Source of the DNA: Patescibacteria group bacterium
GTDB lineage: Bacteria > Patescibacteriota > Patescibacteriia > 2-01-FULL-39-33
Reading direction: 5' to 3'
Assembly (NCBI GenBank): GCA_041650895.1
Contig: JBAZKF010000001.1
Span: 145,685 to 209,684 of the forward strand
Length of the DNA stretch: 64,000 nucleotides
The position numbers and the translations under genes were made by a program. Positions 1 to 64,000 of this stretch are shown here, piece by piece; position 1 is the first letter of the stretch, and each line of letters starts with the position of its first letter. A model generated the notes under the pieces. That model was not told the origin of the DNA and did not search any database. It saw only the letters and a list, made by a program, of their open reading frames with translations.

Positions 1-2108
1 CGCAGTTTGACTTTGCTCCCAATCTCCGGCGGCAAGCCTTCAGCTTCTGCCGGCTCAGTGATTCTCCGAGCGACCAAACAACAGATTTCCTCAAACTCGG
101 CTTCGGTCATCTCGCCGGAGTCAACCAGCGCCTTGAGCTCGTCAAAGCTCATATACTGGCGATCGGGCAACTCAAAACGAGCATCCTCCAAAGTCAAAAC
201 CAACGAACACGAAATACTGTTAGATTCCCAACGCCAATTGTAACGTTGGATCTTCGCGCAATGCGGAGCATGGCGCACGACTATCTGCGGGTCACTGATG
301 ATCGTCGCCATAGTCAGGAGCTTCAATATCTTTGGGAGGTCGAACCGTCCTTTCACGGTGAGGTCGACCGGTTCCCCGACCACTAATTGGCCGGACGACG
401 AACTCGAGATGACCGAACGGTTGCTCAACTGCCTCTGTTCAAACCCATACATGGGATAACTTTCTCGGCCAGTGCTGACTTTGGCGCTAAGACCATCAGA
501 AACCATGTGAAGCTTGTCCAACATGCCGCTAACCACCAGCTCGGCCATTAGGTCATCGTTAATGTCGGGAGATTTGTTCTGTCCCCTGTCATCAGCCGAC
601 AGATATTGCAGTTTGCGCTCTATCTCTTGAACGCGCCGATAATGCTTCAAAGACAGTCCATGGTCAGAGAACGTCTGTGGATCCTTCCGTAAACCGTCTG
701 CGAAACAGCAATAATGATATTGCGCAACCGCGTCAGAAATCCCGACGTAAGGCGGCAACTTTATCCAGCTATCCTTGACCCGCGACTGGATTCCGCCCAC
801 CTCCCTACAAGCAACAATACGACGCATGGCCGGCAACTGGCCGACTTTCTTTGCCAACACTAATGATTTTGCTGAGTTCACAGAAACCGGCCACCGGGAT
901 ATTAATTCACCCAGCGACGACGCCGTGCCATCAGCCATTACTGCTCCCAGAATTCGCAGAGTCCGATAAGACTCGGCCATAGCAGATCTGTTCGGCTGAT
1001 GGAAGAATTCCAACTCCATCACATTAATACCATGGCAGGCCAGGCGTAGGATGAGTTGATCCAGACGAACCCGCTCAATCTCCGCCTTGGGAAAATCTTC
1101 TTGGTCCTCCCAACCGCTATAACAATTGATATATACCCCTTCCGAGTCCCTACCGGCTCGTCCCCTGCGTTGATCGACTTGAGCCTTGGAAATACGGCGT
1201 AGATAAAGCCCCTCTACGCCATCCTTGGTTTCGATGCGCTTTTCCAATTGCGTATCAAGTACCCCGTTAATTCCGGGTACTGTGACCCCGGATTCAGCTA
1301 TATTAGTGGTTACGATAATTTTCGGTTTGCCGTAATCCACAAAAACCAAATCTTGTTCCTCCGGGGGCAAGTCCCCATGGAGGGGTAGAATTACCGCATC
1401 AGTATCAACGCCCATTTGGCGCAATCGATCAATACAATCATAAACTTCCCTTTTACCGGGCTGGAACAACTTGATAGTGCGGCCCTCCTTGACTAACAGT
1501 GCCGCTTCTTCTTCAATTGACCCTGTTGTCATGGGACGATCCACTACCGGAAACAACCTGCCTTCAACGCTCAATACGGGCGCATTGTCAAAATATTCCG
1601 ACAAGCGCTCAGCTTCAAGCGTTGCTGACATAATGACCAAACGAAAATTAGCTCCTTCCTTCAGGCGCTTTTTGGCCCAGGCCACCAAGGCCTCGGTCTC
1701 CACGCCCCACTCATGGACCTCGTCAATAATCAAGACTTCCGGTTGCCAGTCAAAGACGATCTCACGAATCGACTCCGCTCCATCAGTGCTATACAGCAAT
1801 CTGGTATCTGCGGAGCAATTCCGTTCAAATCCGGTACGGTAACCAATTTCCCCGCCTAACTTGCAACCATTCTGTCGCGCCACATAACACGCGACCGAAC
1901 GAGCAAGGAAACGCCGTGGCACAGTGCATACCACTTTGAATCCGGCCCGCCAAAACATTGGCGGTATTAAGGTGGTTTTACCGGAGCCGGTCTTCGCCGT
2001 AATAATAACCACCGGGTTATCCAAAACCAACTCAGTAATCTCTGCTTCACGAGCCGCGACCGGCAGGGTTGATGGATTAACTAAAGAGATCAATATCTTA
2101 TCCTCCAT
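1..2108 (-). CDS. DEAH-box ATP-dependent helicase, HrpA/HrpB-like (C-terminal end runs off the left window edge)
   Basis: Absent from the ORF track because there is no stop in the window. Hand translation of the minus strand from ATG 2108-2106 gives MEDKILISLVNPSTLPVAAREAEITELVLDNPVVIITAKTGSGKTT (Walker A), LIIDEVHEW (DEVH motif II) and VIMSATLE (motif III). The frame was spot-checked open at 1020-1080 and 1-60. The + strand ORFs listed between 7 and 2205 are shadows of this gene. Confidence 0.85.
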   Translation of the reverse strand, partial: MEDKILISLVNPSTLPVAAREAEITELVLDNPVVIITAKTGSGKTTLIPPMFWRAGFKVVCTVPRRFLARSVACYVARQNGCKLGGEIGYRTGFERNCSADTRLLYSTDGAESIREIVFDWQPEVLIIDEVHEWGVETEALVAWAKKRLKEGANFRLVIMSATLEAERLSEYFDNAPVLSVEGRLFPVVDRPMTTGSIEEEAALLVKEGRTIKLFQPGKREVYDCIDRLRQMGVDTDAVILPLHGDLPPEEQDLVFVDYGKPKIIVTTNIAESGVTVPGINGVLDTQLEKRIETKDGVEGLYLRRISKAQVDQRRGRAGRDSEGVYINCYSGWEDQEDFPKAEIERVRLDQLILRLACHGINVMELEFFHQPNRSAMAESYRTLRILGAVMADGTASSLGELISRWPVSVNSAKSLVLAKKVGQLPAMRRIVACREVGGIQSRVKDSWIKLPPYVGISDAVAQYHYCCFADGLRKDPQTFSDHGLSLKHYRRVQEIERKLQYLSADDRGQNKSPDINDDLMAELVVSGMLDKLHMVSDGLSAKVSTGRESYPMYGFEQRQLSNRSVISSSSSGQLVVGEPVDLTVKGRFDLPKILKLLTMATIISDPQIVVRHAPHCAKIQRYNWRWESNSISCSLVLTLEDARFELPDRQYMSFDELKALVDSGEMTEAEFEEICCLVARRITEPAEAEGLPPEIGSKVKL

Positions 2109-2313
2109 TAATCATGAGAGAAATTTGAGTTCTCTCCGACAATGGAGAGAACGACCGTTGGGCCGTCAAATTTTATCTCCCTACTTTAAAGTATTCAATT
2201 TTTAGGTACGCCGCTAACTTTTAAGTTGAGCGGTTAACTCTGACTTTAACCGTCTATACATCCGATTAAAAACAGGCAAAAACCGTTCAAATTAGACATA
2301 AATTCAATATGTA

Positions 2314-2342
2314 ATTATATCACACATTAATTATTTTGTCAA
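2314..2342 (-). promoter_or_regulatory. Consensus sigma70-type promoter driving the helicase gene
   Basis: On the minus strand: TTGACA (2342-2337), a 17-nt spacer, then the extended -10 TGaTATAAT (2322-2314). It lies about 200 nt upstream of the helicase ATG. Confidence 0.6.
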
Positions 2343-2390
2343 GATAGTTATCCACAATATAAAACATGACTTCTGGTGTATGGTTTATAA

Positions 2391-2406
2391 TATCTAAATT
2401 TAGATA
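2391..2406. promoter_or_regulatory. Perfect 16-bp palindrome TATCTAAATTTAGATA (operator-like) upstream of murA
   Basis: Read directly from the sequence. It abuts a TATAAT hexamer (2386-2391) and lies 82 nt upstream of the murA ATG. Confidence 0.35.
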
Positions 2407-2487
2407 AAAAAATATGATAATTTAGCCAATATATTTGCTTTAAATGCTCAATAATGTTATTATTAAACTAATAAATACTTATTTTAT

Positions 2488-3741
2488 ATGGAAAAATACA
2501 TCATCGAAGGCGGGCATAGATTGTCCGGCGAAATTAGCGTCCCCGGCGCCAAGAATCAAGTAGGCAAAATGCTGGCCGCCAGCATCCTCTCCTCCGAACC
2601 ATGCGAGCTGACTAATGTACCGGCGATTGAAGACGTAACGCACATGCTGGAGCTTTTGGAAGATATCGGCGCCAAAATTGAACGGAGCGAAGGCCGCCTA
2701 ATAATTGATCCGTCAGGCGTCAATAAATCAGAACCGTCGGCCGAGCTGGTCAAACGTCTCAGATCTTCGGTTATGCTGGCCGGGCCGCTTCTGGCGCGCT
2801 TCGGCAAAGTGACCATGGCGCATCCCGGAGGCTGCGTCATTGGCAAACGTCCGATTGATATGTTTCTTGCCGGCTTCAAAGCTTTAGGAGCCAAAATTGA
2901 AGAAAACGAAAACCACTACACCCTACACGCCAAAAAATTAATCGGTGCTAAAATCGTCATGCCTTGGATAGCTGTTACCGCCACTGAGTCACTGATGATG
3001 ACTGCAACTTTAGCTGAAGGCGTCACGCAAATCATTAACGCGGCCATGGAACCGGAAATCCCGGCTTTGGCTGATTACCTTAATTCCTGCGGCGCCAAAA
3101 TCACCGGCGCCGGCACGCCAGTTATCACAATTGAAGGTGTAAAAAAAATCAGCGGCGGCAAATGCCAACTAATCCCCGACCGCATTGAAGCGGGAACTTT
3201 CGTCATCATGGGACTTCTGACTGGCAGTGAAATTACAATCACTAATTGCGAGCCCAAGCACTTGGACGTGGTTCTAGCCACACTGGAAAAAGCCGGAGCC
3301 AAATTGGATGTGGGAGAAAATTACATCAAAACCAAACGCAGCAAAGTAAAAGCGGTGGAATTACGCACCCATGAGTATCCGGGTTTTCCTACCGACCTGC
3401 AAGCGCCTTTTACCGTGCTTATGACTCAAGGCGAAGGATTATCTTTGATCCATGAAGTAATTTATGAAGGCCGGCTGTTTTATACCGACAAGCTTAATGC
3501 CATGGGAGCTAACATTATTATGTGCGACCCTCATCGAGTAATTGTCTCCGGGCCGACAACTTTACACGGCAAAAAACTGGAATCGCCTGACCTGCGCGCC
3601 GGTATGGCCTTAGTCTTAGCCGGCCTTGCCGCCCAAGGGAAAACTACGATTGACAATATTTATCAAGTTGAACGAGGCTATCAGGATCCGATCGGCCGCC
3701 TGCGGGCATTAGGCGCCAAAATTGAAAAAATCAAGGAGTAA
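2488..3741 (+). CDS. murA: UDP-N-acetylglucosamine 1-carboxyvinyltransferase
   Basis: 417 aa. The N-terminus MEKYIIEGGHRLSGEISVPGAKNQ and the active-site loop HPGGCVIGKRPID (catalytic Cys) are typical of MurA over its full length. Confidence 0.95.
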   Translation: MEKYIIEGGHRLSGEISVPGAKNQVGKMLAASILSSEPCELTNVPAIEDVTHMLELLEDIGAKIERSEGRLIIDPSGVNKSEPSAELVKRLRSSVMLAGPLLARFGKVTMAHPGGCVIGKRPIDMFLAGFKALGAKIEENENHYTLHAKKLIGAKIVMPWIAVTATESLMMTATLAEGVTQIINAAMEPEIPALADYLNSCGAKITGAGTPVITIEGVKKISGGKCQLIPDRIEAGTFVIMGLLTGSEITITNCEPKHLDVVLATLEKAGAKLDVGENYIKTKRSKVKAVELRTHEYPGFPTDLQAPFTVLMTQGEGLSLIHEVIYEGRLFYTDKLNAMGANIIMCDPHRVIVSGPTTLHGKKLESPDLRAGMALVLAGLAAQGKTTIDNIYQVERGYQDPIGRLRALGAKIEKIKE

Positions 3742-3742
3742 T

Positions 3743-5071
3743 ATGACCTTATTATATCGTCGTATAACTTACATTTCCTTCATTATAATTTTCCTGATTA
3801 TTACGCCTCTTATCATCGCCTATACGGCCGGTTATCGTTATAATTTCAGCAAAGGCCGGGTGCAAAAAACCGGCATCCTGCGCATTACTTCTATTCCTCG
3901 TGGCGCCAACATCTACCTGAATAGCCAAATACAAAACACACAGACTCCGGCCAAAATCCAATATCTGATGCCGGGTGATTACGAGATTAAACTAACCAAA
4001 GAGGGATATTTTGATTGGCAAAAAAAACTGCCGATTACAGAAAATAATACCACCTTCGCTGAAAAAATAATCCTCTGGAAAAAACCAGCGGCAAAAAAAT
4101 TAAACGCCACCACCAGCGTCTCCTCTTGGCTTATTTCACCCGATAAAAACATTATCGCCTTCAGCCAGCTGGACGGATCTATTGGTATTATTGACGTCAA
4201 TTCCGGCTTATTCGGCGAGCTATCAGGCGGTTCACTGGAAATAATCACTAAAATTTCTGATTACGGCGAAGTTAAGTTAATCAGCTACTCCCCAACCGGC
4301 CGTTATCTGATCGCTGAAAGTGGTAAAAGCAACGCTAAAACCTATTTCCTCATCGACGCTTTTTTAAAAAAATACGATAAATTGCCGATAAAAAACTATT
4401 CTGCCATTAAATGGGACAGAAACTCCGACACGCTTTATGCCAACGATAAAACAAGTTTGTGGCAAATTAATGTTTCCAACTCAACAGCCAAACAATTATT
4501 AAAAAGCTTTACCGGCGATTTTTATTTTGATAATCAAAACTTTTACATCTTTAAAAATTCCATTTTAAGCCGAGGCACTCTGACTAATGCTAATATCAGC
4601 GATATAGCAGCTATCACCTGCGATGCTTGCCGAATTGAAACGATTAAAGGCAACCGCCTGTATCTTTTTAACCGGCTCAGCGGCGACTTGCGTATTATTG
4701 ATTTATCCGGCAAAACCAAATCCGCCAGCCTGAAAGCCAAGTCTTTTGATTTTCTAGCTAATAATTCAGCTTTGATTTATAATGATTTTGAACTATCAAT
4801 TTATAACAGCGCCAAAGATGAACCAGAACTTATCACCCGGCTGGGCCAGCCTATTTCCGCCGCCGCCTGGCACCCAACCGGACGCTATATTTTCTTTGTT
4901 ACTGAAGGACAATTAAAAGTCATTGAATTGGATAACCGCGAATTGCGCAATATCATTACTATAATTGACGCCCCTGCTGATTTCATCCAATTGGATCGTG
5001 CCGGCAATAATGTTTATTTCAGCGGGTTAATAGACAAACAGGAAGGCATTTACAAACTGGACATCCAATAA
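3743..5071 (+). CDS. Membrane-anchored PEGA-domain protein with a beta-rich (TolB/WD40-like) C-terminal region
   Basis: The ORF track start (3722) is a TTG inside murA. ATG 3743 is preceded by AAGGAG (3733-3738). It has a TM helix (ITYISFIIIFLIITPLIIAY) and a PEGA-like segment (LRITSIPRGANIYLNS...PGDYEIKLTKEGYFDW). The rest is repetitive and beta-strand rich. Confidence 0.6.
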   Translation: MTLLYRRITYISFIIIFLIITPLIIAYTAGYRYNFSKGRVQKTGILRITSIPRGANIYLNSQIQNTQTPAKIQYLMPGDYEIKLTKEGYFDWQKKLPITENNTTFAEKIILWKKPAAKKLNATTSVSSWLISPDKNIIAFSQLDGSIGIIDVNSGLFGELSGGSLEIITKISDYGEVKLISYSPTGRYLIAESGKSNAKTYFLIDAFLKKYDKLPIKNYSAIKWDRNSDTLYANDKTSLWQINVSNSTAKQLLKSFTGDFYFDNQNFYIFKNSILSRGTLTNANISDIAAITCDACRIETIKGNRLYLFNRLSGDLRIIDLSGKTKSASLKAKSFDFLANNSALIYNDFELSIYNSAKDEPELITRLGQPISAAAWHPTGRYIFFVTEGQLKVIELDNRELRNIITIIDAPADFIQLDRAGNNVYFSGLIDKQEGIYKLDIQ

Positions 5072-5102
5072 TCCCTAAAATCATAAGGCAAATTAATAAT
5101 AA

Positions 5103-5131
5103 ACCGCCACTATTGACAAATGGCGGTTTTT
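5103..5131 (+). terminator. Rho-independent terminator after the PEGA-domain gene
   Basis: Stem ACCGCCA (5103-5109) pairs with TGGCGGT (5121-5127) and is followed by a T run (5127-5131). Confidence 0.6.
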
Positions 5132-5141
5132 GAGTTATCAT
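5113..5141 (+). promoter_or_regulatory. Putative promoter for the deaminase gene, embedded in the terminator loop
   Basis: TTGACA (5113-5118), a 17-nt spacer, then TATCAT (5136-5141). A tandem direct repeat ATCATAGAAC x2 (5137-5146, 5148-5157) follows immediately. Confidence 0.45.
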
Positions 5142-5218
5142 AGAACAATCATAGAACTTTAAAAACAATAAAAAATTGTCTCGGTCAGTGCCTCGACCAA
5201 ACAAGAAGGAGAACCCAG

Positions 5219-5806
5219 ATGGATTCATCGCCAGAATTAGTGGAAGAAATAAAAAGATTCAGAGTGGGATTTGCTTATCTAATGGATGTTATGTATTCAT
5301 GTGCGGCGAAGAGCAATGATCCGGACACGCATATCGGAGCAGTTATAGTTCGACCCGAGTTTAATAAAACTGTTTTAACGGCCGATTTGCGTAGAAGCAT
5401 AGTTTCCACCGGCTGTAATCATTTTCCTCGCAACATAAAAATTACTCCGGCAATGCTGGAGCGCCCGGAAAAACACCTTTGGACTGTTCATGCCGAAACT
5501 GATGCTATTTGTTGCGCCGCCCGTTACGGCGGATCTTTACAGGGTTGCCACCTTTTTACCAATGGCCTGCCCTGCTCCGAATGCGCCAAAGTGATTGTTG
5601 AGAGTGGCATCGCTTCAATTTATATTGACCGAGGCTGGGAATCATTCGGTGATCCCGGTTTCCAGAAGACCTGGGCGGAAAAATTTAGGGTCAGTAGAAT
5701 CATGCTTGATGCGGCCAATATTCCGGTTATTCCTATCCCTTACCTCCATAACATCTGCAGTGAAGTACGAAGAGTGCCACGCTTCAAGCGCGGCCAATGG
5801 TTTTAA
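5219..5806 (+). CDS. dCMP/CMP deaminase family zinc enzyme (ComEB-like)
   Basis: 195 aa with HAETDAI and PCSECAK zinc-binding motifs (HAE...PCxxC). AAGGAG lies upstream of the ATG. Confidence 0.8.
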   Translation: MDSSPELVEEIKRFRVGFAYLMDVMYSCAAKSNDPDTHIGAVIVRPEFNKTVLTADLRRSIVSTGCNHFPRNIKITPAMLERPEKHLWTVHAETDAICCAARYGGSLQGCHLFTNGLPCSECAKVIVESGIASIYIDRGWESFGDPGFQKTWAEKFRVSRIMLDAANIPVIPIPYLHNICSEVRRVPRFKRGQWF

Positions 5807-5843
5807 AAGGATCAATGATCTTAAACCGATAAAGGAAAATACC

Positions 5844-6269
5844 ATGAGAAAATTACTCTTGATAGAATTTGACAAAGAAGCCAGATCGGCGCTAGGACGA
5901 ACACTTGGCGATGCCGGCTACATCGTACACGCCAGCGATATGTCGCGAGCTGAGCTGGGAACAGCCAGGGAAGCGTTACTCGGAGATAAGTTTGACGCCA
6001 TCGTTATTGAGCCGGAAATGCCCTTGGATGAATTGGCTAAGGGCCCGGAAGCGTTGAGCGGGATAAAACTCTTAGCAAAATGGCGAGAACAAGGTCTGAC
6101 CCTGCCACCGATAGTCGCCTTGACCTGGCGCAATTACAGTTATTTTTTTGGCGACGAGAAACTATACCAACACGGCATTGGTTGCGTGGTGGATAAGATT
6201 GGCGGTTCAGATTCATTGCTTAATGCGCTTGAATGCCTGTGGGAGAAAGAAGAAGAGGAATTTGATTGA
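5844..6269 (+). CDS. Stand-alone receiver-like (CheY-fold) domain protein, atypical
   Basis: The ORF track extends it to 5595, overlapping the deaminase. ATG 5844 follows AAAGGA. The sequence is MRKLLLIEFDKEAR...FDAIVIEPEMP...IVALTW...VVDK. The Thr and Lys positions are kept, but the acidic pocket is EFD and Glu replaces the phospho-acceptor Asp. Confidence 0.55.
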   Translation: MRKLLLIEFDKEARSALGRTLGDAGYIVHASDMSRAELGTAREALLGDKFDAIVIEPEMPLDELAKGPEALSGIKLLAKWREQGLTLPPIVALTWRNYSYFFGDEKLYQHGIGCVVDKIGGSDSLLNALECLWEKEEEEFD

Positions 6270-6276
6270 ACAAAAC

Positions 6277-6308
6277 AACGCCCCCTATTAAGGGAGCGTT
6301 TTAATTTT
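6277..6308. terminator. Bidirectional hairpin terminator between convergent genes
   Basis: AACGCCCCC (6277-6285) pairs with GGGAGCGTT (6292-6300), giving a 9-bp stem with one mismatch. It is flanked by an A-rich stretch on the left and a T-rich stretch on the right. Confidence 0.55.
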
Positions 6309-6312
6309 GCCT

Positions 6313-6720
6313 TTAAGTTATTTGCGTTTTAATTTTCTCCGCTAATTCCTGTTGCCGGCCTGGTTCATATTCTTTACCCGGCCAGAGCTTGAGGCCATCA
6401 CCCTCAGACCGGGGCACAATATGAAAATGCACATGGCCGACAACCTGACCTGATGCCCCGCCATTATTAAGCATCAAATTGAAAGCATTGGTTCCGGTGG
6501 CGGATAGAACCGCCGGCGCAATCTTCTGCGCCAAACCCAAAAGCTGGCAAGCGTCATCAGCCGGCAAATCCAGCAAAGTTTCATAATGGGCCTTAGGAAT
6601 GATCAAGGTGTGACCCGGGTTGACCGGCGCAATATCCAAAAAAGCCAAAAACTTATCATCCTCATAAACTTTGGCTGAGGGGATTTCTCCGGCAATGATT
6701 TTACAAAAGATACAGTCCAT
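6313..6720 (-). CDS. HIT family (histidine triad) nucleotide hydrolase
   Basis: 135 aa. MDCIFCKIIAGEIPS at the N-terminus and the histidine triad HVHFHIVPR. Confidence 0.9.
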   Translation of the reverse strand: MDCIFCKIIAGEIPSAKVYEDDKFLAFLDIAPVNPGHTLIIPKAHYETLLDLPADDACQLLGLAQKIAPAVLSATGTNAFNLMLNNGGASGQVVGHVHFHIVPRSEGDGLKLWPGKEYEPGRQQELAEKIKTQIT

Positions 6721-6757
6721 ATGGTTTGATTATAAATTAAAAATAACAAGTTAATGA

Positions 6758-8620
6758 TTATTTGCTGCAAATAATATTATTAGTTGTCTCCTGAAACTCC
6801 TTGGCAGAGACAGCTTCCAAAGACAAAATTATCGGCAAAGACTCTTTGATGCATGGCCTTTCGGGCAAGTCCTTTATTTCTTGCCAGACAACTTGCGCTT
6901 TCTGCCAATCGGCATCGGTTATCACCAAGTCCATGACCGGCCCGGAATAGTAGTTGGCCACAATCAACAAGGAAAGAATAACCACGGCTAATTCCGCCTG
7001 ATGGCGCCTTTTAATAGCCGAGATGATCAACTGGCAAAACAATAAAAGCAAAGGCAGAATGGCAAAAAGCGTCAAACGACGCGCCAAGGAGTGCTCGCCC
7101 GATAAAAATCCCCAGCTAATAAAGTAAGCGCCGAGAGTGATCAGAGAAAAATAAGAGACTAAGCGCCACGCCGCGTCATTGCGTTGCCAGGCGACAATCA
7201 AGGAAACCAAATAAACTAAGATAAAAATTGTAGCCACGGCTAAATCAAAGATTTTGGGCATCAAACCCCACTGCGGCCATAACTTCAAACCGGAATTAAA
7301 ATACCATAAATTGCCGGCGGTCCAGGCCTGATATAAACCGCCTAAATGAAAACTGACTTGCCGGCTGGAAACAAAATCCAGAGCTACCAATCCTATTATC
7401 GCCAACAAAGCCACGATTGCCGACCAATCGCGTTTTCTGGCAGTCAATGTTAATAAACCAAAAATTATCAGCAAAATAAAGGCCAACGAATAATTAAAAT
7501 AATTAAGTGCCGTAAAAGCCAAGGCCAATAAGGCCATTTTATTATTCGGGCGCCTCAAATAGGCCAGCCAAAGCATGACGCCGAAAGCAAAATTGAGCAA
7601 CCCCCAACTTGCCGGCAAACCCTGTCCGCCATAATACTGCCATAAATAAAAACCGGAACTTAAAACGGCTGCCAGCAGGGCAAACTGCCGATTAGGGTAT
7701 AATAACGAAGCAATAACAAAAATAATTAACGGCAAAAATAAAGACCAAAGAAACGGTAAAAGAAAACGATTGAGCTGAAACACATCAATTGAAGTTATCT
7801 TGGAAACAACAGCCTCCAGCGACCATTGGGCGCCATAAGACAACTTGGCCGGATCCGCTAAGGCTTGCGGAACTTTTATTCCACTAACAGCAACGTACCA
7901 GACATCACCGGCCAATAATGTCGGCTGATATTCCAAACCCGATAATAAGCGGTATTCCGATCCAAGATGACGGAAACGATCACCACCAAAACCATTCGGA
8001 TAAACCAATAAATAAGAATGGATTAATAAAGAAAAAATAATAACGGAAAATAATGCCACCGCCAAAGATATGCGACTCTGCGACAAATATAGGGCAGCCA
8101 AAGAGCAGACAAAAACGATTACTAAAAACAACGGACTGAGAGTTTGCCAGGGACTGACTAATCCACTGCTATTTATACCAGCAAAAACAAAATAACCGCC
8201 GATAACAGCCAAGACCAATAGGATAGCGGCATAACCGAAATAAGCGGGCAAAAACGGCTCGCTCGAGTAACTTCCGGCGCCGCAGGCAGGCAATTTAGCA
8301 TAATAAAAATACAAAACAACAATAAAGACTAAAGAGATGATGAAAGCGGCAATAATGAAAATGTTAGAAAAAGACAACCAAGCCGTGAAAATATTAGTTA
8401 CCAACGACAAAATAGCCAAACTAAAAAAAATCCCCAACGCCATGGCCAATTGCCTATTGACGGGCAGGATTCTCAAAAGGACTCTACCTGCGAAGTAAGT
8501 TGAGATAAATAACCAGACAAAGGATAAAATAAGATAGAGAATCATAAATAACAAATCATAAATATCAAATACCGAATAATTCTTTGGCATTTTTGGTTGT
8601 GGCTTCGGCCACTTCGCCAT
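6758..8620 (-). CDS. Large polytopic membrane protein, function unknown (possibly GT-C-like)
   Basis: 620 aa, almost entirely hydrophobic helices (15 or more predicted by eye). AAAGGA lies 8 nt upstream of ATG 8620. It overlaps the tatD 3' end by 56 nt, so the start is uncertain (alternatives 8590 and 8545). Confidence 0.5.
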   Translation of the reverse strand: MAKWPKPQPKMPKNYSVFDIYDLLFMILYLILSFVWLFISTYFAGRVLLRILPVNRQLAMALGIFFSLAILSLVTNIFTAWLSFSNIFIIAAFIISLVFIVVLYFYYAKLPACGAGSYSSEPFLPAYFGYAAILLVLAVIGGYFVFAGINSSGLVSPWQTLSPLFLVIVFVCSLAALYLSQSRISLAVALFSVIIFSLLIHSYLLVYPNGFGGDRFRHLGSEYRLLSGLEYQPTLLAGDVWYVAVSGIKVPQALADPAKLSYGAQWSLEAVVSKITSIDVFQLNRFLLPFLWSLFLPLIIFVIASLLYPNRQFALLAAVLSSGFYLWQYYGGQGLPASWGLLNFAFGVMLWLAYLRRPNNKMALLALAFTALNYFNYSLAFILLIIFGLLTLTARKRDWSAIVALLAIIGLVALDFVSSRQVSFHLGGLYQAWTAGNLWYFNSGLKLWPQWGLMPKIFDLAVATIFILVYLVSLIVAWQRNDAAWRLVSYFSLITLGAYFISWGFLSGEHSLARRLTLFAILPLLLLFCQLIISAIKRRHQAELAVVILSLLIVANYYSGPVMDLVITDADWQKAQVVWQEIKDLPERPCIKESLPIILSLEAVSAKEFQETTNNIICSK

Positions 8621-9440
8621 AAGTCAGATCCTTTAGTTGTGCAACTTTTTTAGCCACAAATTCCACGTATTGCGGAACATTCCTGGCTCCGCGGTGCGGC
8701 TCCGGAGACAGGAAGGGCGCATCGGTTTCAATCAAAATCCTATCAAGCGGCGTCTCCCGAACTATCTGTTGGAGTTCTTCGGATTTTTTCTTGAATGTTA
8801 TAATGCCGGTAAAACCCAAATATAAACCGAGTCGCAAAAATTGCTTGGCTTGTTCGGCATTACCGCCAAAGCAATGCACTACTCCTTTGACTTTCCTATC
8901 GGAGCCAATCTTGTCTTGTAAAATGCGCAAAATATCATCATAGGCATCAGTCGGGTTAGCAACAGAGCCTCGGCTGTGGATAACCAAGGGCAGATTAAGT
9001 TCTTCAGCCAAAGCGATAAAACCACGGAAGGCCTGCTCTTGTTTAATCTTCAATTGCGCGATCTCCGCAACAGAAAATTTACCGAAATAAAAATAATCCA
9101 ATCCGGTTTCGCCGACAGCCACGACTTTCTTGGATGATCGGGCTAACTGGCGGTATTTATTAGCATCAAAATCCTCTTGCGCGGTCTTAAAAGTCTGCGG
9201 TTTGCCTTCAATAATAATAGTTTCTTCCCCCGCTTCAATTAAATGAAGCGGGTGCAATCCGACTACGGCATAAACCCCGCGCGGAAATTTTTCCGCCAAA
9301 TTAATCGCCCGTTCGGAAGTGGAATATTGCGCGCCCACATTCAATAAGGCGTAATTAGACGATAAAAAATCAGCCGCCACTTTAGTGGCGTCATCTCTAA
9401 AGGAAATGAAGTTTAGATGGCAATGAGAGTCTACCAACAT
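8565..9440 (-). CDS. tatD: TatD family metal-dependent hydrolase/DNase
   Basis: 291 aa. MLVDSHCHLNF (HxH), an internal GETGLDY, and ETDAPFL near the C-terminus. Confidence 0.9.
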   Translation of the reverse strand: MLVDSHCHLNFISFRDDATKVAADFLSSNYALLNVGAQYSTSERAINLAEKFPRGVYAVVGLHPLHLIEAGEETIIIEGKPQTFKTAQEDFDANKYRQLARSSKKVVAVGETGLDYFYFGKFSVAEIAQLKIKQEQAFRGFIALAEELNLPLVIHSRGSVANPTDAYDDILRILQDKIGSDRKVKGVVHCFGGNAEQAKQFLRLGLYLGFTGIITFKKKSEELQQIVRETPLDRILIETDAPFLSPEPHRGARNVPQYVEFVAKKVAQLKDLTYGEVAEATTKNAKELFGI

Positions 9441-9443
9441 ACA

Positions 9444-9968
9444 TTAAAATATTGACTGTATTCTATTAAACGCCTCGGGCAAAAGCTTAGTCAGCCAAGT
9501 GGCCGACAAAACCAGCCAATAAGCTATCTGGGAATTGCCCAAAAAATTCTTAACTAAAGAAATATCTGGAGCAATTTTGGCTAAAACGAATATTATAATG
9601 CCGGAAGTCAAAACACCTTCCACTAACCCCAATAGCGCGCCGCCCAGCCGATTCAAAGAACCCAAAAAAGGAATAATGGAAATCAACTTAAAGCCACGAT
9701 CAACCAGATAAAATAATAAAACCGTCAAACGGTTTACTGCAATAAAAACAAATAAGAAGGCAACGATTCTAGCGGCGATAGCATGGCCCATCAGCACCGG
9801 CGTCAGCCAATCGGCTACCGGCATAAAATAATGGCCGGCCACCCAAGTGCCAAAGATCATGCCGACCAAAGCGCCAATCGTGCGTATCAGTCCCATAACA
9901 AAGCCCCACATCACGAAAATTAAAACAATAATAATCAAAATGACGTCGACAAGCGTAAAAACCATCAT
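9444..9968 (-). CDS. cvpA: CvpA family membrane protein
   Basis: 174 aa with four hydrophobic helices. The N-terminus VDVILIIIVLIFVMWGFVMGLIRTIGALVG is typical of CvpA. Confidence 0.75.
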   Translation of the reverse strand: MMVFTLVDVILIIIVLIFVMWGFVMGLIRTIGALVGMIFGTWVAGHYFMPVADWLTPVLMGHAIAARIVAFLFVFIAVNRLTVLLFYLVDRGFKLISIIPFLGSLNRLGGALLGLVEGVLTSGIIIFVLAKIAPDISLVKNFLGNSQIAYWLVLSATWLTKLLPEAFNRIQSIF

Positions 9969-9993
9969 ATAGATAGCTTATGATTAATATTTA

Positions 9994-11490
9994 CTATATC
10001 CTGGGGAATAAGCCAGTGATCTTCTCTACTTTACTCTGGGGCTCCAAAAGACCCCAAACAGTCAAGGTTTTATAATCTTGGCCAAAAAAGCCTGCTTGAC
10101 CCAAGGCGGTCATAATCCTTTCTCCACTTTCCGGCATAATCGGCCAAAGCAAGACACCGACATGACGCAATAACTCCAGTAAGTTATAGATTACTTCTTC
10201 TAATCTTTTAACATCGGTCTTAGCCAGTTCCCAAGGCTTATTTTTTTCCACATAAGCGTCACCCAAAGCGACTAAGCCCTTAACCGCTTCAATGCCGTTA
10301 TCAGGCAGGAAATCACTCATAGCTTGATTATATTGCCCGATGAGCTTTTCAGTTTCCGCTTTCAATTCGTTATCGCGATTCGGCACTAAACCAGCAAAAT
10401 ATTTTTCGGCCATGGCCGTAACGCGGGAAGAAAAATTACCGATACCATTGGCCAAATCTGAATTATACTGAATAACAAACTTATCCGCCTTGATATCTCC
10501 GTCCTGTCCGAACGGAAATTGCGACAGCAACAAATACCTGATAGCGTCAACGCCAAATCCTTTAGCTAATTCTAAGGGGTCAATAATATTACCCAAAGAT
10601 TTGCCCATCTTATGCCCGTCAACCGTAAAGAAACCATGGGCAAAAATAGTCATGGGGGGTTGGATTTCCGCGGCCAATAGCATGGCCGGCCAAAAAATAC
10701 AATGAAACTTAATAATGTCCTTGCCGATAACGTGTACATCAGCCGGCCAAAACTTATCCAGCTTAGCTTCGTCGCCGGAACCATAACCCAAAGCATTAAT
10801 ATAATTACTTAGAGCATCGGCCCAAACATAAGTAACTTGTGTCGGATCCCAAGGCAAAGGTATGCCCCATTTGAGATTTTGACGAGAAATGGAAAAATCA
10901 GACAACTCCTGTTTGAATAAGCCCAGCACTTCTTTCTTTTTGCTGGCAGGCAGGATCCTAATTTTATCCGTATCAATTAATCGCTCTACTTCCGGCAAAT
11001 ACTTCTTCAAATTGAAAAAGTAATTCTTTTCTTCAATAAGCTCCGGCTTGGTTTGGTGCACCGGACATAAACCGCCGACCAAATCCTTTTCTGTCACAAA
11101 AGCCTCACAACCCTTACAATAATAACCCTCATACTTGCCCTCGTAAATCGCTTCGGCCTCTTTTAACCTTAACAGCAGTTTAGTGACGCCATCCTTGTGG
11201 CGGTCGGAAGTAGTGCGAATAAAATCATCATTAGAAATATTAAGCGCGTCCCAAGCGAATTGCCATTTAGCCGCCATAGCGTCGCAGAATTCCTGCGGCG
11301 ATGCATTAGCGGCCGCAGCCGAATCTGACATTTTCTGGCCATGCTCATCCACACCGGTTAGATAGTAAACTTCATCGCCGAGTAAACGATGATAACGTGC
11401 CAGAACATCAGCAGCGATTGTCGGATAAGCCGAGCCGATATGCGGTTCGGCGTTAGAATAATAAATTGGGGTGGTTATGTAAAACTTCAT
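9994..11490 (-). CDS. metG: Methionine--tRNA ligase (short form, no C-terminal dimerisation domain)
   Basis: 498 aa. TTPIYYSNAEPHIGSAY (HIGH region), a CxxC...C knuckle (CKGCEAF...CPVH) and KMGKSLGN (KMSKS). Confidence 0.95.
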   Translation of the reverse strand: MKFYITTPIYYSNAEPHIGSAYPTIAADVLARYHRLLGDEVYYLTGVDEHGQKMSDSAAAANASPQEFCDAMAAKWQFAWDALNISNDDFIRTTSDRHKDGVTKLLLRLKEAEAIYEGKYEGYYCKGCEAFVTEKDLVGGLCPVHQTKPELIEEKNYFFNLKKYLPEVERLIDTDKIRILPASKKKEVLGLFKQELSDFSISRQNLKWGIPLPWDPTQVTYVWADALSNYINALGYGSGDEAKLDKFWPADVHVIGKDIIKFHCIFWPAMLLAAEIQPPMTIFAHGFFTVDGHKMGKSLGNIIDPLELAKGFGVDAIRYLLLSQFPFGQDGDIKADKFVIQYNSDLANGIGNFSSRVTAMAEKYFAGLVPNRDNELKAETEKLIGQYNQAMSDFLPDNGIEAVKGLVALGDAYVEKNKPWELAKTDVKRLEEVIYNLLELLRHVGVLLWPIMPESGERIMTALGQAGFFGQDYKTLTVWGLLEPQSKVEKITGLFPRI

Positions 11491-11554
11491 AAATTAATAT
11501 TTATTTCTTCCATTTTTATAATTCGTAGTTCGTAATTATTGATTCATAATTGGC

Positions 11555-12241
11555 CTACTTTCCTTCCACTACCACAACAAACTCGCCTTTGGTAGTATCG
11601 GACTTTAATTGATCTAAAATTTGCTTGATATTGCCGCGATAAACGGTTTCAAATTTCTTCGTCAGTTCGCGACCCACAACGATTCGCCTGCCATTATCCG
11701 CCCCGGGGGGCATCATCTCGTTTAACTTTTCCAAAGATTTGATAATCCGATGAGTAGATTCATAAAACACTGTCGTCTCTCCACTGTCAATTATTCTTTT
11801 CAGTATTGTCTCCTTGCCTTTCTTATGAGGCAAAAAGCCCAAGAACAGAAAACGATCGGTCGGCAAGCCGGAAATAGACAAAAGGGCGACAATAGCTGAC
11901 GGACCGGGAATAGGGATAATCTCGCACTGACTGCCAAATCTTTTGACTGCCGCTTCCACCAACAAATTGCCCGGATCGGAAATTCCCGGAGTCCCTGCGT
12001 CAGTAATAACCGCCATCTCCCCCGTCTCGGCCAGCTTATCCAACAAAAAATCCACCTTGCCGGCTGAGCTATGCTGGTGATAGGAAACTGTTTTGGTTTT
12101 GATATCGTAAGCCGCTAAAAGCTTGCTGGAAACACGCGTGTCTTCGCAAGCAATCAAAGGCACGGACTTGAGTACCTCCAAAGCCCGGAGAGTTATATCT
12201 TTTAAATTTCCCAGCGGCGTCGCGACAATATAGAGTTTCAT
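11555..12241 (-). CDS. rsmI: 16S rRNA (cytidine1402-2'-O)-methyltransferase
   Basis: 228 aa. MKLYIVATPLGNLKDITLRALEVLKSVPLIACEDTR and the tetrapyrrole-methylase fold motif TDAGTPGISDPG. Confidence 0.9.
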   Translation of the reverse strand: MKLYIVATPLGNLKDITLRALEVLKSVPLIACEDTRVSSKLLAAYDIKTKTVSYHQHSSAGKVDFLLDKLAETGEMAVITDAGTPGISDPGNLLVEAAVKRFGSQCEIIPIPGPSAIVALLSISGLPTDRFLFLGFLPHKKGKETILKRIIDSGETTVFYESTHRIIKSLEKLNEMMPPGADNGRRIVVGRELTKKFETVYRGNIKQILDQLKSDTTKGEFVVVVEGK

Positions 12242-12286
12242 AAAAAAACTATACCATTTTTAAGCAAAAAAAGCAACTTTAATTAT

Positions 12287-12320
12287 AAAACCCGCACGAC
12301 GATATGGCGTACGGGTTTTT
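12287..12320 (-). terminator. Hairpin terminator after the thioredoxin-like gene
   Basis: ACCCGCACG (12290-12298) pairs with CGTACGGGT (12308-12316) with one mismatch. It is flanked by A4 and T5 runs and could act in both directions. Confidence 0.55.
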
Positions 12321-12346
12321 AACTTTTCAATAACTGTAATACCTGT

Positions 12347-13270
12347 TTATTTGGTGGTTGCCGTAGTCTGGGTTGTGGCCGAACCGGAAGCCTTAGTCGC
12401 ATCCGCTTTCACCTCTGTACCGGTCGTCAGATCCTTATAATCTCCCATCAGATCTAAATTAGTGAAGATATAAGTACCGTCATCAGCGACAATTCCCACA
12501 TCCGCCCAAGCCTGAGTGAACACCAGGTACTCGCTGACTTCTCCGCTGATTAATATTGTCGGCGCTTTGGTTATCTTGTACTTCTCAACCAAATCTTTGC
12601 CGGCAGGCGAAGAAATATCTACAGTTTTAGCTCGGTTAGTCGGCACGCCTAAGTTTTCCAAAGCCGTTGCATGAGTCTTGACATCATAACAAGTCTTGCA
12701 AGATTCATCAGTCAAATAAGTAACCAATATTTCTCCTTTGAGTTTATTTAAAGCCAAGTCATAATACGGCGCTAAAATTTTGGTCAAGACAAATTGATTA
12801 TCAACAGTATTACCCAAAGTGCTGGTGAAAAAAGCAGCTAAATCAGGATTTTTGCTAAAATCTGTTTCTACTACGACAGTCGGGACTTTGGTTACTTGTA
12901 ACTTCTTAGCTAACGCCTTGCCTTTACTCCAGGGCCACCAACCATCAACCTTGAGGGTTTCCACATCGGTGATTTTGATGCTTCTGCTTTTTAAAGCGTC
13001 AATAAATAAGCTAGTATCCCAGCATTTATTACCACAATGCGTAGAAGTTAAAACAATCACTTTGGCTTCAGCAATAGGATTAGCCGGTTGGGAATCGTCT
13101 TTCTTTCCGTCCCACACGCCGGATAGCCACAAGACCAACACCAAAATAACAATAATGACTAAAGCAATGGCCAAACCGATTATCAAACCGCGCTTGAAAT
13201 TGCTTTGCCCTTCGCGTTTAGCGCAAACATTCTTGCACCAGTCAGAAATTTTAGAAATAATTTTCTTCAT
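12347..13270 (-). CDS. Membrane-anchored protein with two thioredoxin/glutaredoxin-like repeats and a Thr-rich tail
   Basis: ATG 13270 is preferred over the TTG at 13312, which overlaps the upstream gene. It has a TM anchor (LIIGLAIALVIIVILVLVLWL) and two similar modules carrying CGNKC and CKTC followed by KVPTVVV / KAPTILI. The C-terminal tail is ATKASGSATTQTTATTK. Confidence 0.45.
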   Translation of the reverse strand: MKKIISKISDWCKNVCAKREGQSNFKRGLIIGLAIALVIIVILVLVLWLSGVWDGKKDDSQPANPIAEAKVIVLTSTHCGNKCWDTSLFIDALKSRSIKITDVETLKVDGWWPWSKGKALAKKLQVTKVPTVVVETDFSKNPDLAAFFTSTLGNTVDNQFVLTKILAPYYDLALNKLKGEILVTYLTDESCKTCYDVKTHATALENLGVPTNRAKTVDISSPAGKDLVEKYKITKAPTILISGEVSEYLVFTQAWADVGIVADDGTYIFTNLDLMGDYKDLTTGTEVKADATKASGSATTQTTATTK

Positions 13271-13302
13271 ATTTTTTAACGATAAATATATAATCTGATT
13301 AA

Positions 13303-14454
13303 TTAACAGCAAAATAGCTCATCTGGTGTAGCACCTTCTGGGACTTCGCCGAAAGGATTGCCGTAGTGCTTTAAGTTTTTAAGCATTTTGGCATTAACCT
13401 CGCTAATCTTGCCTTCGGCGGTAAATTTCTCGCGATAAACTCTGGTAATATTCTGCCAATCAATCTTGGCCGGACAGTTGACTGTGCAATTCTGGCACAG
13501 AGTGCAAGTAGAATTAGTTTTATTGTTTGAGACCTTGGGCATGGTCAAAGTCAGATTCCAAGCCGGGCAAAGGTTATAACAAGCTCCACAATGGATACAG
13601 TATAACATACTTTCCAACTCGGTGCCAACTTTTTTATAGGATTGCCCTTCAATCAGAATTACCGCCAAATCCTGAGCTCCTTGCACACCGGTAATTAACT
13701 CGTTTTCAATATCGGCTGTTTGCGACGGTCCGCCAATAAACGACACGTAAGACGTCCAACTCTGACCGGTCCCCCAAACCGCAGCCGCCTTGGCAATTTT
13801 AATCGCGTCGTCATACGAGGCCACGACTTTTTCCACGTTAGCCACAGCAATATGCAGCTTGGGCAAACGAGTGATCAGAGAAATATTGCCTTCGTTCTCA
13901 AGTAGCATGATTTGCCCGTCGGCGGTAACGGCGTTAACGCCGGTCAACCCCACTTCGGCGGATAAGATCTTCTCCCTGATAACAGTTTTCAATTTATTCA
14001 CTAATTCTTTAGGGTTAGCCGGCAAATCAATCCCTTTCTGTTTGAATCTCGCAACGATTTCTTCCACCCGTAAATCAATAGCCGGCAAAACCGGATGATC
14101 GCTGTCACCGCCGATTTGCGAGACAATATAAGCACCCAAATCGGTCTCTGTCAATTTATCGCCCAGGATTTCTTTTAAACTTAATTTATCCAAAGTGTTG
14201 GACTTGCTTTTGACTGCCTGGCTTGAGCCGACTAACTCTTTAATTAATGCGGTAGCGGCAATATTGTCCTTGACCACATAAACCTTAGCGCCGGCTTGCT
14301 CTAATTTGTTCTTGGCCTTTTCTACTAATTCTGCCAGCCTGGCTGCTGCATTTTTTTTCAAATCAAAAATCTGATCGCGCAGCTTCTCCTGATCTTCACG
14401 GCTTAAGGCGGTATCTCGCTTGCTAAGATAATTGTAAACAAAATCGCGATTCAT
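13303..14454 (-). CDS. LutB-like LUD-domain iron-sulfur protein
   Basis: 383 aa. An N-terminal LUD/DUF162-like region is followed by two ferredoxin-type clusters, CIHCGACYNLCP and CTLCQNCTVNCP. Confidence 0.7.
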   Translation of the reverse strand: MNRDFVYNYLSKRDTALSREDQEKLRDQIFDLKKNAAARLAELVEKAKNKLEQAGAKVYVVKDNIAATALIKELVGSSQAVKSKSNTLDKLSLKEILGDKLTETDLGAYIVSQIGGDSDHPVLPAIDLRVEEIVARFKQKGIDLPANPKELVNKLKTVIREKILSAEVGLTGVNAVTADGQIMLLENEGNISLITRLPKLHIAVANVEKVVASYDDAIKIAKAAAVWGTGQSWTSYVSFIGGPSQTADIENELITGVQGAQDLAVILIEGQSYKKVGTELESMLYCIHCGACYNLCPAWNLTLTMPKVSNNKTNSTCTLCQNCTVNCPAKIDWQNITRVYREKFTAEGKISEVNAKMLKNLKHYGNPFGEVPEGATPDELFCC

Positions 14455-14456
14455 AA

Positions 14457-15209
14457 TTATATTTTTCCTAATAGCACTTCGGAAAACTCTACGACTTTAA
14501 TTTTATCGCCCACGCCATTGCGCAAATTATAGGTACACATAGGGCAAGGCGTAACTAAATATTCGGCAGCTGTGTCCACGGCTTGACTCACTCGCTCGGT
14601 TGCGATCTTTTCCGCCAATTCCTTATGATTGGATTGCACTCCCCCGCCCGCTCCGCAACAAAAAGCATGTTCGCGGTTCAGTACCATCTCTTGCAAATCA
14701 ACGCCCAGAAGTTTAAGCAATTCCCGCGGTTCCTCATAAATCCGGCCATGCCGCCCCAAATGGCAGGGATCATGGTAAGTGGCTTTGATTTTTGCTGCCG
14801 GCAAATTCAGTTTCCCACTTTTCAATTTCTTCAGTAGATAAGTAGTCATGTGCTCAACCTCAATATCCCACAAGTCTGACAGAATTTTAGGATATTCATG
14901 GCTGAATACGCGATAGCAAGCCGGACAGCCCGTAATGATTTTTGTAATATTATACTGCTTGAACAATTGCAGATTTTTCTCGGCTAAAGATTCGGCCTCG
15001 GCCTTAAAACCGGCATTAATGGCCGGCGAACCGCAGCAAACCTCCTTATCCGGCAGAACAATGGGATCCTCTCCGCACATTTCCAATAGTTTTTTGTAAT
15101 TATCAAAAATATCCTTAGCCACGTATTTGGTCAGGCAGCCGGGATAATATAAGGTATTGCCGGAAGATTTTAAGACTTTATCTAAAAAAGACATAATTTT
15201 AACTGGCAA
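14457..15209 (-). CDS. LutA/GlpC-like (Fe-S)-binding oxidoreductase with two CCG cysteine-rich domains
   Basis: 250 aa. YYPGCL...CCGSP and YHDPCHLGRH...CCGAGGG are the hallmark CCG motifs. Confidence 0.8.
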   Translation of the reverse strand: MPVKIMSFLDKVLKSSGNTLYYPGCLTKYVAKDIFDNYKKLLEMCGEDPIVLPDKEVCCGSPAINAGFKAEAESLAEKNLQLFKQYNITKIITGCPACYRVFSHEYPKILSDLWDIEVEHMTTYLLKKLKSGKLNLPAAKIKATYHDPCHLGRHGRIYEEPRELLKLLGVDLQEMVLNREHAFCCGAGGGVQSNHKELAEKIATERVSQAVDTAAEYLVTPCPMCTYNLRNGVGDKIKVVEFSEVLLGKI

Positions 15210-15306
15210 TTATGTAAATATCTTATCAAAAATATGTTAATTTGGCAATTTGGCCCTGTAAATTATGAAGTTAAAACCATCCGGCTGGAATTAACAAATT
15301 ATCATC

Positions 15307-15344
15307 AAAATAAAAGCCGCGCGACAACATACGTCATCGCACGG
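15307..15344 (-). terminator. Rho-independent terminator of the orphan gene
   Basis: On the minus strand, CCGUGCGAUGAC / GUUGUCGCGCGG forms a 12-bp stem including G-U pairs (15317-15344), followed by CUUUUAUUUU (15307-15316). Confidence 0.5.
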
Positions 15345-15351
15345 AAAATTC

Positions 15352-15394
15352 AAGGGATTAAGGTTCAGGGATCCAGGGAGCCAAGGATCCAAGG
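15352..15394. repeat. Short imperfect 8-nt-period repeat in the orphan gene 3' UTR
   Basis: AAGGGATT AAGGTTC AGGGATCC AGGGAGCC AAGGATCC AAGG, containing two GGATCC palindromes. Confidence 0.4.
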
Positions 15395-15409
15395 TGTCAG
15401 ATTGTCTAC

Positions 15410-16099
15410 CTACCGGCAAGCAGGCTCGCGGACAACCGCAAAACACCAGTCGCTACTGAAGTTACCCCCGAGCTTATCCATATCCAAACAGCGCCCCAAA
15501 CCAATCATACGAAGACAAGCAAAACCACGGCCGAAGGTAAACTCCAAAATTGAGCCCAAAGCGGCAATGGGAAATAGCCGTTGGAGTCCGGGTTGAGCCG
15601 CGCCCAACGCCAGGAGTTCTTCAATCTGAACGAAACGATAACGATAACCCGCTCCCCGACGCAACAACAAATCATTAACTTCTTTCAATTTGTCGATAAC
15701 CTGTTCGCCATTGTCAAAATTCTGACCAAAACAAAGCAACTCAACTATAATTTTTCGTTTGCCTGGTAGTGATCCCTTAATAATGCGTAACTGCTTGATG
15801 TCCGAATCTTCCCTGTCATAATGGCCAGCATAAATCATCTGTTCAATATTCTGACTAAGATCCACAACCACCTCGTAGCTGTTGACTGTATAAAGCAATA
15901 TAGCTTGCTTTGCAACGGTCTTAGCGTCACACACTTTGGCCATAACCAATTCGGCGATTTGCCGTCGCAGGCCACTGTCCGTCTCAATGAGACGAATCGC
16001 CTCGTCATCACCACCCAAGGACAGAATTTCGTCCGTCAGAGACTTCCAAATTTGCCACATAGTACCCAAGGCGCCCAAAAACTCACTCTTCTTTTTCAT
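15410..16099 (-). CDS. Hypothetical protein (no recognisable motif), independently transcribed
   Basis: ATG 16099 is preceded by GGGAGA and gives 229 aa (MKKKSEFLGALGTMWQIWKSL...). It has its own consensus promoter and its own terminator. The ORF track start at 16177 lies inside the promoter -10 region. Confidence 0.5.
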   Translation of the reverse strand: MKKKSEFLGALGTMWQIWKSLTDEILSLGGDDEAIRLIETDSGLRRQIAELVMAKVCDAKTVAKQAILLYTVNSYEVVVDLSQNIEQMIYAGHYDREDSDIKQLRIIKGSLPGKRKIIVELLCFGQNFDNGEQVIDKLKEVNDLLLRRGAGYRYRFVQIEELLALGAAQPGLQRLFPIAALGSILEFTFGRGFACLRMIGLGRCLDMDKLGGNFSSDWCFAVVREPACR

Positions 16100-16177
16100 G
16101 GTCTTTCTCCCATGCTGCGGCTTACCTCCTACTAGAGAACTATTCTCCAGCCTAAGGCCTACCAATGTACTGCACAC

Positions 16178-16206
16178 ATTATCTCACAATATTAATATTT
16201 TGTCAA
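16178..16206 (-). promoter_or_regulatory. Consensus sigma70-type promoter of the orphan gene
   Basis: On the minus strand: TTGACA (16206-16201), a 17-nt spacer, then the extended -10 TGaGATAAT (16186-16178). It is near-identical to the helicase promoter module. Confidence 0.6.
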
Positions 16207-16256
16207 GATATTTATCCACTTCACTGAGCAAATAATATTTTTATCTAATTTTGAAC

Positions 16257-16293
16257 AAAAAAATACGTTAAATCTGGAGTTTGACGTATTTTT
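16257..16293 (-). terminator. Hairpin terminator after the CcdA-fusion gene
   Basis: AAATACGT (16261-16268) pairs with ACGTATTT (16284-16291) around a 15-nt loop. A and T runs lie on both sides. Confidence 0.55.
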
Positions 16294-16331
16294 AACTGAC
16301 AGCGATAAAAATATAAAAACAACAACTAAAT

Positions 16332-17402
16332 TTAAAACAAAAAGATCAAACTCAGGCCCAATGCCACCAACACTAATCCCATAATGAGCCGTAGCCACTT
16401 GCGTTTAGACGTACGCCAGGATTCCAGCTGTTGGGGCGATACGCCCTTATAAACAATCGCCAGAATAATAAACAAGGGCGCCACAAAAACAACGTTATAA
16501 AACAGCAAATAAACCACCCCGCTCCAATAAGTGGTTTCTTGCGCCAGTAGCGCCAGAATGGCCAAGTAGAATCCGCCAGTGCAAGGCAACTCAAACAGGG
16601 CGACCAAAAATCCTAAAACAATTGCCGCCGGCAAGGAAGCGTGTTTGATATATTTTTCTAATAATGACCTCTTGCCTTCGGGAATAGCCAGAGTGATCCC
16701 CTGGCCGTACCAAAAAAAATCTTTGATATTAATAAGTCCGGCAATAATCGCCAGCCCCGCCGCCAGCCACAAAACATATTTACTAATAACGCTAAGCCAC
16801 TGAAGGGCTGCCAAAAGACCCAGCCCCGCCGCCAAATAAACGACATAAACAGTAATAACATAAGTAATACCGACCTTAAGCATCCGCTTCTTGGCGCCAA
16901 TGGCCAGAAGTGACAGCATCAAAAAGATCATAACCGAAAAGGCGCAGGGATTAATAGAATCAGCCAAGGCCGCCACAGTTACCGCCCAGACAGTCAGCTT
17001 GTGCGGACTATTGGTTGATACGGCAACGGTTTTAGACGAATCATCGCCAATCAAACCCAATTTAACTTTAAAAAAATCAATGATCGGCTGATCCCCGGAC
17101 AAGCACTGGCCCTCAAAATGCAAATAAGGCACGCCGATATCTTCGGGCGGCACGCTCTTTGCCACGCACAAATCATAAAACTCCTTGGCATTTTTGGGAT
17201 TTTGCGATACTTCCTTCTCTATGATGTTGTATTTTTTTAATATATCATATTGATCAAAAAACTCGTGGACCTTAAGGCAATGCGGGCAAGTGGCTGAATA
17301 ATAATAAATATTCTGATCATCACCGACCGGCGAATATTGAGCCAGCGTCAAGGCCGGCCAAAACATTGACAGCAAAACAATCAGATATATGATTTTTTTC
17401 AT
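16332..17402 (-). CDS. Thiol:disulfide interchange fusion: secreted glutaredoxin/thioredoxin-like domain + CcdA/DsbD transmembrane domain
   Basis: ATG 17402 (MKKIIYLIVLLSMFWPALTLA, a signal-like sequence). It has a CPHC redox motif and the DsbD-family TM motifs NPCAFSVMIFL and ELPCTGGFYLA. Confidence 0.8.
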   Translation of the reverse strand: MKKIIYLIVLLSMFWPALTLAQYSPVGDDQNIYYYSATCPHCLKVHEFFDQYDILKKYNIIEKEVSQNPKNAKEFYDLCVAKSVPPEDIGVPYLHFEGQCLSGDQPIIDFFKVKLGLIGDDSSKTVAVSTNSPHKLTVWAVTVAALADSINPCAFSVMIFLMLSLLAIGAKKRMLKVGITYVITVYVVYLAAGLGLLAALQWLSVISKYVLWLAAGLAIIAGLINIKDFFWYGQGITLAIPEGKRSLLEKYIKHASLPAAIVLGFLVALFELPCTGGFYLAILALLAQETTYWSGVVYLLFYNVVFVAPLFIILAIVYKGVSPQQLESWRTSKRKWLRLIMGLVLVALGLSLIFLF

Positions 17403-17433
17403 AGTTTTGTTTGGTGGTATTAGGGGAAAAAGG

Positions 17434-18183
17434 TTACTCAAACAGCACTTTCATAAAGTACATAAAAATCAAAGCCAGGATGAATAGAACATAAGATAGG
17501 ACGGCGCGGGTCAGATTTTTATCCTTATGCAATTCGGGAATCAAATCCGAGGAAGCGATATAAATAAAACCACCGGCAGCAAAAGGCAAAAGCAAGGCGG
17601 AAATCAATTCGCTTTGCCGGTAAAACATCCAGCCCAATAATATGCCGATAAAAGCCATGCAGGCGGAAAGTAGATTATAGAATAAAGCGCGTTTTTTGGT
17701 GAATCCGGAATACAACAGAACGGCAAAATCACCCAGCTCTTGAGGAATCTCATGAAGGATGATTGACAGGGTTACAGGTATGCCCAGAGCCGGACCGCCC
17801 AAAAAAGAAGCGAATATCACCATACCGTCAATCATGTTATGGAAACCGTCACCGATAAGATTGAGCCAACCCAAATGGCTGTGTGTTTCGCATTCTTCAT
17901 TATGGCAATGATGCCAACGCAGAAATCTTTCCAAAACGAAAAAAAGCGAAAAGCCGACTAGGACGGCAATAAAAACATCTAACGAAGGGATAGTTTCCAA
18001 AACTTCAGGCAACAGATGGAAAAAGGCGGCGCCGATCATTGATCCGGCCGCGAAAGATACAAAATAAATCAAAATCTTGTTCAACCGCTTTTCATTAAGA
18101 AACAGACTGAGCGCGCCGGAAAATGACAATAAACTGACAACGGCTACTGCCAAGATTGACCATAAAAGATTTGATACAACCAT
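17434..18183 (-). CDS. ZIP family divalent metal transporter (ZupT-like)
   Basis: 249 aa with 8 hydrophobic segments, a His-rich loop HHCHNEECETHSH, and GDGFHNMIDGM and HEIPQELGDFAVL. Confidence 0.85.
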   Translation of the reverse strand: MVVSNLLWSILAVAVVSLLSFSGALSLFLNEKRLNKILIYFVSFAAGSMIGAAFFHLLPEVLETIPSLDVFIAVLVGFSLFFVLERFLRWHHCHNEECETHSHLGWLNLIGDGFHNMIDGMVIFASFLGGPALGIPVTLSIILHEIPQELGDFAVLLYSGFTKKRALFYNLLSACMAFIGILLGWMFYRQSELISALLLPFAAGGFIYIASSDLIPELHKDKNLTRAVLSYVLFILALIFMYFMKVLFE

Positions 18184-18201
18184 AAGGATAAAATGATAAT
18201 G

Positions 18202-18275
18202 TGGACATTACAGGATTCGAACCTGTGACCTTTCGAATGTGAATCGAACGCTCTAACCAACTGAGCTAAATGTCC
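18202..18275 (-). tRNA. tRNA-Val (anticodon CAC), 74 nt, no encoded CCA
   Basis: The reverse complement folds by hand into a cloverleaf: GGACATT-TA-GCTC-AGTTGGTTA-GAGC-G-TTCGA-TTCACAT-TCGAA-AGGTC-ACAGG-TTCGAAT-CCTGT-AATGTCC-A. Confidence 0.9.
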
Positions 18276-18280
18276 ATTAT

Positions 18281-18351
18281 TGGACCTAGGCGGAATCGAA
18301 CCGCCGCCTCTACAATGCGAATGTAGCGTCGTACCACTAGACTATAGGCCC
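18281..18351 (-). tRNA. tRNA-Ala (anticodon CGC), 71 nt, no encoded CCA
   Basis: The reverse complement is GGGCCTATAGTCTAGTGGTACGACGCTACATTCGCATTGTAGAGGCGGCGGTTCGATTCCGCCTAGGTCCA. The anticodon loop TTCGCAT and the G3:U70 wobble pair (an Ala identity element) are present. The D-arm is short. Confidence 0.85.
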
Positions 18352-18356
18352 TTAAA

Positions 18357-18379
18357 GGGGATGTTTTGGCAACATCCCC
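18357..18379 (-). terminator. Stable hairpin between the SIMPL gene and the tRNA pair (terminator or processing signal)
   Basis: GGGGATGTT (18357-18365) pairs with AACATCCCC (18371-18379), a perfect 9-bp stem with a 5-nt loop. Only a weak U tract (TTTAA) follows on the minus strand. Confidence 0.4.
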
Positions 18380-18387
18380 TGAAAAAT

Positions 18388-19164
18388 TTATTTTAATCTG
18401 TAATTTACATTCATTTCCACTACGATTTCGTAACTGCCGGTCGGAATCGTGGCACCGCCACTACTACTGCCGCCGCCCAGTCCGCCTTTATCGGCATAAT
18501 AAGAAGCGCCTTGTCCCGGACCTTGCACATAATTCTCCCACCAGCCAGTAATCTTTCCTAATTTAACTTCGGCCACAGAAGCCATTTTGATTGCTTTATT
18601 ATTGGCATCACCTAAAGCTTCCACTCTAGCCTGTTGTTTTAAATCATCCACATTGGAAACATCAAAAGAAATTCCCAAAACCTGATTGATGCCGGCCTTA
18701 CTGGCTTCGGCCAAAACCTTACTAACCTTATCCGGGCTGGCTTTGATATCCCTCACCTTAACGGTAATTTGTTGATTAGCGTTATAGCCAGATAAGCTAC
18801 TGGTGTTGTTAATATAATCGTACTGCGGATACAAAGAATAATTCTGTGTAACAATATCTTCCGGCGCTATGCCCAAAGCTTTGATGACCGCAACGATCTT
18901 GGTGATTTTATCATTCAATTGGTTTAGAGCTTCATCCGGCTTAGCTACCTTGTCAATCTGGACGCCCAAAGTGACGATAGCGATATCCGGCTGGTAAGTC
19001 ACCTTACCTTGACCGGTAACGGAAACCGAGTTCTGCGGATAATTGACGATACGATCACGCACGATAGAAACAACGGCCACGGAGGCTAGCGCCAGGATTA
19101 AAATGATGTAAACAGCGATCTTGCCGCCGCCCATTCTCTTAATCGGCTGTGTAATTTGATCCAT
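18388..19164 (-). CDS. SIMPL/DUF541 domain secreted protein
   Basis: 258 aa with an N-terminal TM/signal anchor. VSVTGQGKVTYQPDIAIVTLGV and the C-terminal GSYEIVVEMNVNYRL are typical of the SIMPL (26-kDa periplasmic immunogenic protein) family. Confidence 0.7.
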   Translation of the reverse strand: MDQITQPIKRMGGGKIAVYIILILALASVAVVSIVRDRIVNYPQNSVSVTGQGKVTYQPDIAIVTLGVQIDKVAKPDEALNQLNDKITKIVAVIKALGIAPEDIVTQNYSLYPQYDYINNTSSLSGYNANQQITVKVRDIKASPDKVSKVLAEASKAGINQVLGISFDVSNVDDLKQQARVEALGDANNKAIKMASVAEVKLGKITGWWENYVQGPGQGASYYADKGGLGGGSSSGGATIPTGSYEIVVEMNVNYRLK

Positions 19165-19223
19165 AATTTTTACCCTTCTTTATCACTGTATTATGTTTAA
19201 ATACGGTGAATTTTGTGTTTTTA

Positions 19224-19252
19224 ATTATAATGTAAAATTAAGAAAAAATCAA
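19224..19252 (-). promoter_or_regulatory. Putative promoter of the SIMPL gene (and possibly the tRNA pair)
   Basis: On the minus strand: TTGATT (19252-19247), a 17-nt spacer, then TATAAT (19229-19224). Confidence 0.5.
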
Positions 19253-19257
19253 GCCCC

Positions 19258-20310
19258 CTACCAAAAAACAACTAACCGGACTAACAAGAAATAAGCTTCC
19301 AAAAGCGGATTTGCCACCCAAGACAATAACTTATTCTCTACTTCCTGATTGGTAATCGGACCGACAAACAAACTAAGGATCTCCCGATCAGAAACTCGCC
19401 GTAAATCCTGGATTTTCCGACGCTCGCTCATAATATAACCGAAGTTTTTTATCAGCCACAACCAACCTTTGAACTTTTCCTTAGACCACTCGTTCTTGAT
19501 AGAAAAAGCCGTAATGCCCACTTCCATTATCAGTAACATGGGTGCTAACAAAACTATGGTCGCCAAACGGTAGTTCTTCAGTAAGACAATCCAACGATTG
19601 CGATCCATGTAATAAAACTTGTATCTGGCCTTGGAATAACTGTATTTATGATAAACCACGGAAAGCGGGTCAATAACCACACGATAACCCGATAGCCGTA
19701 AACGCCAACCCAAATCCACATCCTCGTGATACATGAATAATTTTTCATCAAACAAGCCGATTTCCTGAAGCGCCGACAATTTTAACAGTACGGCCGCACC
19801 CGAGGCGTAAGGCAAATCAAACAAAGCCGTATAAGCATGGCTATCCGGCTCGCGGTAATGATCGCAAAAGGCGAAGCCTAAGAATTGGAGGGAATTACCC
19901 AAGCTATTAATCAGGTTCTTCTCCGGATAAAGCAATAGTTTTGATTGCACAGCGGCGATTTTCTCATCGCCGGAAACAGCATTAACCAAGCGCGACAGCC
20001 AATACGGCTCCACAATCGTATCATCATTAAGCAAAACCAGATAATCCGCCTGGTCTTTAGCCCAGGAATAAATCTGGTTATTAGCCGCGGCAAAACCCGC
20101 GTTTCTATCATTGGCGATAACCGTTACTTGCGGCCAAACTTCGGCCAGATATTCTTTGGTTGAATCATGACTGCTGTTATCCACTACCACTACCTGAACC
20201 AACTCGCGCGGATAATTCTGCCGGTTGACGCTATCAAGACAATCAGCGATCTTATGGCGTGAGTTATAGGTAACAATGCCAATGACAACTTTTTTATGAG
20301 GATGAATCAT
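19258..20310 (-). CDS. Glycosyltransferase family 2 (WbbL/rhamnosyltransferase-like) with C-terminal TM segments
   Basis: 350 aa. VVIGIVTYNS, VVVDNSSHDST, the NAGFAAANN motif and the DDD-like LLNDDT. Confidence 0.85.
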   Translation of the reverse strand: MIHPHKKVVIGIVTYNSRHKIADCLDSVNRQNYPRELVQVVVVDNSSHDSTKEYLAEVWPQVTVIANDRNAGFAAANNQIYSWAKDQADYLVLLNDDTIVEPYWLSRLVNAVSGDEKIAAVQSKLLLYPEKNLINSLGNSLQFLGFAFCDHYREPDSHAYTALFDLPYASGAAVLLKLSALQEIGLFDEKLFMYHEDVDLGWRLRLSGYRVVIDPLSVVYHKYSYSKARYKFYYMDRNRWIVLLKNYRLATIVLLAPMLLIMEVGITAFSIKNEWSKEKFKGWLWLIKNFGYIMSERRKIQDLRRVSDREILSLFVGPITNQEVENKLLSWVANPLLEAYFLLVRLVVFW

Positions 20311-20629
20311 CTTTTTCCTTTAAGGCTTCGGCCCGAACGACTTTGGTCAGGTCTTTTTCCAATCTCTCAATGCGCCAAAACAAACGAGATAAAATATAAA
20401 ACAAAAAAACCAAAGCCAAATAAACCACCAAGTCAGAACCGCGGCCCACGCCCACGCGATTGGCGATGTCCACTGTCAACTGAGGCCAAATAACAGCCAG
20501 CCCGGCCAAAAACCACAATAACAACCAGCCGATAAATTGCTTGCCTGGCAATTCTTTGGCACGATACTTGGCTGCCAAACGCAGGACAATAACAGCAATA
20601 ATGATTAAAAGAATAATTTGTATAAGCAT
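20294..20629 (-). CDS. DUF2304 family small membrane protein
   Basis: 111 aa with three helices and ANRVGVGRGSDLVVYLALVFLFY. It sits in the usual GT2-DUF2304-GT2 arrangement. Confidence 0.65.
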   Translation of the reverse strand: MLIQIILLIIIAVIVLRLAAKYRAKELPGKQFIGWLLLWFLAGLAVIWPQLTVDIANRVGVGRGSDLVVYLALVFLFYILSRLFWRIERLEKDLTKVVRAEALKEKDDSSS

Positions 20630-20704
20630 ATTTTGTCTGATGATAATGATTAATTGTTAATTGATAGATAATCAAGGCTACCGGCAAAAACCAACTATTG
20701 ATGA

Positions 20705-21367
20705 CTACTTAATCAGCAAATCCCATAAAATACCAAACGCATTCCAAATGCTTTGGCCTTTCTTGATGGAATAATCGGTATAATGAATTGTTACCGGCAC
20801 TTCACAATATTTGAGTTTGAGACGCTTAATCTCATGCAACACCTCACTGGCATAGGCCTGCCGATCCTGTCCTAAATCCAGAAGTTTTAAAGCTGTTCCG
20901 GCCCAGGCCTGAAAGCCGTTATGCGTATCGGTCAGTTTTAAACCGGTAGTCCAGCAGGTAAAATATAAAGCCAGCTTTTTAGTGATTCTTTTCATTAACG
21001 GCATATTCAAGGCGCGACCCAGATTCCTGGAGCCCAACACCGCGTCATAACCTTCAGCCAATTTAGCGGCCAATAATTTAATCTCTTGCGACTCCATCTG
21101 CCCGTCCGCGTCAAAAAAAACAGCCGCGTCAACGTGGCGGCGAAGAGCATACTCAATTCCGGTTTTAAGCGCCGCTCCCTGGCCACGATTAATTTTGTGC
21201 CGTAAGACATCGGCGCCGGCCGAAGCGGCTAGTTCAGCCGTCGCGTCGCTTGAGCCATCGTCAATAATTACAATCAGAGATTCAGGCTGAGCGGCCTTGA
21301 CTGCCAAAACAACAGAACTGATTTTTTCCGCTTCATTGTAAGCCGGAATAATTATCGCCAATTTCAT
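20705..21367 (-). CDS. Glycosyltransferase family 2, polyprenyl-phosphate sugar synthase (Dpm1/GtrB-like)
   Basis: 220 aa. MKLAIIIPAYNEAEKI, IIDDGSSDAT, NRGQGAALKTG, FFDADGQ. Confidence 0.85.
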   Translation of the reverse strand: MKLAIIIPAYNEAEKISSVVLAVKAAQPESLIVIIDDGSSDATAELAASAGADVLRHKINRGQGAALKTGIEYALRRHVDAAVFFDADGQMESQEIKLLAAKLAEGYDAVLGSRNLGRALNMPLMKRITKKLALYFTCWTTGLKLTDTHNGFQAWAGTALKLLDLGQDRQAYASEVLHEIKRLKLKYCEVPVTIHYTDYSIKKGQSIWNAFGILWDLLIK

Positions 21368-21370
21368 AAG

Positions 21371-22411
21371 CTAAACCATCTTGACGGAACCAAGGGTTGT
21401 TTCCGGACGCCTTATTCCCTTTTGCGCGCTTAAATAATCAATGGTTTTCTGCAAGCCTTCATCCATCAGAATTATCGGGAACCAGCCCAACTTTTCTTTG
21501 ACCAAAGAGATATTGGCTAAAGGCTGAACCTCAAAATGAGCCGGGCGATTTTTAAATTCAATAATTGACTTGGAGTTAGTCAGGGTGATTATTTTTTTAG
21601 CGATTTCATTGATGCTCATTTTCCATTCCGACGCCATATTGACCGGGCCGCTCTCCCCGCTTTCCATTAACTTCATTAAACCGCGGATTAAATCTGTAAT
21701 ATAAAAATAAGAAGCAAATTCGCTTTCGCGGCCGTAGATGGTAATGGTTGTCCCGCTGTAAGCGGCAGAAATCATTTCTGGAATCATTCGACCGTCAGTT
21801 AAGCTTAGACGCGGACCGTAACAATTGAAAATCCTGGCGATTTTGGTATTAAGCTTATGAGCTAAGCGGTAATTATTAACCAAGGCTTCGCCAAAACGCT
21901 TAGCCTCGGCATAGCAGGCGCGGGGGCCAAATTGATCAACCGGGCCGACATAATCTTCTTTGATCGGCATAGGGCCAGTACCGGCACCGTAGACCGCAGG
22001 CGCCGAAGCGAATAAAATTGAAGCTTCGTATTTAACCGCTAAATCCAAAGCATAACGTAAACCAACCGAGTTTACCAACAGTGTCTCCACCGGATGAGCC
22101 ATATAAGCTTTGGGTGATGTCGGGGAAGCCAAAAAATAAATTTCTTGCACTCCCTGAAAAGCGACTTTGAACTCGGCTAATTCCGGACGACTCTCCAATT
22201 CAATAGGATTTATAATATCATGATTAATAAACTTGAAATCAGGATTGGCCAGCAAGTGGGCGATATTGGACTGATCGCCGGTAAGAAAATTATCAAGACA
22301 GATAACCTTAGCGGTTTTGACCAGCTCATCGCAAAGGTTAGAACCGACGAATCCGGCTCCTCCAATGACTAAAATATTCTTTTTATCAAATATCGCCTTT
22401 TTGACGGGCAT
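21371..22411 (-). CDS. NAD-dependent sugar-nucleotide epimerase/dehydratase (UDP-glucuronate decarboxylase/UXS-like SDR)
   Basis: 346 aa. ILVIGGAGFVGSNLCDEL (GxxGxxG), VICLDNFLTGD, and the catalytic YAEAK (YxxxK). Confidence 0.8.
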   Translation of the reverse strand: MPVKKAIFDKKNILVIGGAGFVGSNLCDELVKTAKVICLDNFLTGDQSNIAHLLANPDFKFINHDIINPIELESRPELAEFKVAFQGVQEIYFLASPTSPKAYMAHPVETLLVNSVGLRYALDLAVKYEASILFASAPAVYGAGTGPMPIKEDYVGPVDQFGPRACYAEAKRFGEALVNNYRLAHKLNTKIARIFNCYGPRLSLTDGRMIPEMISAAYSGTTITIYGRESEFASYFYITDLIRGLMKLMESGESGPVNMASEWKMSINEIAKKIITLTNSKSIIEFKNRPAHFEVQPLANISLVKEKLGWFPIILMDEGLQKTIDYLSAQKGIRRPETTLGSVKMV

Positions 22412-22524
22412 ACAGTTAAAAGTTACAAATTACTAATTACTTAATTAATTCAATCAAATACGTTACTGCCTTAATCTAATATTCACTCCCTTATATTATA
22501 CCACAAAATAATAACCCCAGACAA

Positions 22525-22968
22525 CTATCTCTTGAAAGTCCAGAAACGATTTAAACTGAAATTAAAAATAGCGACAATAAACGAAGAGACGGCTTTGGCC
22601 AACAAGTCTGGAATATGCACCAATTCGATCAATAAGCTCAAAAGGCATAAATTCAATGACAAACTTATAATATTGGCAACAAAAAATTTAGCATACTGCC
22701 ATTTCAAACCAGCGCTATGATGACGGAAGGTCCACTTGCGATTCAACTCAAAACTCCAGGTTACAGCCACAGCAAAAGAAATAATGGAAGCGACAAGATA
22801 GTGCAGACCGAATAGGCGGGTCATCAGCCAATAGACGCCCAAATCAACCAAAAAATTAGATGTGCCAACCAGGCAGAATTTGATAAACTGCCGGAACAGT
22901 GACTGTTTGAATAACGGCAACTGATAAATCCTTTCTTTTATCATTTTTAACATAAAAGTCAGAACCAT
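22525..22968 (-). CDS. GtrA family membrane protein
   Basis: FRQFIKFCLVGTSNFLVDLGVYWLM plus four TM helices. ATG 22968 was chosen because the TTG at 22992 lies upstream of the predicted -10 element. Confidence 0.75.
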   Translation of the reverse strand: MVLTFMLKMIKERIYQLPLFKQSLFRQFIKFCLVGTSNFLVDLGVYWLMTRLFGLHYLVASIISFAVAVTWSFELNRKWTFRHHSAGLKWQYAKFFVANIISLSLNLCLLSLLIELVHIPDLLAKAVSSFIVAIFNFSLNRFWTFKR

Positions 22969-22980
22969 TAACTTTATTCC

Positions 22981-23008
22981 ATTATAACACAAATCAAATT
23001 AAGTCAAA
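22981..23008 (-). promoter_or_regulatory. Putative promoter of the GtrA-like gene (divergent pair)
   Basis: On the minus strand: TTTGAC (23008-23003), a 16-nt spacer, then the extended -10 TGtTATAAT (22989-22981). The leader would be very short. Confidence 0.45.
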
Positions 23009-23010
23009 AC

Positions 23011-23039
23011 TTGTTTTTTCTCCTTAAATATGGTATAAA
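23011..23039 (+). promoter_or_regulatory. Putative promoter of the plus-strand glycan operon (23063-29251)
   Basis: TTGTTT (23011-23016), a 17-nt spacer, then the extended -10 TGgTATAAA (23031-23039). Confidence 0.45.
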
Positions 23040-23062
23040 TAGTTCTGTAATTGATTAATATT

Positions 23063-24400
23063 ATGACCAGTTTTATTATAAAAACCAAAAAATTACTTCT
23101 AATTTTAGGCGATATCGGCTGTCTTTATCTGGCGCTCTACCTGACTCTTTGGCTCCGTTACGGCTCGAGTTTCGACGCCAATTCCTGGCAAATCCACTAT
23201 CGCGCCTTGACTTTTATTTTTATTTTGTGGCTATTGGTTTTTTACATCAGTGATTTTTATGATCTAAAAACCAGCTATAATAACTTTTCCTTATTTTCCA
23301 TCTTATCCAAGGCCACAATAATCAACGGCATTATTGCGGTTTTAGCTTTTTATTTTCTAACTCCGTTTTTCCCCGCCATCAAACCGCAGAAAGTCTTGAT
23401 TATTGATTTGGTTATTACCTTCGCTATACTTTTTGCCTGGCGCAAAATTTTTTACGGCTTGATTAAATCGCCACAGATCGCCAACCATCTTTTGGTCATC
23501 GGACAAAAAAACCTAGCCGAAGAATTAATGAGAGAGCTGGCGCGCCGGCCCCAGTTAGGTTATAGAGCGACGCACCTCAACCAAGTTCCGGAAAATCTAA
23601 AAAAATACTGCCTGGACAGCAACATTGACATCGTTATTGCCGATAATAGCCTGCACACTGACGCCGTTACGGCAAAAAAAATCTTTGATTGTTTGTCTTT
23701 GGGCATTGATGTGCATCAACTGACTGACTTCTATGAAATCATTACGCAAAAAGTGCCGGTGGAATCGATTGAACTAGGATGGTTTCTGGAAAATCTAACT
23801 GAGAATTCCAAAAAATCATACGAGATACTCAAGCGTCTGATAGACATACTCCTATCCGGCATCGGCTTAATCGTAACAGCACCTTTCGTACCCCTTATCG
23901 CTCTCATCATTAAATTAGAAAGCCCCGGACCGATTCTCTTCCGACAGATTAGGGTGGGCAAAAACGGCAAAGAGTTTTTAGCCATTAAATTCCGCTCAAT
24001 GATTGAAAATGCAGAAAAAAACGGCGCTCAATGGGCGACAAAGAATGATTCCCGCGTTACCCGTTTCGGACGCCTAATGCGTAAAACCAGATTAGATGAA
24101 ATTCCCCAGTTGCTTAATATCCTCCGTGGCGAAATGTCCCTAATCGGTCCCAGACCGGAACGGCCGGAATTCATCCAGTCTCTCTCGCAGGAAATCCCCT
24201 TCTATAGCGAACGACTCTTAGTTAAGCCGGGTTTAGCCGGCTGGGCACAACTGCTGGGTCCAGCCTATGGCGGTTCCAAAGAAGAAACATTAGAAAAACT
24301 CAAATATGACCTATACTACGTCAAAAACCGCTCTCTGCTTCTTGATTTAAGTATTATTTTAAAGACAATTAGAGTTGTCTTAGGCGGTAGAGGCCAATAA
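23063..24400 (+). CDS. Polyprenyl-phosphate sugar-phosphate transferase (WbaP/EpsB-type priming phosphoglycosyltransferase)
   Basis: ATG 23063. Four or five N-terminal TM helices are followed by a C-terminal bacterial sugar transferase domain with KRLIDILLSGIGLIV...PILFRQIRVGKNGKEF...KFRSM...DEIPQLLNILRGEMSLIGPRP. Confidence 0.9.
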   Translation: MTSFIIKTKKLLLILGDIGCLYLALYLTLWLRYGSSFDANSWQIHYRALTFIFILWLLVFYISDFYDLKTSYNNFSLFSILSKATIINGIIAVLAFYFLTPFFPAIKPQKVLIIDLVITFAILFAWRKIFYGLIKSPQIANHLLVIGQKNLAEELMRELARRPQLGYRATHLNQVPENLKKYCLDSNIDIVIADNSLHTDAVTAKKIFDCLSLGIDVHQLTDFYEIITQKVPVESIELGWFLENLTENSKKSYEILKRLIDILLSGIGLIVTAPFVPLIALIIKLESPGPILFRQIRVGKNGKEFLAIKFRSMIENAEKNGAQWATKNDSRVTRFGRLMRKTRLDEIPQLLNILRGEMSLIGPRPERPEFIQSLSQEIPFYSERLLVKPGLAGWAQLLGPAYGGSKEETLEKLKYDLYYVKNRSLLLDLSIILKTIRVVLGGRGQ

Positions 24401-24413
24401 AACATTTTACTTT

Positions 24414-25292
24414 ATGAATACATTCCCGGCTTTATCAATAATCATCCCTAATTTCAATGATGGCGAAGCCCTTCCCAAAGTCATTGATTCTTTAGTTAAA
24501 GAATTAACCGAAAACCAGATAACCCACGAGATTATCATTGTTAATGACGGCTCGACCGATCAAAGTGGAGAGTTATTAAGATCAGACAATAGAGTGCGGC
24601 TGCTTAATCATCCCTATAACAAGGGCTACGGCGCCAGCTTGAAAACCGGAGCTAAAAATGCTCGCCACGAATGGCTGGCATTCTTTGACGCTGATGGACA
24701 GCATCAAGCCGAGGATATCAAAAAAATGCTTGCTTATACGGAGAACTTTGACTTGATTTCCGGTGAACGAACCGGTTACCAAGGACCCTGGATTCGCCAA
24801 CCCGGGAAAAAATTGATCCACTTATTGGCTATATATTTGTTAGACAAAAAGATAACTGACTTCAACTGCGGTTTAAGAATCATCAAAAAGAAAGATTTTT
24901 TAAGATTTGTCCATATTTTACCTAATGGTTTTTCCTGTTCAACTACAACATTATTCGCTTTTTTAAGGGAAGGATTGAATGTCAAATTCGTGCCAATTCA
25001 AATAAATAAGAGGGAAAGTGGACAAAGCATGGTCAAACCGAAGGAGTTCATAACTTACTTATTCTTAATCTTGCGGCTAATCATGCTTTTTTCACCCTTA
25101 AGGATATTTCTGCCTATCGGCCTATTATTATTTTTATTAGGCGGAAGTTTATTGGCATTTGACGTTATTAATCAGGGCCGGATTAGCGCCAGTACGGTAT
25201 TAGTCTCATTATCTTCAATATTAATATTTTTCTTCGGCCTGATAGCCGACCAGATTTCCGCCCTCCGAAGAGAGATTAATAACCGTCAATAA
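24414..25292 (+). CDS. Glycosyltransferase family 2, GtrB/ArnC-like polyprenyl-phosphate glycosyltransferase (two C-terminal TM helices)
   Basis: 292 aa. LSIIIPNFNDGE, IIVNDGSTDQS, NKGYGASLKTG, FFDADGQH. The C-terminal hydrophobic helices are typical of bactoprenol glycosyltransferases. Confidence 0.85.
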   Translation: MNTFPALSIIIPNFNDGEALPKVIDSLVKELTENQITHEIIIVNDGSTDQSGELLRSDNRVRLLNHPYNKGYGASLKTGAKNARHEWLAFFDADGQHQAEDIKKMLAYTENFDLISGERTGYQGPWIRQPGKKLIHLLAIYLLDKKITDFNCGLRIIKKKDFLRFVHILPNGFSCSTTTLFAFLREGLNVKFVPIQINKRESGQSMVKPKEFITYLFLILRLIMLFSPLRIFLPIGLLLFLLGGSLLAFDVINQGRISASTVLVSLSSILIFFFGLIADQISALRREINNRQ

Positions 25293-25306
25293 AACATCAC
25301 GCATTT

Positions 25307-26011
25307 ATGCCAACCGGAGATCTGCAAGAAAAATTCTGGAGCCAAGACAAATCAGCGCGTCGCTCTCCAGAACATCCCATTGTGAACTATATTTTCAAAG
25401 ATAAAGCGAAAAAAGTAAAAAATATATTGCCGAACGATATTGGCAGTATTCTTGATTGTGGCTGTGGCAACGGCTTTTTCCAAAAAGCCCTATCCGATAT
25501 CTTTCAGATAGAATGTGTGGGGATAGATTATTCAAAAGAAATGATTGATAACAACCCCAATCCGCAAAAAATGGTTGCTTCAGTTACGGCCATACCTTTT
25601 CCGGACAACTCCTTTGATTTAGTAACCTGCAGTGCGTTGCTTCACCATATGAACAAGCAAGAAAGGATTGAAGCCGTAAAAGAAATGTCCAGAGTGGCAA
25701 AAAAATATATTTTCTTATGCGAACCGAACGGAAAAAATCCGGCGGTAGCGGTCTTCTCTCTCCTAAATCGAGAAGAGTTGGGTGGCCTTGATTTTTCCTT
25801 GGGTTACTTAAAAGGATTAGGTAGGGCAGCCGGATTACAGCCGACAAAAGCCTTTATTGACGCCATGGTTCCACCCAATAAAACACCGTTATGGGCTTTC
25901 CCTGTCATACGGTATCTGGACCAAACAAAACTCAATTCGCTTCTAGGATTAGACGCGAATGTGTTATTTGAAAAAATATACTTAAACGATCCGCATAATG
26001 AACGACAATAA
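25307..26011 (+). CDS. Class I SAM-dependent methyltransferase
   Basis: 234 aa. SAM motif I ILDCGCGNGFF and motif post-I/II FDLVTCSALLHHM. Confidence 0.8.
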   Translation: MPTGDLQEKFWSQDKSARRSPEHPIVNYIFKDKAKKVKNILPNDIGSILDCGCGNGFFQKALSDIFQIECVGIDYSKEMIDNNPNPQKMVASVTAIPFPDNSFDLVTCSALLHHMNKQERIEAVKEMSRVAKKYIFLCEPNGKNPAVAVFSLLNREELGGLDFSLGYLKGLGRAAGLQPTKAFIDAMVPPNKTPLWAFPVIRYLDQTKLNSLLGLDANVLFEKIYLNDPHNERQ

Positions 26012-26837
26012 GCCCAAAATTATTCTTTCCTTTGATTTGGAATATTGGCATTCAAGCAAATTTTTGGAAAAATATTTAGCCGGAAAACAGGCTGACACTC
26101 CGCTACTGAACATAACTCTCTTGGAAAAAATTCTATCTCGGCTTAGCGACTATCCGAATGCCAGTGCCACTTTTTTTGTTCTGGCTGATTTAATGGATCG
26201 CTTCCCCGACTTACTGAAAAAAATCAAAGCTAGCGGCCAAGAAATCGCATTGCATGGTCTTAATCACACACCGATAGATCGCTTAAGCCCCGATGAATTC
26301 CAAAGGGATATAACCAAATCAACGGAAATCTTCCAACGTGTAATTAATGAAGCGCCAAAGGGATTCAGGGCGCCTAATTTTTCAATAAACAAAAGCAACA
26401 AATGGGCCTGGGAAACACTGGGGAAAAACGACTTTGTTTATGATTCAAGTTATTTCCCGTTCTCCTCTGATCCGACAGGGTTAACGCCGATCCAACCCTA
26501 CAAATTAATGACTGAAGCCGCACTCTTAGAATATCCCATTTCAACTTTCCGCTGGCTCGGGATCAATTGGCCAATATCGGGCGGTCTTTATTTCCGCCTG
26601 TTGCCTTATCCGATTTTCTCTTACTTGTTAAAGAAAAAAATCTCAAAAAACCAATTAGTGGTGCTTTATTTCCACTTAATGGATTTGGATGAATCAATAC
26701 CAAACATAAAAATCCCTCACTGGCGCAAAACTTTAAAATATTTCGGCGTCAAAAAAAGTTGGAATAAATTCAACCGACTGCTGAATGATTTTTCCGTTGA
26801 GAGCATTGAACAACATAGGATTAACCATGGCCATTAA
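25998..26837 (+). CDS. Polysaccharide deacetylase family protein (NodB-type, resembles the PEP-CTERM-locus subfamily)
   Basis: 279 aa. ILSFDLEYWH (DxE-type metal motif), ATFFVLADL, EIALHGLNH (HxxxH), GFRAPNFSI. Confidence 0.7.
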   Translation: MNDNKPKIILSFDLEYWHSSKFLEKYLAGKQADTPLLNITLLEKILSRLSDYPNASATFFVLADLMDRFPDLLKKIKASGQEIALHGLNHTPIDRLSPDEFQRDITKSTEIFQRVINEAPKGFRAPNFSINKSNKWAWETLGKNDFVYDSSYFPFSSDPTGLTPIQPYKLMTEAALLEYPISTFRWLGINWPISGGLYFRLLPYPIFSYLLKKKISKNQLVVLYFHLMDLDESIPNIKIPHWRKTLKYFGVKKSWNKFNRLLNDFSVESIEQHRINHGH

Positions 26838-27828
26838 AGAGCTGACAAAAGACCAAGAACAAGCTTGGGAAAATTTCTTAAACAATTGCGAAGAATCTAA
26901 CTTCTCCCATAGTCTTAGAATGCGAAAAATTATCCGCGACAATTATGGATTCGCTGATAATTACCTGGTTAGCACCAACGACCGAGGATTAATCGTCGGG
27001 ATTCTGCCGCTTTTTAAGATCAACAAGAAAAAGTCAGTCTCATTGCCCTTCACTGACTCAGCCGGCTTTATCGGCAATGAATCAGCCTTATCGGAATTTG
27101 CTGATTACCTGATGAGACAAACTGCTAAGGATAGCAAGGAATATGAATTACGCCAAGCTGAGGCGAGAAACTTTAGCCAGGCATCGCTAAGCACCGACAA
27201 TATATCTTCGATGATTGATTTAAAAGAAGATTCAGACAACTTATGGAAGAGAATTGATAAAAAAGCCAGAAACCAGGTGCGCAAAGCCGAAAAATACAAT
27301 CCGGAATATTTAAGACAAAAAGAATTATTAGCCGATTTTTACCTGCTCTATCTCAAATCAATGAAACGGCACGGCACGCCAGCCCATAAAGTGACTTTCT
27401 TTGCCAACATAATGGAACAATTTGACGGCATCATCTGCGCCGTTAAATACAATAATCAGACAGTCGCCGCCGCTTTGACTTTTATCCATAAGAATATATT
27501 GCATATTCCTTGGGCGGCCTCTGACAGAAAGTTTAAATCATTAAATTTTAATGACTACCTCTACTGGCGGATGATTTCTGAATCATGCGACAGGGGGCTT
27601 GACGGAGTAGATCTCGGCAGATCGCAAGTTGATTCCCCTGTAGCCAAATTCAAAAATCAATGGGATTGCCGCGATACCGTTCTGCAATACTATTTAATAT
27701 CATCAAAAAGAAAAAATAATAAAGCACCACAAAAATCCGGGTTACGTTATTTAGCAAAGATTTACCGTTTATTGCCATTAAATATCACTGCCCTAATCGG
27801 TCCCCGACTAAGGAAATACCTGCCCTAA
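26827..27828 (+). CDS. FemAB-like / GNAT-fold acyl(aminoacyl)transferase
   Basis: ATG 26827 (MAIKELTKDQEQAWENFL). It has the typical Fem-like layout: W..FL......F.HS, LP.F..., RNQVRKAEK, then a C-terminal FK..W. It is adjacent to the deacetylase, as in exopolysaccharide loci. Confidence 0.6.
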   Translation: MAIKELTKDQEQAWENFLNNCEESNFSHSLRMRKIIRDNYGFADNYLVSTNDRGLIVGILPLFKINKKKSVSLPFTDSAGFIGNESALSEFADYLMRQTAKDSKEYELRQAEARNFSQASLSTDNISSMIDLKEDSDNLWKRIDKKARNQVRKAEKYNPEYLRQKELLADFYLLYLKSMKRHGTPAHKVTFFANIMEQFDGIICAVKYNNQTVAAALTFIHKNILHIPWAASDRKFKSLNFNDYLYWRMISESCDRGLDGVDLGRSQVDSPVAKFKNQWDCRDTVLQYYLISSKRKNNKAPQKSGLRYLAKIYRLLPLNITALIGPRLRKYLP

Positions 27829-27832
27829 AACT

Positions 27833-29251
27833 ATGACAAAAAAAATACTGCTAATTAACCCTGCCCAGTTTCAACCGATCGCCGCCAATCAGCCAGAAAT
27901 CTACGACAAAGAAATAGATTACCTGCCGTCATTGGGAATTTTATATTTGGCTTCCTATTTGAAAAAATTCGGTAATCATGAAATCAAAATTGCGGATTGC
28001 GGCGTAGAAAATATCAGTTACGACGGAATTGGCGATATCGCCAAAGATTTTAAACCGGATATAGTCGGTATAACCGCTTTAACTTTCGTCCTATTAGACG
28101 TCATAGCCATTATTAAAGCGATCAAAACGTCATTTCCCGGGACTTTAATCGTTCTAGGCGGTCCTCATCCGAATTTATACCCCAATGAAACCATTAACCT
28201 GCCCGGAGTGGATTTCATTGTCCTGGGCGAAGGCGAAAAACCGTTTAAGGAGTTGATTGATAATATTGATGATCGCGAAAAATTAAAAACAACACCTGGA
28301 TTGATCTTTAAACTTAATGGAGAAATAATCAACACCGGCCATTGCGAATTAATCAGCAATTTGGACGAATTGCCTTTTCCAGCTCGACAACTGACAAAAT
28401 ATGACAAGTATTTTTCTATCATCGCGCAAAAATCTCCGGTTACCACTATGTTCACTTCTCGCGGCTGTCCTTACCGCTGCCTGTTTTGCGATCGGCCGTA
28501 TTTAGGGAAAATTTTCCGCGCTCGCAGCGCCAAAAACGTCGTTGATGAAATGGCAGAGATTAAAAAAATGGGGATTGAAGAAATCTTCATCTATGACGAC
28601 ACCTTCACCATTAATCGCCAGAGAACTATCGACATTTGCCACGAAGTAATTAACAGAAAATTAGAAATCAATTGGGATATCCGCGCTCGCGTCAATACGG
28701 TTGATGAAGAGGTGCTTCACTGGCTAAAAATAGCCGGCTGCCGGAGAATCCATTTCGGCGTTGAAGCGGGAACTCAAAAGATACTTGATATACTCAAAAA
28801 AGATATCACGCTGGAGATGGTGGAAAAAGTAATCGGCTGGACAAAAAAAGAGGGCATTGAAACCCTCGCCTACTTCATGATCGGCAATCCTTCGGAAACC
28901 TTGGCCGACATTGAACAAACAATAGCATTCGCCAAAAAGATTGATCCGGATTATATTAATGTTTCTATTACCACTCCTTTCCCGGGCACCCAGTTATACG
29001 ATCAGGCTCTGGAAACAGGCATCATCAAAAGCGATGTCTGGAGGGAATTCGCGGCCAACCCTTCAACGCAATTCATTCCGCCGTTATGGACGGAGAATTT
29101 CTCCCGCGACGAGCTGATCGGCTTAATGCGTCAATTCTACGGTTCTTTCTACCGACGCCCCAAATATATCATCAAAAAACTTCTGGCCGTCAAATCCTGG
29201 GGCGAGTTAGTCAGAAAAGCCAAGGCCGGCTGGCAAGTATTAAAATTCTAA
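27833..29251 (+). CDS. B12-binding-domain radical SAM enzyme (class B), paralogue rS1
   Basis: 472 aa. N-terminal VLGGPHPNLYP...VLGEGEKPF (cobalamin-domain signature), SRGCPYRCLFC (CX3CX2C), and C-terminal FYGSFYRRPKYIIKKL. Confidence 0.9.
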   Translation: MTKKILLINPAQFQPIAANQPEIYDKEIDYLPSLGILYLASYLKKFGNHEIKIADCGVENISYDGIGDIAKDFKPDIVGITALTFVLLDVIAIIKAIKTSFPGTLIVLGGPHPNLYPNETINLPGVDFIVLGEGEKPFKELIDNIDDREKLKTTPGLIFKLNGEIINTGHCELISNLDELPFPARQLTKYDKYFSIIAQKSPVTTMFTSRGCPYRCLFCDRPYLGKIFRARSAKNVVDEMAEIKKMGIEEIFIYDDTFTINRQRTIDICHEVINRKLEINWDIRARVNTVDEEVLHWLKIAGCRRIHFGVEAGTQKILDILKKDITLEMVEKVIGWTKKEGIETLAYFMIGNPSETLADIEQTIAFAKKIDPDYINVSITTPFPGTQLYDQALETGIIKSDVWREFAANPSTQFIPPLWTENFSRDELIGLMRQFYGSFYRRPKYIIKKLLAVKSWGELVRKAKAGWQVLKF

Positions 29252-29254
29252 AAC

Positions 29255-30682
29255 CTATTTAAGGACGTTTTTAAAAATGTTAAGTCCCAGCAGAATATCT
29301 TTCAAGTCTGCCAGGGACTTGATTTTTTTTAGCCGATAAATAATATATTTCGGACGTAAATAAAACTTAATAAAGGCTTTGCGTTTTAATTTCAGCAGGG
29401 TATCACTGCTTAAATCGGGCAAATCCATCGGCGGTATATGATTGGAGACTGAACAAAAATCACTCCAATCAAAATCTTTCCTGATGTATCCGCGAGCCTT
29501 TGCTTCTTCATACATGGGAGTTCCCGGATAAGGAATGGCAACAAAAAAGGCTGCTGTGTCCAGATCCAAGCTACAAGCAAAATCAATCGTCTGATTAACC
29601 GTCCAAGGATCTTCGTCAATATAACCAATAATGAATGCTCCGGAAACCAAGATGTCGTTTTTACGGCATAAGTCAACGGCTATTCTAGCTTGTTCCAGTG
29701 TGGCGCCCTTGCACATCTTATCTAAAATTCTCTGCGAGCCCGATTCAAAACCAAAACCGATCCTTTTACAGCCGGCCCGTCTCATTAACTTGAGCATTTC
29801 ATTATTTACCGAATCAACTCTGGCCATAACCACCCAAGAGATATCCAGCTTCCGCCGGATAATCTCTTCACAAAATTCCTTCACTCTATCTTTATTAGCC
29901 GTAAAGAGTTCGTCATGGAAATTAAAAGAAGTAGCCTGGTAATTTTTCATGCATTCTTCAATCTCGGCCAAAACATTACTCACACTCCTAGTACGATAGC
30001 GCCTTTTCCAAACTGATTCCGCCATGCAAAAACCGCAACGATAAGGACAGCCGCGGCCGGATATGATATTAATCGCCTGCCCCGAGTCCGTCGTTCTGGT
30101 CGGCGGCAAGTAATACTTTTCAACCGGCAATAAATCACGAGCCGGGAACGGTATGGTATCAAGATTATCAATCAGCGGGCGGGGTTCTGTTATTAATATT
30201 TCAGCATTATCGCGATAAGCGATGCCTTTAATCACCCCGAAATCGACTTGCTCGGATATTAAGGCGCGGATTAATTCCAAAAAAGTGACTTCCCCTTCGC
30301 CCAAGACGCAAAAATCTATTGCCGGCATACCCCGCATTGTTTCTTCGGCGGCAATTGTCGGATGTGGCCCGCCGACAATGATTTTTATTGCGGGATTAAT
30401 GACTTTTATCCGCCGCGTAATTTCTTTGAGTTGTTTATAGACAGGCGTGGGGAAAGTCAAAGCGATAAATTGCGGCATGATTTCCTTAATCTTTTCATCT
30501 ATCTGATCATAGGACATTTCCAATGCCTCACCGTCAAGAATTGTTATTTCTACTTCCTGTTCATATTGGCGCAAATAAGCCGCCAGATAAGCCAAATTAA
30601 GCGGAGCGGTTTTCCCACCCTGCCCTTCGATACCGTCATAATTAGTGAAAGGCGGATTAATCAATAAAAGTTTATACTTCAT
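29255..30682 (-). CDS. B12-binding-domain radical SAM enzyme (class B), paralogue rS2
   Basis: 475 aa. IVGGPHPTIAA...VLGEGEVTF, GRGCPYRCGFC, C-terminal FIKFYLRPKYIIYRL. Confidence 0.9.
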   Translation of the reverse strand: MKYKLLLINPPFTNYDGIEGQGGKTAPLNLAYLAAYLRQYEQEVEITILDGEALEMSYDQIDEKIKEIMPQFIALTFPTPVYKQLKEITRRIKVINPAIKIIVGGPHPTIAAEETMRGMPAIDFCVLGEGEVTFLELIRALISEQVDFGVIKGIAYRDNAEILITEPRPLIDNLDTIPFPARDLLPVEKYYLPPTRTTDSGQAINIISGRGCPYRCGFCMAESVWKRRYRTRSVSNVLAEIEECMKNYQATSFNFHDELFTANKDRVKEFCEEIIRRKLDISWVVMARVDSVNNEMLKLMRRAGCKRIGFGFESGSQRILDKMCKGATLEQARIAVDLCRKNDILVSGAFIIGYIDEDPWTVNQTIDFACSLDLDTAAFFVAIPYPGTPMYEEAKARGYIRKDFDWSDFCSVSNHIPPMDLPDLSSDTLLKLKRKAFIKFYLRPKYIIYRLKKIKSLADLKDILLGLNIFKNVLK

Positions 30683-31653
30683 AAGTCGGTCTTTTTAAAA
30701 AAATTCTTTACGGGTAAAAAAATAGCAATTAAAATTAATAAATAAGCGAGACTAAACAAATGTACTATGAAACCAGAAATAATAGACGCTTCCTTATTTA
30801 AGCCTAATAGTCCGAAGCTGATAGCCCAACCTGTTTCATAAGTTCCGAAGTCCCACAATCCCTGGATAGGCAAAAAACTTATTAATTGACTAAAAATCAA
30901 ACCCAGAGTTACTTTAAGCCAGTTAAAATCTATATTTAGGGCACGGAAAAAAACTACGATCATTAAAGAAGCGGACGCCAGCCACAAGAACGAAATCAAC
31001 AAATTAGTCAAGTAAACGGGCCAGGAACGAATTGTTTTGACGCTTGTTGCAACCTCTTCCAACTTAGTAGCCAGCTTAGCGCCAAATTGAAATTTAGTCA
31101 ATCTTGCCCAATGCATTAAAATAACAACCGCTTTAACCAGCCAATCAAGGTAGAATAATATGGCAATCGTGGCTAACCCAAGCATAAAACAGCTTAGATA
31201 GATTCTATTAGGCGGAATGTAGCCGGGGTTAAGCAAAATAAAACCGATCAGAAAAGAAAAAGCCACTGCCAAAAGATCAAAAAATCTGGCTACCAACAGG
31301 ACACTAAGCCCTTCTGCTATGGCTACATTCTCACGTTTTTTTATGAAATAAACAAAACTTAACTCACCGCTTCTAAACGGCATTAAATTACAAAAAAAAG
31401 TATAACCCAAAGTAATTTTCAAGGAACTCAAAAAACTTATTTTCTTAGAAAGAATCAAGACTTGCCAGCGCCAAGCCCGCAAACAAACGCCGATAAAATA
31501 AAAAATAAACGCGATTAAAGCGTAAGTCCATGATATATTTGAAATAATATCCCTGGCTTGAGTGAAATCAATCTGAGTTAAAAGCAAACACAATAAAATT
31601 ATGGTTACGGCCAAGGAGATTGTTTTTTTGCGCTTGGTTATCTTTTTCAACAT
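30679..31653 (-). CDS. UPF0104 / lysylphosphatidylglycerol-synthase-TM-region (flippase-like) family membrane protein
   Basis: 324 aa with about 8 TM helices. Includes LRAWRWQVLI and FCNLMPFRSGELSFVYF. Start and stop overlap the neighbouring genes (ATGA, TAATG). Confidence 0.65.
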   Translation of the reverse strand: MLKKITKRKKTISLAVTIILLCLLLTQIDFTQARDIISNISWTYALIAFIFYFIGVCLRAWRWQVLILSKKISFLSSLKITLGYTFFCNLMPFRSGELSFVYFIKKRENVAIAEGLSVLLVARFFDLLAVAFSFLIGFILLNPGYIPPNRIYLSCFMLGLATIAILFYLDWLVKAVVILMHWARLTKFQFGAKLATKLEEVATSVKTIRSWPVYLTNLLISFLWLASASLMIVVFFRALNIDFNWLKVTLGLIFSQLISFLPIQGLWDFGTYETGWAISFGLLGLNKEASIISGFIVHLFSLAYLLILIAIFLPVKNFFKKTDL

Positions 31654-33488
31654 TATTTTATCAAGTTAAGAAACCACATCTTGCCGGGACTGGTTTCAGC
31701 TTCTATTATTCCCGCCTGAGGCCAATCGACAATGTTTATCGCTTGGCTACTGGAGGAAATCTGCCCCGCTAATTCAGCATCATAACCAATTATATATTTT
31801 ACATTATAAACGTCAAAAGCCGACTGAAGTTTTTGCTCCTGCAATAAATGGTTGATAGTATTCGGAGAAAAATAGACAGTTGATACTCCGGTTAAATAAT
31901 TCAACAGAGGATGCAATGACCTATTGCCTACGGCCACCGCCTCTTCCGGTTTGATGGCGACACCCCAAGAACTGATTTGCTCAGCTGAATAAGCAATTTT
32001 CAAATTTATATTATTATCATATCCCCGGCCCCAATAGACATGATTAGCCTGGACTAAGCCATAAATGATTAAAAGAATAATCACCCCGCCGGCCAGCCGA
32101 CTAAATCTCTTTGCAACATAATAATCGCTGATCATCTTAGCTAAGCTCATCAAGCCCAGACTGATAAAAAGAGCAATCACCCAACCCCAATCCATTAAAT
32201 GATTGCGTGAGGCCAGAACGACGTAACTGGAAATAAAAATAGAAAACACCAGCCAACTGACAAAAAGATTGGTTAGATTCTTGTCTCGACGACTCAAGTC
32301 TTTAATACCCAATAACATTAAAATAAAAAACAGTGATCCGCCAATATACTCCAAGGCGAGAAATCGAGAAAGATGCGCCAGCAGATTATTGGATCCGACA
32401 AGAGCCCGCTCCGCCAAATTGATGGGGCGTATGCCGATATTGGCCCCCACCTTAATCAAGTCAATGCTCTTCAATAATCCTCGACCAGCTATGTCGGAAT
32501 TAAATTTGTCTAAAACCGTTTTCTGATCAAAATAAAAAGTATAGGGATCGGGGAAAAGATGGCCGTAAAAATTAAACTCAGACCAATTATTGGTTTGCGT
32601 CTCGCTGGCAAAAAACACCCTGAAATAATCATTATTACCGCTAAAACCGAATATCGCCGGCAACCAGAAAAAAGCTAATATTACAAAAAAAGGAACAAAC
32701 ACCAAACTGATGTTTCCAAGACTGCTTTTGACGGCATTGTTCCTTAAACCGGTTAAGACGGTTTTAAAACGTAACCAAATCAATCGGAAAAAAGACAAAT
32801 CCGTACGGGAATCGATAATAAGGGGTTGCTCTGAGGACTGAAAAATCAACCAAAAAAATAAAACTGGCGGAAATAAGAACATCACTTCCCGCGACAGGCA
32901 AGCTAGCGACAAAAAGACTCCGGACAAAGGCAGAAAAAAATATCTGCCCTTGACTTTACGGCCGATAAAAAACAAAACGCAAAAAACTGAAAAATACAGC
33001 ATCGCGAATTCGTAGGTGCCGATAGTTTGAACCATCTGGGAATTAAACGGCAATAAGATATAAACCAAAGAAAATATTGCGGCTATTTCCCAATCAAACA
33101 AATAAAACACGACGGCCGCAAATAAAACCAAAGCCAATGCCTGAATAATTACGGCAATGACTATTAAAGTGTTGAAATCTGGCAAGCCGATCAACTGAAA
33201 TAATGCAGCATAAGACCAGGTAGTAAACTTATTGCCCTGGGTACTGAGCTGAGCCCGCTGGCTGACTAAAGACGGCGCCAAAACGACATTGCGGCTGTCC
33301 TCCATGCCGTAAACCCCCGTTTGGACAAGATTCCTGGCCAAAATAAAATTCTCCGCTTCGGCCGGTTGGGCAGTACTGCCCTTAAAAAAAACCGGAAAAT
33401 ACCAAAAACCGGCTGCAACAAAAAAAACTACGGGCAATAAAACAAAAAGAATCGAGCTCTTAAACCTAAAATTTGGCTGTTGCGACAT
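31653..33488 (-). CDS. GT-C-like (ArnT/PMT_2-like) polytopic membrane glycosyltransferase, putative
   Basis: 611 aa with more than 12 TM helices. It has an acidic first loop, AEAENFILARNLVQTGVYG, and a C-terminal soluble segment of about 100 aa. Confidence 0.5.
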   Translation of the reverse strand: MSQQPNFRFKSSILFVLLPVVFFVAAGFWYFPVFFKGSTAQPAEAENFILARNLVQTGVYGMEDSRNVVLAPSLVSQRAQLSTQGNKFTTWSYAALFQLIGLPDFNTLIVIAVIIQALALVLFAAVVFYLFDWEIAAIFSLVYILLPFNSQMVQTIGTYEFAMLYFSVFCVLFFIGRKVKGRYFFLPLSGVFLSLACLSREVMFLFPPVLFFWLIFQSSEQPLIIDSRTDLSFFRLIWLRFKTVLTGLRNNAVKSSLGNISLVFVPFFVILAFFWLPAIFGFSGNNDYFRVFFASETQTNNWSEFNFYGHLFPDPYTFYFDQKTVLDKFNSDIAGRGLLKSIDLIKVGANIGIRPINLAERALVGSNNLLAHLSRFLALEYIGGSLFFILMLLGIKDLSRRDKNLTNLFVSWLVFSIFISSYVVLASRNHLMDWGWVIALFISLGLMSLAKMISDYYVAKRFSRLAGGVIILLIIYGLVQANHVYWGRGYDNNINLKIAYSAEQISSWGVAIKPEEAVAVGNRSLHPLLNYLTGVSTVYFSPNTINHLLQEQKLQSAFDVYNVKYIIGYDAELAGQISSSSQAINIVDWPQAGIIEAETSPGKMWFLNLIK

Positions 33489-33497
33489 AATTTAGAG

Positions 33498-34586
33498 TTA
33501 CTTTAAATGAAAATTCCCAAAAACCGCCCTAAACAAATGCCAAGGGCTCATCATAATATTAGGAAGTTGATAACAATAATGAGTACACCAACATTTCTTA
33601 TTCTTAATATCTAACCGTTGCTGTTTCGCAAGGGATGACTGCCAGGCCTTTCTAAAATCATAATCATAATCCCGCAGATTACCTATCTTGGGCAACATTT
33701 CGCAATTATACATATTACCCCAAGCGTCAATAACGGGGAAAAATAAAGCTGAGCGGCAAGGTAGGATTTGTTTTTTTTGCTTCATTATTTTTAATGCTAT
33801 CTTATGGTAATAAGCATAAAACAGCTTATTGGCCAAATCATTGGCCAATGTCTTACTCTTGAATAAAACACGGCTAAGCAATTCCTCATATTGCCCCAAA
33901 TCTACGGGTGCGATTTTTTGCGGGTCAAACGAACCGCGGATTACTTCAATCGTATGATATGTGATGCCGGGATGCTGATCAACAAAATCAATCACCGCGG
34001 CGATATTATCTTGGTTTACATTAGAAATAGTGGTATTAACACTGACCTGCAACAACTCATTAGTCTTAGCGATAGCCGTCAATTTCTCATACGTATCCAA
34101 AAAAAGCTTAAAGTTTCCAGCTATTCCTCTTACCCGATCATGCACCTCTCCGATTCCGTCCAGAGATAGGACTACTTTTAGTTTTATTGGCACGCGAACC
34201 AGTATCCTTTCGACTTGATCCGCTATCTTATCCGGCAAAAGACAATTAGTCGGTATGGCAATTTTTCTAGTGGCGCTGCAACGGTAAAAAATCTCGCAAA
34301 TTTCCGGCAAATCCGGCCGCAAAAACGGTTCACCTCCACCCAAAGTAACGCTTCTTATGTCGCCAATGGTTTGGGTAAATTTTTCTATTTCCGCTAAAGA
34401 AAGCTCCTTAGTTTCCGTGTTTATCACTTGCCAGTTAAAACACATTAGACAACGGGAGTTGCACTTGTTGGTTACTTGAAAAATTAATCCGTAAAGCGGC
34501 CATTCCCTTTTTGATAAAGAATAGAAATAGAACTTGCTTACAGGAAAATATTGTTTAATTATTTTTAATCGTTTAATAAAATCCAT
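33498..34586 (-). CDS. Radical SAM enzyme with Cys-rich SPASM/twitch-like C-terminus (no B12 domain)
   Basis: 362 aa. VTNKCNSRCLMC (CX3CX2C), GGGEPFLRPD, C-terminal LPCRS...YNCE...KKCWCTHYC. Confidence 0.8.
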   Translation of the reverse strand: MDFIKRLKIIKQYFPVSKFYFYSLSKREWPLYGLIFQVTNKCNSRCLMCFNWQVINTETKELSLAEIEKFTQTIGDIRSVTLGGGEPFLRPDLPEICEIFYRCSATRKIAIPTNCLLPDKIADQVERILVRVPIKLKVVLSLDGIGEVHDRVRGIAGNFKLFLDTYEKLTAIAKTNELLQVSVNTTISNVNQDNIAAVIDFVDQHPGITYHTIEVIRGSFDPQKIAPVDLGQYEELLSRVLFKSKTLANDLANKLFYAYYHKIALKIMKQKKQILPCRSALFFPVIDAWGNMYNCEMLPKIGNLRDYDYDFRKAWQSSLAKQQRLDIKNKKCWCTHYCYQLPNIMMSPWHLFRAVFGNFHLK

Positions 34587-34589
34587 AAA

Positions 34590-35546
34590 TTAATCTAGAT
34601 TAAATAACTGCTCTAATTGGTTATTGCTGATCTTTTTTAATCGGCTATTCCTCATTCTGGCATGAAAAATATCAAATGAATTAATAATTATGGAGACAAG
34701 GCTTTTCATAAAGGGCTGGAGATCGGCGGGTTGTCTAAGGCAATGGGCGATATTAAAACGGATATTAAGAGGCAATGATCTGATCAAAAGCAATGCCGGA
34801 TAATTCCTTAGCATAATCAATAGCCGATTACGCATCCACAGGTAGACCGTCCGCTTATTGCCTATTGTCTTATTTACGGTCACGCTCAAACCATGATAGC
34901 TAACGCTGTTTGGCTGATAAACAACTTGATATCCGGCAATATTAACCCTCAACGACAAATCAGTATCTTCATAACCATGATAATATTTTTCGCAGAAACC
35001 ACCGATTTTCTCCAAAACACTGCGCCTGATAATCATGGAAGCGCTACAGGCATAAAGAACCTGCCGACGCTGATTATATTTTGGATCGCTTGATTCTGCG
35101 CCAATACCAATATCATAGCCTTTACCGCGAAACAATATACTACCGCCGGCAGCAGCGATTTTTTCCGGCATACCAGCGAAAAGAATCTTACCTACAGCCT
35201 GGCCGACATTACCATTTGAATCCATTAATCGCACCATCTCAGCCAACCAGGTTTTAGAAAGAACGGCGTCATTATCCATAGTCACTACATATTCAGCTCG
35301 GCCGGAATCAATCCCTTTATTACGCGCCGCCGCCGGACCCAGGTTAGCCTTATTCTCAATAACGGTAATTCCAGGATAGTGCCGTCGAAAATAATCCACT
35401 GAGTCATCCGGAGAATGGTCATCAACCAAAATAATATTATAGTCAATATACGTTGAATCCAACAAAGAGTCAAGGCATTTCGCGGTCAATTCCTTGTTCT
35501 TGTAATTACAAACCACAATATCAATTTTGGGATTAATTTGATTCAT
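34590..35546 (-). CDS. Glycosyltransferase family 2
   Basis: 318 aa. IDIVVCNYKN, ILVDDHSPDDS, NLGPAAARNKG, TMDNDA. Confidence 0.85.
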   Translation of the reverse strand: MNQINPKIDIVVCNYKNKELTAKCLDSLLDSTYIDYNIILVDDHSPDDSVDYFRRHYPGITVIENKANLGPAAARNKGIDSGRAEYVVTMDNDAVLSKTWLAEMVRLMDSNGNVGQAVGKILFAGMPEKIAAAGGSILFRGKGYDIGIGAESSDPKYNQRRQVLYACSASMIIRRSVLEKIGGFCEKYYHGYEDTDLSLRVNIAGYQVVYQPNSVSYHGLSVTVNKTIGNKRTVYLWMRNRLLIMLRNYPALLLIRSLPLNIRFNIAHCLRQPADLQPFMKSLVSIIINSFDIFHARMRNSRLKKISNNQLEQLFNLD

Positions 35547-35550
35547 AAAA

Positions 35551-36975
35551 TTACGACGGTTTCCTGTGACCTTTAAATAATTTAGGAATCGCCCTTAGCA
35601 ATTTTCGCCATAAAACTTGCGGAGCGTATAACAGTAAAAAATACGCCATCTTCAATCTGAATATAGTCGGACTTTTCGGTATCTTAAAAACAGCAGAGTA
35701 TGATTCAGTGGATAAATTAGCTATTTTCCAAGCCTTCAACCGATCCTTAGCGCTAAAATCAGCGGTTTCAAAAATCGGAATAATCTTATCCCCTGTTTTG
35801 GAAAAATGGCGGCCGAGCGCAAAATCATTCAATAATTTACCATTGTTTTTAACCCAGTCCCATAACTCCGTATGAGGATAGGGAATCAAAAAATTCCACT
35901 TAATGCCGCCGTTTAATTTTAATTGATCAAAAAACTTCACTGTTTCCCTGGTATGTCTAAGATTATCACCGGGTAGGCCGACAATAAAAAATCCCGTAAC
36001 TTTGATGCCGCTTCCCATTAATATTTTAGTGGCCCTGACAATATCTTCTAGTTTCTCACCTTTTTTTATCCGATCAAACACTTCAGGCACGCCGCTTTCT
36101 ATGCCTAAGGAGACATGACGGCAACCAGACTCATACATAGCAACGGAAAGTTCTTGGGTAATCCTGTCGGCCCTGACGCCATTGGGGCAGCCCCAGACAA
36201 GCTCCAATTTTTGGCCGGCTAATGACCGGCAAAATTGCAAAGCCCGGTTGATATCCATAGTGAAATTATCATCAACCAGTTCAAAGCTATTTATCAGGTA
36301 TTTCTCCTTGGCCAGAACTAATTCTTTAATAATATTTTCTACACTTCGGGATCTCCAATTGCGCCCACTGACAAATTTAACCGAACAATAAACGCAGTTG
36401 TAAGGACAGCCGCGGCTGGTTAGAAGCGGATAAGGTCGATCTTTAAAATATTCCCGAGGATCCAATTCTGAAAAATGATCATAATCGGGAAAACTTAATT
36501 TATCCAAATCAGTAACAAAAGAATAATGATTAACCCGGCATTCGCCACCGACTCGGTAAACCAACCCGGGAACTTCGTTGATTTGCTTTTTGCCGGATAG
36601 AAAATCAAAAAAAAGCGGCAAGGACTGTTCGGCCTCAAACTGCAAGCCATAATCAATATCGGGATTCGTCTGCAAATATTCCACCCCCAATAAACTGACA
36701 TGGGGTCCGCCGACGATAATTAAACTGTCAATCTTGCCTTTTAATTCGGCAATAAAATCGCCAATTACCGCTACGTTAGTAGACTTTACGGAGAAACCCA
36801 AAACTCTGGGATTAATTGCAATAATAAAATCTTTCAAATGATCAGGCGACCAAGCCAAAAAGTTCAAATCAATAATGTTAAAAGAGAGGCGCCCGGCAAG
36901 CGAACCGCCTAAATAGGCCAAGCCATTATTGATGTATTTATTTGTCCCCCTAACTTCAATAAGCAACAAATCCAT
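35551..36975 (-). CDS. B12-binding-domain radical SAM enzyme (class B), paralogue rS3
   Basis: 474 aa. IVGGPHVSLLG (the GEGE motif is degenerate) and SRGCPYNCVYC. Confidence 0.85.
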   Translation of the reverse strand: MDLLLIEVRGTNKYINNGLAYLGGSLAGRLSFNIIDLNFLAWSPDHLKDFIIAINPRVLGFSVKSTNVAVIGDFIAELKGKIDSLIIVGGPHVSLLGVEYLQTNPDIDYGLQFEAEQSLPLFFDFLSGKKQINEVPGLVYRVGGECRVNHYSFVTDLDKLSFPDYDHFSELDPREYFKDRPYPLLTSRGCPYNCVYCSVKFVSGRNWRSRSVENIIKELVLAKEKYLINSFELVDDNFTMDINRALQFCRSLAGQKLELVWGCPNGVRADRITQELSVAMYESGCRHVSLGIESGVPEVFDRIKKGEKLEDIVRATKILMGSGIKVTGFFIVGLPGDNLRHTRETVKFFDQLKLNGGIKWNFLIPYPHTELWDWVKNNGKLLNDFALGRHFSKTGDKIIPIFETADFSAKDRLKAWKIANLSTESYSAVFKIPKSPTIFRLKMAYFLLLYAPQVLWRKLLRAIPKLFKGHRKPS

Positions 36976-36983
36976 AATAATAA

Positions 36984-38213
36984 TTATTTATCTATAAACT
37001 TATTATACCAGTCAAGAGTTTCAGCCACCTGTTTATCAAGAGAAAATTCCTTTACCACTCTTTGTCTGCCGGCTTGACCAAATTTTTTTGCCAAATCCGG
37101 ATGCTTTAACAGATCAATAATCTTGCCTGCCAGCTCCTCAGTCTTCAATGGGTTGACTATATAACCGGTCTCACCGTCAACTACGATTTCCGAAGTCCCG
37201 CCGAAGCATGTTCCCACGACCGGCTTGCCAGCTGACATGGCTTCAATATTAAACAAATTAAACGGATCAAAATAAATTGATGGCGTAACACAAACTTCCG
37301 CTGAAAAAAAAGCCAAGCCCATTTCCGAACGACTCAGCCAGCCCGTAAATAAAACCTTGTCCGTGAGCTTGGCGGCATTGCTTTTATCCATTAAGTACTC
37401 TGCGTAGCCGGTCATTTCCCCGACTATCATTAGTACCGCATTGTCAACCTCCTTTACCACCTGAATCATGGCTTCAATAATGGCGCTGCCGCCCTTGGCT
37501 TCGCTCAAACGTCCGCCGAACATAATTACTCTTTTGCCGATTAATTTGAATTTTTCCTTAAACGCTTCAATTGCCGAATCGTCCTTCTGCCAATAATCGC
37601 CGGCAATGGCGTTATGAATAGTGGCGGTGTTGGTAATGCCATTCAAAGCCAAGACATCTTTTTGTATATTAGTGATACAAAAAATCTTGTCTATATATTT
37701 GAGATAATGCCTAATCAGAACATTGCGCAAGGGGTTATATCTTTTTTTGGCGTTCCTTAAATTATCCCAGAGAGTGACTTTATAATTACAAGCGCCATTT
37801 TTTAAATTAAGTTTACCGTAATTAAAAAGCATCATATCGTGCGCCGTCAAAAAAACCGCTCGAGAATACCGACTACCGAGAAAAAACGTGTGGTAAGATA
37901 TGTGGCCGTGGACATTATGAAAATGACAAACATCGGGCTTAATCCGACTAATTATCTTTTTAAACTCAAAAATGGTTTGGGGATTGAACAAGCTAAGATA
38001 ACTAATCCAGCGATCCGGATAATGGGCGTAAATCCGATGAACTTCTATACCATCGTAAACCCCCACACCGGCCTGCTGCTTATCCTGAACGCTAGCGATA
38101 ACAAAAACACTATGGCCTAATTTTATTAAACCCTGAGCTAAATTATAAACCACTATGGACGGACCGGTATGCGTTATGGGAGGAAAATCATCAGAAACGA
38201 ATAGTATTTTCAT
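36984..38213 (-). CDS. Glycosyltransferase family 4 (GT-B, Glycos_transf_1)
   Basis: 409 aa. MKILFVSDDFPP...GPSIVVYNLAQGL, C-terminal FNIEAMSAGKPVVGT...EIVVDGETGYIV (EX7E region). Confidence 0.85.
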   Translation of the reverse strand: MKILFVSDDFPPITHTGPSIVVYNLAQGLIKLGHSVFVIASVQDKQQAGVGVYDGIEVHRIYAHYPDRWISYLSLFNPQTIFEFKKIISRIKPDVCHFHNVHGHISYHTFFLGSRYSRAVFLTAHDMMLFNYGKLNLKNGACNYKVTLWDNLRNAKKRYNPLRNVLIRHYLKYIDKIFCITNIQKDVLALNGITNTATIHNAIAGDYWQKDDSAIEAFKEKFKLIGKRVIMFGGRLSEAKGGSAIIEAMIQVVKEVDNAVLMIVGEMTGYAEYLMDKSNAAKLTDKVLFTGWLSRSEMGLAFFSAEVCVTPSIYFDPFNLFNIEAMSAGKPVVGTCFGGTSEIVVDGETGYIVNPLKTEELAGKIIDLLKHPDLAKKFGQAGRQRVVKEFSLDKQVAETLDWYNKFIDK

Positions 38214-38216
38214 AGT

Positions 38217-39551
38217 TTAGTTTAGTTTAGAAAAGTATCCTCTCAAATAAGAAAAATGGGCTACTAAACTGAAAAATGACCAATAAACTATCAATGAGAT
38301 AATGGCATTCAACGGGGAAGTCAACTTCAAAACAAAAAATATCAGAATAAACCCAGAAACAAGATTGACGAGGTTTATAGCAATAGCATAGATATTTTTA
38401 TTGATTGTCCGATAAACTGACCCCAAACCAATCGTAAAACCGGAAAAAATAATGCTTAATGACAGCGGATAAACCAGCTTAATGCTTAAATTAAATTCCG
38501 GGCCATAAACAATTCTAATAAGGTAAGGAGCGACAGCCAAAGACGCTAAGACAATGAAAAAAAATATAAACCCGGCAAAAAGCGACGATTTATAAAAATT
38601 GGCTTTTAGATCTTTAATCCCGGCAACCTTGGCTTTAGGCAACTGCACCTGCAATAAACGACTGATCGGGGTCAGAAAAACATTAGACAAAGCCAAATAA
38701 GCCAAGGCTATTTTCAGGTTAGCCACCTCCGCCGATGAAGCCAAGTAACCAAGGATTAATAAAGGCAGAATATTAAACAAACTAGCGATATTTTTATCCA
38801 CAGCCATGACAAAACCGAAATTAAAGTATTTCTTAATTTTGACCTGATAAAAATTAGATAGAATCTCACCAAACGCTGGTACTAATTCATTGCGACGAGA
38901 AAAATTACGATAGACTAAAATAGAAAAAACCATGGATCCGATAATCGTTAATAAATAACCCCAAACGATTCCGGCTAAGCCAAAACCCATAAAAACAAAA
39001 ATCACCGGTAAAAACACGGCAAAAAATTTATTAATATTCTCTGCAATAGTCAGATATTTTATCTTTCGCATGACTTGAAGCAGGTTCACTAATAAACCAA
39101 AAAATATTTGGAAGATGTAGCCGACGATTATTAATCTGGCTAATTCGCCGATCAAGCGGTTATGATAAAACCACTGGGCTAAGGCGGGAGCTAAAATAAT
39201 AGCGGCCAAGCCGAAAGTAAAGGAGATGATTAAGTTCAATTTAAAAAAATAGGTGATGATATCCTTGATATCCTGACGGCTTCTTCTGGCGTAAGCCTCA
39301 GCCAAAAGCGTCAAAGTAGCATAACCGGTGCCCCAATCCATAAATAACCCGGCAAAGCTGGCTAAAGCAAAAATCAAGGCGTAATCACCGTACGTGCCGA
39401 CGCCCAAAACCCTGGCATAAATAACAGAGGCGATCAGCGACAGACCCAAATCCCAAAAGGAGCCCCATTGCAAAACCAATAGGTCACGAAAAAATTTCAG
39501 CTTCCATAAATATTGCCAACCGGAGATGATTTTTTCTTTAATTACTTTCAT
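38217..39551 (-). CDS. Wzx-type oligosaccharide flippase (MOP/polysaccharide biosynthesis protein family)
   Basis: 444 aa with about 12-14 TM helices. N-terminal IASVIYARVLGVGTYGDYALIFA is typical of PST-family flippases. Confidence 0.7.
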   Translation of the reverse strand: MKVIKEKIISGWQYLWKLKFFRDLLVLQWGSFWDLGLSLIASVIYARVLGVGTYGDYALIFALASFAGLFMDWGTGYATLTLLAEAYARRSRQDIKDIITYFFKLNLIISFTFGLAAIILAPALAQWFYHNRLIGELARLIIVGYIFQIFFGLLVNLLQVMRKIKYLTIAENINKFFAVFLPVIFVFMGFGLAGIVWGYLLTIIGSMVFSILVYRNFSRRNELVPAFGEILSNFYQVKIKKYFNFGFVMAVDKNIASLFNILPLLILGYLASSAEVANLKIALAYLALSNVFLTPISRLLQVQLPKAKVAGIKDLKANFYKSSLFAGFIFFFIVLASLAVAPYLIRIVYGPEFNLSIKLVYPLSLSIIFSGFTIGLGSVYRTINKNIYAIAINLVNLVSGFILIFFVLKLTSPLNAIISLIVYWSFFSLVAHFSYLRGYFSKLN

Positions 39552-39561
39552 TGTTTTAATA

Positions 39562-41058
39562 TTAGAAATTAATCATCTTTTTAATGCAAATCAAAGCTTT
39601 GACTAAGGGTTTAGGAATTTTATTTTTCTTAACGAAAAATAGATGCAAAATAGAAACACCTAAACGCACAATAGGATTCCTGCGATTTTTTATCAAGAAT
39701 TCAATCTGGATCTTCTTAAGTCGGGGAATAAGATAAATAACCTTATTCAAATAGCCTTTATTCAACAAGTGGAACTGTTTCTTTAAGTATGCTTGCCCAT
39801 CGGTCAGATGACCGTCAGCGATGGCTCGACGGTATAATTCCGTGCCAGGATAAAAAGTCAAGGAGAAAAGCGATAAATGAAATGGCTTTCTAATTCGATT
39901 AAGAATGTCAATGGTTAAAAGCAAATCATCCTCGGTCTCGTAAGGATTATCCAAAATTACATCAATAATGACATTTAATCTCCCCCGATATTTATCCAAA
40001 AGCGACATGGCCGTTAAAAATTGGCTGGATTTGGCATGCCTCAGATAGATATCCTGATTTACTCGATCGCTACCGCTCTGCAGACCCATTTGGATCATAT
40101 CTAATCCAGCATCAACTAACAGTTCTAATTTAGCGGCATCAATAGTGGTGGGACTAGCCAAACAGAAAAACGGCAAATCAATCTCTGCCTTATAGCGCCG
40201 ATTAAATTCCCTGATCCAATCCAAATCATTGACAGCAAAGCTGTCATCCATGATTTTAAATGATCGAATAAAAGGGAATTTATTTTTTATCATTTTCATT
40301 TCCGTGACCAATTGATCAACGGAACGTTTTCTCAAAAAAATACCGCTATAGATGTTACGAAAAACAGAATTGCAGCAGTAGGCGCAGGCATGGGGGCAAC
40401 CGCGCGAAGATAATAAACGATGGTCGCCCCGCGCCGCCGGATAATACTGCCGAAAAACACTTTCCGTCATAGGCAGTAATTCGCCCTGATGAATAATGTA
40501 ATGGTCGAAAAAATCATAGTCTGGAAAAGGCAATTCATCAATCGCGCTGATTAGAATTGATTTTCCGCCACTAATAATTTGACTGCCATTCTTATGCCAT
40601 AAGCCGGGAATATTAACGTTCTTATAATTAAGCCAATTATCATTCTCTGTTAATTGCAAAAGGGCCGACTCGCCCTCTCCAACGCAAACCAAGTCGGCGT
40701 AAACCAAACAATTTTCCGGATCAATGGTGGGATGAATTCCGCCCCAAATTACCGGCACGCTTGGAAAATTATCTTTGATTGACTTAGTGATATTTTTTGC
40801 GCGGAAGAAATGGTTGGACATCAAACTCAAACCAATTAAATCTGGTTTATATTTATTGATCAACTCTGCAATCTGTTTTAATTCCTGTTCATTCTCCAAC
40901 TCGCCATAAGGTTTGGCCAAAAATAAAATCGCCACATCCCGGCCGAATTTTTTTAAATAAGAAGAAAGATACCTGACGCCTAAAGCGCTGATATCGGTCG
41001 GAGCCTTTTTGAATTCCTCCACATCCTGCTGATTGAGTGAAATTAACAGAATCTTCAT
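39562..41058 (-). CDS. B12-binding-domain radical SAM enzyme (class B), paralogue rS4
   Basis: 498 aa. IWGGIHPTIDP...CVGEGESAL and SRGCPHACAYC. Confidence 0.9.
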   Translation of the reverse strand: MKILLISLNQQDVEEFKKAPTDISALGVRYLSSYLKKFGRDVAILFLAKPYGELENEQELKQIAELINKYKPDLIGLSLMSNHFFRAKNITKSIKDNFPSVPVIWGGIHPTIDPENCLVYADLVCVGEGESALLQLTENDNWLNYKNVNIPGLWHKNGSQIISGGKSILISAIDELPFPDYDFFDHYIIHQGELLPMTESVFRQYYPAARGDHRLLSSRGCPHACAYCCNSVFRNIYSGIFLRKRSVDQLVTEMKMIKNKFPFIRSFKIMDDSFAVNDLDWIREFNRRYKAEIDLPFFCLASPTTIDAAKLELLVDAGLDMIQMGLQSGSDRVNQDIYLRHAKSSQFLTAMSLLDKYRGRLNVIIDVILDNPYETEDDLLLTIDILNRIRKPFHLSLFSLTFYPGTELYRRAIADGHLTDGQAYLKKQFHLLNKGYLNKVIYLIPRLKKIQIEFLIKNRRNPIVRLGVSILHLFFVKKNKIPKPLVKALICIKKMINF

Positions 41059-41096
41059 GAATATTTAAAAATTATAAAACCGATTTAATGTGTTTA

Positions 41097-41125
41097 ATTA
41101 TAACAGAAAATACACAATTAATCAA
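41097..41125 (-). promoter_or_regulatory. Candidate internal promoter in the only sizeable gap (63 nt) of the minus-strand array
   Basis: On the minus strand: TTGATT (41125-41120, overlapping the GT9 stop), a 17-nt spacer, then the extended -10 TGtTATAAT (41105-41097). A second TATAAT lies at 41076-41071. Confidence 0.4.
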
Positions 41126-42258
41126 TGGCCTATTAATTCTCGGCAAGCAACTAAAACCTGTTCTGGCTTTATAGCCGAGAAGCAAATTTCCACCTCAGCA
41201 ATATCAATGTCACCGTTATACAACATCTTGCATTGTGGCCGGCAAACCCGACGATCAGTGACTAAACGATAATTATTTTCCGGCCGCTGGTTGTTATCGT
41301 CGCAAGGGCCCAGGATATCAACTACGGGGACTGACAGAGCATCGGCGATATATAATAAACCAGTGTCAACGCCAATAAACAAACGGCATTTCTTCAGGTA
41401 GTATGGCAAGATATTCAGATTTTTACCCAAAATCAAATAACTTTCTCCGCCCGCTTCTTGCCTAATTTGCTCTAAGTATTCCTCTTCATCCTTGAGGCCA
41501 AAAATAAAAAAAATCGGTTGATACTCGGCATTTATCTTCTGTATTAATTCAATCCAATAATCTTTAGGCCAGACTTTATAGTCTTTGCCGGATGAAATAA
41601 CGGCACCGAAAATCATTTTATCGTCTAAGGAATTGATATGAAAAAAATCCTCTACTTCCGGGCAAGTCGCGAAGAAAAACAGCTGATTGCTTTTATTCTC
41701 AACGCTGAAACCAGCTTCCCGCAATAATTCAAAATAAAACTCCTTAATTGAGCGGTCAAATTTGTAATCTTTAGTTTTGTAATACGGATAAAGCAGACGT
41801 AATGATCTGCCGTCTAATCGCGTGGCAACCGAATAAGATTTGGCAGCATTTAAAGATAAACCTAAAATGCCGCCCTCAAAATTATTCACTAAATTAAAAT
41901 AAGCTGTAAGCTCAAATCGGCTTAAATATAGCCACTGCTTAAGCAGCCATTTCAGGCTACCTGCCTCCCGCTCATGGACAAAGCCAATTCTCTCATCAAT
42001 AAAGGGATTGCCTTGCCAAATATCCAAAAATTTATTCCTCGCAAAAACAATCAGTTTCGTTCCCTGGTTAGCTTTTTTTAAGGCCTCTAAAACCGGCGTT
42101 AAACAAACCATATCGCCCAATTTGCCCGTATAAAAAACCACTATCGCCCGACCGATTTTTCTCCCCCGATAAAACCGTCCCAATAAGCGTAGCAATAAAG
42201 CCAGAGGCAATAAAAATATTTTTCTGATTGAGTCAAATGAATAAACCCTCATAATCAA
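41122..42258 (-). CDS. Glycosyltransferase family 9 (heptosyltransferase-like)
   Basis: 378 aa. GKLGDMVCLTPVLEALKK and GVDTGLLYIADALSVPVV match the GT9 hallmark motifs. Confidence 0.75.
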   Translation of the reverse strand: MIMRVYSFDSIRKIFLLPLALLLRLLGRFYRGRKIGRAIVVFYTGKLGDMVCLTPVLEALKKANQGTKLIVFARNKFLDIWQGNPFIDERIGFVHEREAGSLKWLLKQWLYLSRFELTAYFNLVNNFEGGILGLSLNAAKSYSVATRLDGRSLRLLYPYYKTKDYKFDRSIKEFYFELLREAGFSVENKSNQLFFFATCPEVEDFFHINSLDDKMIFGAVISSGKDYKVWPKDYWIELIQKINAEYQPIFFIFGLKDEEEYLEQIRQEAGGESYLILGKNLNILPYYLKKCRLFIGVDTGLLYIADALSVPVVDILGPCDDNNQRPENNYRLVTDRRVCRPQCKMLYNGDIDIAEVEICFSAIKPEQVLVACRELIGH

Positions 42259-43670
42259 GAAGTTTTAGTGGTAAACCATTTTATTATATTTTTCCTATTT
42301 TTCCATAGCTTACGCGTTGAGAAAAACGGGTGCGACAAATAATATTCTATTTTGGCTCGCCGGGCGAACTGAAAAATCTTTTCATAGCTTAAATCCGGCT
42401 GCTCAAAAATCGGCACATTAGCGCAGGACACTAATGGAGGATACGATCGTTTTTCTTCATAAAATTCCGCCCAGGAAAAATCATTTGGCAGGGTGCCGAT
42501 TTTTTTGGCCTCCAGCTCAATCGCAGTATGAGGATAAATCATCGTTAGGGTTTGAGTTGTCTCATCAACGCCCAGTTTGTTCTCCAAGTACCGACTCAAA
42601 AAAACAGTCTTCTTGATATCCGCGTAAGTTTCTCCCGGCAAACCATGCATGAAAAATACTTTTAATTTTATCCCCGCCCCCTTGATTATTTTTATAGCCT
42701 CAATCACCTGGCTGACGGTAATGGCCTTCCTGATATTCTTTAAAATTTCATCACTGCCTGACTCCGCCGCCATGGCAATATGCTCGCAACCGGCTCGCTT
42801 CATCCAATCAACCAACTCGGCATCAATATTATTGGCTCGAGCCTCGCACCACCAACTGACCTTTAATTCTCTGGCGATTATCTCCTGGCAAATTTCAATG
42901 ACACGCTGTTTATTCATCGTAAAACAATCATCAAAAAATCCAACGCCATCAAGTTTGTAAGTATTTAGCAGGAACTGTATTTCATCCACGACATTTTTAG
43001 CGCTCCGATAGCGGATGTTATGGCCCCACTGCTCCGCTGTGGAACAATAAACGCAATTATACGGACAGCCGCGACTACTGATAACACTGGTACAAATCTT
43101 CGTTGATAATGGTATAGTCTGGCGATATTCATTAATCGGAAGCAAGTCTCTGGCTGGCAACGGCAAACTGTCTAAATCGGCAATTGCTTGACGGTTGGCA
43201 TTATGGATTATCTCCCCCTGATTATTGCGATAAGATAAACCATTAACGCCAGATAGATCTTCCTTATTCGCAATAGCTTTAATTAATTCTAAAAAGGTCA
43301 ACTCCCCCTCTCCCCTGACAATCATATCAATTGACTTAATATGCTTTAGAGTATCACCGGCGGTCAGTGTTGGATGAGGTCCGCCGGCCACAATCGGCAC
43401 TGCCGGCAGATTGTTTTTAATCAGTTCGGCCAACTCAAAAGCATAAAAACGATTTTGCGTGCCAAACGACAACCCGACAATATCAGCGCCTTGTTCTTCT
43501 AGGATTTCAATAATCTTTTTGTTGTCGTACCTGTTGATAACACTATCAATAATATAAACATCATTAAAACCGTTTTCCCGCAAAACCGCAACTAACCACG
43601 CCAAACCGAGTGGCGGCATGGTTTCTTTTGTTTGATAAAGGGAGGGAGGAAAAATTAAAGCTATTTTCAT
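42255..43670 (-). CDS. B12-binding-domain radical SAM enzyme (class B), paralogue rS5
   Basis: 471 aa. VAGGPHPTLTA...VRGEGELTF and SRGCPYNCVYC. Confidence 0.9.
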   Translation of the reverse strand: MKIALIFPPSLYQTKETMPPLGLAWLVAVLRENGFNDVYIIDSVINRYDNKKIIEILEEQGADIVGLSFGTQNRFYAFELAELIKNNLPAVPIVAGGPHPTLTAGDTLKHIKSIDMIVRGEGELTFLELIKAIANKEDLSGVNGLSYRNNQGEIIHNANRQAIADLDSLPLPARDLLPINEYRQTIPLSTKICTSVISSRGCPYNCVYCSTAEQWGHNIRYRSAKNVVDEIQFLLNTYKLDGVGFFDDCFTMNKQRVIEICQEIIARELKVSWWCEARANNIDAELVDWMKRAGCEHIAMAAESGSDEILKNIRKAITVSQVIEAIKIIKGAGIKLKVFFMHGLPGETYADIKKTVFLSRYLENKLGVDETTQTLTMIYPHTAIELEAKKIGTLPNDFSWAEFYEEKRSYPPLVSCANVPIFEQPDLSYEKIFQFARRAKIEYYLSHPFFSTRKLWKNRKNIIKWFTTKTS

Positions 43671-43671
43671 A

Positions 43672-45021
43672 TTATTTTTTAAAAATCACTTCCTGCCAAA
43701 AAACCGGTTTATACCAATATCCTCGGCCGTATTTAAGGCGATTCTTATAATCCCTTAAGAACAATAAACTCCAAAAAGGCTTCAATTCGGTATTAATCAA
43801 TCCCGCATATTTTTCAATATTATTCCAATGCAACCTTTTACCGGGGAATTTATTTTTTATCCGCTCGAATAAAACGGTTCCAGGATAAGGGATAACGGGC
43901 AAAAATTGTTTAACTTGCAAATTATTTTCGACAATAAAATCTATAGTTTCTTTAATGGTCTGCCGATTTTCTCCCGGTGCGTTCAATAAAACACAATACC
44001 CTCCGGCTACGCCGTTCTCTTTTAAGATATCAATCGCCGATCGTAAATCTGCCGAAGTTATTTTTTTATTAATTTCAATTAAAACCCTGTCACTGGCGGA
44101 CTCCATGCCTAAATTTACATTAATACATCCGGCTCGCTTGACTAAAGGCATAATCCCCCTACTCTTAATGATATCAGTCGCCCGGGCATTGGCGCCCCAA
44201 GAAAACCTGAGGCCTCGATCAATGATAGCTGAACAAATCCTCTCTACCCTGTCGCCATCAATAAAAAATTCCCAGTCCTGAAAAAAAACTGATTTAATTT
44301 GAAAATTATTTATCAAGTACTCAATCTCTTCTATTACTTTTTCAACACTCCTAACAATATAACGTCCGGGCATCATGGCCTTAAGGCAGAAAACACAATT
44401 GTAAGGGCAGCCGCGCGAAGTCATTATGACAGAAAAAGGCTTCTCATAATCATTGCTGGAATATTTATCCATCGGCAACAGATCATAGGCCGGCAAAGGC
44501 AAAACATCCAGATCAATGATTCTCTCACTTGGATTATTCACGATTTTGCCGCCTTGACGATAAGACAAGCCGGAAACTTTCGAAAATGCCTGCTCTGCGG
44601 CCAGGGTAACAATCAAATCAGACGCGGATAATTCTGGCTCACCCCTGATAATAAAATCAACTTGGCAATTATCAAACACCCATTCTGGCATAGTGGTGCC
44701 GTGACTGCCGATCAATATTTTGTACTTAACCTTTACCCGGTCTATAATCTTAAAAATGTTTTCAATATGGGAATTAGGGCACTCCCAGCGGTCAATCGGC
44801 GTAGAGGTAATAATGAAGGCCTCGGGACCGAAATCATTGACTGCCTGGTAAATGGATTCTAACGGCAAATTCAAAACATTGGCATCCAATAATTTGATAT
44901 CGTGGCCGGCCTGCCTTAAAATAGAGGCGATAATAGCCATCGACAACGGCTGCCTGGCCCTGACATTCATAATTGACTTCTTCTCCTGGTTAAAATTAGG
45001 AATTAATAAAAATATTTTCAT
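43672..45021 (-). CDS. B12-binding-domain radical SAM enzyme (class B), paralogue rS6
   Basis: ATG 45021 (MKIFLLIPNF) is preferred. The track start at 45207 would overlap the upstream gene by 173 nt. LIGSHGTTMPE...IRGEPELSA and SRGCPYNCVFC. Confidence 0.85.
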   Translation of the reverse strand: MKIFLLIPNFNQEKKSIMNVRARQPLSMAIIASILRQAGHDIKLLDANVLNLPLESIYQAVNDFGPEAFIITSTPIDRWECPNSHIENIFKIIDRVKVKYKILIGSHGTTMPEWVFDNCQVDFIIRGEPELSASDLIVTLAAEQAFSKVSGLSYRQGGKIVNNPSERIIDLDVLPLPAYDLLPMDKYSSNDYEKPFSVIMTSRGCPYNCVFCLKAMMPGRYIVRSVEKVIEEIEYLINNFQIKSVFFQDWEFFIDGDRVERICSAIIDRGLRFSWGANARATDIIKSRGIMPLVKRAGCINVNLGMESASDRVLIEINKKITSADLRSAIDILKENGVAGGYCVLLNAPGENRQTIKETIDFIVENNLQVKQFLPVIPYPGTVLFERIKNKFPGKRLHWNNIEKYAGLINTELKPFWSLLFLRDYKNRLKYGRGYWYKPVFWQEVIFKK

Positions 45022-45034
45022 TTTATCGATTAAG

Positions 45035-47599
45035 TTAATCATTGATATAAACCGCTTTGCAACATCTGGAACAAATCGGTAACGAATGCTTGAATAAATA
45101 TTGACGGAATTTTTGGTAATCATTGGACAGCCAAATCTCATCAGGAGTCTTATCCAATAAGCTCCCGAAAGATTTTTCAATGATATCGCACCAAACAACT
45201 TCGCCACGCTGATTAATGCGCAACTCGGGCTGCAATAATTTCAAACAAAAAGGCCGGGACGGTTTCTGACCCAAATACTGCGGTAAGTTATGATAATAAT
45301 TCAACGGAGAGAAATTAACAAAACAGCCAGTCTTAAGTCCGTACAATCTGATTTTAGCCAATTTTTTCTTCAACTCTACGGCGTCAGTATCAGGAGGAAA
45401 AATAGGATCCCTAATCTGCGTATTAAGGCGGTAATCGCGGCCCTCTTCCCAGCCAAACTCCCGATTAAAAATACTCTTGGCTTGAGCTACGTCGGCAGAT
45501 GAATAAACTTGCTCAAATAAGACATTAATTGTTGTAATGCCTAATTTTTTAGTGGTATCAATCAATTCAAAAAATTTATCTACATTATCATTAATTAACA
45601 AGGTGGCGAAAATGGTAATAGGAACTTTAGGCATTTTGGCCTGCAAAAGCTTAATGGCCCGCTCCAACCGATCAAAAGTACCCGGTACGCCCCTAATAGC
45701 GTCATGTAACTCCTTGGGACCGTCCAGCGAGGTTAGAATATCAGTCAGATGCTTATAACCCGCTAATTGATCAATATTACGCTCATTAATAAGCGTACAG
45801 TTAGTTTGAAGGATTACCCGTTTACCGAGAGAATCCCAAAAAGCAATAAGCTGCAAAATATCTTGGCGGGCGAATGGTTCGCCGCCGACTAATTTTATTT
45901 CTTCCACCTGGCTGGACATTTTTTTAAACACCTCAAGAATCTGTTCAGCTGACAATTCCTGCTGGCGTAAATTCCTATTCTCTCCTTGATAACACATCTT
46001 ACAACGCAAATTGCATCTGATGGTCGGTTCATAGCCGACTTCATAAACTAGCGGGGACTCGGTTTGAAAAGGCAGAGCCGGCGCTTGAATAAATTTTTTA
46101 ACCCTGATAATCGCCAACCTATTCCGCCGCCAATCATAAAATATTTTTGCCAGCGGAGAGATTATTGGCACGGCTTTTACCGCTTTTTTAAGCTGATGCT
46201 TATTATTTTTCAAATAAGTTAAGAATAATCCGCAATCATAAACTAAAGGCGAAAAGAAAAAGACATAAACCGGCAGGCGATAACGCGCCAAGACAAAGGG
46301 CGAGACCATCAAAGCGGTATACAGAATTATCATCACTGCAAAAATGAAAAATAGCAGTTTATCCCGATCTTTAAAATAAGAATAAATTAAGGCGATAGCC
46401 AAGGCCAGAGAACTAATACCCCATAAAGCAACACCGGCCAAATAAGTTAATAGTTTAAGATTAATCTGTTTGATGAAGTCAAAAATTCCCTGCCAGTTGC
46501 CATTCAAGATAAATCCGGTGATATCCGGTTTAGAAAACTCCCCAGTGCAAGCCGACCACATCTCGAAGTATCCGGGCTGAAAAAAGAAAGGTATTGTCCT
46601 AATCAGATGAACCTTAAGATAGCCGCCCAGATTGCCTAATATATAAGCCTTGGCCGTTTGACTGTAATAATCCAGCTCGCGATTGAATTCAGATAAGCTG
46701 ACTGACAGGCAATCGCCTTGATTGCCGATATTTTTCCCCAGAGCGCTATCGGCTTGCCGGACAATAAGATTATAAGCATCAGCGTAAGGAATTTGTCTCT
46801 GATAAGAGATCAGCGCTGGCAGATTATAAAAATAAATATTAGTATCAAATAGATTGACCAAAGCCGGCCGATTATAAACAACCTTATTCCTAATAATGAT
46901 CGGCGAAATCACCGCAAAAAATACAATCATGAAAGCAACACAACTTAACAAAATCTTGCGCCAACTCAACTTCGCCAATCCGCCGGTCGGTACGAGTTTC
47001 CGAACCAAATAAACTAAAACAAGACCGGCTGGAAATATTAAAAGCAAGGGGGAAGTATTTTGCCTAGCTAATGTTGAAATGCCGAGCCAAAAAGCGCTCA
47101 GCAACAAATCCCTGCTCTTAGCGCTGGAGAAAAATTTCAAAAAATAATATGTGCCGCCTAAAAATAACGGGATGGCCAAATTCTCGCTGACCAACAAAAA
47201 ATTATGCCAAGCCCAATAAGGTTCAATGGCAATCAAAAAAGTAACCAACAAAGAAATCTTCTCGTTAAAAAACAAGCGAACCAGCTTATAGCCGATGATT
47301 AAGGTCACGAAAGCCAAAACTACTTGCGCCAAATAAATCGTCCATTCCCCTCCCAACCAATGCAATAAGACCGAAGTCGTCAAGTAATACAATGGCGGAT
47401 GCCAATCACAGTAATCGTGAAAAATACCCAATAAAACAGAAACAGCCGGCTGAGCCTGGTTATAAAAATTCTGCCAACCGCCTTTATTTAAGCTGGCCTG
47501 CCAAAAAGTGATAAAAATTGAAATACGCACCGCCAGAAAAGCGGCGACAATGACCAGCCATGACCGATATTTAAAAACGATATTTCTTATATTTGACAT
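45035..47599 (-). CDS. Fusion protein: N-terminal GT-C/PMT_2-like polytopic membrane domain + C-terminal radical SAM/SPASM domain
   Basis: 854 aa. Residues 1 to about 480 are roughly 12 TM helices with DWHPPLYYLTTSVLL (a PMT_2-type motif). Residues from about 510 onward contain EPTIRCNLRCKMC (CX3CX2C), VGGEPFARQD, and a SPASM-like tail FCL...GEVVWCD...FGSL...EIW...PICSRCC. Confidence 0.8.
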   Translation of the reverse strand: MSNIRNIVFKYRSWLVIVAAFLAVRISIFITFWQASLNKGGWQNFYNQAQPAVSVLLGIFHDYCDWHPPLYYLTTSVLLHWLGGEWTIYLAQVVLAFVTLIIGYKLVRLFFNEKISLLVTFLIAIEPYWAWHNFLLVSENLAIPLFLGGTYYFLKFFSSAKSRDLLLSAFWLGISTLARQNTSPLLLIFPAGLVLVYLVRKLVPTGGLAKLSWRKILLSCVAFMIVFFAVISPIIIRNKVVYNRPALVNLFDTNIYFYNLPALISYQRQIPYADAYNLIVRQADSALGKNIGNQGDCLSVSLSEFNRELDYYSQTAKAYILGNLGGYLKVHLIRTIPFFFQPGYFEMWSACTGEFSKPDITGFILNGNWQGIFDFIKQINLKLLTYLAGVALWGISSLALAIALIYSYFKDRDKLLFFIFAVMIILYTALMVSPFVLARYRLPVYVFFFSPLVYDCGLFLTYLKNNKHQLKKAVKAVPIISPLAKIFYDWRRNRLAIIRVKKFIQAPALPFQTESPLVYEVGYEPTIRCNLRCKMCYQGENRNLRQQELSAEQILEVFKKMSSQVEEIKLVGGEPFARQDILQLIAFWDSLGKRVILQTNCTLINERNIDQLAGYKHLTDILTSLDGPKELHDAIRGVPGTFDRLERAIKLLQAKMPKVPITIFATLLINDNVDKFFELIDTTKKLGITTINVLFEQVYSSADVAQAKSIFNREFGWEEGRDYRLNTQIRDPIFPPDTDAVELKKKLAKIRLYGLKTGCFVNFSPLNYYHNLPQYLGQKPSRPFCLKLLQPELRINQRGEVVWCDIIEKSFGSLLDKTPDEIWLSNDYQKFRQYLFKHSLPICSRCCKAVYIND

Positions 47600-47610
47600 A
47601 GTATTTTCTG

Positions 47611-49050
47611 TTATTGCTGCTTTTTACCGCTAAGGATCCACTCGCACAGTGCTAGAAATCCTAAAAAATAAATTTTAACGTGTTTCGGGCTTCTTAGACG
47701 TTTCACATAATTAAGGATAATCCGCGGACGAAAATAAAATTTACGGAAAAACAAGCGATTAGAAGCTATAAGTTCCTCCCGCGTCAAGCCGAACGGCACG
47801 AAAACCGGCTCCCATTCGTTCATTTTTTTCCAATCCTTATCAAAAGTCCCATACTGGGAATAATTGCCGCTGATTTCCGAACCGGGCAATGGCGTCATTA
47901 GAGTGCAATGGAATTCGTCAATTTTAAGTGACAGCGCAAAATCGATCGTTTCTTTGATCGTCTCGCGGGTTTCCCCGGGATGGCCCATGATAAAAAACGC
48001 GCCCACATCAATTCCTGCCCCCTTAGTCCAGTTGATAGCGCTTCTAATCTGCTCCTTAGTGGTGTTTTTCTTAATTAATTTTAAAATGTTTTCATTGCCT
48101 GATTCCACGCCATACCAAACCTGCCAACAGCCCGCCTCCTTCATTACTTTAAACATTTCCGGCTCAACCATATCAACGCGGGCTAAGGCTGTCCAGACCA
48201 AATCCAATTTTTTTTCTTTCAGCAGTTCGCAAAATTTGTAAAGACGCGGCTTAAAAACCGTAAAATTATCATCGCGAAACTGAATCTCCCTGATGCCGTA
48301 TTTATAATAAAGCAACAAGACCAGCTCCATCATATATTCCGCAGAATGAGCCGACAGGACGTTGCCATAAACGCTTCTAGTGCAGAATGTGCACTGACCA
48401 GGACAACCTCTTGAAGTAACTAAAGTTGAAGCGGGAAATTTTTTAACCGTATGAACCGGCGGAGAATATTTGACTAAATCGGGCAATAAATCAAAAGCCG
48501 GTTGAGGTAAGGCGTCAAGATCAATAATTCTGGCACGCGGCGCTGTAATAATAAATTCATCCGACACATCAGATTTAAAAATCAATCCATTAACCTGTCT
48601 TAACTGATCCTTGCTCAAGCCGTTTTGAGATAATATCGATAATAACTCAACCAAGGTCCTCTCACCCTCGCCGATAATCCCCAAATCGAATTTGGGATAA
48701 AGCTTCAGGGTTTCTTCCGGCGCCGTGCTCAAATGATGGCCGCCGATCAAAGTGATTATGCCAGGTTTGATCTTTTTAATTTCCCGAGCAACCGCCGCCG
48801 CGTTATCAATAGAGATAGTAACTGCCGTAAAACCAACAATGGCGGGATCGGCTGCCAAGACTCGTTCTGTAGTTGCAACGGTGCCCAAATCCATAATTTC
48901 CGCATCAATAATACTAACCTCATGACCCGCCGCCCTGACGGCAGCCGCCAAATATACCAGTCCCAAAGGAATAGACTCTCCCCCGCTTTTGCTTTTTATC
49001 CCATATCTTTCTTCTAAAGTTAATGGGGGTTGGACTAAAATTATTCTCAT
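47611..49050 (-). CDS. B12-binding-domain radical SAM enzyme (class B), paralogue rS7
   Basis: 479 aa. LIGGHHLSTAP...IIGEGERTL, SRGCPGQCTFC, C-terminal FFRKFYFRPRIILNYV. Confidence 0.9.
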   Translation of the reverse strand: MRIILVQPPLTLEERYGIKSKSGGESIPLGLVYLAAAVRAAGHEVSIIDAEIMDLGTVATTERVLAADPAIVGFTAVTISIDNAAAVAREIKKIKPGIITLIGGHHLSTAPEETLKLYPKFDLGIIGEGERTLVELLSILSQNGLSKDQLRQVNGLIFKSDVSDEFIITAPRARIIDLDALPQPAFDLLPDLVKYSPPVHTVKKFPASTLVTSRGCPGQCTFCTRSVYGNVLSAHSAEYMMELVLLLYYKYGIREIQFRDDNFTVFKPRLYKFCELLKEKKLDLVWTALARVDMVEPEMFKVMKEAGCWQVWYGVESGNENILKLIKKNTTKEQIRSAINWTKGAGIDVGAFFIMGHPGETRETIKETIDFALSLKIDEFHCTLMTPLPGSEISGNYSQYGTFDKDWKKMNEWEPVFVPFGLTREELIASNRLFFRKFYFRPRIILNYVKRLRSPKHVKIYFLGFLALCEWILSGKKQQ

Positions 49051-49068
49051 AATAGAAAATACTAAAAA

Positions 49069-49764
49069 TTAAAAACGATATTTAATCAGGGTCCAAATAG
49101 CAATTAAACCGTCGCGAAGTTTTATCTTTTTACCTTCTTCTTGCGAGCGGGGAATATAGGAAATCGGCACTTCATGAATCTTAACGCCCTGCCGAGAAAT
49201 CTTGGCTGTTATTTCCGGACAGAATTCAAAACCCTTGGCTTCAATATTTATCTTATCCAAAACTTGTTTGCTGACCATTTTATAGCAAGTCGCCTCATCT
49301 GTTATGGCAGTGCCGTAAAGAAAATTAGTCAACCAAGTCAGATAGACTCCACCCAAATAATAAAACCAGCCGGCCTTAGGACTTTTCTTTCTGGTCAATC
49401 CTAAACGCCTAGAACCATAAACCGCTTGAGCGCCGCATTCTTCTGCTTCATTTATCAATCTTTTCAGATCATTGGGATTATATTCTAAATCAGCATCCTG
49501 AACGACAGCATAATCGCCGGTTGACACTTTGTAACCGGCAGCTACGGCCGCGCCCTTGCCTTGATTTTCAGGCAGATGGATAATGATATATTTATCCTGA
49601 TAGCGATCAAGCACTTCTCGGGAATTATCGGTGGAACCGTCATTGACTATAATAATTTCTTTGTTAACGCCTAAATCAGCTTCCGACAATTTTTGTAAAA
49701 TAGCCCCGATGGTTTTTGCTTCGTTGTAGGCCGGAATAACAATGGAAAGTTTATTGATTTTCAT
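49069..49764 (-). CDS. Glycosyltransferase family 2, polyprenyl-phosphate sugar synthase-like (231 aa, paralogue of 57163..57858)
   Basis: LSIVIPAYNEAKTI, IIVNDGSTDNS, NQGKGAAVAAG, VQDADLEYNP, and C-terminal EEGKKIKLRDGLIAIWTLIKY. Confidence 0.85.
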   Translation of the reverse strand: MKINKLSIVIPAYNEAKTIGAILQKLSEADLGVNKEIIIVNDGSTDNSREVLDRYQDKYIIIHLPENQGKGAAVAAGYKVSTGDYAVVQDADLEYNPNDLKRLINEAEECGAQAVYGSRRLGLTRKKSPKAGWFYYLGGVYLTWLTNFLYGTAITDEATCYKMVSKQVLDKINIEAKGFEFCPEITAKISRQGVKIHEVPISYIPRSQEEGKKIKLRDGLIAIWTLIKYRF

Positions 49765-49768
49765 AATA

Positions 49769-50425
49769 TTATTTCTTTTTGCAAACTAAATAATAACCGC
49801 TAGTTAAAATGCCATTTTCCGGCCGGGAATGCCTGATATCGCCGAACTCACTCTTTATCGGCGAAGGCAGCCAAACCAATAATTTAACTAATAAAAATAA
49901 CGGGATTTTCATTAAGCGACCGCCGAATAAATTGGCTTGAAAACCTATTCTTTGTAATAAAGCGGCCAAAGTATCCTTAGTTGACAACTCATTGCGCAAT
50001 TCGATTATTTCCCAGCCGTCACTAAATAAAAACCTTAGGCCATACTTGGTAAAACGATAGTAATCATTGGGAATATCATGAAGAGGAAAAATAAACCTGG
50101 TAGTCAAAAGCAACACTCCGCCTGATTTCAGGACTCTTTTCATCTCGGCGACGGCTAAGTGAGGCGAATGCAAATGCTCCAGCAATTCAGTACATAAAAT
50201 CAGATCGAATTTATCATCGGTAAAAGGCAACTGATGAGCGTCGCCCACCACATCAACATTAATCCCCGGCCGATGGTCAAAACCGATGCGGTTGGGAAAT
50301 AAACTTTTGTAAGAACCGTCACCACAACCCAAATCAAGCACCAATTTTTCCGTTGACTGGTACTGGGCGATGAAAGCATCGATTTTTTTTCTGGTTATTT
50401 TGGCAGTTAGAAATTCTTTAATCAT
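49769..50425 (-). CDS. Class I SAM-dependent methyltransferase
   Basis: 218 aa. VLDLGCGDGSY, FDLILCTELLEHL, LKSGGVLLLTT. Confidence 0.8.
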   Translation of the reverse strand: MIKEFLTAKITRKKIDAFIAQYQSTEKLVLDLGCGDGSYKSLFPNRIGFDHRPGINVDVVGDAHQLPFTDDKFDLILCTELLEHLHSPHLAVAEMKRVLKSGGVLLLTTRFIFPLHDIPNDYYRFTKYGLRFLFSDGWEIIELRNELSTKDTLAALLQRIGFQANLFGGRLMKIPLFLLVKLLVWLPSPIKSEFGDIRHSRPENGILTSGYYLVCKKK

Positions 50426-50434
50426 TTTTGCCGT

Positions 50435-51553
50435 TTATGAATTAATGAAAGAGACGATTTTTTCAGCGCGCTTCTTCCAAGTATATTTTTCCGCATCGCT
50501 CCGGGCGCAACGAGAGATATTCTCGGCTAATTGCCGTTGCGTCAAAGCCCGGTTAATGCCCGCCGCTAAAAGATCAGAATTATCCGGCTCAACTAAAATA
50601 GCATTATTATCATTTAAAATTTCCCTCAAAGAAGGCAAATTAGAAGCGACTATAGGTACGCCACTGGCTAAATATTCAAAAAGTTTAAGCGGTGAAGTAT
50701 AAAATTGCGATATTTTTTCCTGCCCGGAATTAGGCAAAACCAAAACATCAGCGGCCTTCAGATAGAACGGGATTTGCTTATGCGGCTGATGGCCGAGAAT
50801 TAAGACATTAGCGCTATTGACATTTTTTTTCTTAAAAGCTTCAACATCTTCCTTAGTACCGCCGATAAAAACAACCAGGGATTCATTAGACAGATACCGG
50901 GCGGCTTCAGCCAAAACCTGCGCTCCTTTCCAACCATAAAGATGGCCGGTGTAAACAATCAATTTTTTATCCAACGGCAAATTAATTTTTTTCCTGGACT
51001 CCGTGGCGGTAATATTCAGATCAAACTCAGCCAAATCAACGCCATCGGGAGCAATTAATATTTTATCAGCAGCGATTCCGTTGCTGGCCAGAGCGGATTT
51101 AATAAAATCAGTCAGAACAACAATCCGTTGAAAACACCGCCAAAAAAGACGATGATACGATTTGATTGTTGCAGGCAAGGAGTGAAGTTCCAAAAAAGAC
51201 GATTTAAAAAATAAGCCGAACTGTTCTTCGCGTGTATATATAATATCATACTCCCTGAAAGACACGTAGATTCTGCTGGCTAACAAAAAAGTTGCAGTCG
51301 CCAGCCAAAAAGCCAGATTACCAATTGTTTTATCCAAAAAAATCAAATCTAAACAGGGTAATTCGGTAATCTTAAAATTAGCCGGTAAACCGTAATAGTT
51401 GAAGGGATCGGCTTTAAGATTATTAGAACGCCGCGGTACCACCAATTCAACTTGATGACCCAAAACAGAGAAAGTCTCGCACATTTTCATGATTTGCCAG
51501 CCATGAGCCTTCTCGGTCGGTATTCTGATGTTTGCCAAATAAATTATTTTCAT
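50435..51553 (-). CDS. Glycosyltransferase family 4
   Basis: ATG 51553 (MKIIYLANIRIPTEKAHGWQI) forms an ATGA overlap with the upstream stop. C-terminal KLFEYLASGVPIVASN...EILNDNNAILVEP. Confidence 0.85.
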   Translation of the reverse strand: MKIIYLANIRIPTEKAHGWQIMKMCETFSVLGHQVELVVPRRSNNLKADPFNYYGLPANFKITELPCLDLIFLDKTIGNLAFWLATATFLLASRIYVSFREYDIIYTREEQFGLFFKSSFLELHSLPATIKSYHRLFWRCFQRIVVLTDFIKSALASNGIAADKILIAPDGVDLAEFDLNITATESRKKINLPLDKKLIVYTGHLYGWKGAQVLAEAARYLSNESLVVFIGGTKEDVEAFKKKNVNSANVLILGHQPHKQIPFYLKAADVLVLPNSGQEKISQFYTSPLKLFEYLASGVPIVASNLPSLREILNDNNAILVEPDNSDLLAAGINRALTQRQLAENISRCARSDAEKYTWKKRAEKIVSFINS

Positions 51554-53709
51554 TTTTTTGTTTTTACTAAATAACACATTTGATGGCCGAACATATTAGG
51601 CCAAATATCTTTAAGACGAAAACCATTAGACGATTTAAATCTAACAACATCTAGACCCAAATCATTCAGCCAAATCAAAAAATCCTTATGGCTCCAAAAC
51701 CGCAGGTGTTCTGACGGATGTGTCATCCATTGGGTAAAAAATCTTCCTCCAAACATTAAGCCGAAACGATAACGGTAAAAAGCGGAATTAGGAACTGAAA
51801 TTGCCAAATAGTCGGCATTATCTTTTATTTTAGAGATTAAATCCTCGGGATATTTGATGTGTTCCAAAACCTCTGAAATCACAATGTAATCATATCGGTC
51901 GTCCAAATTAAAATCAGCGCTCTCGATATCGGCTTTTACTCCGTCAATGCCGGCTTGCTTTAAGTTATTGATTACTAATCCGGAAATATCCAAACCACTG
52001 ACCCGGCAACCCTTCTTTTCTTTTAATTCATAAGGCAGACGCGAACTGCCACAGCCAAGATCCAGAATTTTAGCTCCGGGCTTAATCCAATCCATAAAAA
52101 TCACTTCCCTTTCCATTAATTTGCTACGCATCTTGAAGCCGCGCTCTGACCAATACTGATCATAATCAAGTTGTTTGGTGATATTTTTGAAATCAGGGCG
52201 ACGCGTACCCTCAAAGAAGAACGATTTCGAGACGCGAGCTATGATTTTGTCAAAATAATACTTAAGCGCGCGCTTGACTTTGAATAATATAAAATCTAAA
52301 CGCTCTTTTTTGTTACCCAACTTAAGCCAGATTTTTGCCAGCTTCAAAAAGTGGGTTAAGCCTCTCTTTTTTACGCCCTCAAATATCTCCTGACGCCAAC
52401 TCTCAAATAATTTTCCCAACTCCTGGGAATCACTGACGCCAGAACGATTGAATTTGTCCTGGCTTTGGAAAAAAGAGAAATTACAATAATCGGAGGTATT
52501 GATACGACCCTTAAAAAAATCATTAAAAAGCTTCGTCCCTGGCAGGGCGGTAAAGATACTGAAAGAATAATGATCAGCTTTGATTTTCTTGGCGAATTCA
52601 AAGGTTTGCCGCATTTCTTCTTTAGTTTCGCCGGGCAGGCCGATCATAAAGCCGGCTTCGCGACGGATGCCGTGTTTCCGGCAAAGTTCCAGGGCTTTTT
52701 CCACATCGGATAATTTTATCCTTTTATTAATGATTTCATCTAAAACGCGCTGATTACCCGATTCAACGCCAAAATCAAGCTGTAAACAGCCACTTTCGGC
52801 CATTAACTTGATGATTTCTTCATTAACCAAATCCACTCGCGATTGAGCCCCCCAATACAGACCGGCTTCCTTCATAATCTGGCAAACCTTCCTAACATGA
52901 TCGTAATTAGCCGTTAAGGTATCATCAGCAAACCAAATTCCTTCAACGCCATATTTATCCCTTAAAAGATAGATTTCTTTTTTGATGTTTTCCAAACTGC
53001 GATAACGCACCTGACGCCCAAAAACCTGATTGCAGGCGCAAAAAGTGCAGCTGTAGGGACAGCCCCGGGAAGCCATAACCATCACCGCTTTCATAGGGAT
53101 GCCTCGGATAATATCGTCCCAGATCTTAGTATAGTAGGTCATATTCACCTTATCATAAGCCGGCAAGCTTAAATCAGTCAGATCCATATACTCCCGCCGT
53201 TCATTGATGACAACTTCATTATTCTGATCCGGCCAGGCGATGCCCTTCACCTTCCTTAGATCGGGCGACTCCTGCTGTAATTCCTTAATTAATTCAAAAG
53301 TAGTTTGTTCGCCTTCGCCGATAATGGCGGCATCAAAGCCGGAATTAACTACGCCAATCGGATCGGCTGTAGCTTGAGGCCCGCCGATAATCGAAAAAAC
53401 TTTGAGTTCTTTTTTAATCCTCTGATTCATTTCCACAGCTTCGGCAATTTCCATGGTCGTGGCAGTAAAACCGATTACTTGCGGCTTAAACTCTAAAACA
53501 GCCTTAATGATCTCCTCCTTGGCTCTTTCACGATTATCGTATTGATAGCCTCTGTCCGCGAATATTTTCCCGTCGATAATCAAATTATCAAAACCATGAT
53601 CCCGCAAATATCCGGAAATATACATCAAACCCAAAGAATAACGATGCTCCTTGAGCCGTTTAGGGGGAAGAATAAAAATCAAATCTTTATCTTGGCTAAT
53701 TTTTATCAT
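51550..53709 (-). CDS. Fusion protein: B12-binding-domain radical SAM (paralogue rS8) + C-terminal class I SAM methyltransferase domain
   Basis: 719 aa. IIGGPQATADP...IIGEGEQTT and SRGCPYSCTFC are followed, from about residue 520, by KILDLGCGSSRLPYEL...YDYIVISEVLEHI (methyltransferase motifs I-III). Confidence 0.85.
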   Translation of the reverse strand: MIKISQDKDLIFILPPKRLKEHRYSLGLMYISGYLRDHGFDNLIIDGKIFADRGYQYDNRERAKEEIIKAVLEFKPQVIGFTATTMEIAEAVEMNQRIKKELKVFSIIGGPQATADPIGVVNSGFDAAIIGEGEQTTFELIKELQQESPDLRKVKGIAWPDQNNEVVINERREYMDLTDLSLPAYDKVNMTYYTKIWDDIIRGIPMKAVMVMASRGCPYSCTFCACNQVFGRQVRYRSLENIKKEIYLLRDKYGVEGIWFADDTLTANYDHVRKVCQIMKEAGLYWGAQSRVDLVNEEIIKLMAESGCLQLDFGVESGNQRVLDEIINKRIKLSDVEKALELCRKHGIRREAGFMIGLPGETKEEMRQTFEFAKKIKADHYSFSIFTALPGTKLFNDFFKGRINTSDYCNFSFFQSQDKFNRSGVSDSQELGKLFESWRQEIFEGVKKRGLTHFLKLAKIWLKLGNKKERLDFILFKVKRALKYYFDKIIARVSKSFFFEGTRRPDFKNITKQLDYDQYWSERGFKMRSKLMEREVIFMDWIKPGAKILDLGCGSSRLPYELKEKKGCRVSGLDISGLVINNLKQAGIDGVKADIESADFNLDDRYDYIVISEVLEHIKYPEDLISKIKDNADYLAISVPNSAFYRYRFGLMFGGRFFTQWMTHPSEHLRFWSHKDFLIWLNDLGLDVVRFKSSNGFRLKDIWPNMFGHQMCYLVKTKK

Positions 53710-54775
53710 ATTTGTTTTTGGGGCCTAATAACTCTTCAATAAGACCGCCATCTAACAATTGTTTGACTAAAATTTCCGGCCGGCATAATCGGCAATAAAT
53801 CTCATAACCATTATCGGCGATTTTTTCATAATTTATTCTACCCTCTTTCAGCGCTAAGATTTTAGACGCCAAATCCTGGGCATCGGCCAAACGGCAAAAA
53901 ACCGCATCTTGGCCGTCCGTAAGCAATTCCCTGATAGCCGAAGAATCACCGGTCAAAACCGGCCGCTTGGCCGCTAAGCCCTCATAAACCTTATTAGGGA
54001 TAACTCTTTTAGCTTTATCAGTATGGCCGAATATACCTAGGCAAACATCAGCCTCCGCCAAATAGCCCCTTAAATTATCAATGGACACGGGCTCTATAAA
54101 ATTAACATTACTGACTTTAAGCCGGCTCGCCAAGTCAATTATTTCCCGGTAAGTCTGACCGTGGCCGATAATATTAAATTTGATATTTTCCCCCTCTAGA
54201 ATTTTCGTCGCTTCAATAATATACTCTATGCCCTGTAAAGGAATAAAACTGCCATGAAAATGAACCAAAAAATAATCTTTTTTCTTAGGAGTAATAGGAA
54301 AAATAACCTTATCATCACAACCGACTAAAACCCGATAAAACTTTTTTCTCTCCAACTTTAATTCTTTTACAAAATAGTCAATCTGGGCATTGGTATCCAA
54401 TAAAATTTTATCCGCCAAACGGCAGGATAACCAATCCAATAACCAGTAATACCTTCCTTTAAGGCTTTGCGCTTTAACGATTTTCCTATCTTCAACCATG
54501 GAATCAAAAAAAGAGTAAAAAGCGTCAAAAACAATCGGTTTAACGGTTAAAAGCCTGGCCAAAATCATGGCCTGAAACCCCGGAAAACCAACGATCATAA
54601 TATCATATTTCTTACGGATTGACCAGTGTTTTTTAATTAAATCCCAATACTTCAACGGCCCTTTGACGCTTGTTCGGCATTCAATCACATCAACGCCGTT
54701 TAACTTAAAACCGCCAAGCAAAATCCTATTGCGGCTATAATCAGGATCATAAATTCCGAAATAACAAATAATCAT
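53696..54775 (-). CDS. Glycosyltransferase family 4-like (GT-B)
   Basis: 359 aa. MIICYFGIYDPDYSRNRILLGG at the N-terminus and C-terminal PNKVYEGLAAKRPVLTGDS...LLTDGQDAVF. Confidence 0.75.
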   Translation of the reverse strand: MIICYFGIYDPDYSRNRILLGGFKLNGVDVIECRTSVKGPLKYWDLIKKHWSIRKKYDIMIVGFPGFQAMILARLLTVKPIVFDAFYSFFDSMVEDRKIVKAQSLKGRYYWLLDWLSCRLADKILLDTNAQIDYFVKELKLERKKFYRVLVGCDDKVIFPITPKKKDYFLVHFHGSFIPLQGIEYIIEATKILEGENIKFNIIGHGQTYREIIDLASRLKVSNVNFIEPVSIDNLRGYLAEADVCLGIFGHTDKAKRVIPNKVYEGLAAKRPVLTGDSSAIRELLTDGQDAVFCRLADAQDLASKILALKEGRINYEKIADNGYEIYCRLCRPEILVKQLLDGGLIEELLGPKNKYDKN

Positions 54776-54779
54776 AATA

Positions 54780-55514
54780 TTATAGTTTGCCGAATTTAAT
54801 CATGGCTCTGAATTGAACCGGGCTGACGGCAGAATCGACGGCATTGCGTTTGAGCAACCATCGGTCGCTCTTAGGTCTGACAACGCCCTTAGCCACAGTC
54901 AAAGCCGCCTTAAAGCCGCTAGCTTTCAGTAACCCAATGATTTGCTGGTTATAGCGACCATAGGGATAGGCAAAATAAGACACCGGTTTGCAATATTCCC
55001 GTTCAATGAAGGCTTTGGACTCGATAATTTCCTGCCTAGCCTCAGTCAAACTGATTTTAGTCAGCTTGGCATGGCTGACGGTGTGGGGTTCAAAATCAAT
55101 CAAACCGGAAGCGGCCATCTCCGAAACCTGATCCTTGTCCAACAATGGCAGATCAATAGACGGCAAACCGGTCGCTAAAAAAATCGTAGCGGGAAAATTA
55201 TATTTTTTCAATAAAGGAAAAGCTATGGAATAATTGTCTGTATAACCGTCATCAAAAGTAATGGCGACTGTCCGAGGTGGAATTTTACCTGCCGTAAGAT
55301 AGTCCAATAATGCAGACAAAGAAACAATATTATATCGCTGTTGTTTCAGATAAGCCAACTGAGCTGAAAAATCCTGGGACTCAACGGTGAAAAATCTGCC
55401 ATTATCGCCTACGGAATGATACATCAAAATAACTGCGCGATTAGGCAGGGCGGGGAGAAAGGCCAGTAAGCTAGATAAAATATTTTTTAAAAAAAACTTA
55501 ATTCTCTTCGCCAT
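54780..55514 (-). CDS. Polysaccharide deacetylase (NodB homology domain)
   Basis: 244 aa. AITFDDGYTDNY (TFDD), FPATIFLATG, EPHTVSHAKL (HxxxH), YFAYPYGRYN. Confidence 0.85.
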   Translation of the reverse strand: MAKRIKFFLKNILSSLLAFLPALPNRAVILMYHSVGDNGRFFTVESQDFSAQLAYLKQQRYNIVSLSALLDYLTAGKIPPRTVAITFDDGYTDNYSIAFPLLKKYNFPATIFLATGLPSIDLPLLDKDQVSEMAASGLIDFEPHTVSHAKLTKISLTEARQEIIESKAFIEREYCKPVSYFAYPYGRYNQQIIGLLKASGFKAALTVAKGVVRPKSDRWLLKRNAVDSAVSPVQFRAMIKFGKL

Positions 55515-56589
55515 AGGCTTTTTTGATATTAACGACTAAATTTTTAATACTATAAGAAGCTACGACAATGCGACGCAACTCAACAGCCATAACCTGCTTC
55601 TCGGATGAATCCAATTCAGACAATTTCTTTATTTTGACCGCCAATTCCCGACTGTCAGCTTTTTCCAATAATAACAAATCTTGGTAGTCGCCCAGGATCA
55701 CGGAAAAAGTTTGATTATAAACTACGGCCGGCACGCCACAGGCCAACGATTCCAAAACCACTTTGTCCAATCCCCCGGTGGGGCACAAGTTAATGCTTAA
55801 ATCGGCTTGCTGATAATAATAAGGCAGGTCCTTATTGGGGATATTGCCTATCCAATCAATATAATCTTCCAGTCGGCGTTTTTTTATTTCCTCTTTCAAT
55901 AAGGCAGCGTATCTCAAACCATCAAGATTCGGCGGTGAGCCGATAAAAGACAAGGTGATATTTTTTATTCCTAATTCATGCACCAAAATATCAACAGCTT
56001 TAATCAATAATAATTGATTTTTTATTTCGCTGATCCGGCCGACGCTGACGATTTGTAATTTATCCTGTCGAGCCGTCGCCCAATCTTTAAGACAGAATTT
56101 ATCAATATCAATGCCATGGCCGACGATTTTCACTTTGGCACTAGCAAGCCGGAAACTTTCGGGCGAGGCGGTAAAAATAATATCAGCCAACAATTCAGCT
56201 AATCTTAATTTAAAATTAACCGCTTTATGCGCATACCAGAGGCCGATAATTTTGCCCTGCAAACGCCAGATCAAACCAGCCAGAATGACATAAACAACAT
56301 TCATGTGAACAAAAACAGCATCATAATCATGGCGAACCAACCATAAATATTTATAAAAACGCCACAAGTAACGCCAACGCGACGGCCTGTCTTCCTTGCC
56401 CAAAGATAAAACCCTGACATTGGCAGGCAAATCATACTTACCTTTATATAGGCAGATAACAGTCACTTGAGAAAAATTATTGGCAAACTCTTTAAGCCAA
56501 TCATGAAAAAATCCCAACAGACCGTCGGCGTCATCCACTTTCTGAGTCAAGATTAATAATTTCAATTTTTTATTTTTTGGCAATGGCAT
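55498..56589 (-). CDS. Glycosyltransferase family 4
   Basis: 363 aa. GT-B C-terminal half with GRISEIKNQ, GGLDKVVLESLACGVPAVV. Confidence 0.8.
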   Translation of the reverse strand: MPLPKNKKLKLLILTQKVDDADGLLGFFHDWLKEFANNFSQVTVICLYKGKYDLPANVRVLSLGKEDRPSRWRYLWRFYKYLWLVRHDYDAVFVHMNVVYVILAGLIWRLQGKIIGLWYAHKAVNFKLRLAELLADIIFTASPESFRLASAKVKIVGHGIDIDKFCLKDWATARQDKLQIVSVGRISEIKNQLLLIKAVDILVHELGIKNITLSFIGSPPNLDGLRYAALLKEEIKKRRLEDYIDWIGNIPNKDLPYYYQQADLSINLCPTGGLDKVVLESLACGVPAVVYNQTFSVILGDYQDLLLLEKADSRELAVKIKKLSELDSSEKQVMAVELRRIVVASYSIKNLVVNIKKAYGEEN

Positions 56590-57172
56590 ATAAATTCAAA
56601 CCTAATTCGAAGCTGCCGCCGGTGATTTTATCGGCCGCAAAGCCGGTGGCGGAAAACTGTTTAAATAATTCCTGTCGACTATAGAACTGCTGATGCTCAC
56701 CGATCTCATCCGGTGAAACTATTTTAAACGCGGCCAATAACGACAGCAGACCCTTAGTTTTTCCCCAGGGAGTCGTCACTATAAGCAACCCGCCGGGAAC
56801 AAGCGCTCGATAAGATTGAGCCAGAATATTTAAAGCCGCGGTTTCATCCAAATGTTCCAAAACTGCCAGCATGGTTACAACATTAAAACAACTGGGACTG
56901 ACCGGCAAATTATCGCCGGTTTTGAATTCGTATTTTTTTAAGCTAACTCCGTCGATCATTCCTTCGCTGACCGATTTATCCAATCCGACTTTGGCCGAAA
57001 ACTTAACCTGCGCCAAAAAATAAGGATAAGAACCGCAGCCGATATCAAGAATAGCTCCCGACCTTAAATCAGCAGGAATCAACCTGTCAACTTTATTAGC
57101 CCGACGCCGGGCCAAGTATTTCTCTAAGACGCCATACCCCCTGGTAGGAGCGGCGGAACCGGTTATTTCCAT
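56570..57172 (-). CDS. Class I SAM-dependent methyltransferase
   Basis: 200 aa. ILDIGCGSYPY, FNVVTMLAVLEHL, LVPGGLLIVTTP. Confidence 0.8.
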   Translation of the reverse strand: MEITGSAAPTRGYGVLEKYLARRRANKVDRLIPADLRSGAILDIGCGSYPYFLAQVKFSAKVGLDKSVSEGMIDGVSLKKYEFKTGDNLPVSPSCFNVVTMLAVLEHLDETAALNILAQSYRALVPGGLLIVTTPWGKTKGLLSLLAAFKIVSPDEIGEHQQFYSRQELFKQFSATGFAADKITGGSFELGLNLYAIAKK

Positions 57173-57858
57173 AAGTTAAACTTAATAATATACCAAATCG
57201 CCGCCAAACCATCTTTCCAGCTTATTTTCTTGCCCTCTTCATAAGTGCGGCCGGCATAAGAAATACCGACTTCATAAATCCGGAATTTACCCCTGGCTAT
57301 CAGGGCGGTAATCTCCGGTTCAACGCCGAATCGATTGGCAGTCAGGCGAGTTTTCAGATAATCAATAACCGGACGATTGAACGCCTTATAGCAAGTCTCC
57401 ATATCTGTTAAGGTCAAATTACTCATAATATTGGAAAAAATAGTCAAAAAAGTATTACCCAGATAATGCCAAAAAAAGAAAACACGGTGAGGTTTGCTGG
57501 TAATGAAACGAGAACCATAAACAACATCAGCCTTGCCGTCAATTATCGGCCCCAATATTTCCTGGTACTCTTGCGGATTGTATTCTAAGTCAGCGTCTTG
57601 AATAATCAATAGATCGCCGGTTGCCACATTAAGGCCACGTTTGATGGCCGAGCCTTTGCCCTCGTTCTTATCCTTTAGAATTACGACGCATTTATCCCGC
57701 GGGCTTGAAATAATATCTCTAGTGCCGTCGGTGGAACCATCATCAATAATAATAATTTCCTTCTCTACGCCGGCAAGCGGCGCTGCCTCCACCTGGCGCA
57801 GTAGTTCCAAGATAGTTTTATGTTCATTATAGACTGGTATGATAACTGACAATTTCAT
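57163..57858 (-). CDS. Glycosyltransferase family 2, polyprenyl-phosphate sugar synthase-like (231 aa, paralogue of 49069..49764)
   Basis: LSVIIPVYNEHKTI, IIIDDGSTDGT, NEGKGSAIKRG, IQDADLEYNP, and C-terminal EEGKKISWKDGLAAIWYIIKF. Confidence 0.85.
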   Translation of the reverse strand: MKLSVIIPVYNEHKTILELLRQVEAAPLAGVEKEIIIIDDGSTDGTRDIISSPRDKCVVILKDKNEGKGSAIKRGLNVATGDLLIIQDADLEYNPQEYQEILGPIIDGKADVVYGSRFITSKPHRVFFFWHYLGNTFLTIFSNIMSNLTLTDMETCYKAFNRPVIDYLKTRLTANRFGVEPEITALIARGKFRIYEVGISYAGRTYEEGKKISWKDGLAAIWYIIKFNLWK

Positions 57859-57873
57859 AAAAATAATTAATAT

Positions 57874-59346
57874 TTAATCGCGTTTAGTATTGATGTCCGG
57901 AGATTTAGGCAAGAAAAAAGAGACTAAAGCCATAAAACCATCAAACAAAATTTTTATATCGTCTAATGATCTAATGCTAAAAATCTTCTTAAGGATGAAT
58001 TTCGGACGAAAATAAAAACTGCGATACATGATTTTATATAAATTCTTTATTTCTTCCGCTGAAAGATTCTCCAATCTCATAACCGGCTTAGCCAAATTAA
58101 AATCATCCCAATTTTCGCTCAACAACAAATCACGTTCCTTGGCCCAATTAAACATGGCCGTGCCGGGAAACGGCGTAGTAATATTGACGATCAGCAAATC
58201 GGGATTTATTTTCTTAACAAAACGGATGTTCTTTTCAATCACTTGGCGACTGTCGCCGGGATTGCCGACCATGAAAGCCAGACGGCATTCTATCCCCGCC
58301 TGCTTAGTCCATTTGACGGCATTGATCACTTGCGGCAAATTGATTTTTTTATTGATATTCTTCAATACGGCCTCATCAACATTTTCCACCCCATACATGA
58401 TCTGATGACAACCGGCGTCTGACATTTTCCGCAACATGGCCTCGTCAACATAATCAACTCGGGCAAAACACGTCCAAGACAAATCCATTTTATTTTTTAT
58501 CAGCAGATCGCACAAGTCAATGACGTTCTGACGAAAAACAGTAAAAGTATCATCATAAAACATGATCTGCCTGATACCGTAATTATCGGCCAAGTATTTT
58601 ATCTCGGCAAAAATCCCGGTGGCCGACTTAAAGATCATCTGATCACCCAAGGTTTTATTGCAGAAAGTGCAACGCCCCGGACAACCTCGGCTAGTCATTA
58701 AACTCATGGCCGGCAACTTCTTATACGAGCCCTTAGCCGGCCGATATTTATCAATCGGCAATAAATCATAAGCCGGCAAAGGCAGATCATCCAAATTGGC
58801 AATCCGCCGACGCGGCGCGTTACGGATTATTTGTTTTTCGCCATTCAATTCTTTCTTATAAACCACGCCGTCAATCTCTTCAATCTTCTTGCCGGATAAT
58901 ATTTCTCCCAAAGTAATCTCCCCTTCGCCGATAACCACCGCATCAACAAATGGTTGATTAATAACCTCATCAGTAACAAAGGTTGCATGAACGCCACCGA
59001 AAATAATCAAAGCATTAGGATAATATAATCGGCAAATTTCCGCCGCCTGATAAGCCTTTTTAATTTGTCCGGTGGTGGCAGTAAAGCCGATCACTCTAAT
59101 ATCCCTGTGATGATCAACAAAATTTTCCTTTAGATAATCGCCGAAGGCCTGGACCGAGGGGCAGGAAACTTCACAATCAATTATCTCTACACTTTGATCC
59201 TGTTGACGGACATAGCCGGCAATGGAAGCCAGCCCCAAAGGAGGGAAATTTGAGTTAATCTCACGCCAAATATTATTCTCATCGCCATAATAATCAGGCG
59301 GAGCGATCAACAAACAATCCAAATTTTTTTGATTATCTTGCGACAT
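57874..59346 (-). CDS. B12-binding-domain radical SAM enzyme (class B), paralogue rS9
   Basis: 490 aa. IFGGVHATFVT...VIGEGEITL, SRGCPGRCTFC, C-terminal MYRSFYFRPKFILKKI. Confidence 0.9.
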   Translation of the reverse strand: MSQDNQKNLDCLLIAPPDYYGDENNIWREINSNFPPLGLASIAGYVRQQDQSVEIIDCEVSCPSVQAFGDYLKENFVDHHRDIRVIGFTATTGQIKKAYQAAEICRLYYPNALIIFGGVHATFVTDEVINQPFVDAVVIGEGEITLGEILSGKKIEEIDGVVYKKELNGEKQIIRNAPRRRIANLDDLPLPAYDLLPIDKYRPAKGSYKKLPAMSLMTSRGCPGRCTFCNKTLGDQMIFKSATGIFAEIKYLADNYGIRQIMFYDDTFTVFRQNVIDLCDLLIKNKMDLSWTCFARVDYVDEAMLRKMSDAGCHQIMYGVENVDEAVLKNINKKINLPQVINAVKWTKQAGIECRLAFMVGNPGDSRQVIEKNIRFVKKINPDLLIVNITTPFPGTAMFNWAKERDLLLSENWDDFNLAKPVMRLENLSAEEIKNLYKIMYRSFYFRPKFILKKIFSIRSLDDIKILFDGFMALVSFFLPKSPDINTKRD

Positions 59347-59351
59347 AGCTT

Positions 59352-61559
59352 TTAAAGGAATCGACTAAAAAACGCTCTGAATCCGTCACTGGTCAACAAC
59401 CATAAATAGTCAACCAAAACAATAACGATAACGACCGCAACCCGACTCGGCCAGCGGTAAAAATATTTTCTTAACCCGTTAACGGCCAACAAGGTTAATA
59501 GCAAAGCCAGGACAAAATACAAACGAGATGACACACCGGTCCAAAGCAAAAACATAAACGACGGCAGAATCAGGCACTTAACCAGGAACCTCTGATCGGC
59601 GGTAAACTCCCGCCATTTAATCAATCCTAACGGCACCAAAAGCCAAGCAGCCAGATAAACGCCGACGATACTCTTAACAACAAAAAACGGCTGATATTCG
59701 GAACCGCTGGGAGCGCTAATGCCCAGTTTATACCAATCCAAATATGAATAATGATAAATGAAATAAACCACGATTTGCCAAGCGATTAAGGGCAAGCCGA
59801 CCGCTAAGGTTGATAAAAATAATTTTTTGAGTTTTTCGGCTCGAGGCAGTTGCGGATGGAAACATATCACCAGATACAGGAAAGCCATACCCAAACTGCT
59901 ATATTCTTTCCATAACATGCCAACAACAACCATCAACGAAGTTAAAAATAAATTAAAGTTGTTAGGCCGTTTATAAAATCTAATGACGCCGATAGCGGCC
60001 AAAACCCAGAATAATTGGGCGCCCGACTCGGTAAACAAATCCAAGCCATACTTAAGTAACGGATAGGAAGAAATATAAATCAACGCTCCCAGAAGCGCCA
60101 TTCCTCTATTTTTAAAAAACAAATAAAATAAAACGTAAACGGCTAAAGCCAAAAAAACATAAAATATAATCGCCTCTATCTCAAAAGCTAACGATAGATT
60201 GCCACCGGTTAAAAACGACAGTCCGGCAATACCCATAGGCCCCAACGGTTTTAAAATTCTGGAAGGAAAACTCTCCGCCATTTGTCCCATAAACAGCTTA
60301 GCCGTTTCCATATACTGATAAGCATCGCCGTTAATGCTAAAACCGACAAAATTGAGCCGAATAAACACGTTCAACGCTACCGCGGTTAAGATTAAAAGAA
60401 TCGGCCAAAAATGATTATTGGTCGACTTGGTCGGCCGGCACTTTTTGTCTATGGCTGTTTGCCAGCTTTTCAGATAAAGCGCCAAATTTTCCTCTCGGCC
60501 GGGCAAAATGTTAATCGCCGATTCGGCCGACTGGCTGAGTTGCCGGCGCAAGCCAATATTCTGAATAATCTTTTTCATGGCGTCAGCTAATTTTTCTTCG
60601 TCGCCAACGGGCGTGATTAATGCGCTGACTCCGTCTTTCAACACCTCACCGGCGCAACCGACATCAGTCATCACTACCGCCAAACCGCAACTGGCGGCTT
60701 CTATTATCACCATCCCCCAACCCTCATAATCAGAACTCAAAACATAACTATCGGCTGAGTTGTAATAATCATAAATATTGTCAGTCCAACCGATCAAAAA
60801 GATTTTATCCTCCAAGCCGGATTCTTTTATTTGTTGGGCGAGTTTGTCTTTTTCCGGACCGCGACCGACTATAAGCAAAACCGCCTCCGGCAATTGCCGG
60901 GCAACCGTGGCGAAAGCTCTGATCAGCAACGGCAGATTTTTCTGTTTTACCAATCGAGCCATAGTCAAAAAAACAGTTTTGCCGACTAAGCGGCCGAAAA
61001 TCTCCGGCTTAGTTTCGCTGAATTGCTTCTCGGGCTTAACATAGACAGGAACAACAACAATTTTATCTTCGGCTATATGCAAATCATTAACCAAAGTATC
61101 CTTTATCCGCTCACTGACTGCGCGCACGCTGTCGGCTCGCTTAATCAGCCAGCGCCCCAGATAATAACGGCAAAAGTTAATAGGATTTTCATTGCGCCAA
61201 TAAGTCGCGCTAAAAAAATCGCCATGTTCCTGAATATTCAAAGCGCTCTTGAATTTCCTAGCCAGCAATAATCCCATCAGCGACAATTCAAAAGGATCTT
61301 GAACCGTTATGACATCATAATTATTCTGGCGGAACAGTTTTTTCGCTAACCGATACATATTGAATAGTGCCGCTAATCGGTTGCCGCCACCCGTGCCGTA
61401 AGCCGTTACTTTTTCTGATAATTTAATTTCTTGCGCTGGCGTAGCGGGCACGATAATATCATAAGCGTCCGTCATAACGCCATACTCAATCAAACGCCGA
61501 GTTACGGGTGATGAGGAAACGAATACGCCTTTATCGGTGCCTAAGTTTAATACTTTCAT
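59352..61559 (-). CDS. Fusion protein: N-terminal GT4 glycosyltransferase + C-terminal polytopic membrane (GT-C-like) domain
   Basis: 735 aa. Residues 1 to about 370 are GT-B (KQKNLPLLIRAF...SDYEGWGMVIIEAASCGLAVVMTDVG). Residues from about 385 onward are about 11 TM helices, starting at NHFWPILLILTAVALNVFIRL...INGDAYQYMETAKL. Confidence 0.8.
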   Translation of the reverse strand: MKVLNLGTDKGVFVSSSPVTRRLIEYGVMTDAYDIIVPATPAQEIKLSEKVTAYGTGGGNRLAALFNMYRLAKKLFRQNNYDVITVQDPFELSLMGLLLARKFKSALNIQEHGDFFSATYWRNENPINFCRYYLGRWLIKRADSVRAVSERIKDTLVNDLHIAEDKIVVVPVYVKPEKQFSETKPEIFGRLVGKTVFLTMARLVKQKNLPLLIRAFATVARQLPEAVLLIVGRGPEKDKLAQQIKESGLEDKIFLIGWTDNIYDYYNSADSYVLSSDYEGWGMVIIEAASCGLAVVMTDVGCAGEVLKDGVSALITPVGDEEKLADAMKKIIQNIGLRRQLSQSAESAINILPGREENLALYLKSWQTAIDKKCRPTKSTNNHFWPILLILTAVALNVFIRLNFVGFSINGDAYQYMETAKLFMGQMAESFPSRILKPLGPMGIAGLSFLTGGNLSLAFEIEAIIFYVFLALAVYVLFYLFFKNRGMALLGALIYISSYPLLKYGLDLFTESGAQLFWVLAAIGVIRFYKRPNNFNLFLTSLMVVVGMLWKEYSSLGMAFLYLVICFHPQLPRAEKLKKLFLSTLAVGLPLIAWQIVVYFIYHYSYLDWYKLGISAPSGSEYQPFFVVKSIVGVYLAAWLLVPLGLIKWREFTADQRFLVKCLILPSFMFLLWTGVSSRLYFVLALLLTLLAVNGLRKYFYRWPSRVAVVIVIVLVDYLWLLTSDGFRAFFSRFL

Positions 61560-61567
61560 CTCAATAA

Positions 61568-63013
61568 TTATTTAGTAATAAATTTCTTGGCCAATTTAAA
61601 TTCCACCGGCCAGAAAAAAAATTTCAATTTCCAACGCAGTTTACATAAACAAATAAAACAGAATTTGAGTAATTTATTGGAAGAGACAGTTGAATTCATC
61701 GCGCTCTTGAATGACAAGGCGCCGAATCTGACATAGGCCTCCATTGATTCCACAAAGTCCTTGTCCTTAACCCAAGGAAAATTCTCTACTGACATGTAGC
61801 TCAACTCGTTCTCTGAAACCTTTTTCCATTCCTCAAGCGACTGCGGTTCCCGCCAGCCGGCCTTGACGCATTCCTCATATAACTCTGATCCGGGGTAGGG
61901 GCGAAACGCTTGAGGGCCCAAAATCTGGACCTCGTCGCTTAAGGCGATTAAGCGATCAATCAACCTCAGGGTTTCCTGCATATCACTCCGCGACTCGCCA
62001 GGCAAACCAATCATGAATGAATACTGAGGTATGATGCCATGCTTGAGGCAGGCCTTAGCGGAAGCGACTATGTCATCGGCGGTAACGTCTTTTTTGATCA
62101 TTTTTAAGATACGGCTACTGCCGGATTCGGCGCCGAAAGACAACAAATAACAGCCGGACTGCTTTAACTTGGCTAAAAGTTCATCATCCACCATCCCCGG
62201 CTTAAGGTAATCGGCGCGAATAGTGGTTTCCCAAGGCAAAACCAGATCTTCCCTAATCATGCCGTCAATGATCGCCTTAGCGCGGCTGATATCCACAAAA
62301 AAGTTCTCGTCCCAAAAACGCAATTTCTTGCCCTGGAAATACTCCTTGGCCTTAATTATCCGTAAATCCTCAAGCACCTGCTCGGTCGTCCGAGCGCGCC
62401 AATGATTTTTCAAAATCGCATTAATGCAAAAAGTACAACGATGCGGACAACCGCGCGAAGTTAGAGAAGGAATCAAATATAGATGCTCTCTGATTTCCTG
62501 AGGCACTAAATCCCAATTAAATAACGGCATGGCTTGGGGTTGATGCAGGGGTTGCGGCTGATTGACAATAACTCTCCCGTCAGCGCAATAAGCGAGGCCT
62601 TTGATTTCTGCCAGGGATCGGCCTCGCGCCAACTGCAACATGGTTTCTTCGCCTTCGCCGATAACTACTATATCAATCAGCGGATTTTTGGCTGTCTGCT
62701 CAATAAAAAAAGTCGGATGCGATCCGCCCCAAACAATTTGGGCGGCGGGATTGATTCTTCTGGCCAACTCGGAGATTTTCAAGGCATTGGAGATCTGCAT
62801 GGTCATAACTGAAACACCGATCAAATCAAAATCCTTAATCGCTTGCTCCAATAAGCTCAAATAATCCTTCTGCCTGACGCCGTCTATCATCTTGACCTCC
62901 ACTCCTTGACTATCTAAGTAGGTGGCAATACTCAACAAACCGACAGAAATAGAGCTGTCGTAATTATCTTTAACTATATTAAATTCGGGATTGATCAGTA
63001 AAACTTTTTTCAT
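61568..63013 (-). CDS. B12-binding-domain radical SAM enzyme (class B), paralogue rS10
   Basis: 481 aa. VWGGSHPTFFI...VIGEGEETM and SRGCPHRCTFC. Confidence 0.9.
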   Translation of the reverse strand: MKKVLLINPEFNIVKDNYDSSISVGLLSIATYLDSQGVEVKMIDGVRQKDYLSLLEQAIKDFDLIGVSVMTMQISNALKISELARRINPAAQIVWGGSHPTFFIEQTAKNPLIDIVVIGEGEETMLQLARGRSLAEIKGLAYCADGRVIVNQPQPLHQPQAMPLFNWDLVPQEIREHLYLIPSLTSRGCPHRCTFCINAILKNHWRARTTEQVLEDLRIIKAKEYFQGKKLRFWDENFFVDISRAKAIIDGMIREDLVLPWETTIRADYLKPGMVDDELLAKLKQSGCYLLSFGAESGSSRILKMIKKDVTADDIVASAKACLKHGIIPQYSFMIGLPGESRSDMQETLRLIDRLIALSDEVQILGPQAFRPYPGSELYEECVKAGWREPQSLEEWKKVSENELSYMSVENFPWVKDKDFVESMEAYVRFGALSFKSAMNSTVSSNKLLKFCFICLCKLRWKLKFFFWPVEFKLAKKFITK

Positions 63014-64000
63014 TGCATTTTTTTCAATAAATCAACGGTTTGATCCACTGTCTGCCGCCAAGAAAAATCTTTCAGCTTGACTGTTGCCGCTTCGGTCAGC
63101 TTTTGAGCCAAAGGACGGTCAGTCAATAGTCGGAAAATCGCTTCAATTAATTGTTTTTGATTATTGTAGTTTACCAGCAAGCCGTTCTGGCCGTCTGTAA
63201 TAACCTCGGGATTGCCGCCGACGTCAGTGGCGATTACCGGCGCCCCGGCTTTTATGGCTTCCAATAATGTATGGGACAGGCCTTCATAATTGGTGTTTAA
63301 AACAAAAACATCGGCGTGACTGAAATATTCCAAAACTTTTTCATGCGGTACGCGATCAAGAAACTTTATTTGCTCGGCCAGTTTCAAAGACTGAGCCAGG
63401 TTCTGCAGATTCTCTAACTCCGGACCATCGCCCAAAACGATCAAATAGGCCCGACCCAAACGCTTGATGATTTCCGGCATCGCCCGGATTAATTGATCCA
63501 CGCCCTTCCATTTGGTTAACCGGCAAGCCGTCATAATTATGGAACCGTCGTTAGGCAGATTAATGGGGGCTGATTTATTAACGCTAACCTCATCGCCAAA
63601 ATCAATCGCATTATATATGACATTTATTTTGGCTAAGTCAACGCCGATCAGCTTGGCCAAATCGCCCATAAAATTGCTGACGGCAATAATCGCATCGGCT
63701 TCCAATAATATCCGGCGGCGACGCGCTTTCATTCTTTCAATTTGTTGATTATAAATATTCTTTTCAAAGTCGGTGATGTAATCGGTTGTCCAGCCGTTAG
63801 CGGTGGCTGTTTCCCAGGCGGCATCGCCGGCAAACCTGACTAAATATTTTTTCTTGGTTATTTTTTTTATCAAATTGGCAAACCAGCCGACACTGTAGAT
63901 ATCGGTTACATAAATCAGGTCGGCGTTAAAAGACAGGAAAAGCATAGCCAAAAAATAATGCAACCGACTGAAAACTTTATTTTTTGCCACTCGATAAACG
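63010..64000 (-). CDS. Glycosyltransferase family 4 (5' end probably beyond the right window edge)
   Basis: The track starts it at GTG 63990, but the frame stays open to position 64000 and the N-terminal Rossmann half looks about 70 aa short. C-terminal NYEGLSHTLLEAIKAGAPVIATDVGGNPEVITDGQNGLLV (EX7E). It has an ATGA overlap with rS10. Confidence 0.75.
   Translation of the reverse strand, partial: VYRVAKNKVFSRLHYFLAMLFLSFNADLIYVTDIYSVGWFANLIKKITKKKYLVRFAGDAAWETATANGWTTDYITDFEKNIYNQQIERMKARRRRILLEADAIIAVSNFMGDLAKLIGVDLAKINVIYNAIDFGDEVSVNKSAPINLPNDGSIIMTACRLTKWKGVDQLIRAMPEIIKRLGRAYLIVLGDGPELENLQNLAQSLKLAEQIKFLDRVPHEKVLEYFSHADVFVLNTNYEGLSHTLLEAIKAGAPVIATDVGGNPEVITDGQNGLLVNYNNQKQLIEAIFRLLTDRPLAQKLTEAATVKLKDFSWRQTVDQTVDLLKKMQ

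Follow-up and report, generated by a model that had tools for sequence, protein, structure and literature searches.

An uncultured bacterium of the Patescibacteria (CPR) with a tiny genome devotes about 45-50 kb to a single sugar-polymer assembly locus, in which twelve radical SAM enzymes (rSAMs) stand among glycosyltransferases (GTs), flippases and sugar-modifying enzymes. With moderate probability, this locus directs the assembly of a lipid-linked surface glycan or glycoconjugate by two standard carrier routes, its sugars being radical-tailored, partly at the polyprenyl-phosphate-sugar stage. The earlier note on this DNA had proposed a glycan or glycolipid receiving many radical tailoring steps, and this proposal, drawn from gene content, is supported, none of three tests (B12-binding domain matches, placement relative to characterised families, and conservation of the rSAM/GT linkage) having overturned it. 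The recurrence of the locus suggests that the cell envelopes of CPR bacteria and other uncultured anaerobes harbour radical sugar chemistry of a kind not yet described.

Extent and organization of the locus

The window, that is, the whole stretch of DNA analysed, comprises 64,000 nt of a 0.96 Mb contig from a Patescibacteria genome. A glycan locus of about 36 kb had been placed at 27833-64000; it is indeed present there but is larger, beginning at about 19258, so as to include genes for a GtrA protein, a PpgS-like GT2 and an initiating phosphoglycosyltransferase, and running past 64000. Of 26 junctions in its long minus-strand operon, 25 either overlap (9) or measure at most 20 nt (16), the remaining one being 63 nt, which bears out the tight same-strand packing described earlier. 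Profile searches confirm six GT4, three GT2, one GT9 and a Wzx flippase among the operon genes, together with three class I methyltransferase domains and one deacetylase, reproducing the earlier counts; of three GT-C-like membrane domains also claimed, one is firm in the window and the other two are not.

At the upstream edge, the minus strand carries a GT2 (19258-20310; Pfam Glycos_transf_2, 85.5 bits; MftF/EpsD-like NCBIfam matches below cut-off), a small polyprenyl-phosphate-sugar-synthase-like GT2 of 220 aa (20705-21367; Pfam GT2) whose best NCBIfam match is PpgS, polyprenyl-phospho-GalNAc synthase (165 bits; cut-off 370), an NAD-dependent NDP-sugar epimerase/dehydratase (21371-22411; Pfam Epimerase and GDP_Man_Dehyd; dTDP-glucose 4,6-dehydratase-like in NCBIfam, below cut-off), and a small GtrA-family membrane protein (22525-22992; Pfam GtrA_DPMS_TM, E 1.3e-32, 112.9 bits against 26.1), a putative component of a polyprenyl-phosphate-sugar flippase.

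The plus strand follows with the initiating polyprenyl-phosphate glycosylphosphotransferase (23051-24400; Pfam Bac_transf, 228 bits), which exceeds the cut-off of TIGR03025 EPS_sugtrans (376 against 295.55 bits) and falls short of that of the XrtA-type TIGR03013 (369.7 against 393.35). Next to it lie a GT2 with two C-terminal TM helices (24414-25292; Pfam GT2, 98.9 bits), whose two hydrophobic segments at residues 231-277 give it a layout like that of GtrB/ArnC-type enzymes and whose NCBIfam matches (PpgS, PgfS, ArnC, AglJ) are all below cut-off; a class I SAM methyltransferase (25307-26011; Methyltransf_11, 73.2 bits); a polysaccharide deacetylase with DUF3473 (25998-26837; Polysacc_deac_1, DUF3473), short of the XrtA-system deacetylase model TIGR03006 (188.6 against 276 bits); and a FemAB-like acyl/aminoacyl transferase (26785-27828; Acetyltransf_6, FemAB), short of TIGR03019 (184 against 260 bits).

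Glycosyltransferases and membrane proteins of the operon

All features in this section lie on the minus strand. Four GT4s are simple in architecture, at 36984-38213 (Glycos_transf_1, 108.5 bits; Glyco_transf_4), 50435-51577 (Glycos_transf_1, 91.8 bits), 53696-54775 (Glyco_trans_1_4, 62.7 bits) and 55498-56589 (Glycos_transf_1, 74 bits). A fifth (63010-64000; Glycos_transf_1, 148.4 bits) loses its N-terminus at the window end, its orthologue in L091 measuring 383 aa, and a sixth of 735 aa (59352-61559; Glycos_transf_1, 138.9 bits) bears a C-terminal membrane domain of about six TM helices, for which a Pfam search of the C-terminal half gave no match; the same architecture, at 731-732 aa, occurs in L091 and L095. 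The GT9, of the heptosyltransferase family (41122-42258; Glyco_transf_9, 62 bits), scores 62.5 bits against NCBIfam heptosyltransferase I, short of the cut-off of 185.

Besides a GT2 of 318 aa (34590-35546; 100 bits), the operon encodes two small soluble GT2s of 231 aa resembling polyprenyl-phosphate-sugar synthases, at 49069-49764 (122.7 bits; AglJ, ArnC and PpgS as best NCBIfam matches, with Dol-P-hexose transferase also listed) and at 57163-57858 (111.7 bits; AglJ, ArnC, PgfS and PpgS), all of these NCBIfam matches being below cut-off. Across the four small GT2s of the locus, NCBIfam matches include AglJ, ArnC, PpgS, PgfS and Dol-P-hexose transferase, and polyprenyl-phosphate-sugar synthases rank first for three of these GT2s. 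Polar modification is represented by class I SAM methyltransferases at 49769-50425 (Methyltransf_23, Methyltransf_11) and 56570-57172 (Methyltransf_23, 50.8 bits), and by a polysaccharide N-deacetylase (54780-55514; Polysacc_deac_1, 95.8 bits; IcaB/PgaB-like matches below cut-off).

Among the membrane proteins, a Wzx-type oligosaccharide flippase (38217-39551; Polysacc_synt, 61.1 bits, and Polysacc_synt_3) is accompanied by a flippase-like polytopic protein of LPG_synthase_TM type (30679-31653; PF03706, 111 bits), which exceeds the TIGR00374 flippase-like domain cut-off (53.5 against 43.2 bits). The adjacent polytopic protein of 611 aa with about ten hydrophobic segments (31653-33488) may be a very divergent GT-C: its sole profile match is PMT_2, below threshold (18.9 against 26.1 bits), and NCBIfam, PDB and a custom GT-C profile returned no match.

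Radical SAM enzymes

The CX3CX2C motif is present in twelve ORFs between 27833 and 63013, ten of which exceed the Pfam gathering cut-offs for both the PF02310 B12-binding domain (40.7-89.9 bits; cut-off 32.1) and PF04055 Radical_SAM (61.7-109.8 bits; cut-off 29.5), so that the N-terminal B12-binding domain ascribed to all ten is upheld. The signature said to be shared by these B12-rSAMs holds in part: SRGCPxxCx(F/Y)C is found in nine of the ten, but strict GGxHxT in just five and strict GEGE in seven, an eighth (42255-43670) showing GEGE in alignment. Cobalamin-contact motifs have been published in a looser form, as GxS/TxX, GG and GE (PMC9204698), and in this sense all three are present in eight of the ten paralogues, those at 35551-36975 and 43672-45021 being degenerate.

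The first B12-rSAM (27833-29251, plus strand; PF02310 83 bits, PF04055 94 bits; cluster motif CPYRCLFC) has all three motifs and matches HpnJ best (252 against 577.6 bits). The other nine lie on the minus strand, where the second (29255-30682; 80 and 80.4 bits, respectively; BchE 243 against 481) is the final gene of the operon. The third (35551-36975; only 40.7 and 76.6 bits) has FEAE in place of GEGE; the fourth (39562-41058; 82.1 and 61.7 bits) best matches a ladderane-type lipid rSAM (98.7 against 360 bits); the fifth (42255-43670; 77.3 and 91.5 bits) scores 225 against 481 for BchE; and the sixth (43672-45021; 44.1 and 83.9 bits) reads IGSH, IITSTP and GEPE at the three motifs. The ORF of this last enzyme extends to 45207, but its real start is most likely the ATG at 45021, giving 449 aa, the length of the orthologue in the 91%-identical relative L010; with this start, it does not overlap the gene at 45035-47599.

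The seventh (47611-49050; 89.9 and 89.6 bits) is the centre of a conserved GT2 / B12-rSAM / GT-C module. The eighth (51550-53709; 719 aa; 57.2 and 109.8 bits) ends in a fused class I methyltransferase of MetW-like type (MetW 72.2 bits), a fusion also found in L010 and L091 and split into two genes in L005. The ninth (57874-59346; 65.2 and 74.9 bits) scores 218.8 against 577.6 for HpnJ, and the tenth lies at 61568-63013 (75.7 and 78.1 bits). Pairwise identity among the ten is only 23-37%, which indicates an assembly of old, distinct lineages; the array is the product neither of recent tandem duplication nor of chance clustering.

Two further rSAMs, also on the minus strand, had been described as carrying SPASM/twitch-like tails. 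Both are non-B12 enzymes, but a SPASM match is obtained only for 45035-47599, a fusion of a GT-C domain (residues ~1-505; PMT_2) with Radical_SAM and SPASM domains (SPASM 30.4 bits against 21.5). The other, of 362 aa (33498-34586; PF04055 54.7 bits; cluster motif CNSRCLMC), has a Cys-rich tail of pattern CX18C...CXCX3C to which the SPASM profile gave no match, and its core shares 28% identity with the radical SAM portion of the fusion protein.

Family assignment and cobalamin dependence

None of the twelve rSAMs reaches an NCBIfam isofunctional cut-off, the best matches (HpnJ, BchE, ApyD) attaining at most about half. Scores for HpnJ, BchE, ApyD and the ladderane rSAM range from 99 to 252 bits against cut-offs of 360-750, and the paralogues accordingly stand outside the characterised isofunctional families. 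On the structural level, superposition matches the AlphaFold (AF2) model of 47611-49050 (pLDDT 91.9) to class-B rSAM structures, with AprD4, MgmA, OxsB, CysS, TsrM and TokK retrieved by Foldseek at TM ~0.7 and AprD4 best. The SPASM-type domain matches the sugar-acting BlsE, DesII and BtrN, and AprD4 is likewise sugar-acting.

AprD4 is known as a class-B-like enzyme that needs no cobalamin. Since this is so, and since two paralogues have degenerate cobalamin motifs, describing the set as ten cobalamin enzymes may overstate the case. CPR bacteria are generally thought incapable of cobalamin synthesis, and within the 64-kb window neither a cobalamin riboswitch nor a cobalamin transporter was found.

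Conservation of the locus

Versions of the locus recur in CPR bacteria and other uncultured anaerobes, and the rSAM/GT linkage is seen in independent assemblies and across phyla, in line with the earlier expectation. A four-part module, consisting of a small polyprenyl-phosphate-sugar-synthase-like GT2, a B12-rSAM, a GT-C and a SPASM-rSAM, is found repeatedly in CPR; Elusimicrobia and Woesearchaeota also have its GT2/B12-rSAM/GT-C core. L010 (91% identical) shares the gene order of the window and carries both fusions. Among further loci, drawn from CPR, Elusimicrobia, Woesearchaeota and Nitrospirota, L001, L005, L009, L011, L012 and L014 keep the order GT2 / B12-rSAM / GT-C; L017 has a GT2+GT-C fusion beside the B12-rSAM; and L007, L015 and L023 retain at least part of the module. 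Its fusion state varies among CPR relatives, and Rosetta-stone fusions are known in the forms GT-C+rSAM+SPASM, GT2+GT-C+rSAM+SPASM (~1080 aa) and GT2+GT-C (~700 aa).

For the central rSAM, 47611-49050, orthologue identity is 64-91% within CPR and 47-55% for the Elusimicrobia, Woesearchaeota and Nitrospirota. Its partner GT2, 49069-49764, adjoins the rSAM orthologue in L001, L005, L010, L011, L012 and L014, and a related small GT2 does so in L009. The second such pair, 57163-57858 with 57874-59346, is kept in L044 (68% and 66% identity), L010, L091 and L095.

For 61568-63013, the 120 best 90%-identity clusters listed share 66-86% identity with a single exception at 58%, nearly all of these orthologues measuring 477-505 aa, with hosts among the Buchanan-, Magasanik-, Terry- and Portnoybacteria; beyond this orthogroup, identity to full-length relatives drops to 46% or less. 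GT4 genes flank the orthologue in all three relatives examined (L091, L092, L093), and the locus head Wzy_C, GT4, GT4, B12-rSAM, GT4 is shared among CPR bacteria, Buchanan- and Magasanikbacteria included. More widely, even crude profiles detect one or more GTs within 10 kb in 61 of 85 related loci; about a quarter showed none, among them some dense B12-rSAM arrays (L068, L069, L083); the wider B12-rSAM family is therefore not exclusively glycan-linked.

Proposed pathway

In the first route, the phosphoglycosyltransferase would begin an oligosaccharide on polyprenyl phosphate in the cytoplasm, GT4, GT2 and GT9 enzymes would elongate it there, and Wzx would flip it across the membrane. Neither a Wzy-type polymerase/ligase nor an acceptor is seen within the 64-kb window, but a collinear relative extends to a Wzy_C protein just past the equivalent of the window end, which could polymerise or ligate the oligosaccharide. 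In the second route, the small GT2s would charge polyprenyl monophosphate with single sugars, and these donors would cross the membrane by way of GtrA-like or flippase-like proteins; outside the cell, a GT-C would hand the sugar on to the growing glycan.

The ten class-B and two SPASM/twitch-type rSAMs would tailor sugar residues while these are lipid-linked. In the four-part module, the GT2 would make a polyprenyl-phosphate-sugar, which would undergo radical modification before serving the GT-C as donor. Gene adjacency fits equally well with rSAMs acting on a nucleotide sugar, a lipid or the acceptor. Under the preferred reading, modification of the polyprenyl-phosphate-sugar, candidate reactions include C-methylation, ring contraction, deoxygenation, oxidation and epimerisation, the remaining B12-rSAMs, mostly beside GT4 genes, may act on the growing lipid-linked oligosaccharide, and class I methyltransferases and deacetylases would contribute polar modifications.

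Precedents

Action of rSAMs on lipid-attached sugars has precedents in HpnI/HpnK/HpnJ and the calditol synthase Cds (PMC9204698, PMC13459092). HpnJ, assigned to such a substrate, is a class-B enzyme, as is MoeK5 (PMC9204698). MoeK5 is a further precedent, its substrate likewise being a sugar attached to a lipid. HpnJ is the top NCBIfam match for five of the ten paralogues (BchE for three), although it was missing from the precedents given in the earlier note. A literature search found no characterised glycan pathway with a comparable number of class-B rSAMs, in agreement with what had been claimed. Dense rSAM arrays as such do have a precedent, since up to 13 rSAM genes lie beside nitrogenase paralogues in Elusimicrobia (bioRxiv 10.1101/765248).

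Radical SAM enzymes of the locus

The CX3CX2C motif of radical SAM enzymes (rSAMs) occurs in exactly 12 of the 32 long open reading frames (ORFs) between 24.4 and 64 kb of the window. An earlier note had interpreted ten of these as paralogues with an N-terminal B12-binding domain (class-B enzymes, here B12-rSAMs), and Pfam searches bear this out: all ten contain CX3CX2C and exceed the gathering cut-offs of both PF02310 (B12-binding; 40.7-89.9 bits, cut-off 32.1) and PF04055 (Radical_SAM; 61.7-109.8 bits, cut-off 29.5), with the weakest PF02310 matches in 35551-36975 and 43672-45021. One gene lies on the plus strand (27833-29251) and the others on the minus strand (29255-30682, 35551-36975, 39562-41058, 42255-43670, 43672-45207, 47611-49050, 51550-53709, 57874-59346 and 61568-63013), and B12-rSAM genes make up 41.6% of 27833-64000. 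For 43672-45207, a revised start at the ATG at 45021 yields 449 aa, the length of its 91%-identical relative, and 43672-45021 is most likely the true ORF, without real overlap with the adjoining fusion gene. The strict GGxHxT/GEGE signature ascribed to all ten paralogues holds for a part of them, with GGxHxT found in five and GEGE in seven (and visible by alignment in an eighth, 42255-43670), but it is absent from the rest.

Two further rSAMs without a B12-binding domain had been credited with SPASM/twitch-like tails. This stands for the 854-aa protein 45035-47599, in which PMT_2, Radical_SAM and SPASM all exceed their cut-offs. The 362-aa protein 33498-34586 matches Radical_SAM only; its tail is Cys-rich (CX18C...CXCX3C) and gives no PF13186 match. 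The core of the shorter protein is homologous to the rSAM domain of the fusion; the two tails do not align.

Pairwise identity among the ten paralogues is 23-37%, compared with 43-55% for cross-phylum orthologues of two of them (47611-49050 and 27833-29251), a comparison on which recent duplication is rejected; the ten are old, separate lineages assembled together. All ten match many class-B families broadly (HpnJ, BchE, ApyD, PhpK, BzaD, ladderane-type, HpnR, AprD4 and MgmA-type). Their best NCBIfam scores lie between 99 and 252 bits, whereas the equivalog models require 360-750, and none reaches the curated cut-off of a characterised class-B equivalog, whether one of HpnJ, BchE, ApyD, HpnR, PhpK, BzaD, AprD4 and MgmA-type or another model. 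The expectation that the paralogues fall into no characterised isofunctional family is thus upheld. Among 1.84 billion cluster representatives searched, 61568-63013 retrieves 4,271 relatives with E<=1e-30, or 29,569 when the limit is E<=1e-10. It thus lies in a very large superfamily, most of it unstudied, which agrees with a review's statement on unexplored sequence space.

Extent and gene content of the locus

The locus had been placed at 27833-64000. A dense locus does lie there, but it continues upstream and is cut by the end of the window. Upstream, the minus strand encodes a GT2 glycosyltransferase (19258-20310), a small PpgS-like GT2 (20705-21367), an NDP-sugar epimerase/dehydratase (21371-22411) and a GtrA-family protein (22525-22992; GtrA_DPMS_TM, 112.9 bits). 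The plus strand encodes an initiating phosphoglycosyltransferase (PGT; 23051-24400; TIGR03025, 376 bits, cut-off 295.55), after which a plus-strand arm comprises a GT2 with two C-terminal transmembrane (TM) helices, a methyltransferase, a deacetylase/DUF3473 protein, a FemAB-like protein and the first B12-rSAM. Housekeeping genes (MurA, MetRS, TatD and an RsmI-like methylase) lie further upstream.

At its other end the window interrupts a GT4. In a collinear Buchananbacteria locus (L091, 86% orthologue), the operon goes on with a GT4, a UDP-sugar dehydrogenase, a divergent GT4 and a 746-aa Wzy_C protein, with unrelated ABC-transporter genes beyond. No Wzy polymerase or Wzy_C ligase is encoded within the window; a Wzy_C protein of ~750 aa occurs 5-7 kb past the point of the window end in L091 and L093. 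By synteny, the full locus probably spans ~50 kb, or ~5% of the contig. The closest named relatives of two locus proteins are likewise from Candidatus Buchananbacteria, and the window comes from a member of the CPR (Patescibacteria), episymbionts with genomes of ~1 Mb.

The genes described as interleaved with the rSAMs are recovered by Pfam, namely six GT4, three GT2, one GT9, a Wzx flippase (38217-39551; PF01943, 61.1 bits, cut-off 28.2) and a deacetylase, as are the three class I methyltransferase domains, two stand-alone and one fused to the 719-aa rSAM. A flippase-like LPG_synthase_TM/TIGR00374 protein (30679-31653) is also present, and the whole locus holds ~17 glycosyl-transfer domains. 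The minus-strand operon is nearly as compact as described: 9 of its 26 junctions overlap and 16 have gaps of <=20 nt, but one measures 63 nt. Nucleotidyltransferase and aminotransferase genes are absent from the window and NDP-sugar pathway genes nearly so; lipid-synthesis genes, including the hopanoid genes shc, hpnH and hpnG, are likewise absent from it. The GC content of the locus is 41.4%, against 44.6% in the upstream housekeeping genes, a small difference typical of surface-glycan loci. A promoter and terminator scan of 22000-31000 returned counts equal to the shuffle expectation and was uninformative.

The GT-C fusion protein

Three GT-C-like membrane domains had been proposed for the locus, of which one is firm. 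It lies in 45035-47599, whose polytopic fold, acidic residue conserved in the first outside loop and PMT_2-type profile match agree with a GT-C assignment. Across 21 homologues, an invariant D65-W-H-P-P...Y-Y segment follows the first TM helix and resembles the 'KPPLxYW' loop of ArnT/PMT_2. The 854-aa fusion is no artefact of assembly: independent assemblies contain the same GT-C, rSAM and SPASM architecture with 84% and 81% identity, and four further clusters contain it with 48-52%. The other two candidates find no support: 31653-33488 (611 aa) scores 18.9 bits against the PMT_2 cut-off of 26.1 and matches neither the locus-derived GT-C profile nor any PDB entry, and Pfam returns nothing for the C-terminal domain of 59352-61559.

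Conservation of the locus, a four-part module and a common head

The linkage of rSAM and GT genes is conserved in related genomes, as had been anticipated, and is seen at three levels: whole-locus synteny, a four-part module and a conserved head. Of the related loci (L-numbers), L010 (91%) contains both fusions and runs collinear with the window for 21 kb. L005 (74%) has the same gene order, with GT-C and SPASM-rSAM encoded separately and the MetW-type methyltransferase separate from its rSAM. L095, in which 23 kb encode five complete B12-rSAMs and a partial sixth one, is built on the same blueprint.

The module centres on B12-rSAM 47611-49050, its GT2 partner (49069-49764) and the GT-C/SPASM-rSAM fusion. 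Orthologues of 47611-49050 flanked by a 231-aa GT2 and a GT-C occur in the CPR loci L001, L005, L010, L011 (Portnoybacteria) and L017 (Falkowbacteria), and outside the CPR in Elusimicrobia (L012 and L014; partly in L007 and L015), Woesearchaeota (L009) and Nitrospirota (L023); in the CPR loci the SPASM-rSAM is usually present too. The parts are joined in different ways: in the window, GT2 and B12-rSAM are separate and GT-C is fused to SPASM-rSAM; in L005, all four genes are separate; in L017, GT2 is fused to GT-C, with B12-rSAM and SPASM-rSAM separate; and in L095, GT2, GT-C and SPASM-rSAM form one 1076-aa polypeptide beside a separate B12-rSAM. A second pair, B12-rSAM 57874-59346 and GT2 57163-57858, is kept in L044 (66% and 68%), L010, L091 and L095.

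AglJ, ArnC, PpgS, PgfS and Dol-P-hexose transferase are polyprenyl-monophosphate-sugar synthases. The best NCBIfam matches of the small GT2s are to AglJ and ArnC, with PpgS, PgfS and Dol-P-hexose transferase also listed, all below cut-off, and the small GT2s would accordingly be candidates for donor synthases. A GtrA-family protein, a GtrB/ArnC-type GT2 (equivalog scores below cut-off) and a GT-C are encoded together in the locus.

The head of the locus is defined by B12-rSAM 61568-63013. Its orthogroup contains at least 119 clusters formed at 90% identity; these are 66-86% identical to the window protein, almost always 477-505 aa long, and come from Buchanan-, Magasanik-, Terry- and Portnoybacteria and other Patescibacteria; beyond this orthogroup, full-length relatives are <=46% identical. 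The orthologue lies between GT4 genes in L091, L092 and L093, with the ~750-aa Wzy_C upstream in L091 and L093. The GC content of 61568-63013 (45.2%; GC3 53.5%) resembles that of housekeeping genes, the remaining locus averaging 41.4%, which is consistent with an old core gene within a more variable tailoring region.

In a wider survey of 85 non-redundant related loci, at least one GT lies within 10 kb in 61 of them, at least two B12-rSAMs occur in 38 and at least five in 5; the survey used deliberately crude home-made profiles, and its GT-C counts are lower bounds. With these profiles, no GT was detected in L069 (Desulfobacterales, six B12-rSAMs), L083 or L068, and the wider B12-rSAM family is not exclusively glycan-linked.

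Fold and putative cofactor of the B12-rSAMs

An AlphaFold (AF2) model, made for 47611-49050 only and from 30 orthologues, has a pLDDT of 91.9. Its top Foldseek match in the PDB is AprD4 with its sugar substrate (E 2e-27, TM 0.72), followed by MgmA (a cobalamin-dependent glutamine C-methylase), OxsB, CysS, TsrM and TokK, and the predicted structure confirms the class-B two-domain fold of this protein.

AprD4 is not known to use cobalamin, and the B12-like domains of the window could similarly be cofactor-free scaffolds, in which case some or all of the enzymes would be cobalamin-independent dehydratases, oxidoreductases or isomerases, with no need for B12 and with mainly deoxy or keto sugars as products. 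AprD4 is the best PDB match by both sequence and structure, CPR genomes usually lack corrin synthesis, and neither a cobalamin riboswitch nor a riboswitch of any other kind was found in the window by RNA element search. The sequence match to AprD4, however, is limited to the rSAM core (query residues 176-395), while that to MgmA takes in the GG and GEGE segments. In OxsB, TsrM and TokK structures, cobalamin is contacted by GxS/TxX in the beta3-alpha3 loop, GG in beta4 and GE in alpha5 (PMC9204698). All three motifs are retained in eight of the ten paralogues, and PF02310 scores in eight proteins (57-90 bits) lie well over the cut-off. The scaffold reading draws more on the other two, 35551-36975 (FEAE) and 43672-45021 (IGSH, IITSTP, GEPE), in which the GG/GE motifs are degenerate and PF02310 barely passes. 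As an account of the locus this reading is unlikely; cobalamin use by the ten B12-rSAMs is putative, and least sure for these two.

Proposed stage and substrate of radical tailoring

Lipid-linked glycans are assembled by two general routes. In one, a PGT, GT4/GT2/GT9 enzymes, Wzx and, where present, Wzy_C build and export an oligosaccharide on polyprenyl diphosphate. In the other, GtrA, a GtrB-like GT2 and a GT-C use sugars on polyprenyl monophosphate as donors to decorate glycans on the outer side of the membrane, as exemplified by ArnC/ArnD/ArnT and by the conversion of decaprenyl-P-ribose to decaprenyl-P-arabinose before its use by Emb/Aft enzymes. The gene set of the locus most likely combines both. 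With the B12-rSAM fixed between GT2 and GT-C, and the SPASM-rSAM fused to GT-C or to a GT2/GT-C protein, at least the two rSAMs of the module probably act on the polyprenyl-P-sugar, or on the immediate substrate or product of the GT-C. The other B12-rSAM genes lie mostly next to GT4 genes, and their products might, more speculatively, act on the growing lipid-linked oligosaccharide. Possible reactions include C-methylation, ring contraction, deoxygenation, oxidation and epimerisation, and the fusion of B12-rSAM 51550-53709 to a MetW-type methyltransferase suggests, speculatively, that one residue receives both a radical and a polar modification.

A bolder proposal, which we regard as less likely than not, is that CPR bacteria and, through horizontal sharing, further uncultured or ultra-small anaerobes (DPANN archaea, Elusimicrobia and Omnitrophota among them) use radical chemistry on lipid-linked sugars to make a conserved envelope glycopolymer, a chemistry that no characterised glycan pathway is known to use. 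Cobalamin-dependent and SPASM rSAMs would then act on polyprenyl-phosphate sugars after a GT2 has made them and before a GT-C uses them, giving C-methylated, ring-contracted (carbasugar-like) or otherwise rearranged residues, and the envelopes of these minimal-genome symbionts would need cobalamin taken up from hosts or neighbours.

Tailoring could instead take place on NDP-sugars in the cytoplasm, with the C-methylated, deoxy or epimerised products then used by ordinary GTs and no radical step on a lipid-linked substrate. DesII, GenK-type and AprD4-type enzymes make unusual sugars in antibiotic pathways in this manner of chemistry, and the closest structures to the window proteins (AprD4; BlsE, DesII and BtrN) act on soluble sugar or aminoglycoside substrates. 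An NDP-sugar epimerase/dehydratase lies inside the locus, and most B12-rSAM genes adjoin genes for soluble GT4s; yet almost no other NDP-sugar pathway genes accompany ten such enzymes in the window. A soluble substrate is also hard to square with the fusion of SPASM-rSAM to a membrane GT-C (in relatives, to GT2 and GT-C), and the cross-phylum order of GT2, B12-rSAM and GT-C places the rSAM between synthesis and use of the polyprenyl-P-sugar. Tailoring at the NDP-sugar stage is therefore judged rather unlikely.

For action on lipid-linked sugars, by comparison, genetic precedents exist in the class-B enzyme HpnJ and in Cds, an rSAM that makes calditol on the head group of a glycolipid (PMC9204698, PMC13459092). 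The class-B enzyme MoeK5 is a further precedent.

A different target would be the lipid itself: the rSAMs might remodel the lipid of a glycolipid or carrier, methylating, cyclising or cross-linking isoprenoid or acyl chains that CPR bacteria cannot make de novo, while the GTs add a head group only. NCBIfam matches do include the hopanoid enzymes HpnJ and HpnR and ladderane-type rSAMs, with the ladderane model at the top for 39562-41058 and GDGT-MAS and Tes-type lipid rSAMs among the weaker matches, and in Magasanikbacteria (L092) the head is preceded by a UbiA prenyltransferase, a B12-rSAM and an FAD oxidoreductase. All of these matches nevertheless fall well short of their cut-offs, the substrate assigned to HpnJ is a sugar and not a lipid, the window offers no lipid-synthesis genes, and ~17 glycosyl-transfer domains with Wzx and a PGT point to a large glycan, not to a simple head group. 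A lipid substrate is thus improbable.

Least credible is a glycosylated RiPP or protein-modification system, in which ApyD-, SkfB- or anSME-like rSAMs would modify a peptide or protein that the GTs then glycosylate. ApyD is among the top three NCBIfam matches for several paralogues, but its scores reach 75-192 bits against a cut-off of 750; SkfB, SuiB and anSME are top structural matches of the SPASM-type domain, and PMT_2-type GT-C and Wzy_C/PglL-type enzymes can glycosylate proteins. The operon leaves no room for a precursor gene, its intergenic space being <=63 nt, and neither a leader peptidase nor a RiPP recognition element nor an exporter is encoded in the locus. The presence of a PGT, Wzx, GtrA and Pol-P-sugar-type GT2s is, moreover, a hallmark of lipid-linked glycan assembly. 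Membership in a RiPP cluster is rejected, with ApyD, rSAM_ocin_1 and sactipeptide models all below cut-off, and the broader peptide reading is very improbable.

Relation to known systems

The nearest counterpart in enzyme types is the HpnI/HpnK/HpnJ branch of hopanoid side-chain synthesis in Burkholderia and Methylobacterium, which likewise combines a GT, a deacetylase and a class-B rSAM. There, HpnI places GlcNAc on the lipid, HpnK removes the acetyl group and HpnJ is proposed to ring-contract the lipid-attached sugar of BHT-glucosamine (PMC9204698, PMC13459092). HpnJ is the top NCBIfam match for five of the ten window paralogues, and the window deacetylases also adjoin GTs and rSAMs. The window scores of 88-252 bits against the HpnJ cut-off of 577.6, however, identify no HpnJ equivalog, and hopanoid genes are lacking. 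Moreover, a single GT serves the Hpn system, whereas the window combines ten class-B enzymes and ~17 GT domains with a PGT/Wzx/GtrA/GT-C carrier system.

In the ArnC/D/E-F/T, GtrA/B/C and mycobacterial DprE1/E2 with Emb/Aft systems, no on-lipid modifier of the rSAM type was found in the literature searched and none is known to us; in the window, the on-lipid modifiers would be rSAMs, with a class-B and a SPASM-type enzyme in each module. Window-type relatives also differ in fusing GT2, GT-C and SPASM-rSAM in one polypeptide, and all of the GT2 matches are below the equivalog level.

Antibiotic pathways share the enzyme class, the fold and carbohydrate substrates, through GenK/GenD1 (gentamicin), MoeK5 (moenomycin) and the class-B-like AprD4 (apramycin). 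MoeK5 C-methylates a sugar of a lipid-phosphoglycerate-linked saccharide. It has been described as methylating a carbon centre in moenomycin A biosynthesis, and it co-clusters with HpnJ and Fom3 in a similarity network (PMC9204698). These pathways, however, use one or two such enzymes for secreted secondary metabolites in actinomycetes, whereas the window encodes ten, in what looks like a primary locus for an envelope glycan within a ~1 Mb genome, with one of them conserved at 66-86% identity across the CPR. No window protein reaches the NCBIfam AprD4 cut-off, and no GenK-specific model is listed.

The plus-strand arm (PGT, deacetylase with DUF3473, FemAB-like protein) best matches models of XrtA/PEP-CTERM exopolysaccharide loci, but membership is rejected, since TIGR03013 (369.7 against 393.35), TIGR03006 (188.6 against 276.2) and TIGR03019 (184 against 260.35) all fall below cut-off. 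Exosortase, PEP-CTERM protein, Wza and Wzc are absent from the window ORFs, and the arm is a distant relative of that gene set only.

Groundwater Elusimicrobia carry up to 13 rSAM genes, several with B12-binding domains, beside nitrogenase paralogues (bioRxiv 10.1101/765248). These clusters resemble the window in packing many rSAM genes into one locus of an uncultured groundwater bacterium, but their context is NifHDK-like and their proposed product a tetrapyrrole or cofactor, whereas the window contains GTs, flippases and a PGT and no nitrogenase-like gene.

Novelty and significance

Every domain in the locus comes from a known superfamily, and antibiotic and hopanoid pathways already provide examples of radical sugar tailoring. 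Nor are clusters of uncharacterised rSAM genes rare in themselves among metagenome-assembled genomes. The earlier note's statement that no characterised glycan pathway uses nearly this many class-B rSAMs nevertheless holds for the literature searched, which contains no surface-glycan assembly line with this density of such enzymes, no GT2/B12-rSAM/GT-C/SPASM-rSAM module or fusion thereof, and no CPR-wide head of GT4, B12-rSAM and GT4.

The locus bears on the composition of CPR cell envelopes and on the manner in which these episymbionts with ~1 Mb genomes present themselves to their hosts. The conservation of one radical enzyme at 66-86% identity across many CPR lineages suggests that radical sugar tailoring is a core feature of CPR envelopes and not an ornament. 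For enzymology, the locus provides ten mutually distant, uncharacterised class-B lineages for which the substrate guess, lipid-linked sugars, is strongly constrained, together with natural gene fusions that reveal which proteins work together. Ecologically, the proposal would, if true, imply an envelope-level vitamin B12 dependency in organisms thought unable to make the vitamin.

Further observations

Arrays of 4-6 B12-rSAMs in ~20 kb, with few or no GTs detected by the home-made profiles, occur in L069 (Desulfobacterales), L083 (Caldilineae), L078 (Omnitrophota) and L068 (Smithella). These loci seem to employ the enzyme family in another way, which is no better characterised. In L092 (Ca. 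Magasanikbacteria, GCA_000996105.1), the region directly upstream of the head (3558-8920) encodes a UbiA prenyltransferase, a DUF6580 protein, a 450-aa B12-rSAM, an FAD/amine-oxidase-type oxidoreductase and a 385-aa protein without family, a sub-cluster that may serve lipid-carrier or isoprenoid modification. Asparagine-synthase-type amidotransferases (~615 aa) lie inside L001 (13810-15657) and L093 (19144-20994) and are absent from the window; they may represent a variable amidation step in CPR relatives. A protein of 731-735 aa with a GT4 domain and a C-terminal domain of ~6 TM helices (window 59352-61559, L091 11455-13653, L095 627-2822) always follows the CPR-wide B12-rSAM of the head.

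Searches of cluster representatives also returned giant proteins, P0340 (2331 aa), P0346 (2096 aa), P0358 (2279 aa), P0361 (1879 aa) and P0390 (1497 aa), each matching the 481-aa B12-rSAM query in 2-4 separate stretches; from this pattern they look like tandem-fused class-B rSAM modules.

Elsewhere in the window, three minus-strand ORFs are without significant Pfam matches: 6758-8620 (620 aa), also without an NCBIfam match, 12347-13312 (321 aa), with weak thioredoxin-like matches only, and 15410-16177 (255 aa). The only RNA genes are a tRNA-Val(CAC) and tRNA-Ala(CGC) pair at 18201-18351 on the minus strand. A DEAH-box helicase ORF (3-2108, minus strand; HrpA/HrpB-like, by eye from its translation) runs off the window start and explains the higher GC content (0.516) of the first 2 kb. 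On the same strand at 13303-15209, a LUD-domain/4Fe-4S protein beside a CCG cysteine-rich protein constitutes a LutB/LutA-like lactate-utilisation pair, an element of energy metabolism within an otherwise minimal gene set.

Follow-up and report, generated by a model that had tools for sequence, protein, structure and literature searches.

Ten B12-type radical SAM genes in a surface-glycan locus

Ten open reading frames between positions 27833 and 63013 of the 64-kb stretch of DNA analysed here (the window) each score above the Pfam gathering thresholds for both the B12-binding (PF02310) and the Radical_SAM (PF04055) domain, bearing out the original prediction of ten B12-type radical enzymes in one locus. 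The CxxxCxxC motif is retained in all ten, and ten such paralogues in a row of about 31 genes are far more than chance would give. The first, rS1 (27833-29251; B12-binding 83 bits, Radical_SAM 94 bits), lies on the plus strand. The remaining nine lie on the minus strand: rS2 (29255-30682; 80 and 80 bits; motifs AxTxP, GGPH and GEGE), rS3 (35551-36975; B12-binding 40.7 bits, gathering score 32.1), rS4 (39562-41058; 82 and 62 bits; GxSxM, WGGIHP and GEGE), rS5 (42255-43670; 77 and 91.5 bits; motifs conserved), rS6 (43672-45021; B12-binding 44 bits), rS7 (47611-49050; 90 and 90 bits; GGHH signature), rS8 (51550-53709), rS9 (57874-59346; 65 and 75 bits; GxTxT, GGVH and GEGE) and rS10 (61568-63013; 76 and 78 bits; GxSxM, GGSH and GEGE). 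The true start of rS6 is 45021 rather than 45207, and an identical 449-aa protein (P0121) exists. In rS8, a MetW-like class I SAM methyltransferase (MetW 72 bits, residues 538-715) is joined to the C-terminal side of the B12-binding (57 bits) and Radical_SAM (110 bits) domains as a fusion. Two further minus-strand genes encode related enzymes. rSx1 (33498-34586; Radical_SAM 54.7 bits) is a radical SAM protein without a B12 domain, whose orthologue in contig L013 additionally bears SPASM. rSx2 (45035-47599; Pfam PMT_2, Radical_SAM and SPASM) is a membrane GT-C-like protein with seven TM-like segments fused to a radical SAM/SPASM enzyme; its relatives in 12 metagenome loci are 51-84% identical and essentially full-length in 10 of the 12.

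The window represents 6.7% of a 957,791-bp contig, which encodes MFA5124375.1, a protein identical to rS1. Methionyl-tRNA synthetase, earlier noted as short, indeed has 498 aa comprising only the catalytic and anticodon-binding domains, and is 89-91% identical to its counterparts in Candidatus Buchananbacteria and Patescibacteria MAGs. The organism is a Patescibacteria (CPR) groundwater bacterium nearest Candidatus Buchananbacteria with a genome of ~0.96 Mb, so that the initial guess of a reduced genome was correct.

The genes belong to a hypervariable surface-glycan locus running from about 23 kb to beyond the 64 kb of the window. Directly upstream, minus-strand anchor genes (19258-22992: GT2, DUF2304, GT2, an NAD-dependent sugar epimerase/dehydratase and a GtrA-like gene) are 82-93% identical in a sister MAG, in which the locus diverges beyond the gene for a priming phosphoglycosyl transferase (Bac_transf; 23051-24400, plus strand). 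On the same strand, rS1 closes an operon composed of a polyprenyl-phosphate-sugar-synthase-like GT2 (24414-25292), a class I methyltransferase (25307-26011), a polysaccharide deacetylase with DUF3473 (25998-26837) and a FemAB-like gene (26785-27828); NCBIfam best matches of the latter two are XrtA-system EPS families. A long minus-strand glycan operon, extending to 63990 and ending with rS2, interleaves glycosyltransferase and radical SAM genes. Adjoining rS2 is a gene for a flippase-like LPG_synthase_TM protein (30679-31653; Pfam 111 bits, TIGR00374 above cutoff), followed by a 611-aa polytopic GT-C candidate with 11 TM-like segments and a weak PMT_2 match (31653-33488; E = 0.0019). Pfam and NCBIfam further identify, all on the minus strand, GT2 genes (34590-35546, 49069-49764, 57163-57858), GT4 genes (36984-38213, 50435-51577, 53696-54775, 55498-56589, 59352-61559, 63010-63990), a GT9 gene (41122-42258), a Wzx-type flippase (38217-39551), class I methyltransferases (49769-50425, 56570-57172) and a PgaB/IcaB-like deacetylase (54780-55514). 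The inventory thus comprises about eleven cytoplasmic glycosyltransferases and two membrane transferases of GT-C-like type, along with the Wzx flippase and the second flippase-like protein. Neither a Wzy polymerase nor a chain-length regulator was recognised in the locus. Nearly every glycosyltransferase gene is adjoined by a tailoring gene, and ten of these tailoring genes are the class B radical SAM genes.

Conservation of the B12-binding domains

Identity between paralogues is 23-37%. Orthologues of each paralogue in the related contigs L019, L021 and L022, on the other hand, are 79-92% identical and retain the motif signature of their subfamily. The ten enzymes therefore represent ten orthologous families that diverged long ago and are each conserved, and related loci carry 3-6 B12-radical SAM genes per roughly 22 kb. 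As examples, the rS2 orthologue in L019 is 91% identical (ω 0.02-0.09), rS4 motifs are kept in L021, L022 and L024, the rS7 signature in L021, L022 and L027, and the rS8 fusion in L021, L022 and L024, where the ORFs measure about 2.2 kb. With dN of 0.06-0.16, saturated dS and ω of roughly 0.03-0.10, the B12 domains are, as judged from substitution patterns, under strong purifying selection; this includes rS3 (ω about 0.065), rS5 (0.03-0.07) and rS6 (0.08-0.10).

Whether the domains retain their cobalamin contacts was evaluated against the motifs defined from the OxsB, TsrM and TokK structures (PMC9204698). The G-x-S/T-x-X motif is present in 9/10 enzymes, as is the GG motif, the exception to the latter being rS6 with a single Gly, a feature shared with OxsB; the Glu of the GE motif is found in all ten. 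Within the rS1 family, GxT, GG and GE are conserved in 117-120 of 120 members. The original prediction also described unusual motifs in two paralogues, and these sequences are as it reported: rS3 has FEAE in place of the GEGE of other enzymes, and rS6 has I-G-S-H-G in place of G-G-x-H. A reading of them as degenerate does not hold, however, as the variants recur across 99 rS6 and about 150 rS3 relatives. Orthologues of rS3 in L019, L022 and L023 keep GFSVK, GGPH and FEAE, and among 150 representatives of its 'GxS[VI]K / xEAE' subfamily GG is found in 144, the second Glu in 145 and AE in 38. In the 99 members of the 'DRWE-loop / xGSHG / GEPE' subfamily of rS6, the loop residues R, W and E occur in 98, 95 and 97 and P in 99, G-x-H-G in 99/99 and E-P-E in 97-99. 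In alignment, the departures of rS3 and rS6 from the usual motifs are signatures conserved within their subfamilies and not decay.

Structural comparisons bear on the same question. The AF2 model of rS1 (pLDDT 92.6) contains a five-strand Rossmann fold plus β-hairpin, typical of class 1 Cbl-rSAM enzymes (PMC13331322). When this model is searched with Foldseek, the aminoglycoside-sugar-bound AprD4 structure (6FD2) ranks first (TM 0.75/0.78), and AprD4 also heads the list for the full-length profile. The best whole-fold match is thus a cobalamin-free enzyme: AprD4 is a dehydratase of sugar 1,2-diols and, like ArsL homologues, belongs to the B12-rSAM network without binding cobalamin (PMC12931638). 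By analogy, the N-terminal domains, or some of them, might be cobalamin-free relics in enzymes performing cobalamin-independent sugar radical chemistry (dehydration/deoxygenation, epimerisation or oxidation) with little or no need for corrinoid. The low Pfam B12 scores of rS3 and rS6, the weakest of the ten, fit such a scenario, as does the failure of their N-domains, searched singly, to match any Cbl domain of known structure at E ≤ 1; the rS1 N-domain alone finds TokK at 3e-6. However, the sequence match to AprD4 is confined to the radical SAM barrel: the N-domain adds 5 bits, and AprD4 is not among the PDB matches of the N-domain profile at E ≤ 1. All matches of that profile are cobalamin-binding-type domains of six class B enzymes (TokK 2e-16, OxsB 3e-16, TsrM 6e-11, CysS 1e-10, 4Q37 7e-8 and MgmA 1e-7). 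Moreover, the motifs in contact with the tail of the cofactor (GG, GE and G-x-S/T) are almost invariant, the N-domains are under the strong purifying selection described above, and in precisely the rS6 (DRWE) and rS3 (Lys) families no feature is conserved more sharply than the β3-α3 loop, the hotspot at the lower face. Relic domains are accordingly unlikely, and a lost or different cofactor is disfavoured for rS1-rS10. The residue predicted to lie under cobalt varies among the ten (Leu, Pro, Lys, Met, Gly, the DRWE loop, Val, Thr, Thr and Met from rS1 to rS10), which suggests differently tuned chemistries.

Origin of the corrinoid

In agreement with the original prediction that no cob/cbi, btu or ECF gene occurs in the 64-kb window, Pfam and NCBIfam scans of the window ORFs of at least 100 aa revealed no family for cobalamin synthesis, salvage or uptake, and Rfam revealed no cobalamin riboswitch in the window. 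A TP_methylase gene (11555-12241, minus strand), encoding the sole tetrapyrrole-methylase fold in the window, was rejected as a cobalamin gene; its product is RsmI, the 16S rRNA 2'-O-methyltransferase (TIGR00096, 237 bits versus a cutoff of 167.9). This absence is no more than chance and is evidence neither way, because a window of this size would miss a transporter or salvage locus in about 93% of cases.

The paradox previously seen in B12 enzymes without B12 genes is consequently weak. Not only are 64 kb uninformative, but corrinoid auxotrophy is the majority state of bacteria, 86% having cobamide-dependent enzymes and 37% producing the cofactor (PMC6461909), and a curated Parcubacterium genome from 2017 contains a B12 enzyme and was judged unable to synthesise B12 (PMC5220378). 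Likewise, the proposed heavy demand is overstated: because cobalamin stays bound and acts as a catalytic cofactor, ten enzymes imply broad dependence and not a large flux.

As deduced from its lineage and its reduced, roughly 1-Mb genome, this CPR bacterium most likely relies on external corrinoid. CPR bacteria are without TonB/outer-membrane uptake (PMC6744442). There is only a slight chance that outside supply is unnecessary, with a corrinoid pathway or full salvage/remodelling route encoded in the 93% of the contig outside the window. In a groundwater study, vitamin pathways were generally lacking from most Patescibacteria MAGs, but cobalamin, along with thiamin, was scored as an exception (PMC8672522), so complete absence of the pathway cannot be assumed. 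Yet the roughly 30 steps of de novo synthesis (PMC6461909) are hard to fit into a CPR genome of this size with minimal biosynthesis (PMC8672522), the Parcubacterium mentioned above had no pathway, and about 133 kb of related CPR glycan loci, which had been chosen for other reasons, yielded neither a riboswitch nor a cob gene.

Substrate and reaction of the enzymes

The neighbouring genes point to a lipid-linked substrate. NCBIfam best matches of the GT2 at 24414-25292 are polyprenyl-phosphate-sugar synthases (PpgS, PgfS, ArnC, AglJ), and modules combining GT2, B12-rSAM and flippase-like or GT-C-like genes recur: with the flippase-like gene in other CPR genomes, and beside PMT_2-like (GT-C-like) genes in an Anaerolineae MAG. 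In the homologue P0105, the B12-rSAM and flippase-like parts are even fused.

Methylation is hinted at by the methyltransferase fused to rS8 and by three more methyltransferases in the locus, and sugar-acting class B enzymes such as GenK, GenD1, Fms7 and MoeK5 are C-methylases (PMC12931638). None of the ten proteins reached an NCBIfam equivalog cutoff, the best matches being HpnJ (at most 252 bits versus 578) and BchE (at most 243 versus 481). Neither of these is a methylase, so the reaction may be of another type.

Sizeable sub-threshold NCBIfam matches to enzymes of ribosomal peptides (ApyD, rSAM_ocin_1) and of lipids (rSAM_ladder_B12, HpnJ, HpnR), together with the fact that the LPG_synthase_TM family of flippase-like proteins handles lipids too, would also accommodate enzymes that act on a ribosomal peptide or membrane lipid and are merely located in a glycan locus. 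This is improbable given that a glycosyltransferase gene adjoins each radical SAM gene, a pairing retained in relatives. Additionally, the intergenic gaps of a few to tens of bases leave no space for precursor peptides, protease and peptide exporter genes are absent from the locus, and the window contains no genes for synthesis of hopanoids or other lipids.

On balance, we consider it reasonably probable that rS1-rS10 tailor lipid-linked sugars by corrinoid-dependent radical chemistry with an imported cofactor, probably as C-methylases. Each would combine an N-terminal Rossmann-type corrinoid domain with a [4Fe-4S]/SAM barrel. The corrinoid, for which the community or a host is the most likely source, would be imported, bound base-off without a His ligand and, with SAM, would support radical tailoring of sugars on polyprenyl-phosphate-linked intermediates in the cytoplasm, C-methylation being the most likely reaction and HpnJ/BchE-type ring contraction or cyclisation a possible one. 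Flipping and transfer would then bring the tailored product to the cell surface. The components of such a system are already known; what is undescribed is their tenfold array in a genome of roughly 1 Mb.

Gene content of the window and layout of the glycan locus

The ORF listing and Pfam matches divide the window into housekeeping genes (1-18 kb) and a single long glycan-biosynthesis region that occupies the rest of the stretch from about 19 kb. The housekeeping part encodes a MurA-like EPSP-fold enzyme, a PEGA protein, a dCMP deaminase, a HIT protein, TatD, CvpA, a 498-aa MetRS, RsmI, a LutA/LutB-like pair, a ZIP transporter, tRNA-Val and tRNA-Ala. The original prediction of a reduced-genome, CPR-type organism was borne out. 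MetRS is 89% identical to that of JBAYFY01 (Ca. Buchananbacteria) and 91% to that of JBAZRV01 (Patescibacteria group), and rS1, the first of the radical SAM enzymes described below, is identical to MFA5124375.1, recorded by NCBI under 'Patescibacteria group bacterium' on a contig of 957,791 bp, in keeping with the small genomes of Patescibacteria (CPR).

The sole regulator-like gene noticed in 64 kb is a 141-aa ORF (5844-6269, plus strand) with a faint, sub-threshold likeness to receiver domains (Response_reg, E = 0.013). A LUD-domain/4Fe-4S protein and a CCG-domain protein (LutB- and LutA-like) are encoded side by side on the minus strand (13303-15209), with no LutC recognizable beside them. 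The 620-aa ORF at 6758-8620 (minus strand) has about 13 TM-like segments and overlaps the TatD gene by 56 nt; neither Pfam nor NCBIfam yields a family for it at E ≤ 1, and no link to corrinoids or corrinoid uptake was found for it.

In the glycan region, ten ORFs, designated rS1 to rS10 (27833-63013; rS1 on the plus strand, all others on the minus strand), match both PF02310 (B12-binding) and PF04055 (Radical_SAM) above the Pfam gathering thresholds. The number of B12-domain radical SAM enzymes predicted for this locus was thus correct. Two further radical SAM ORFs, rSx1 (33498-34586) and rSx2 (45035-47599), have no B12 domain.

Nearly every glycosyltransferase (GT) is paired with a tailoring gene. 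The minus strand carries the pairs GT4-rS10, GT4-rS9, GT2-methyltransferase, GT4-deacetylase, GT4-rS8, GT4-methyltransferase and GT2-rS7, followed by a GT-C/radical SAM fusion, rS6, rS5, GT9-rS4, Wzx, GT4-rS3, GT2-rSx1 and a group composed of a GT-C-like gene, a flippase-like gene and rS2. On the plus strand, a priming transferase, a GT2, a methyltransferase, a deacetylase, a FemAB-like protein and rS1 are encoded in this order. Parts of a Wzx/Wzy-type locus are present, namely a Bac_transf match (228 bits), a Polysacc_synt flippase (38217-39551) and about eleven GT1/2/4/9 genes. The Wzy/O-antigen-ligase and Wzz families have no match in the window part of the locus, which continues past the window end, and two PMT_2-like GT-C proteins may take their place.

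The GT2 of the rS1 operon (24414-25292) best matches the polyprenyl-phosphate sugar synthases PpgS, PgfS, ArnC and AglJ, in all cases below cutoff, and the best matches of the deacetylase and FemAB-like proteins are XrtA-system EPS families. Orthologues of rS1 at 55-60% identity, amounting to more than 100 cluster representatives, are present in several CPR lineages, an Anaerolineae MAG and a deltaproteobacterial MAG; they adjoin a GT2, often accompanied by PMT_2-like GT-C genes and a flippase-like LPG_synthase_TM gene. One rS1 homologue of 798 aa (P0105) combines B12-binding, Radical_SAM and LPG_synthase_TM in one chain, a physical tie of the radical enzyme to the type of flippase-like protein that neighbours rS2 in the window. 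The 854-aa product of rSx2 (minus strand) is likewise a fusion, of a polytopic PMT_2-type (GT-C) membrane domain and a radical SAM/SPASM part. Its relatives, 51-84% identical, were found in 12 metagenome loci and are essentially full length in 10 of these. The locus also contains a split counterpart, rSx1 with a PMT_2-like gene (31653-33488).

The gene arrangement corresponds to Arn-, Gtr- and PpgS-type lipid-carrier glycosylation with a radical step added, from which we infer that the radical SAM enzymes would carry out sugar tailoring on intermediates still linked to polyprenyl phosphate, ahead of export. The likeness to ArnC/ArnD/ArnEF/ArnT, GtrABC and PpgS with its GT-C partner is one of parts: a polyprenyl-phosphate-sugar synthase-like GT2, a deacetylase, a flippase-like protein or GtrA, and a PMT_2-type GT-C, although the window scores all fall below the family cutoffs. 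We know of no three-component lipid-carrier glycosylation system in which the carrier-linked sugar undergoes a radical SAM step. A RiPP pathway was rejected, there being no room for a precursor ORF and the peptide-processing genes being missing.

Related contigs carry three to six B12-radical-SAM genes per ~22 kb. In a comparison with a sister MAG (238,918-bp contig), identity is 82-93% across the flanking genes from SIMPL to GtrA. On the far side of the priming transferase, gene order differs, rS1 and rS2 are only 55% and 41% identical, respectively, and the FemAB-like gene is missing (window 23051-36975). The region looks like a recombination-prone, hypervariable surface-polysaccharide locus at a fixed chromosomal site.

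Ten conserved families with distinct motif signatures

The CxxxCxxC cysteines (C212, C216 and C219) are invariant in all ten enzymes, which score 62-110 bits against PF04055. As an identical 449-aa protein is on record, the start of rS6 was placed at 45021 and not at the upstream GTG. Exact-sequence look-ups of rS9 (57874-59346) and rS10 (61568-63013) returned no record, unlike those of rS1, rS6 and MetRS of the same contig; the deposited gene calls probably use other start codons. The product of rS8 (51550-53709, minus strand) carries a fused C-terminal MetW-like class I SAM methyltransferase, and ORFs of ~2.2 kb are likewise present in three of the related contigs (L021, L022 and L024).

The N-terminal domains were aligned to motifs defined from OxsB, TsrM and TokK: G-x-S/T-x-X in the beta3-alpha3 loop, Gly(-Gly) on beta4 and Gly-Glu at alpha5 (PMC9204698). 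In these structures the cofactor is bound base-off and His-off, and the last residue of G-x-S/T-x-X sits under the cobalt (Asn186 in OxsB, Arg69 in TsrM, Tyr74/Trp76 in TokK); the one or two beta4 glycines form the DMB pocket, the alpha5 Gly-Glu hydrogen-bonds the cofactor tail, and a beta-hairpin comes after the Rossmann fold (PMC9204698; PMC13331322). All three cofactor-tail motifs are present in eight of the ten enzymes. In rS3, AE replaces GE. The rS6 protein has a single beta4 glycine, as does OxsB; its GE is replaced by PE, and its beta3-alpha3 loop is lengthened by an insertion of eight residues that contains a conserved DRWE.

The original prediction had pointed to these two paralogues as departing from the GEGE and GGxH motifs, rS3 being considered degenerate, and had called for an alignment with characterized class B enzymes. 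The departures are real (FEAE in rS3, IGSHG in rS6), and rS3 and rS6 are the two that deviate in that alignment, but the variants are fixed in their families and are not signs of degeneration. Among 99 proteins of the rS6 family, the loop T-S-T-P-[IV]-D-R-W-E-[CV]-P is near-invariant (R in 98, W in 95, E in 97, P in 99), G-x-H-G is found in 99/99 and E-P-E in 97-99/99. The rS3 protein falls within a large G-x-S-[VI]-K clade, in which Lys takes the position of TsrM Arg69; of 150 representatives of this clade, 144 have GG, and GE (91) and AE (38) each occur frequently. The rS1 family conserves the motifs in 117-120 of 120 proteins, the lower-face residue being Met or Leu. Moreover, dN of the B12 domains is 0.06-0.16 relative to orthologues of 79-92% identity, with omega at ~0.03-0.10, rS3 and rS6 included; since dS is saturated, these omega values are rough. 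Together, the family-wide alignments and dN/dS rule out motif decay in rS3 and rS6.

Pairwise identity among the ten enzymes is only 23-37%, yet each has orthologues in related contigs that keep its own motif signature, indicating ten old families and not a recent amplification.

The rS6 family is otherwise nearly confined to CPR bacteria, two further members being annotated as Nanoarchaeota (DPANN) and Candidatus Borrarchaeum (Asgard) (P0181 and P0221). This spread suggests that small-celled or sediment lineages may have exchanged genes between domains. Four rS3-related representatives (P0307, P0309, P0334 and P0364) are 1,800-2,300 aa long and contain three or four separate B12-radical-SAM-like stretches, and many others are fusions of 600-1,300 aa.

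Probable cofactor binding and relation to known enzymes

In the AF2 model of rS1 (pLDDT 92.6), the strands 4-9, 50-55, 77-81, 105-109 and 128-130 are followed by a hairpin (157-161/164-167). This 5-strand Rossmann fold with beta-hairpin was seen in the model of rS1 only, while PF02310 scores above gathering in all ten. The whole-fold best match of rS1 is AprD4 (PDB 6FD2; TM 0.75/0.78, 23% identity), a radical SAM 1,2-diol dehydratase that acts on a sugar and is the best full-length profile match as well. AprD4 does not bind cobalamin (PMC12931638), so the fold alone is no proof of this cofactor, and the N-domains of the window could be cobalamin-free in the same manner. [quoted passage not shown] Searched singly against the PDB, the rS1 N-domain finds TokK at 3e-6. 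Those of rS3 and rS6 find no solved cobalamin domain, which is weak evidence given that a single-sequence search is barely sensitive.

We therefore disfavour the proposal, raised alongside the original prediction, that these domains have lost cobalamin or hold another cofactor: their motifs are family-fixed, omega is low and the N-domain profile points to Cbl-binding domains. The ten N-domains as a set quite probably bind cobalamin; for rS3 and rS6, binding is a little less probable than for the set.

Like TokK, CysS, TsrM, OxsB and MgmA/QCMT, the window enzymes combine a predicted N-terminal 5-strand Rossmann domain and beta-hairpin with a CxxxCxxC barrel. They have the G-x-S/T-x-X, GG and GE motifs in common with that group and, as there, no DxHxxG histidine. 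They differ from these enzymes in that identity is only 17-20%, the lower-face residues are not the same and ten families are gathered in one locus. Moreover, the known substrates of the former are antibiotic or protein intermediates and not polysaccharide precursors.

The nearest annotated families are HpnJ and BchE, with scores far below the equivalog cutoffs. HpnJ (TIGR03471, cutoff 577.6 bits) is the best NCBIfam match for seven of the ten enzymes, at 88-252 bits; the highest score, 252, belongs to rS1, whose match is near end-to-end (52-472 versus 48-466 of 472). BchE (TIGR02026, cutoff 481 bits) is approached most closely by rS2, at 243 bits. Scores against the AprD4 family (NF033070, cutoff 500 bits) are 30-130. 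On these curated cutoffs, membership of all three families is ruled out. Hopanoid families are absent from the window ORFs in the Pfam scan, a weak HpnB/HpnH-like similarity being far below cutoff, and no chlorophyll genes are present in the window.

Neither HpnJ nor BchE is a methylase. In the hopanoid cyclitol-ether side-chain module, the GT2 HpnI puts an amino sugar on the lipid, followed by the deacetylase HpnK and by HpnJ, a B12-type radical SAM enzyme acting on the sugar. The GT2-deacetylase-radical SAM logic is the same in the window, but the deacetylase is of the PF01522 type whereas HpnK is YdjC-like, and the GT2 matches polyprenyl-phosphate-sugar synthases instead of HpnI. With these differences, the sub-cutoff scores and the lack of hopanoid genes, the likeness to HpnJ is one of logic and not of membership.

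To our knowledge, GenK, GenD1, Fms7 and MoeK5 are the sole characterized precedent for class B enzymes on carbohydrates. By description, they are C-methylases that methylate unactivated sugar carbons (PMC12931638), and the window locus is rich in methyltransferases. In contrast to the arrangement found here, each of their pathways employs one or two such enzymes, and the substrates are soluble aminoglycoside or phosphoglycolipid intermediates.

Corrinoid supply and significance

That the window holds no cobalamin synthesis or uptake gene was confirmed, and the same is true of salvage genes. Pfam and NCBIfam scans of ORFs of at least 100 aa detected no cob/cbi, btu, ECF-CbrT or BtuM families, and an Rfam scan revealed no cobalamin riboswitch (RF00174) in the window or in ~133 kb of related loci. 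The TP_methylase ORF at 11555-12241 was rejected as a corrin methylase; it is the rRNA methylase RsmI (TIGR00096, 237 bits versus a cutoff of 168).

The paradox that the original prediction drew from this absence is neither demonstrated nor unusual. The window amounts to 6.7% of the 957,791-bp contig. Any 64 kb taken at random would miss a transporter locus of 3 kb in about 93% of cases, and finding none is thus the outcome expected by chance. Furthermore, among 11,000 bacterial species, 86% have cobamide-dependent enzymes and only 37% produce cobamides (PMC6461909), and a curated Parcubacterium that has a B12-dependent mutase was considered incapable of B12 synthesis and reliant on other sources (PMC5220378). 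TonB-ExbBD is missing in CPR, consistent with the lack of an outer membrane (PMC6744442). These reports make B12-dependent enzymes without B12 synthesis a known and common condition, and our organism is likely a corrinoid auxotroph. A total absence of cobalamin-related genes should not be assumed, since a groundwater survey counted cobalamin as an exception among the vitamin pathways that Patescibacteria MAGs generally lack (PMC8672522). The present case differs from known corrinoid auxotrophy in that ten glycan-tailoring enzymes of non-essential appearance, and not an enzyme of central metabolism, would account for the dependence.

What is new, then, is not the apparent paradox, which is ordinary B12 auxotrophy in a lineage known to scavenge cofactors, but the scale and arrangement: a single glycan locus in a ~1-Mb genome holds ten distinct class B families. 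About 15 kb (~1.6%) of this genome is given to ten B12-type radical enzymes in a cluster whose sole predicted role is the surface glycan. We found no description of B12-radical-SAM arrays in CPR glycan loci in the literature.

Taken to its furthest, the gene order would suggest an assembly line of one glycosyltransferase and one radical enzyme per step, in which sugars are rebuilt on the lipid carrier in a corrinoid-dependent manner with cofactor from the community or host; as a joint reading, we consider this unlikely. Nearly every residue of a surface glycan of about ten sugars would then be rebuilt by its own corrinoid-dependent radical SAM enzyme, through C-methyl branching and, for the HpnJ-like rS1 and rS2, contraction of an amino-sugar ring to a carbocyclic cyclitol. 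Unable to make the cofactor, the organism would have a coat whose structure hinges on corrinoid supplied by its community or host, and host attachment or phage evasion might depend on it as well. Such an assembly line, if true, would represent polysaccharide chemistry of a kind so far undescribed.

We know of no characterized class B radical SAM enzyme that acts on polysaccharide or lipid-linked sugar intermediates. Since the ten families are conserved, differ in the residue predicted to lie under the cobalt and have no characterized counterpart, they constitute a candidate set for new carbohydrate radical chemistry. For the organism, they would connect surface composition in an episymbiont-type bacterium with a cofactor probably obtained from others, a linkage that is testable.
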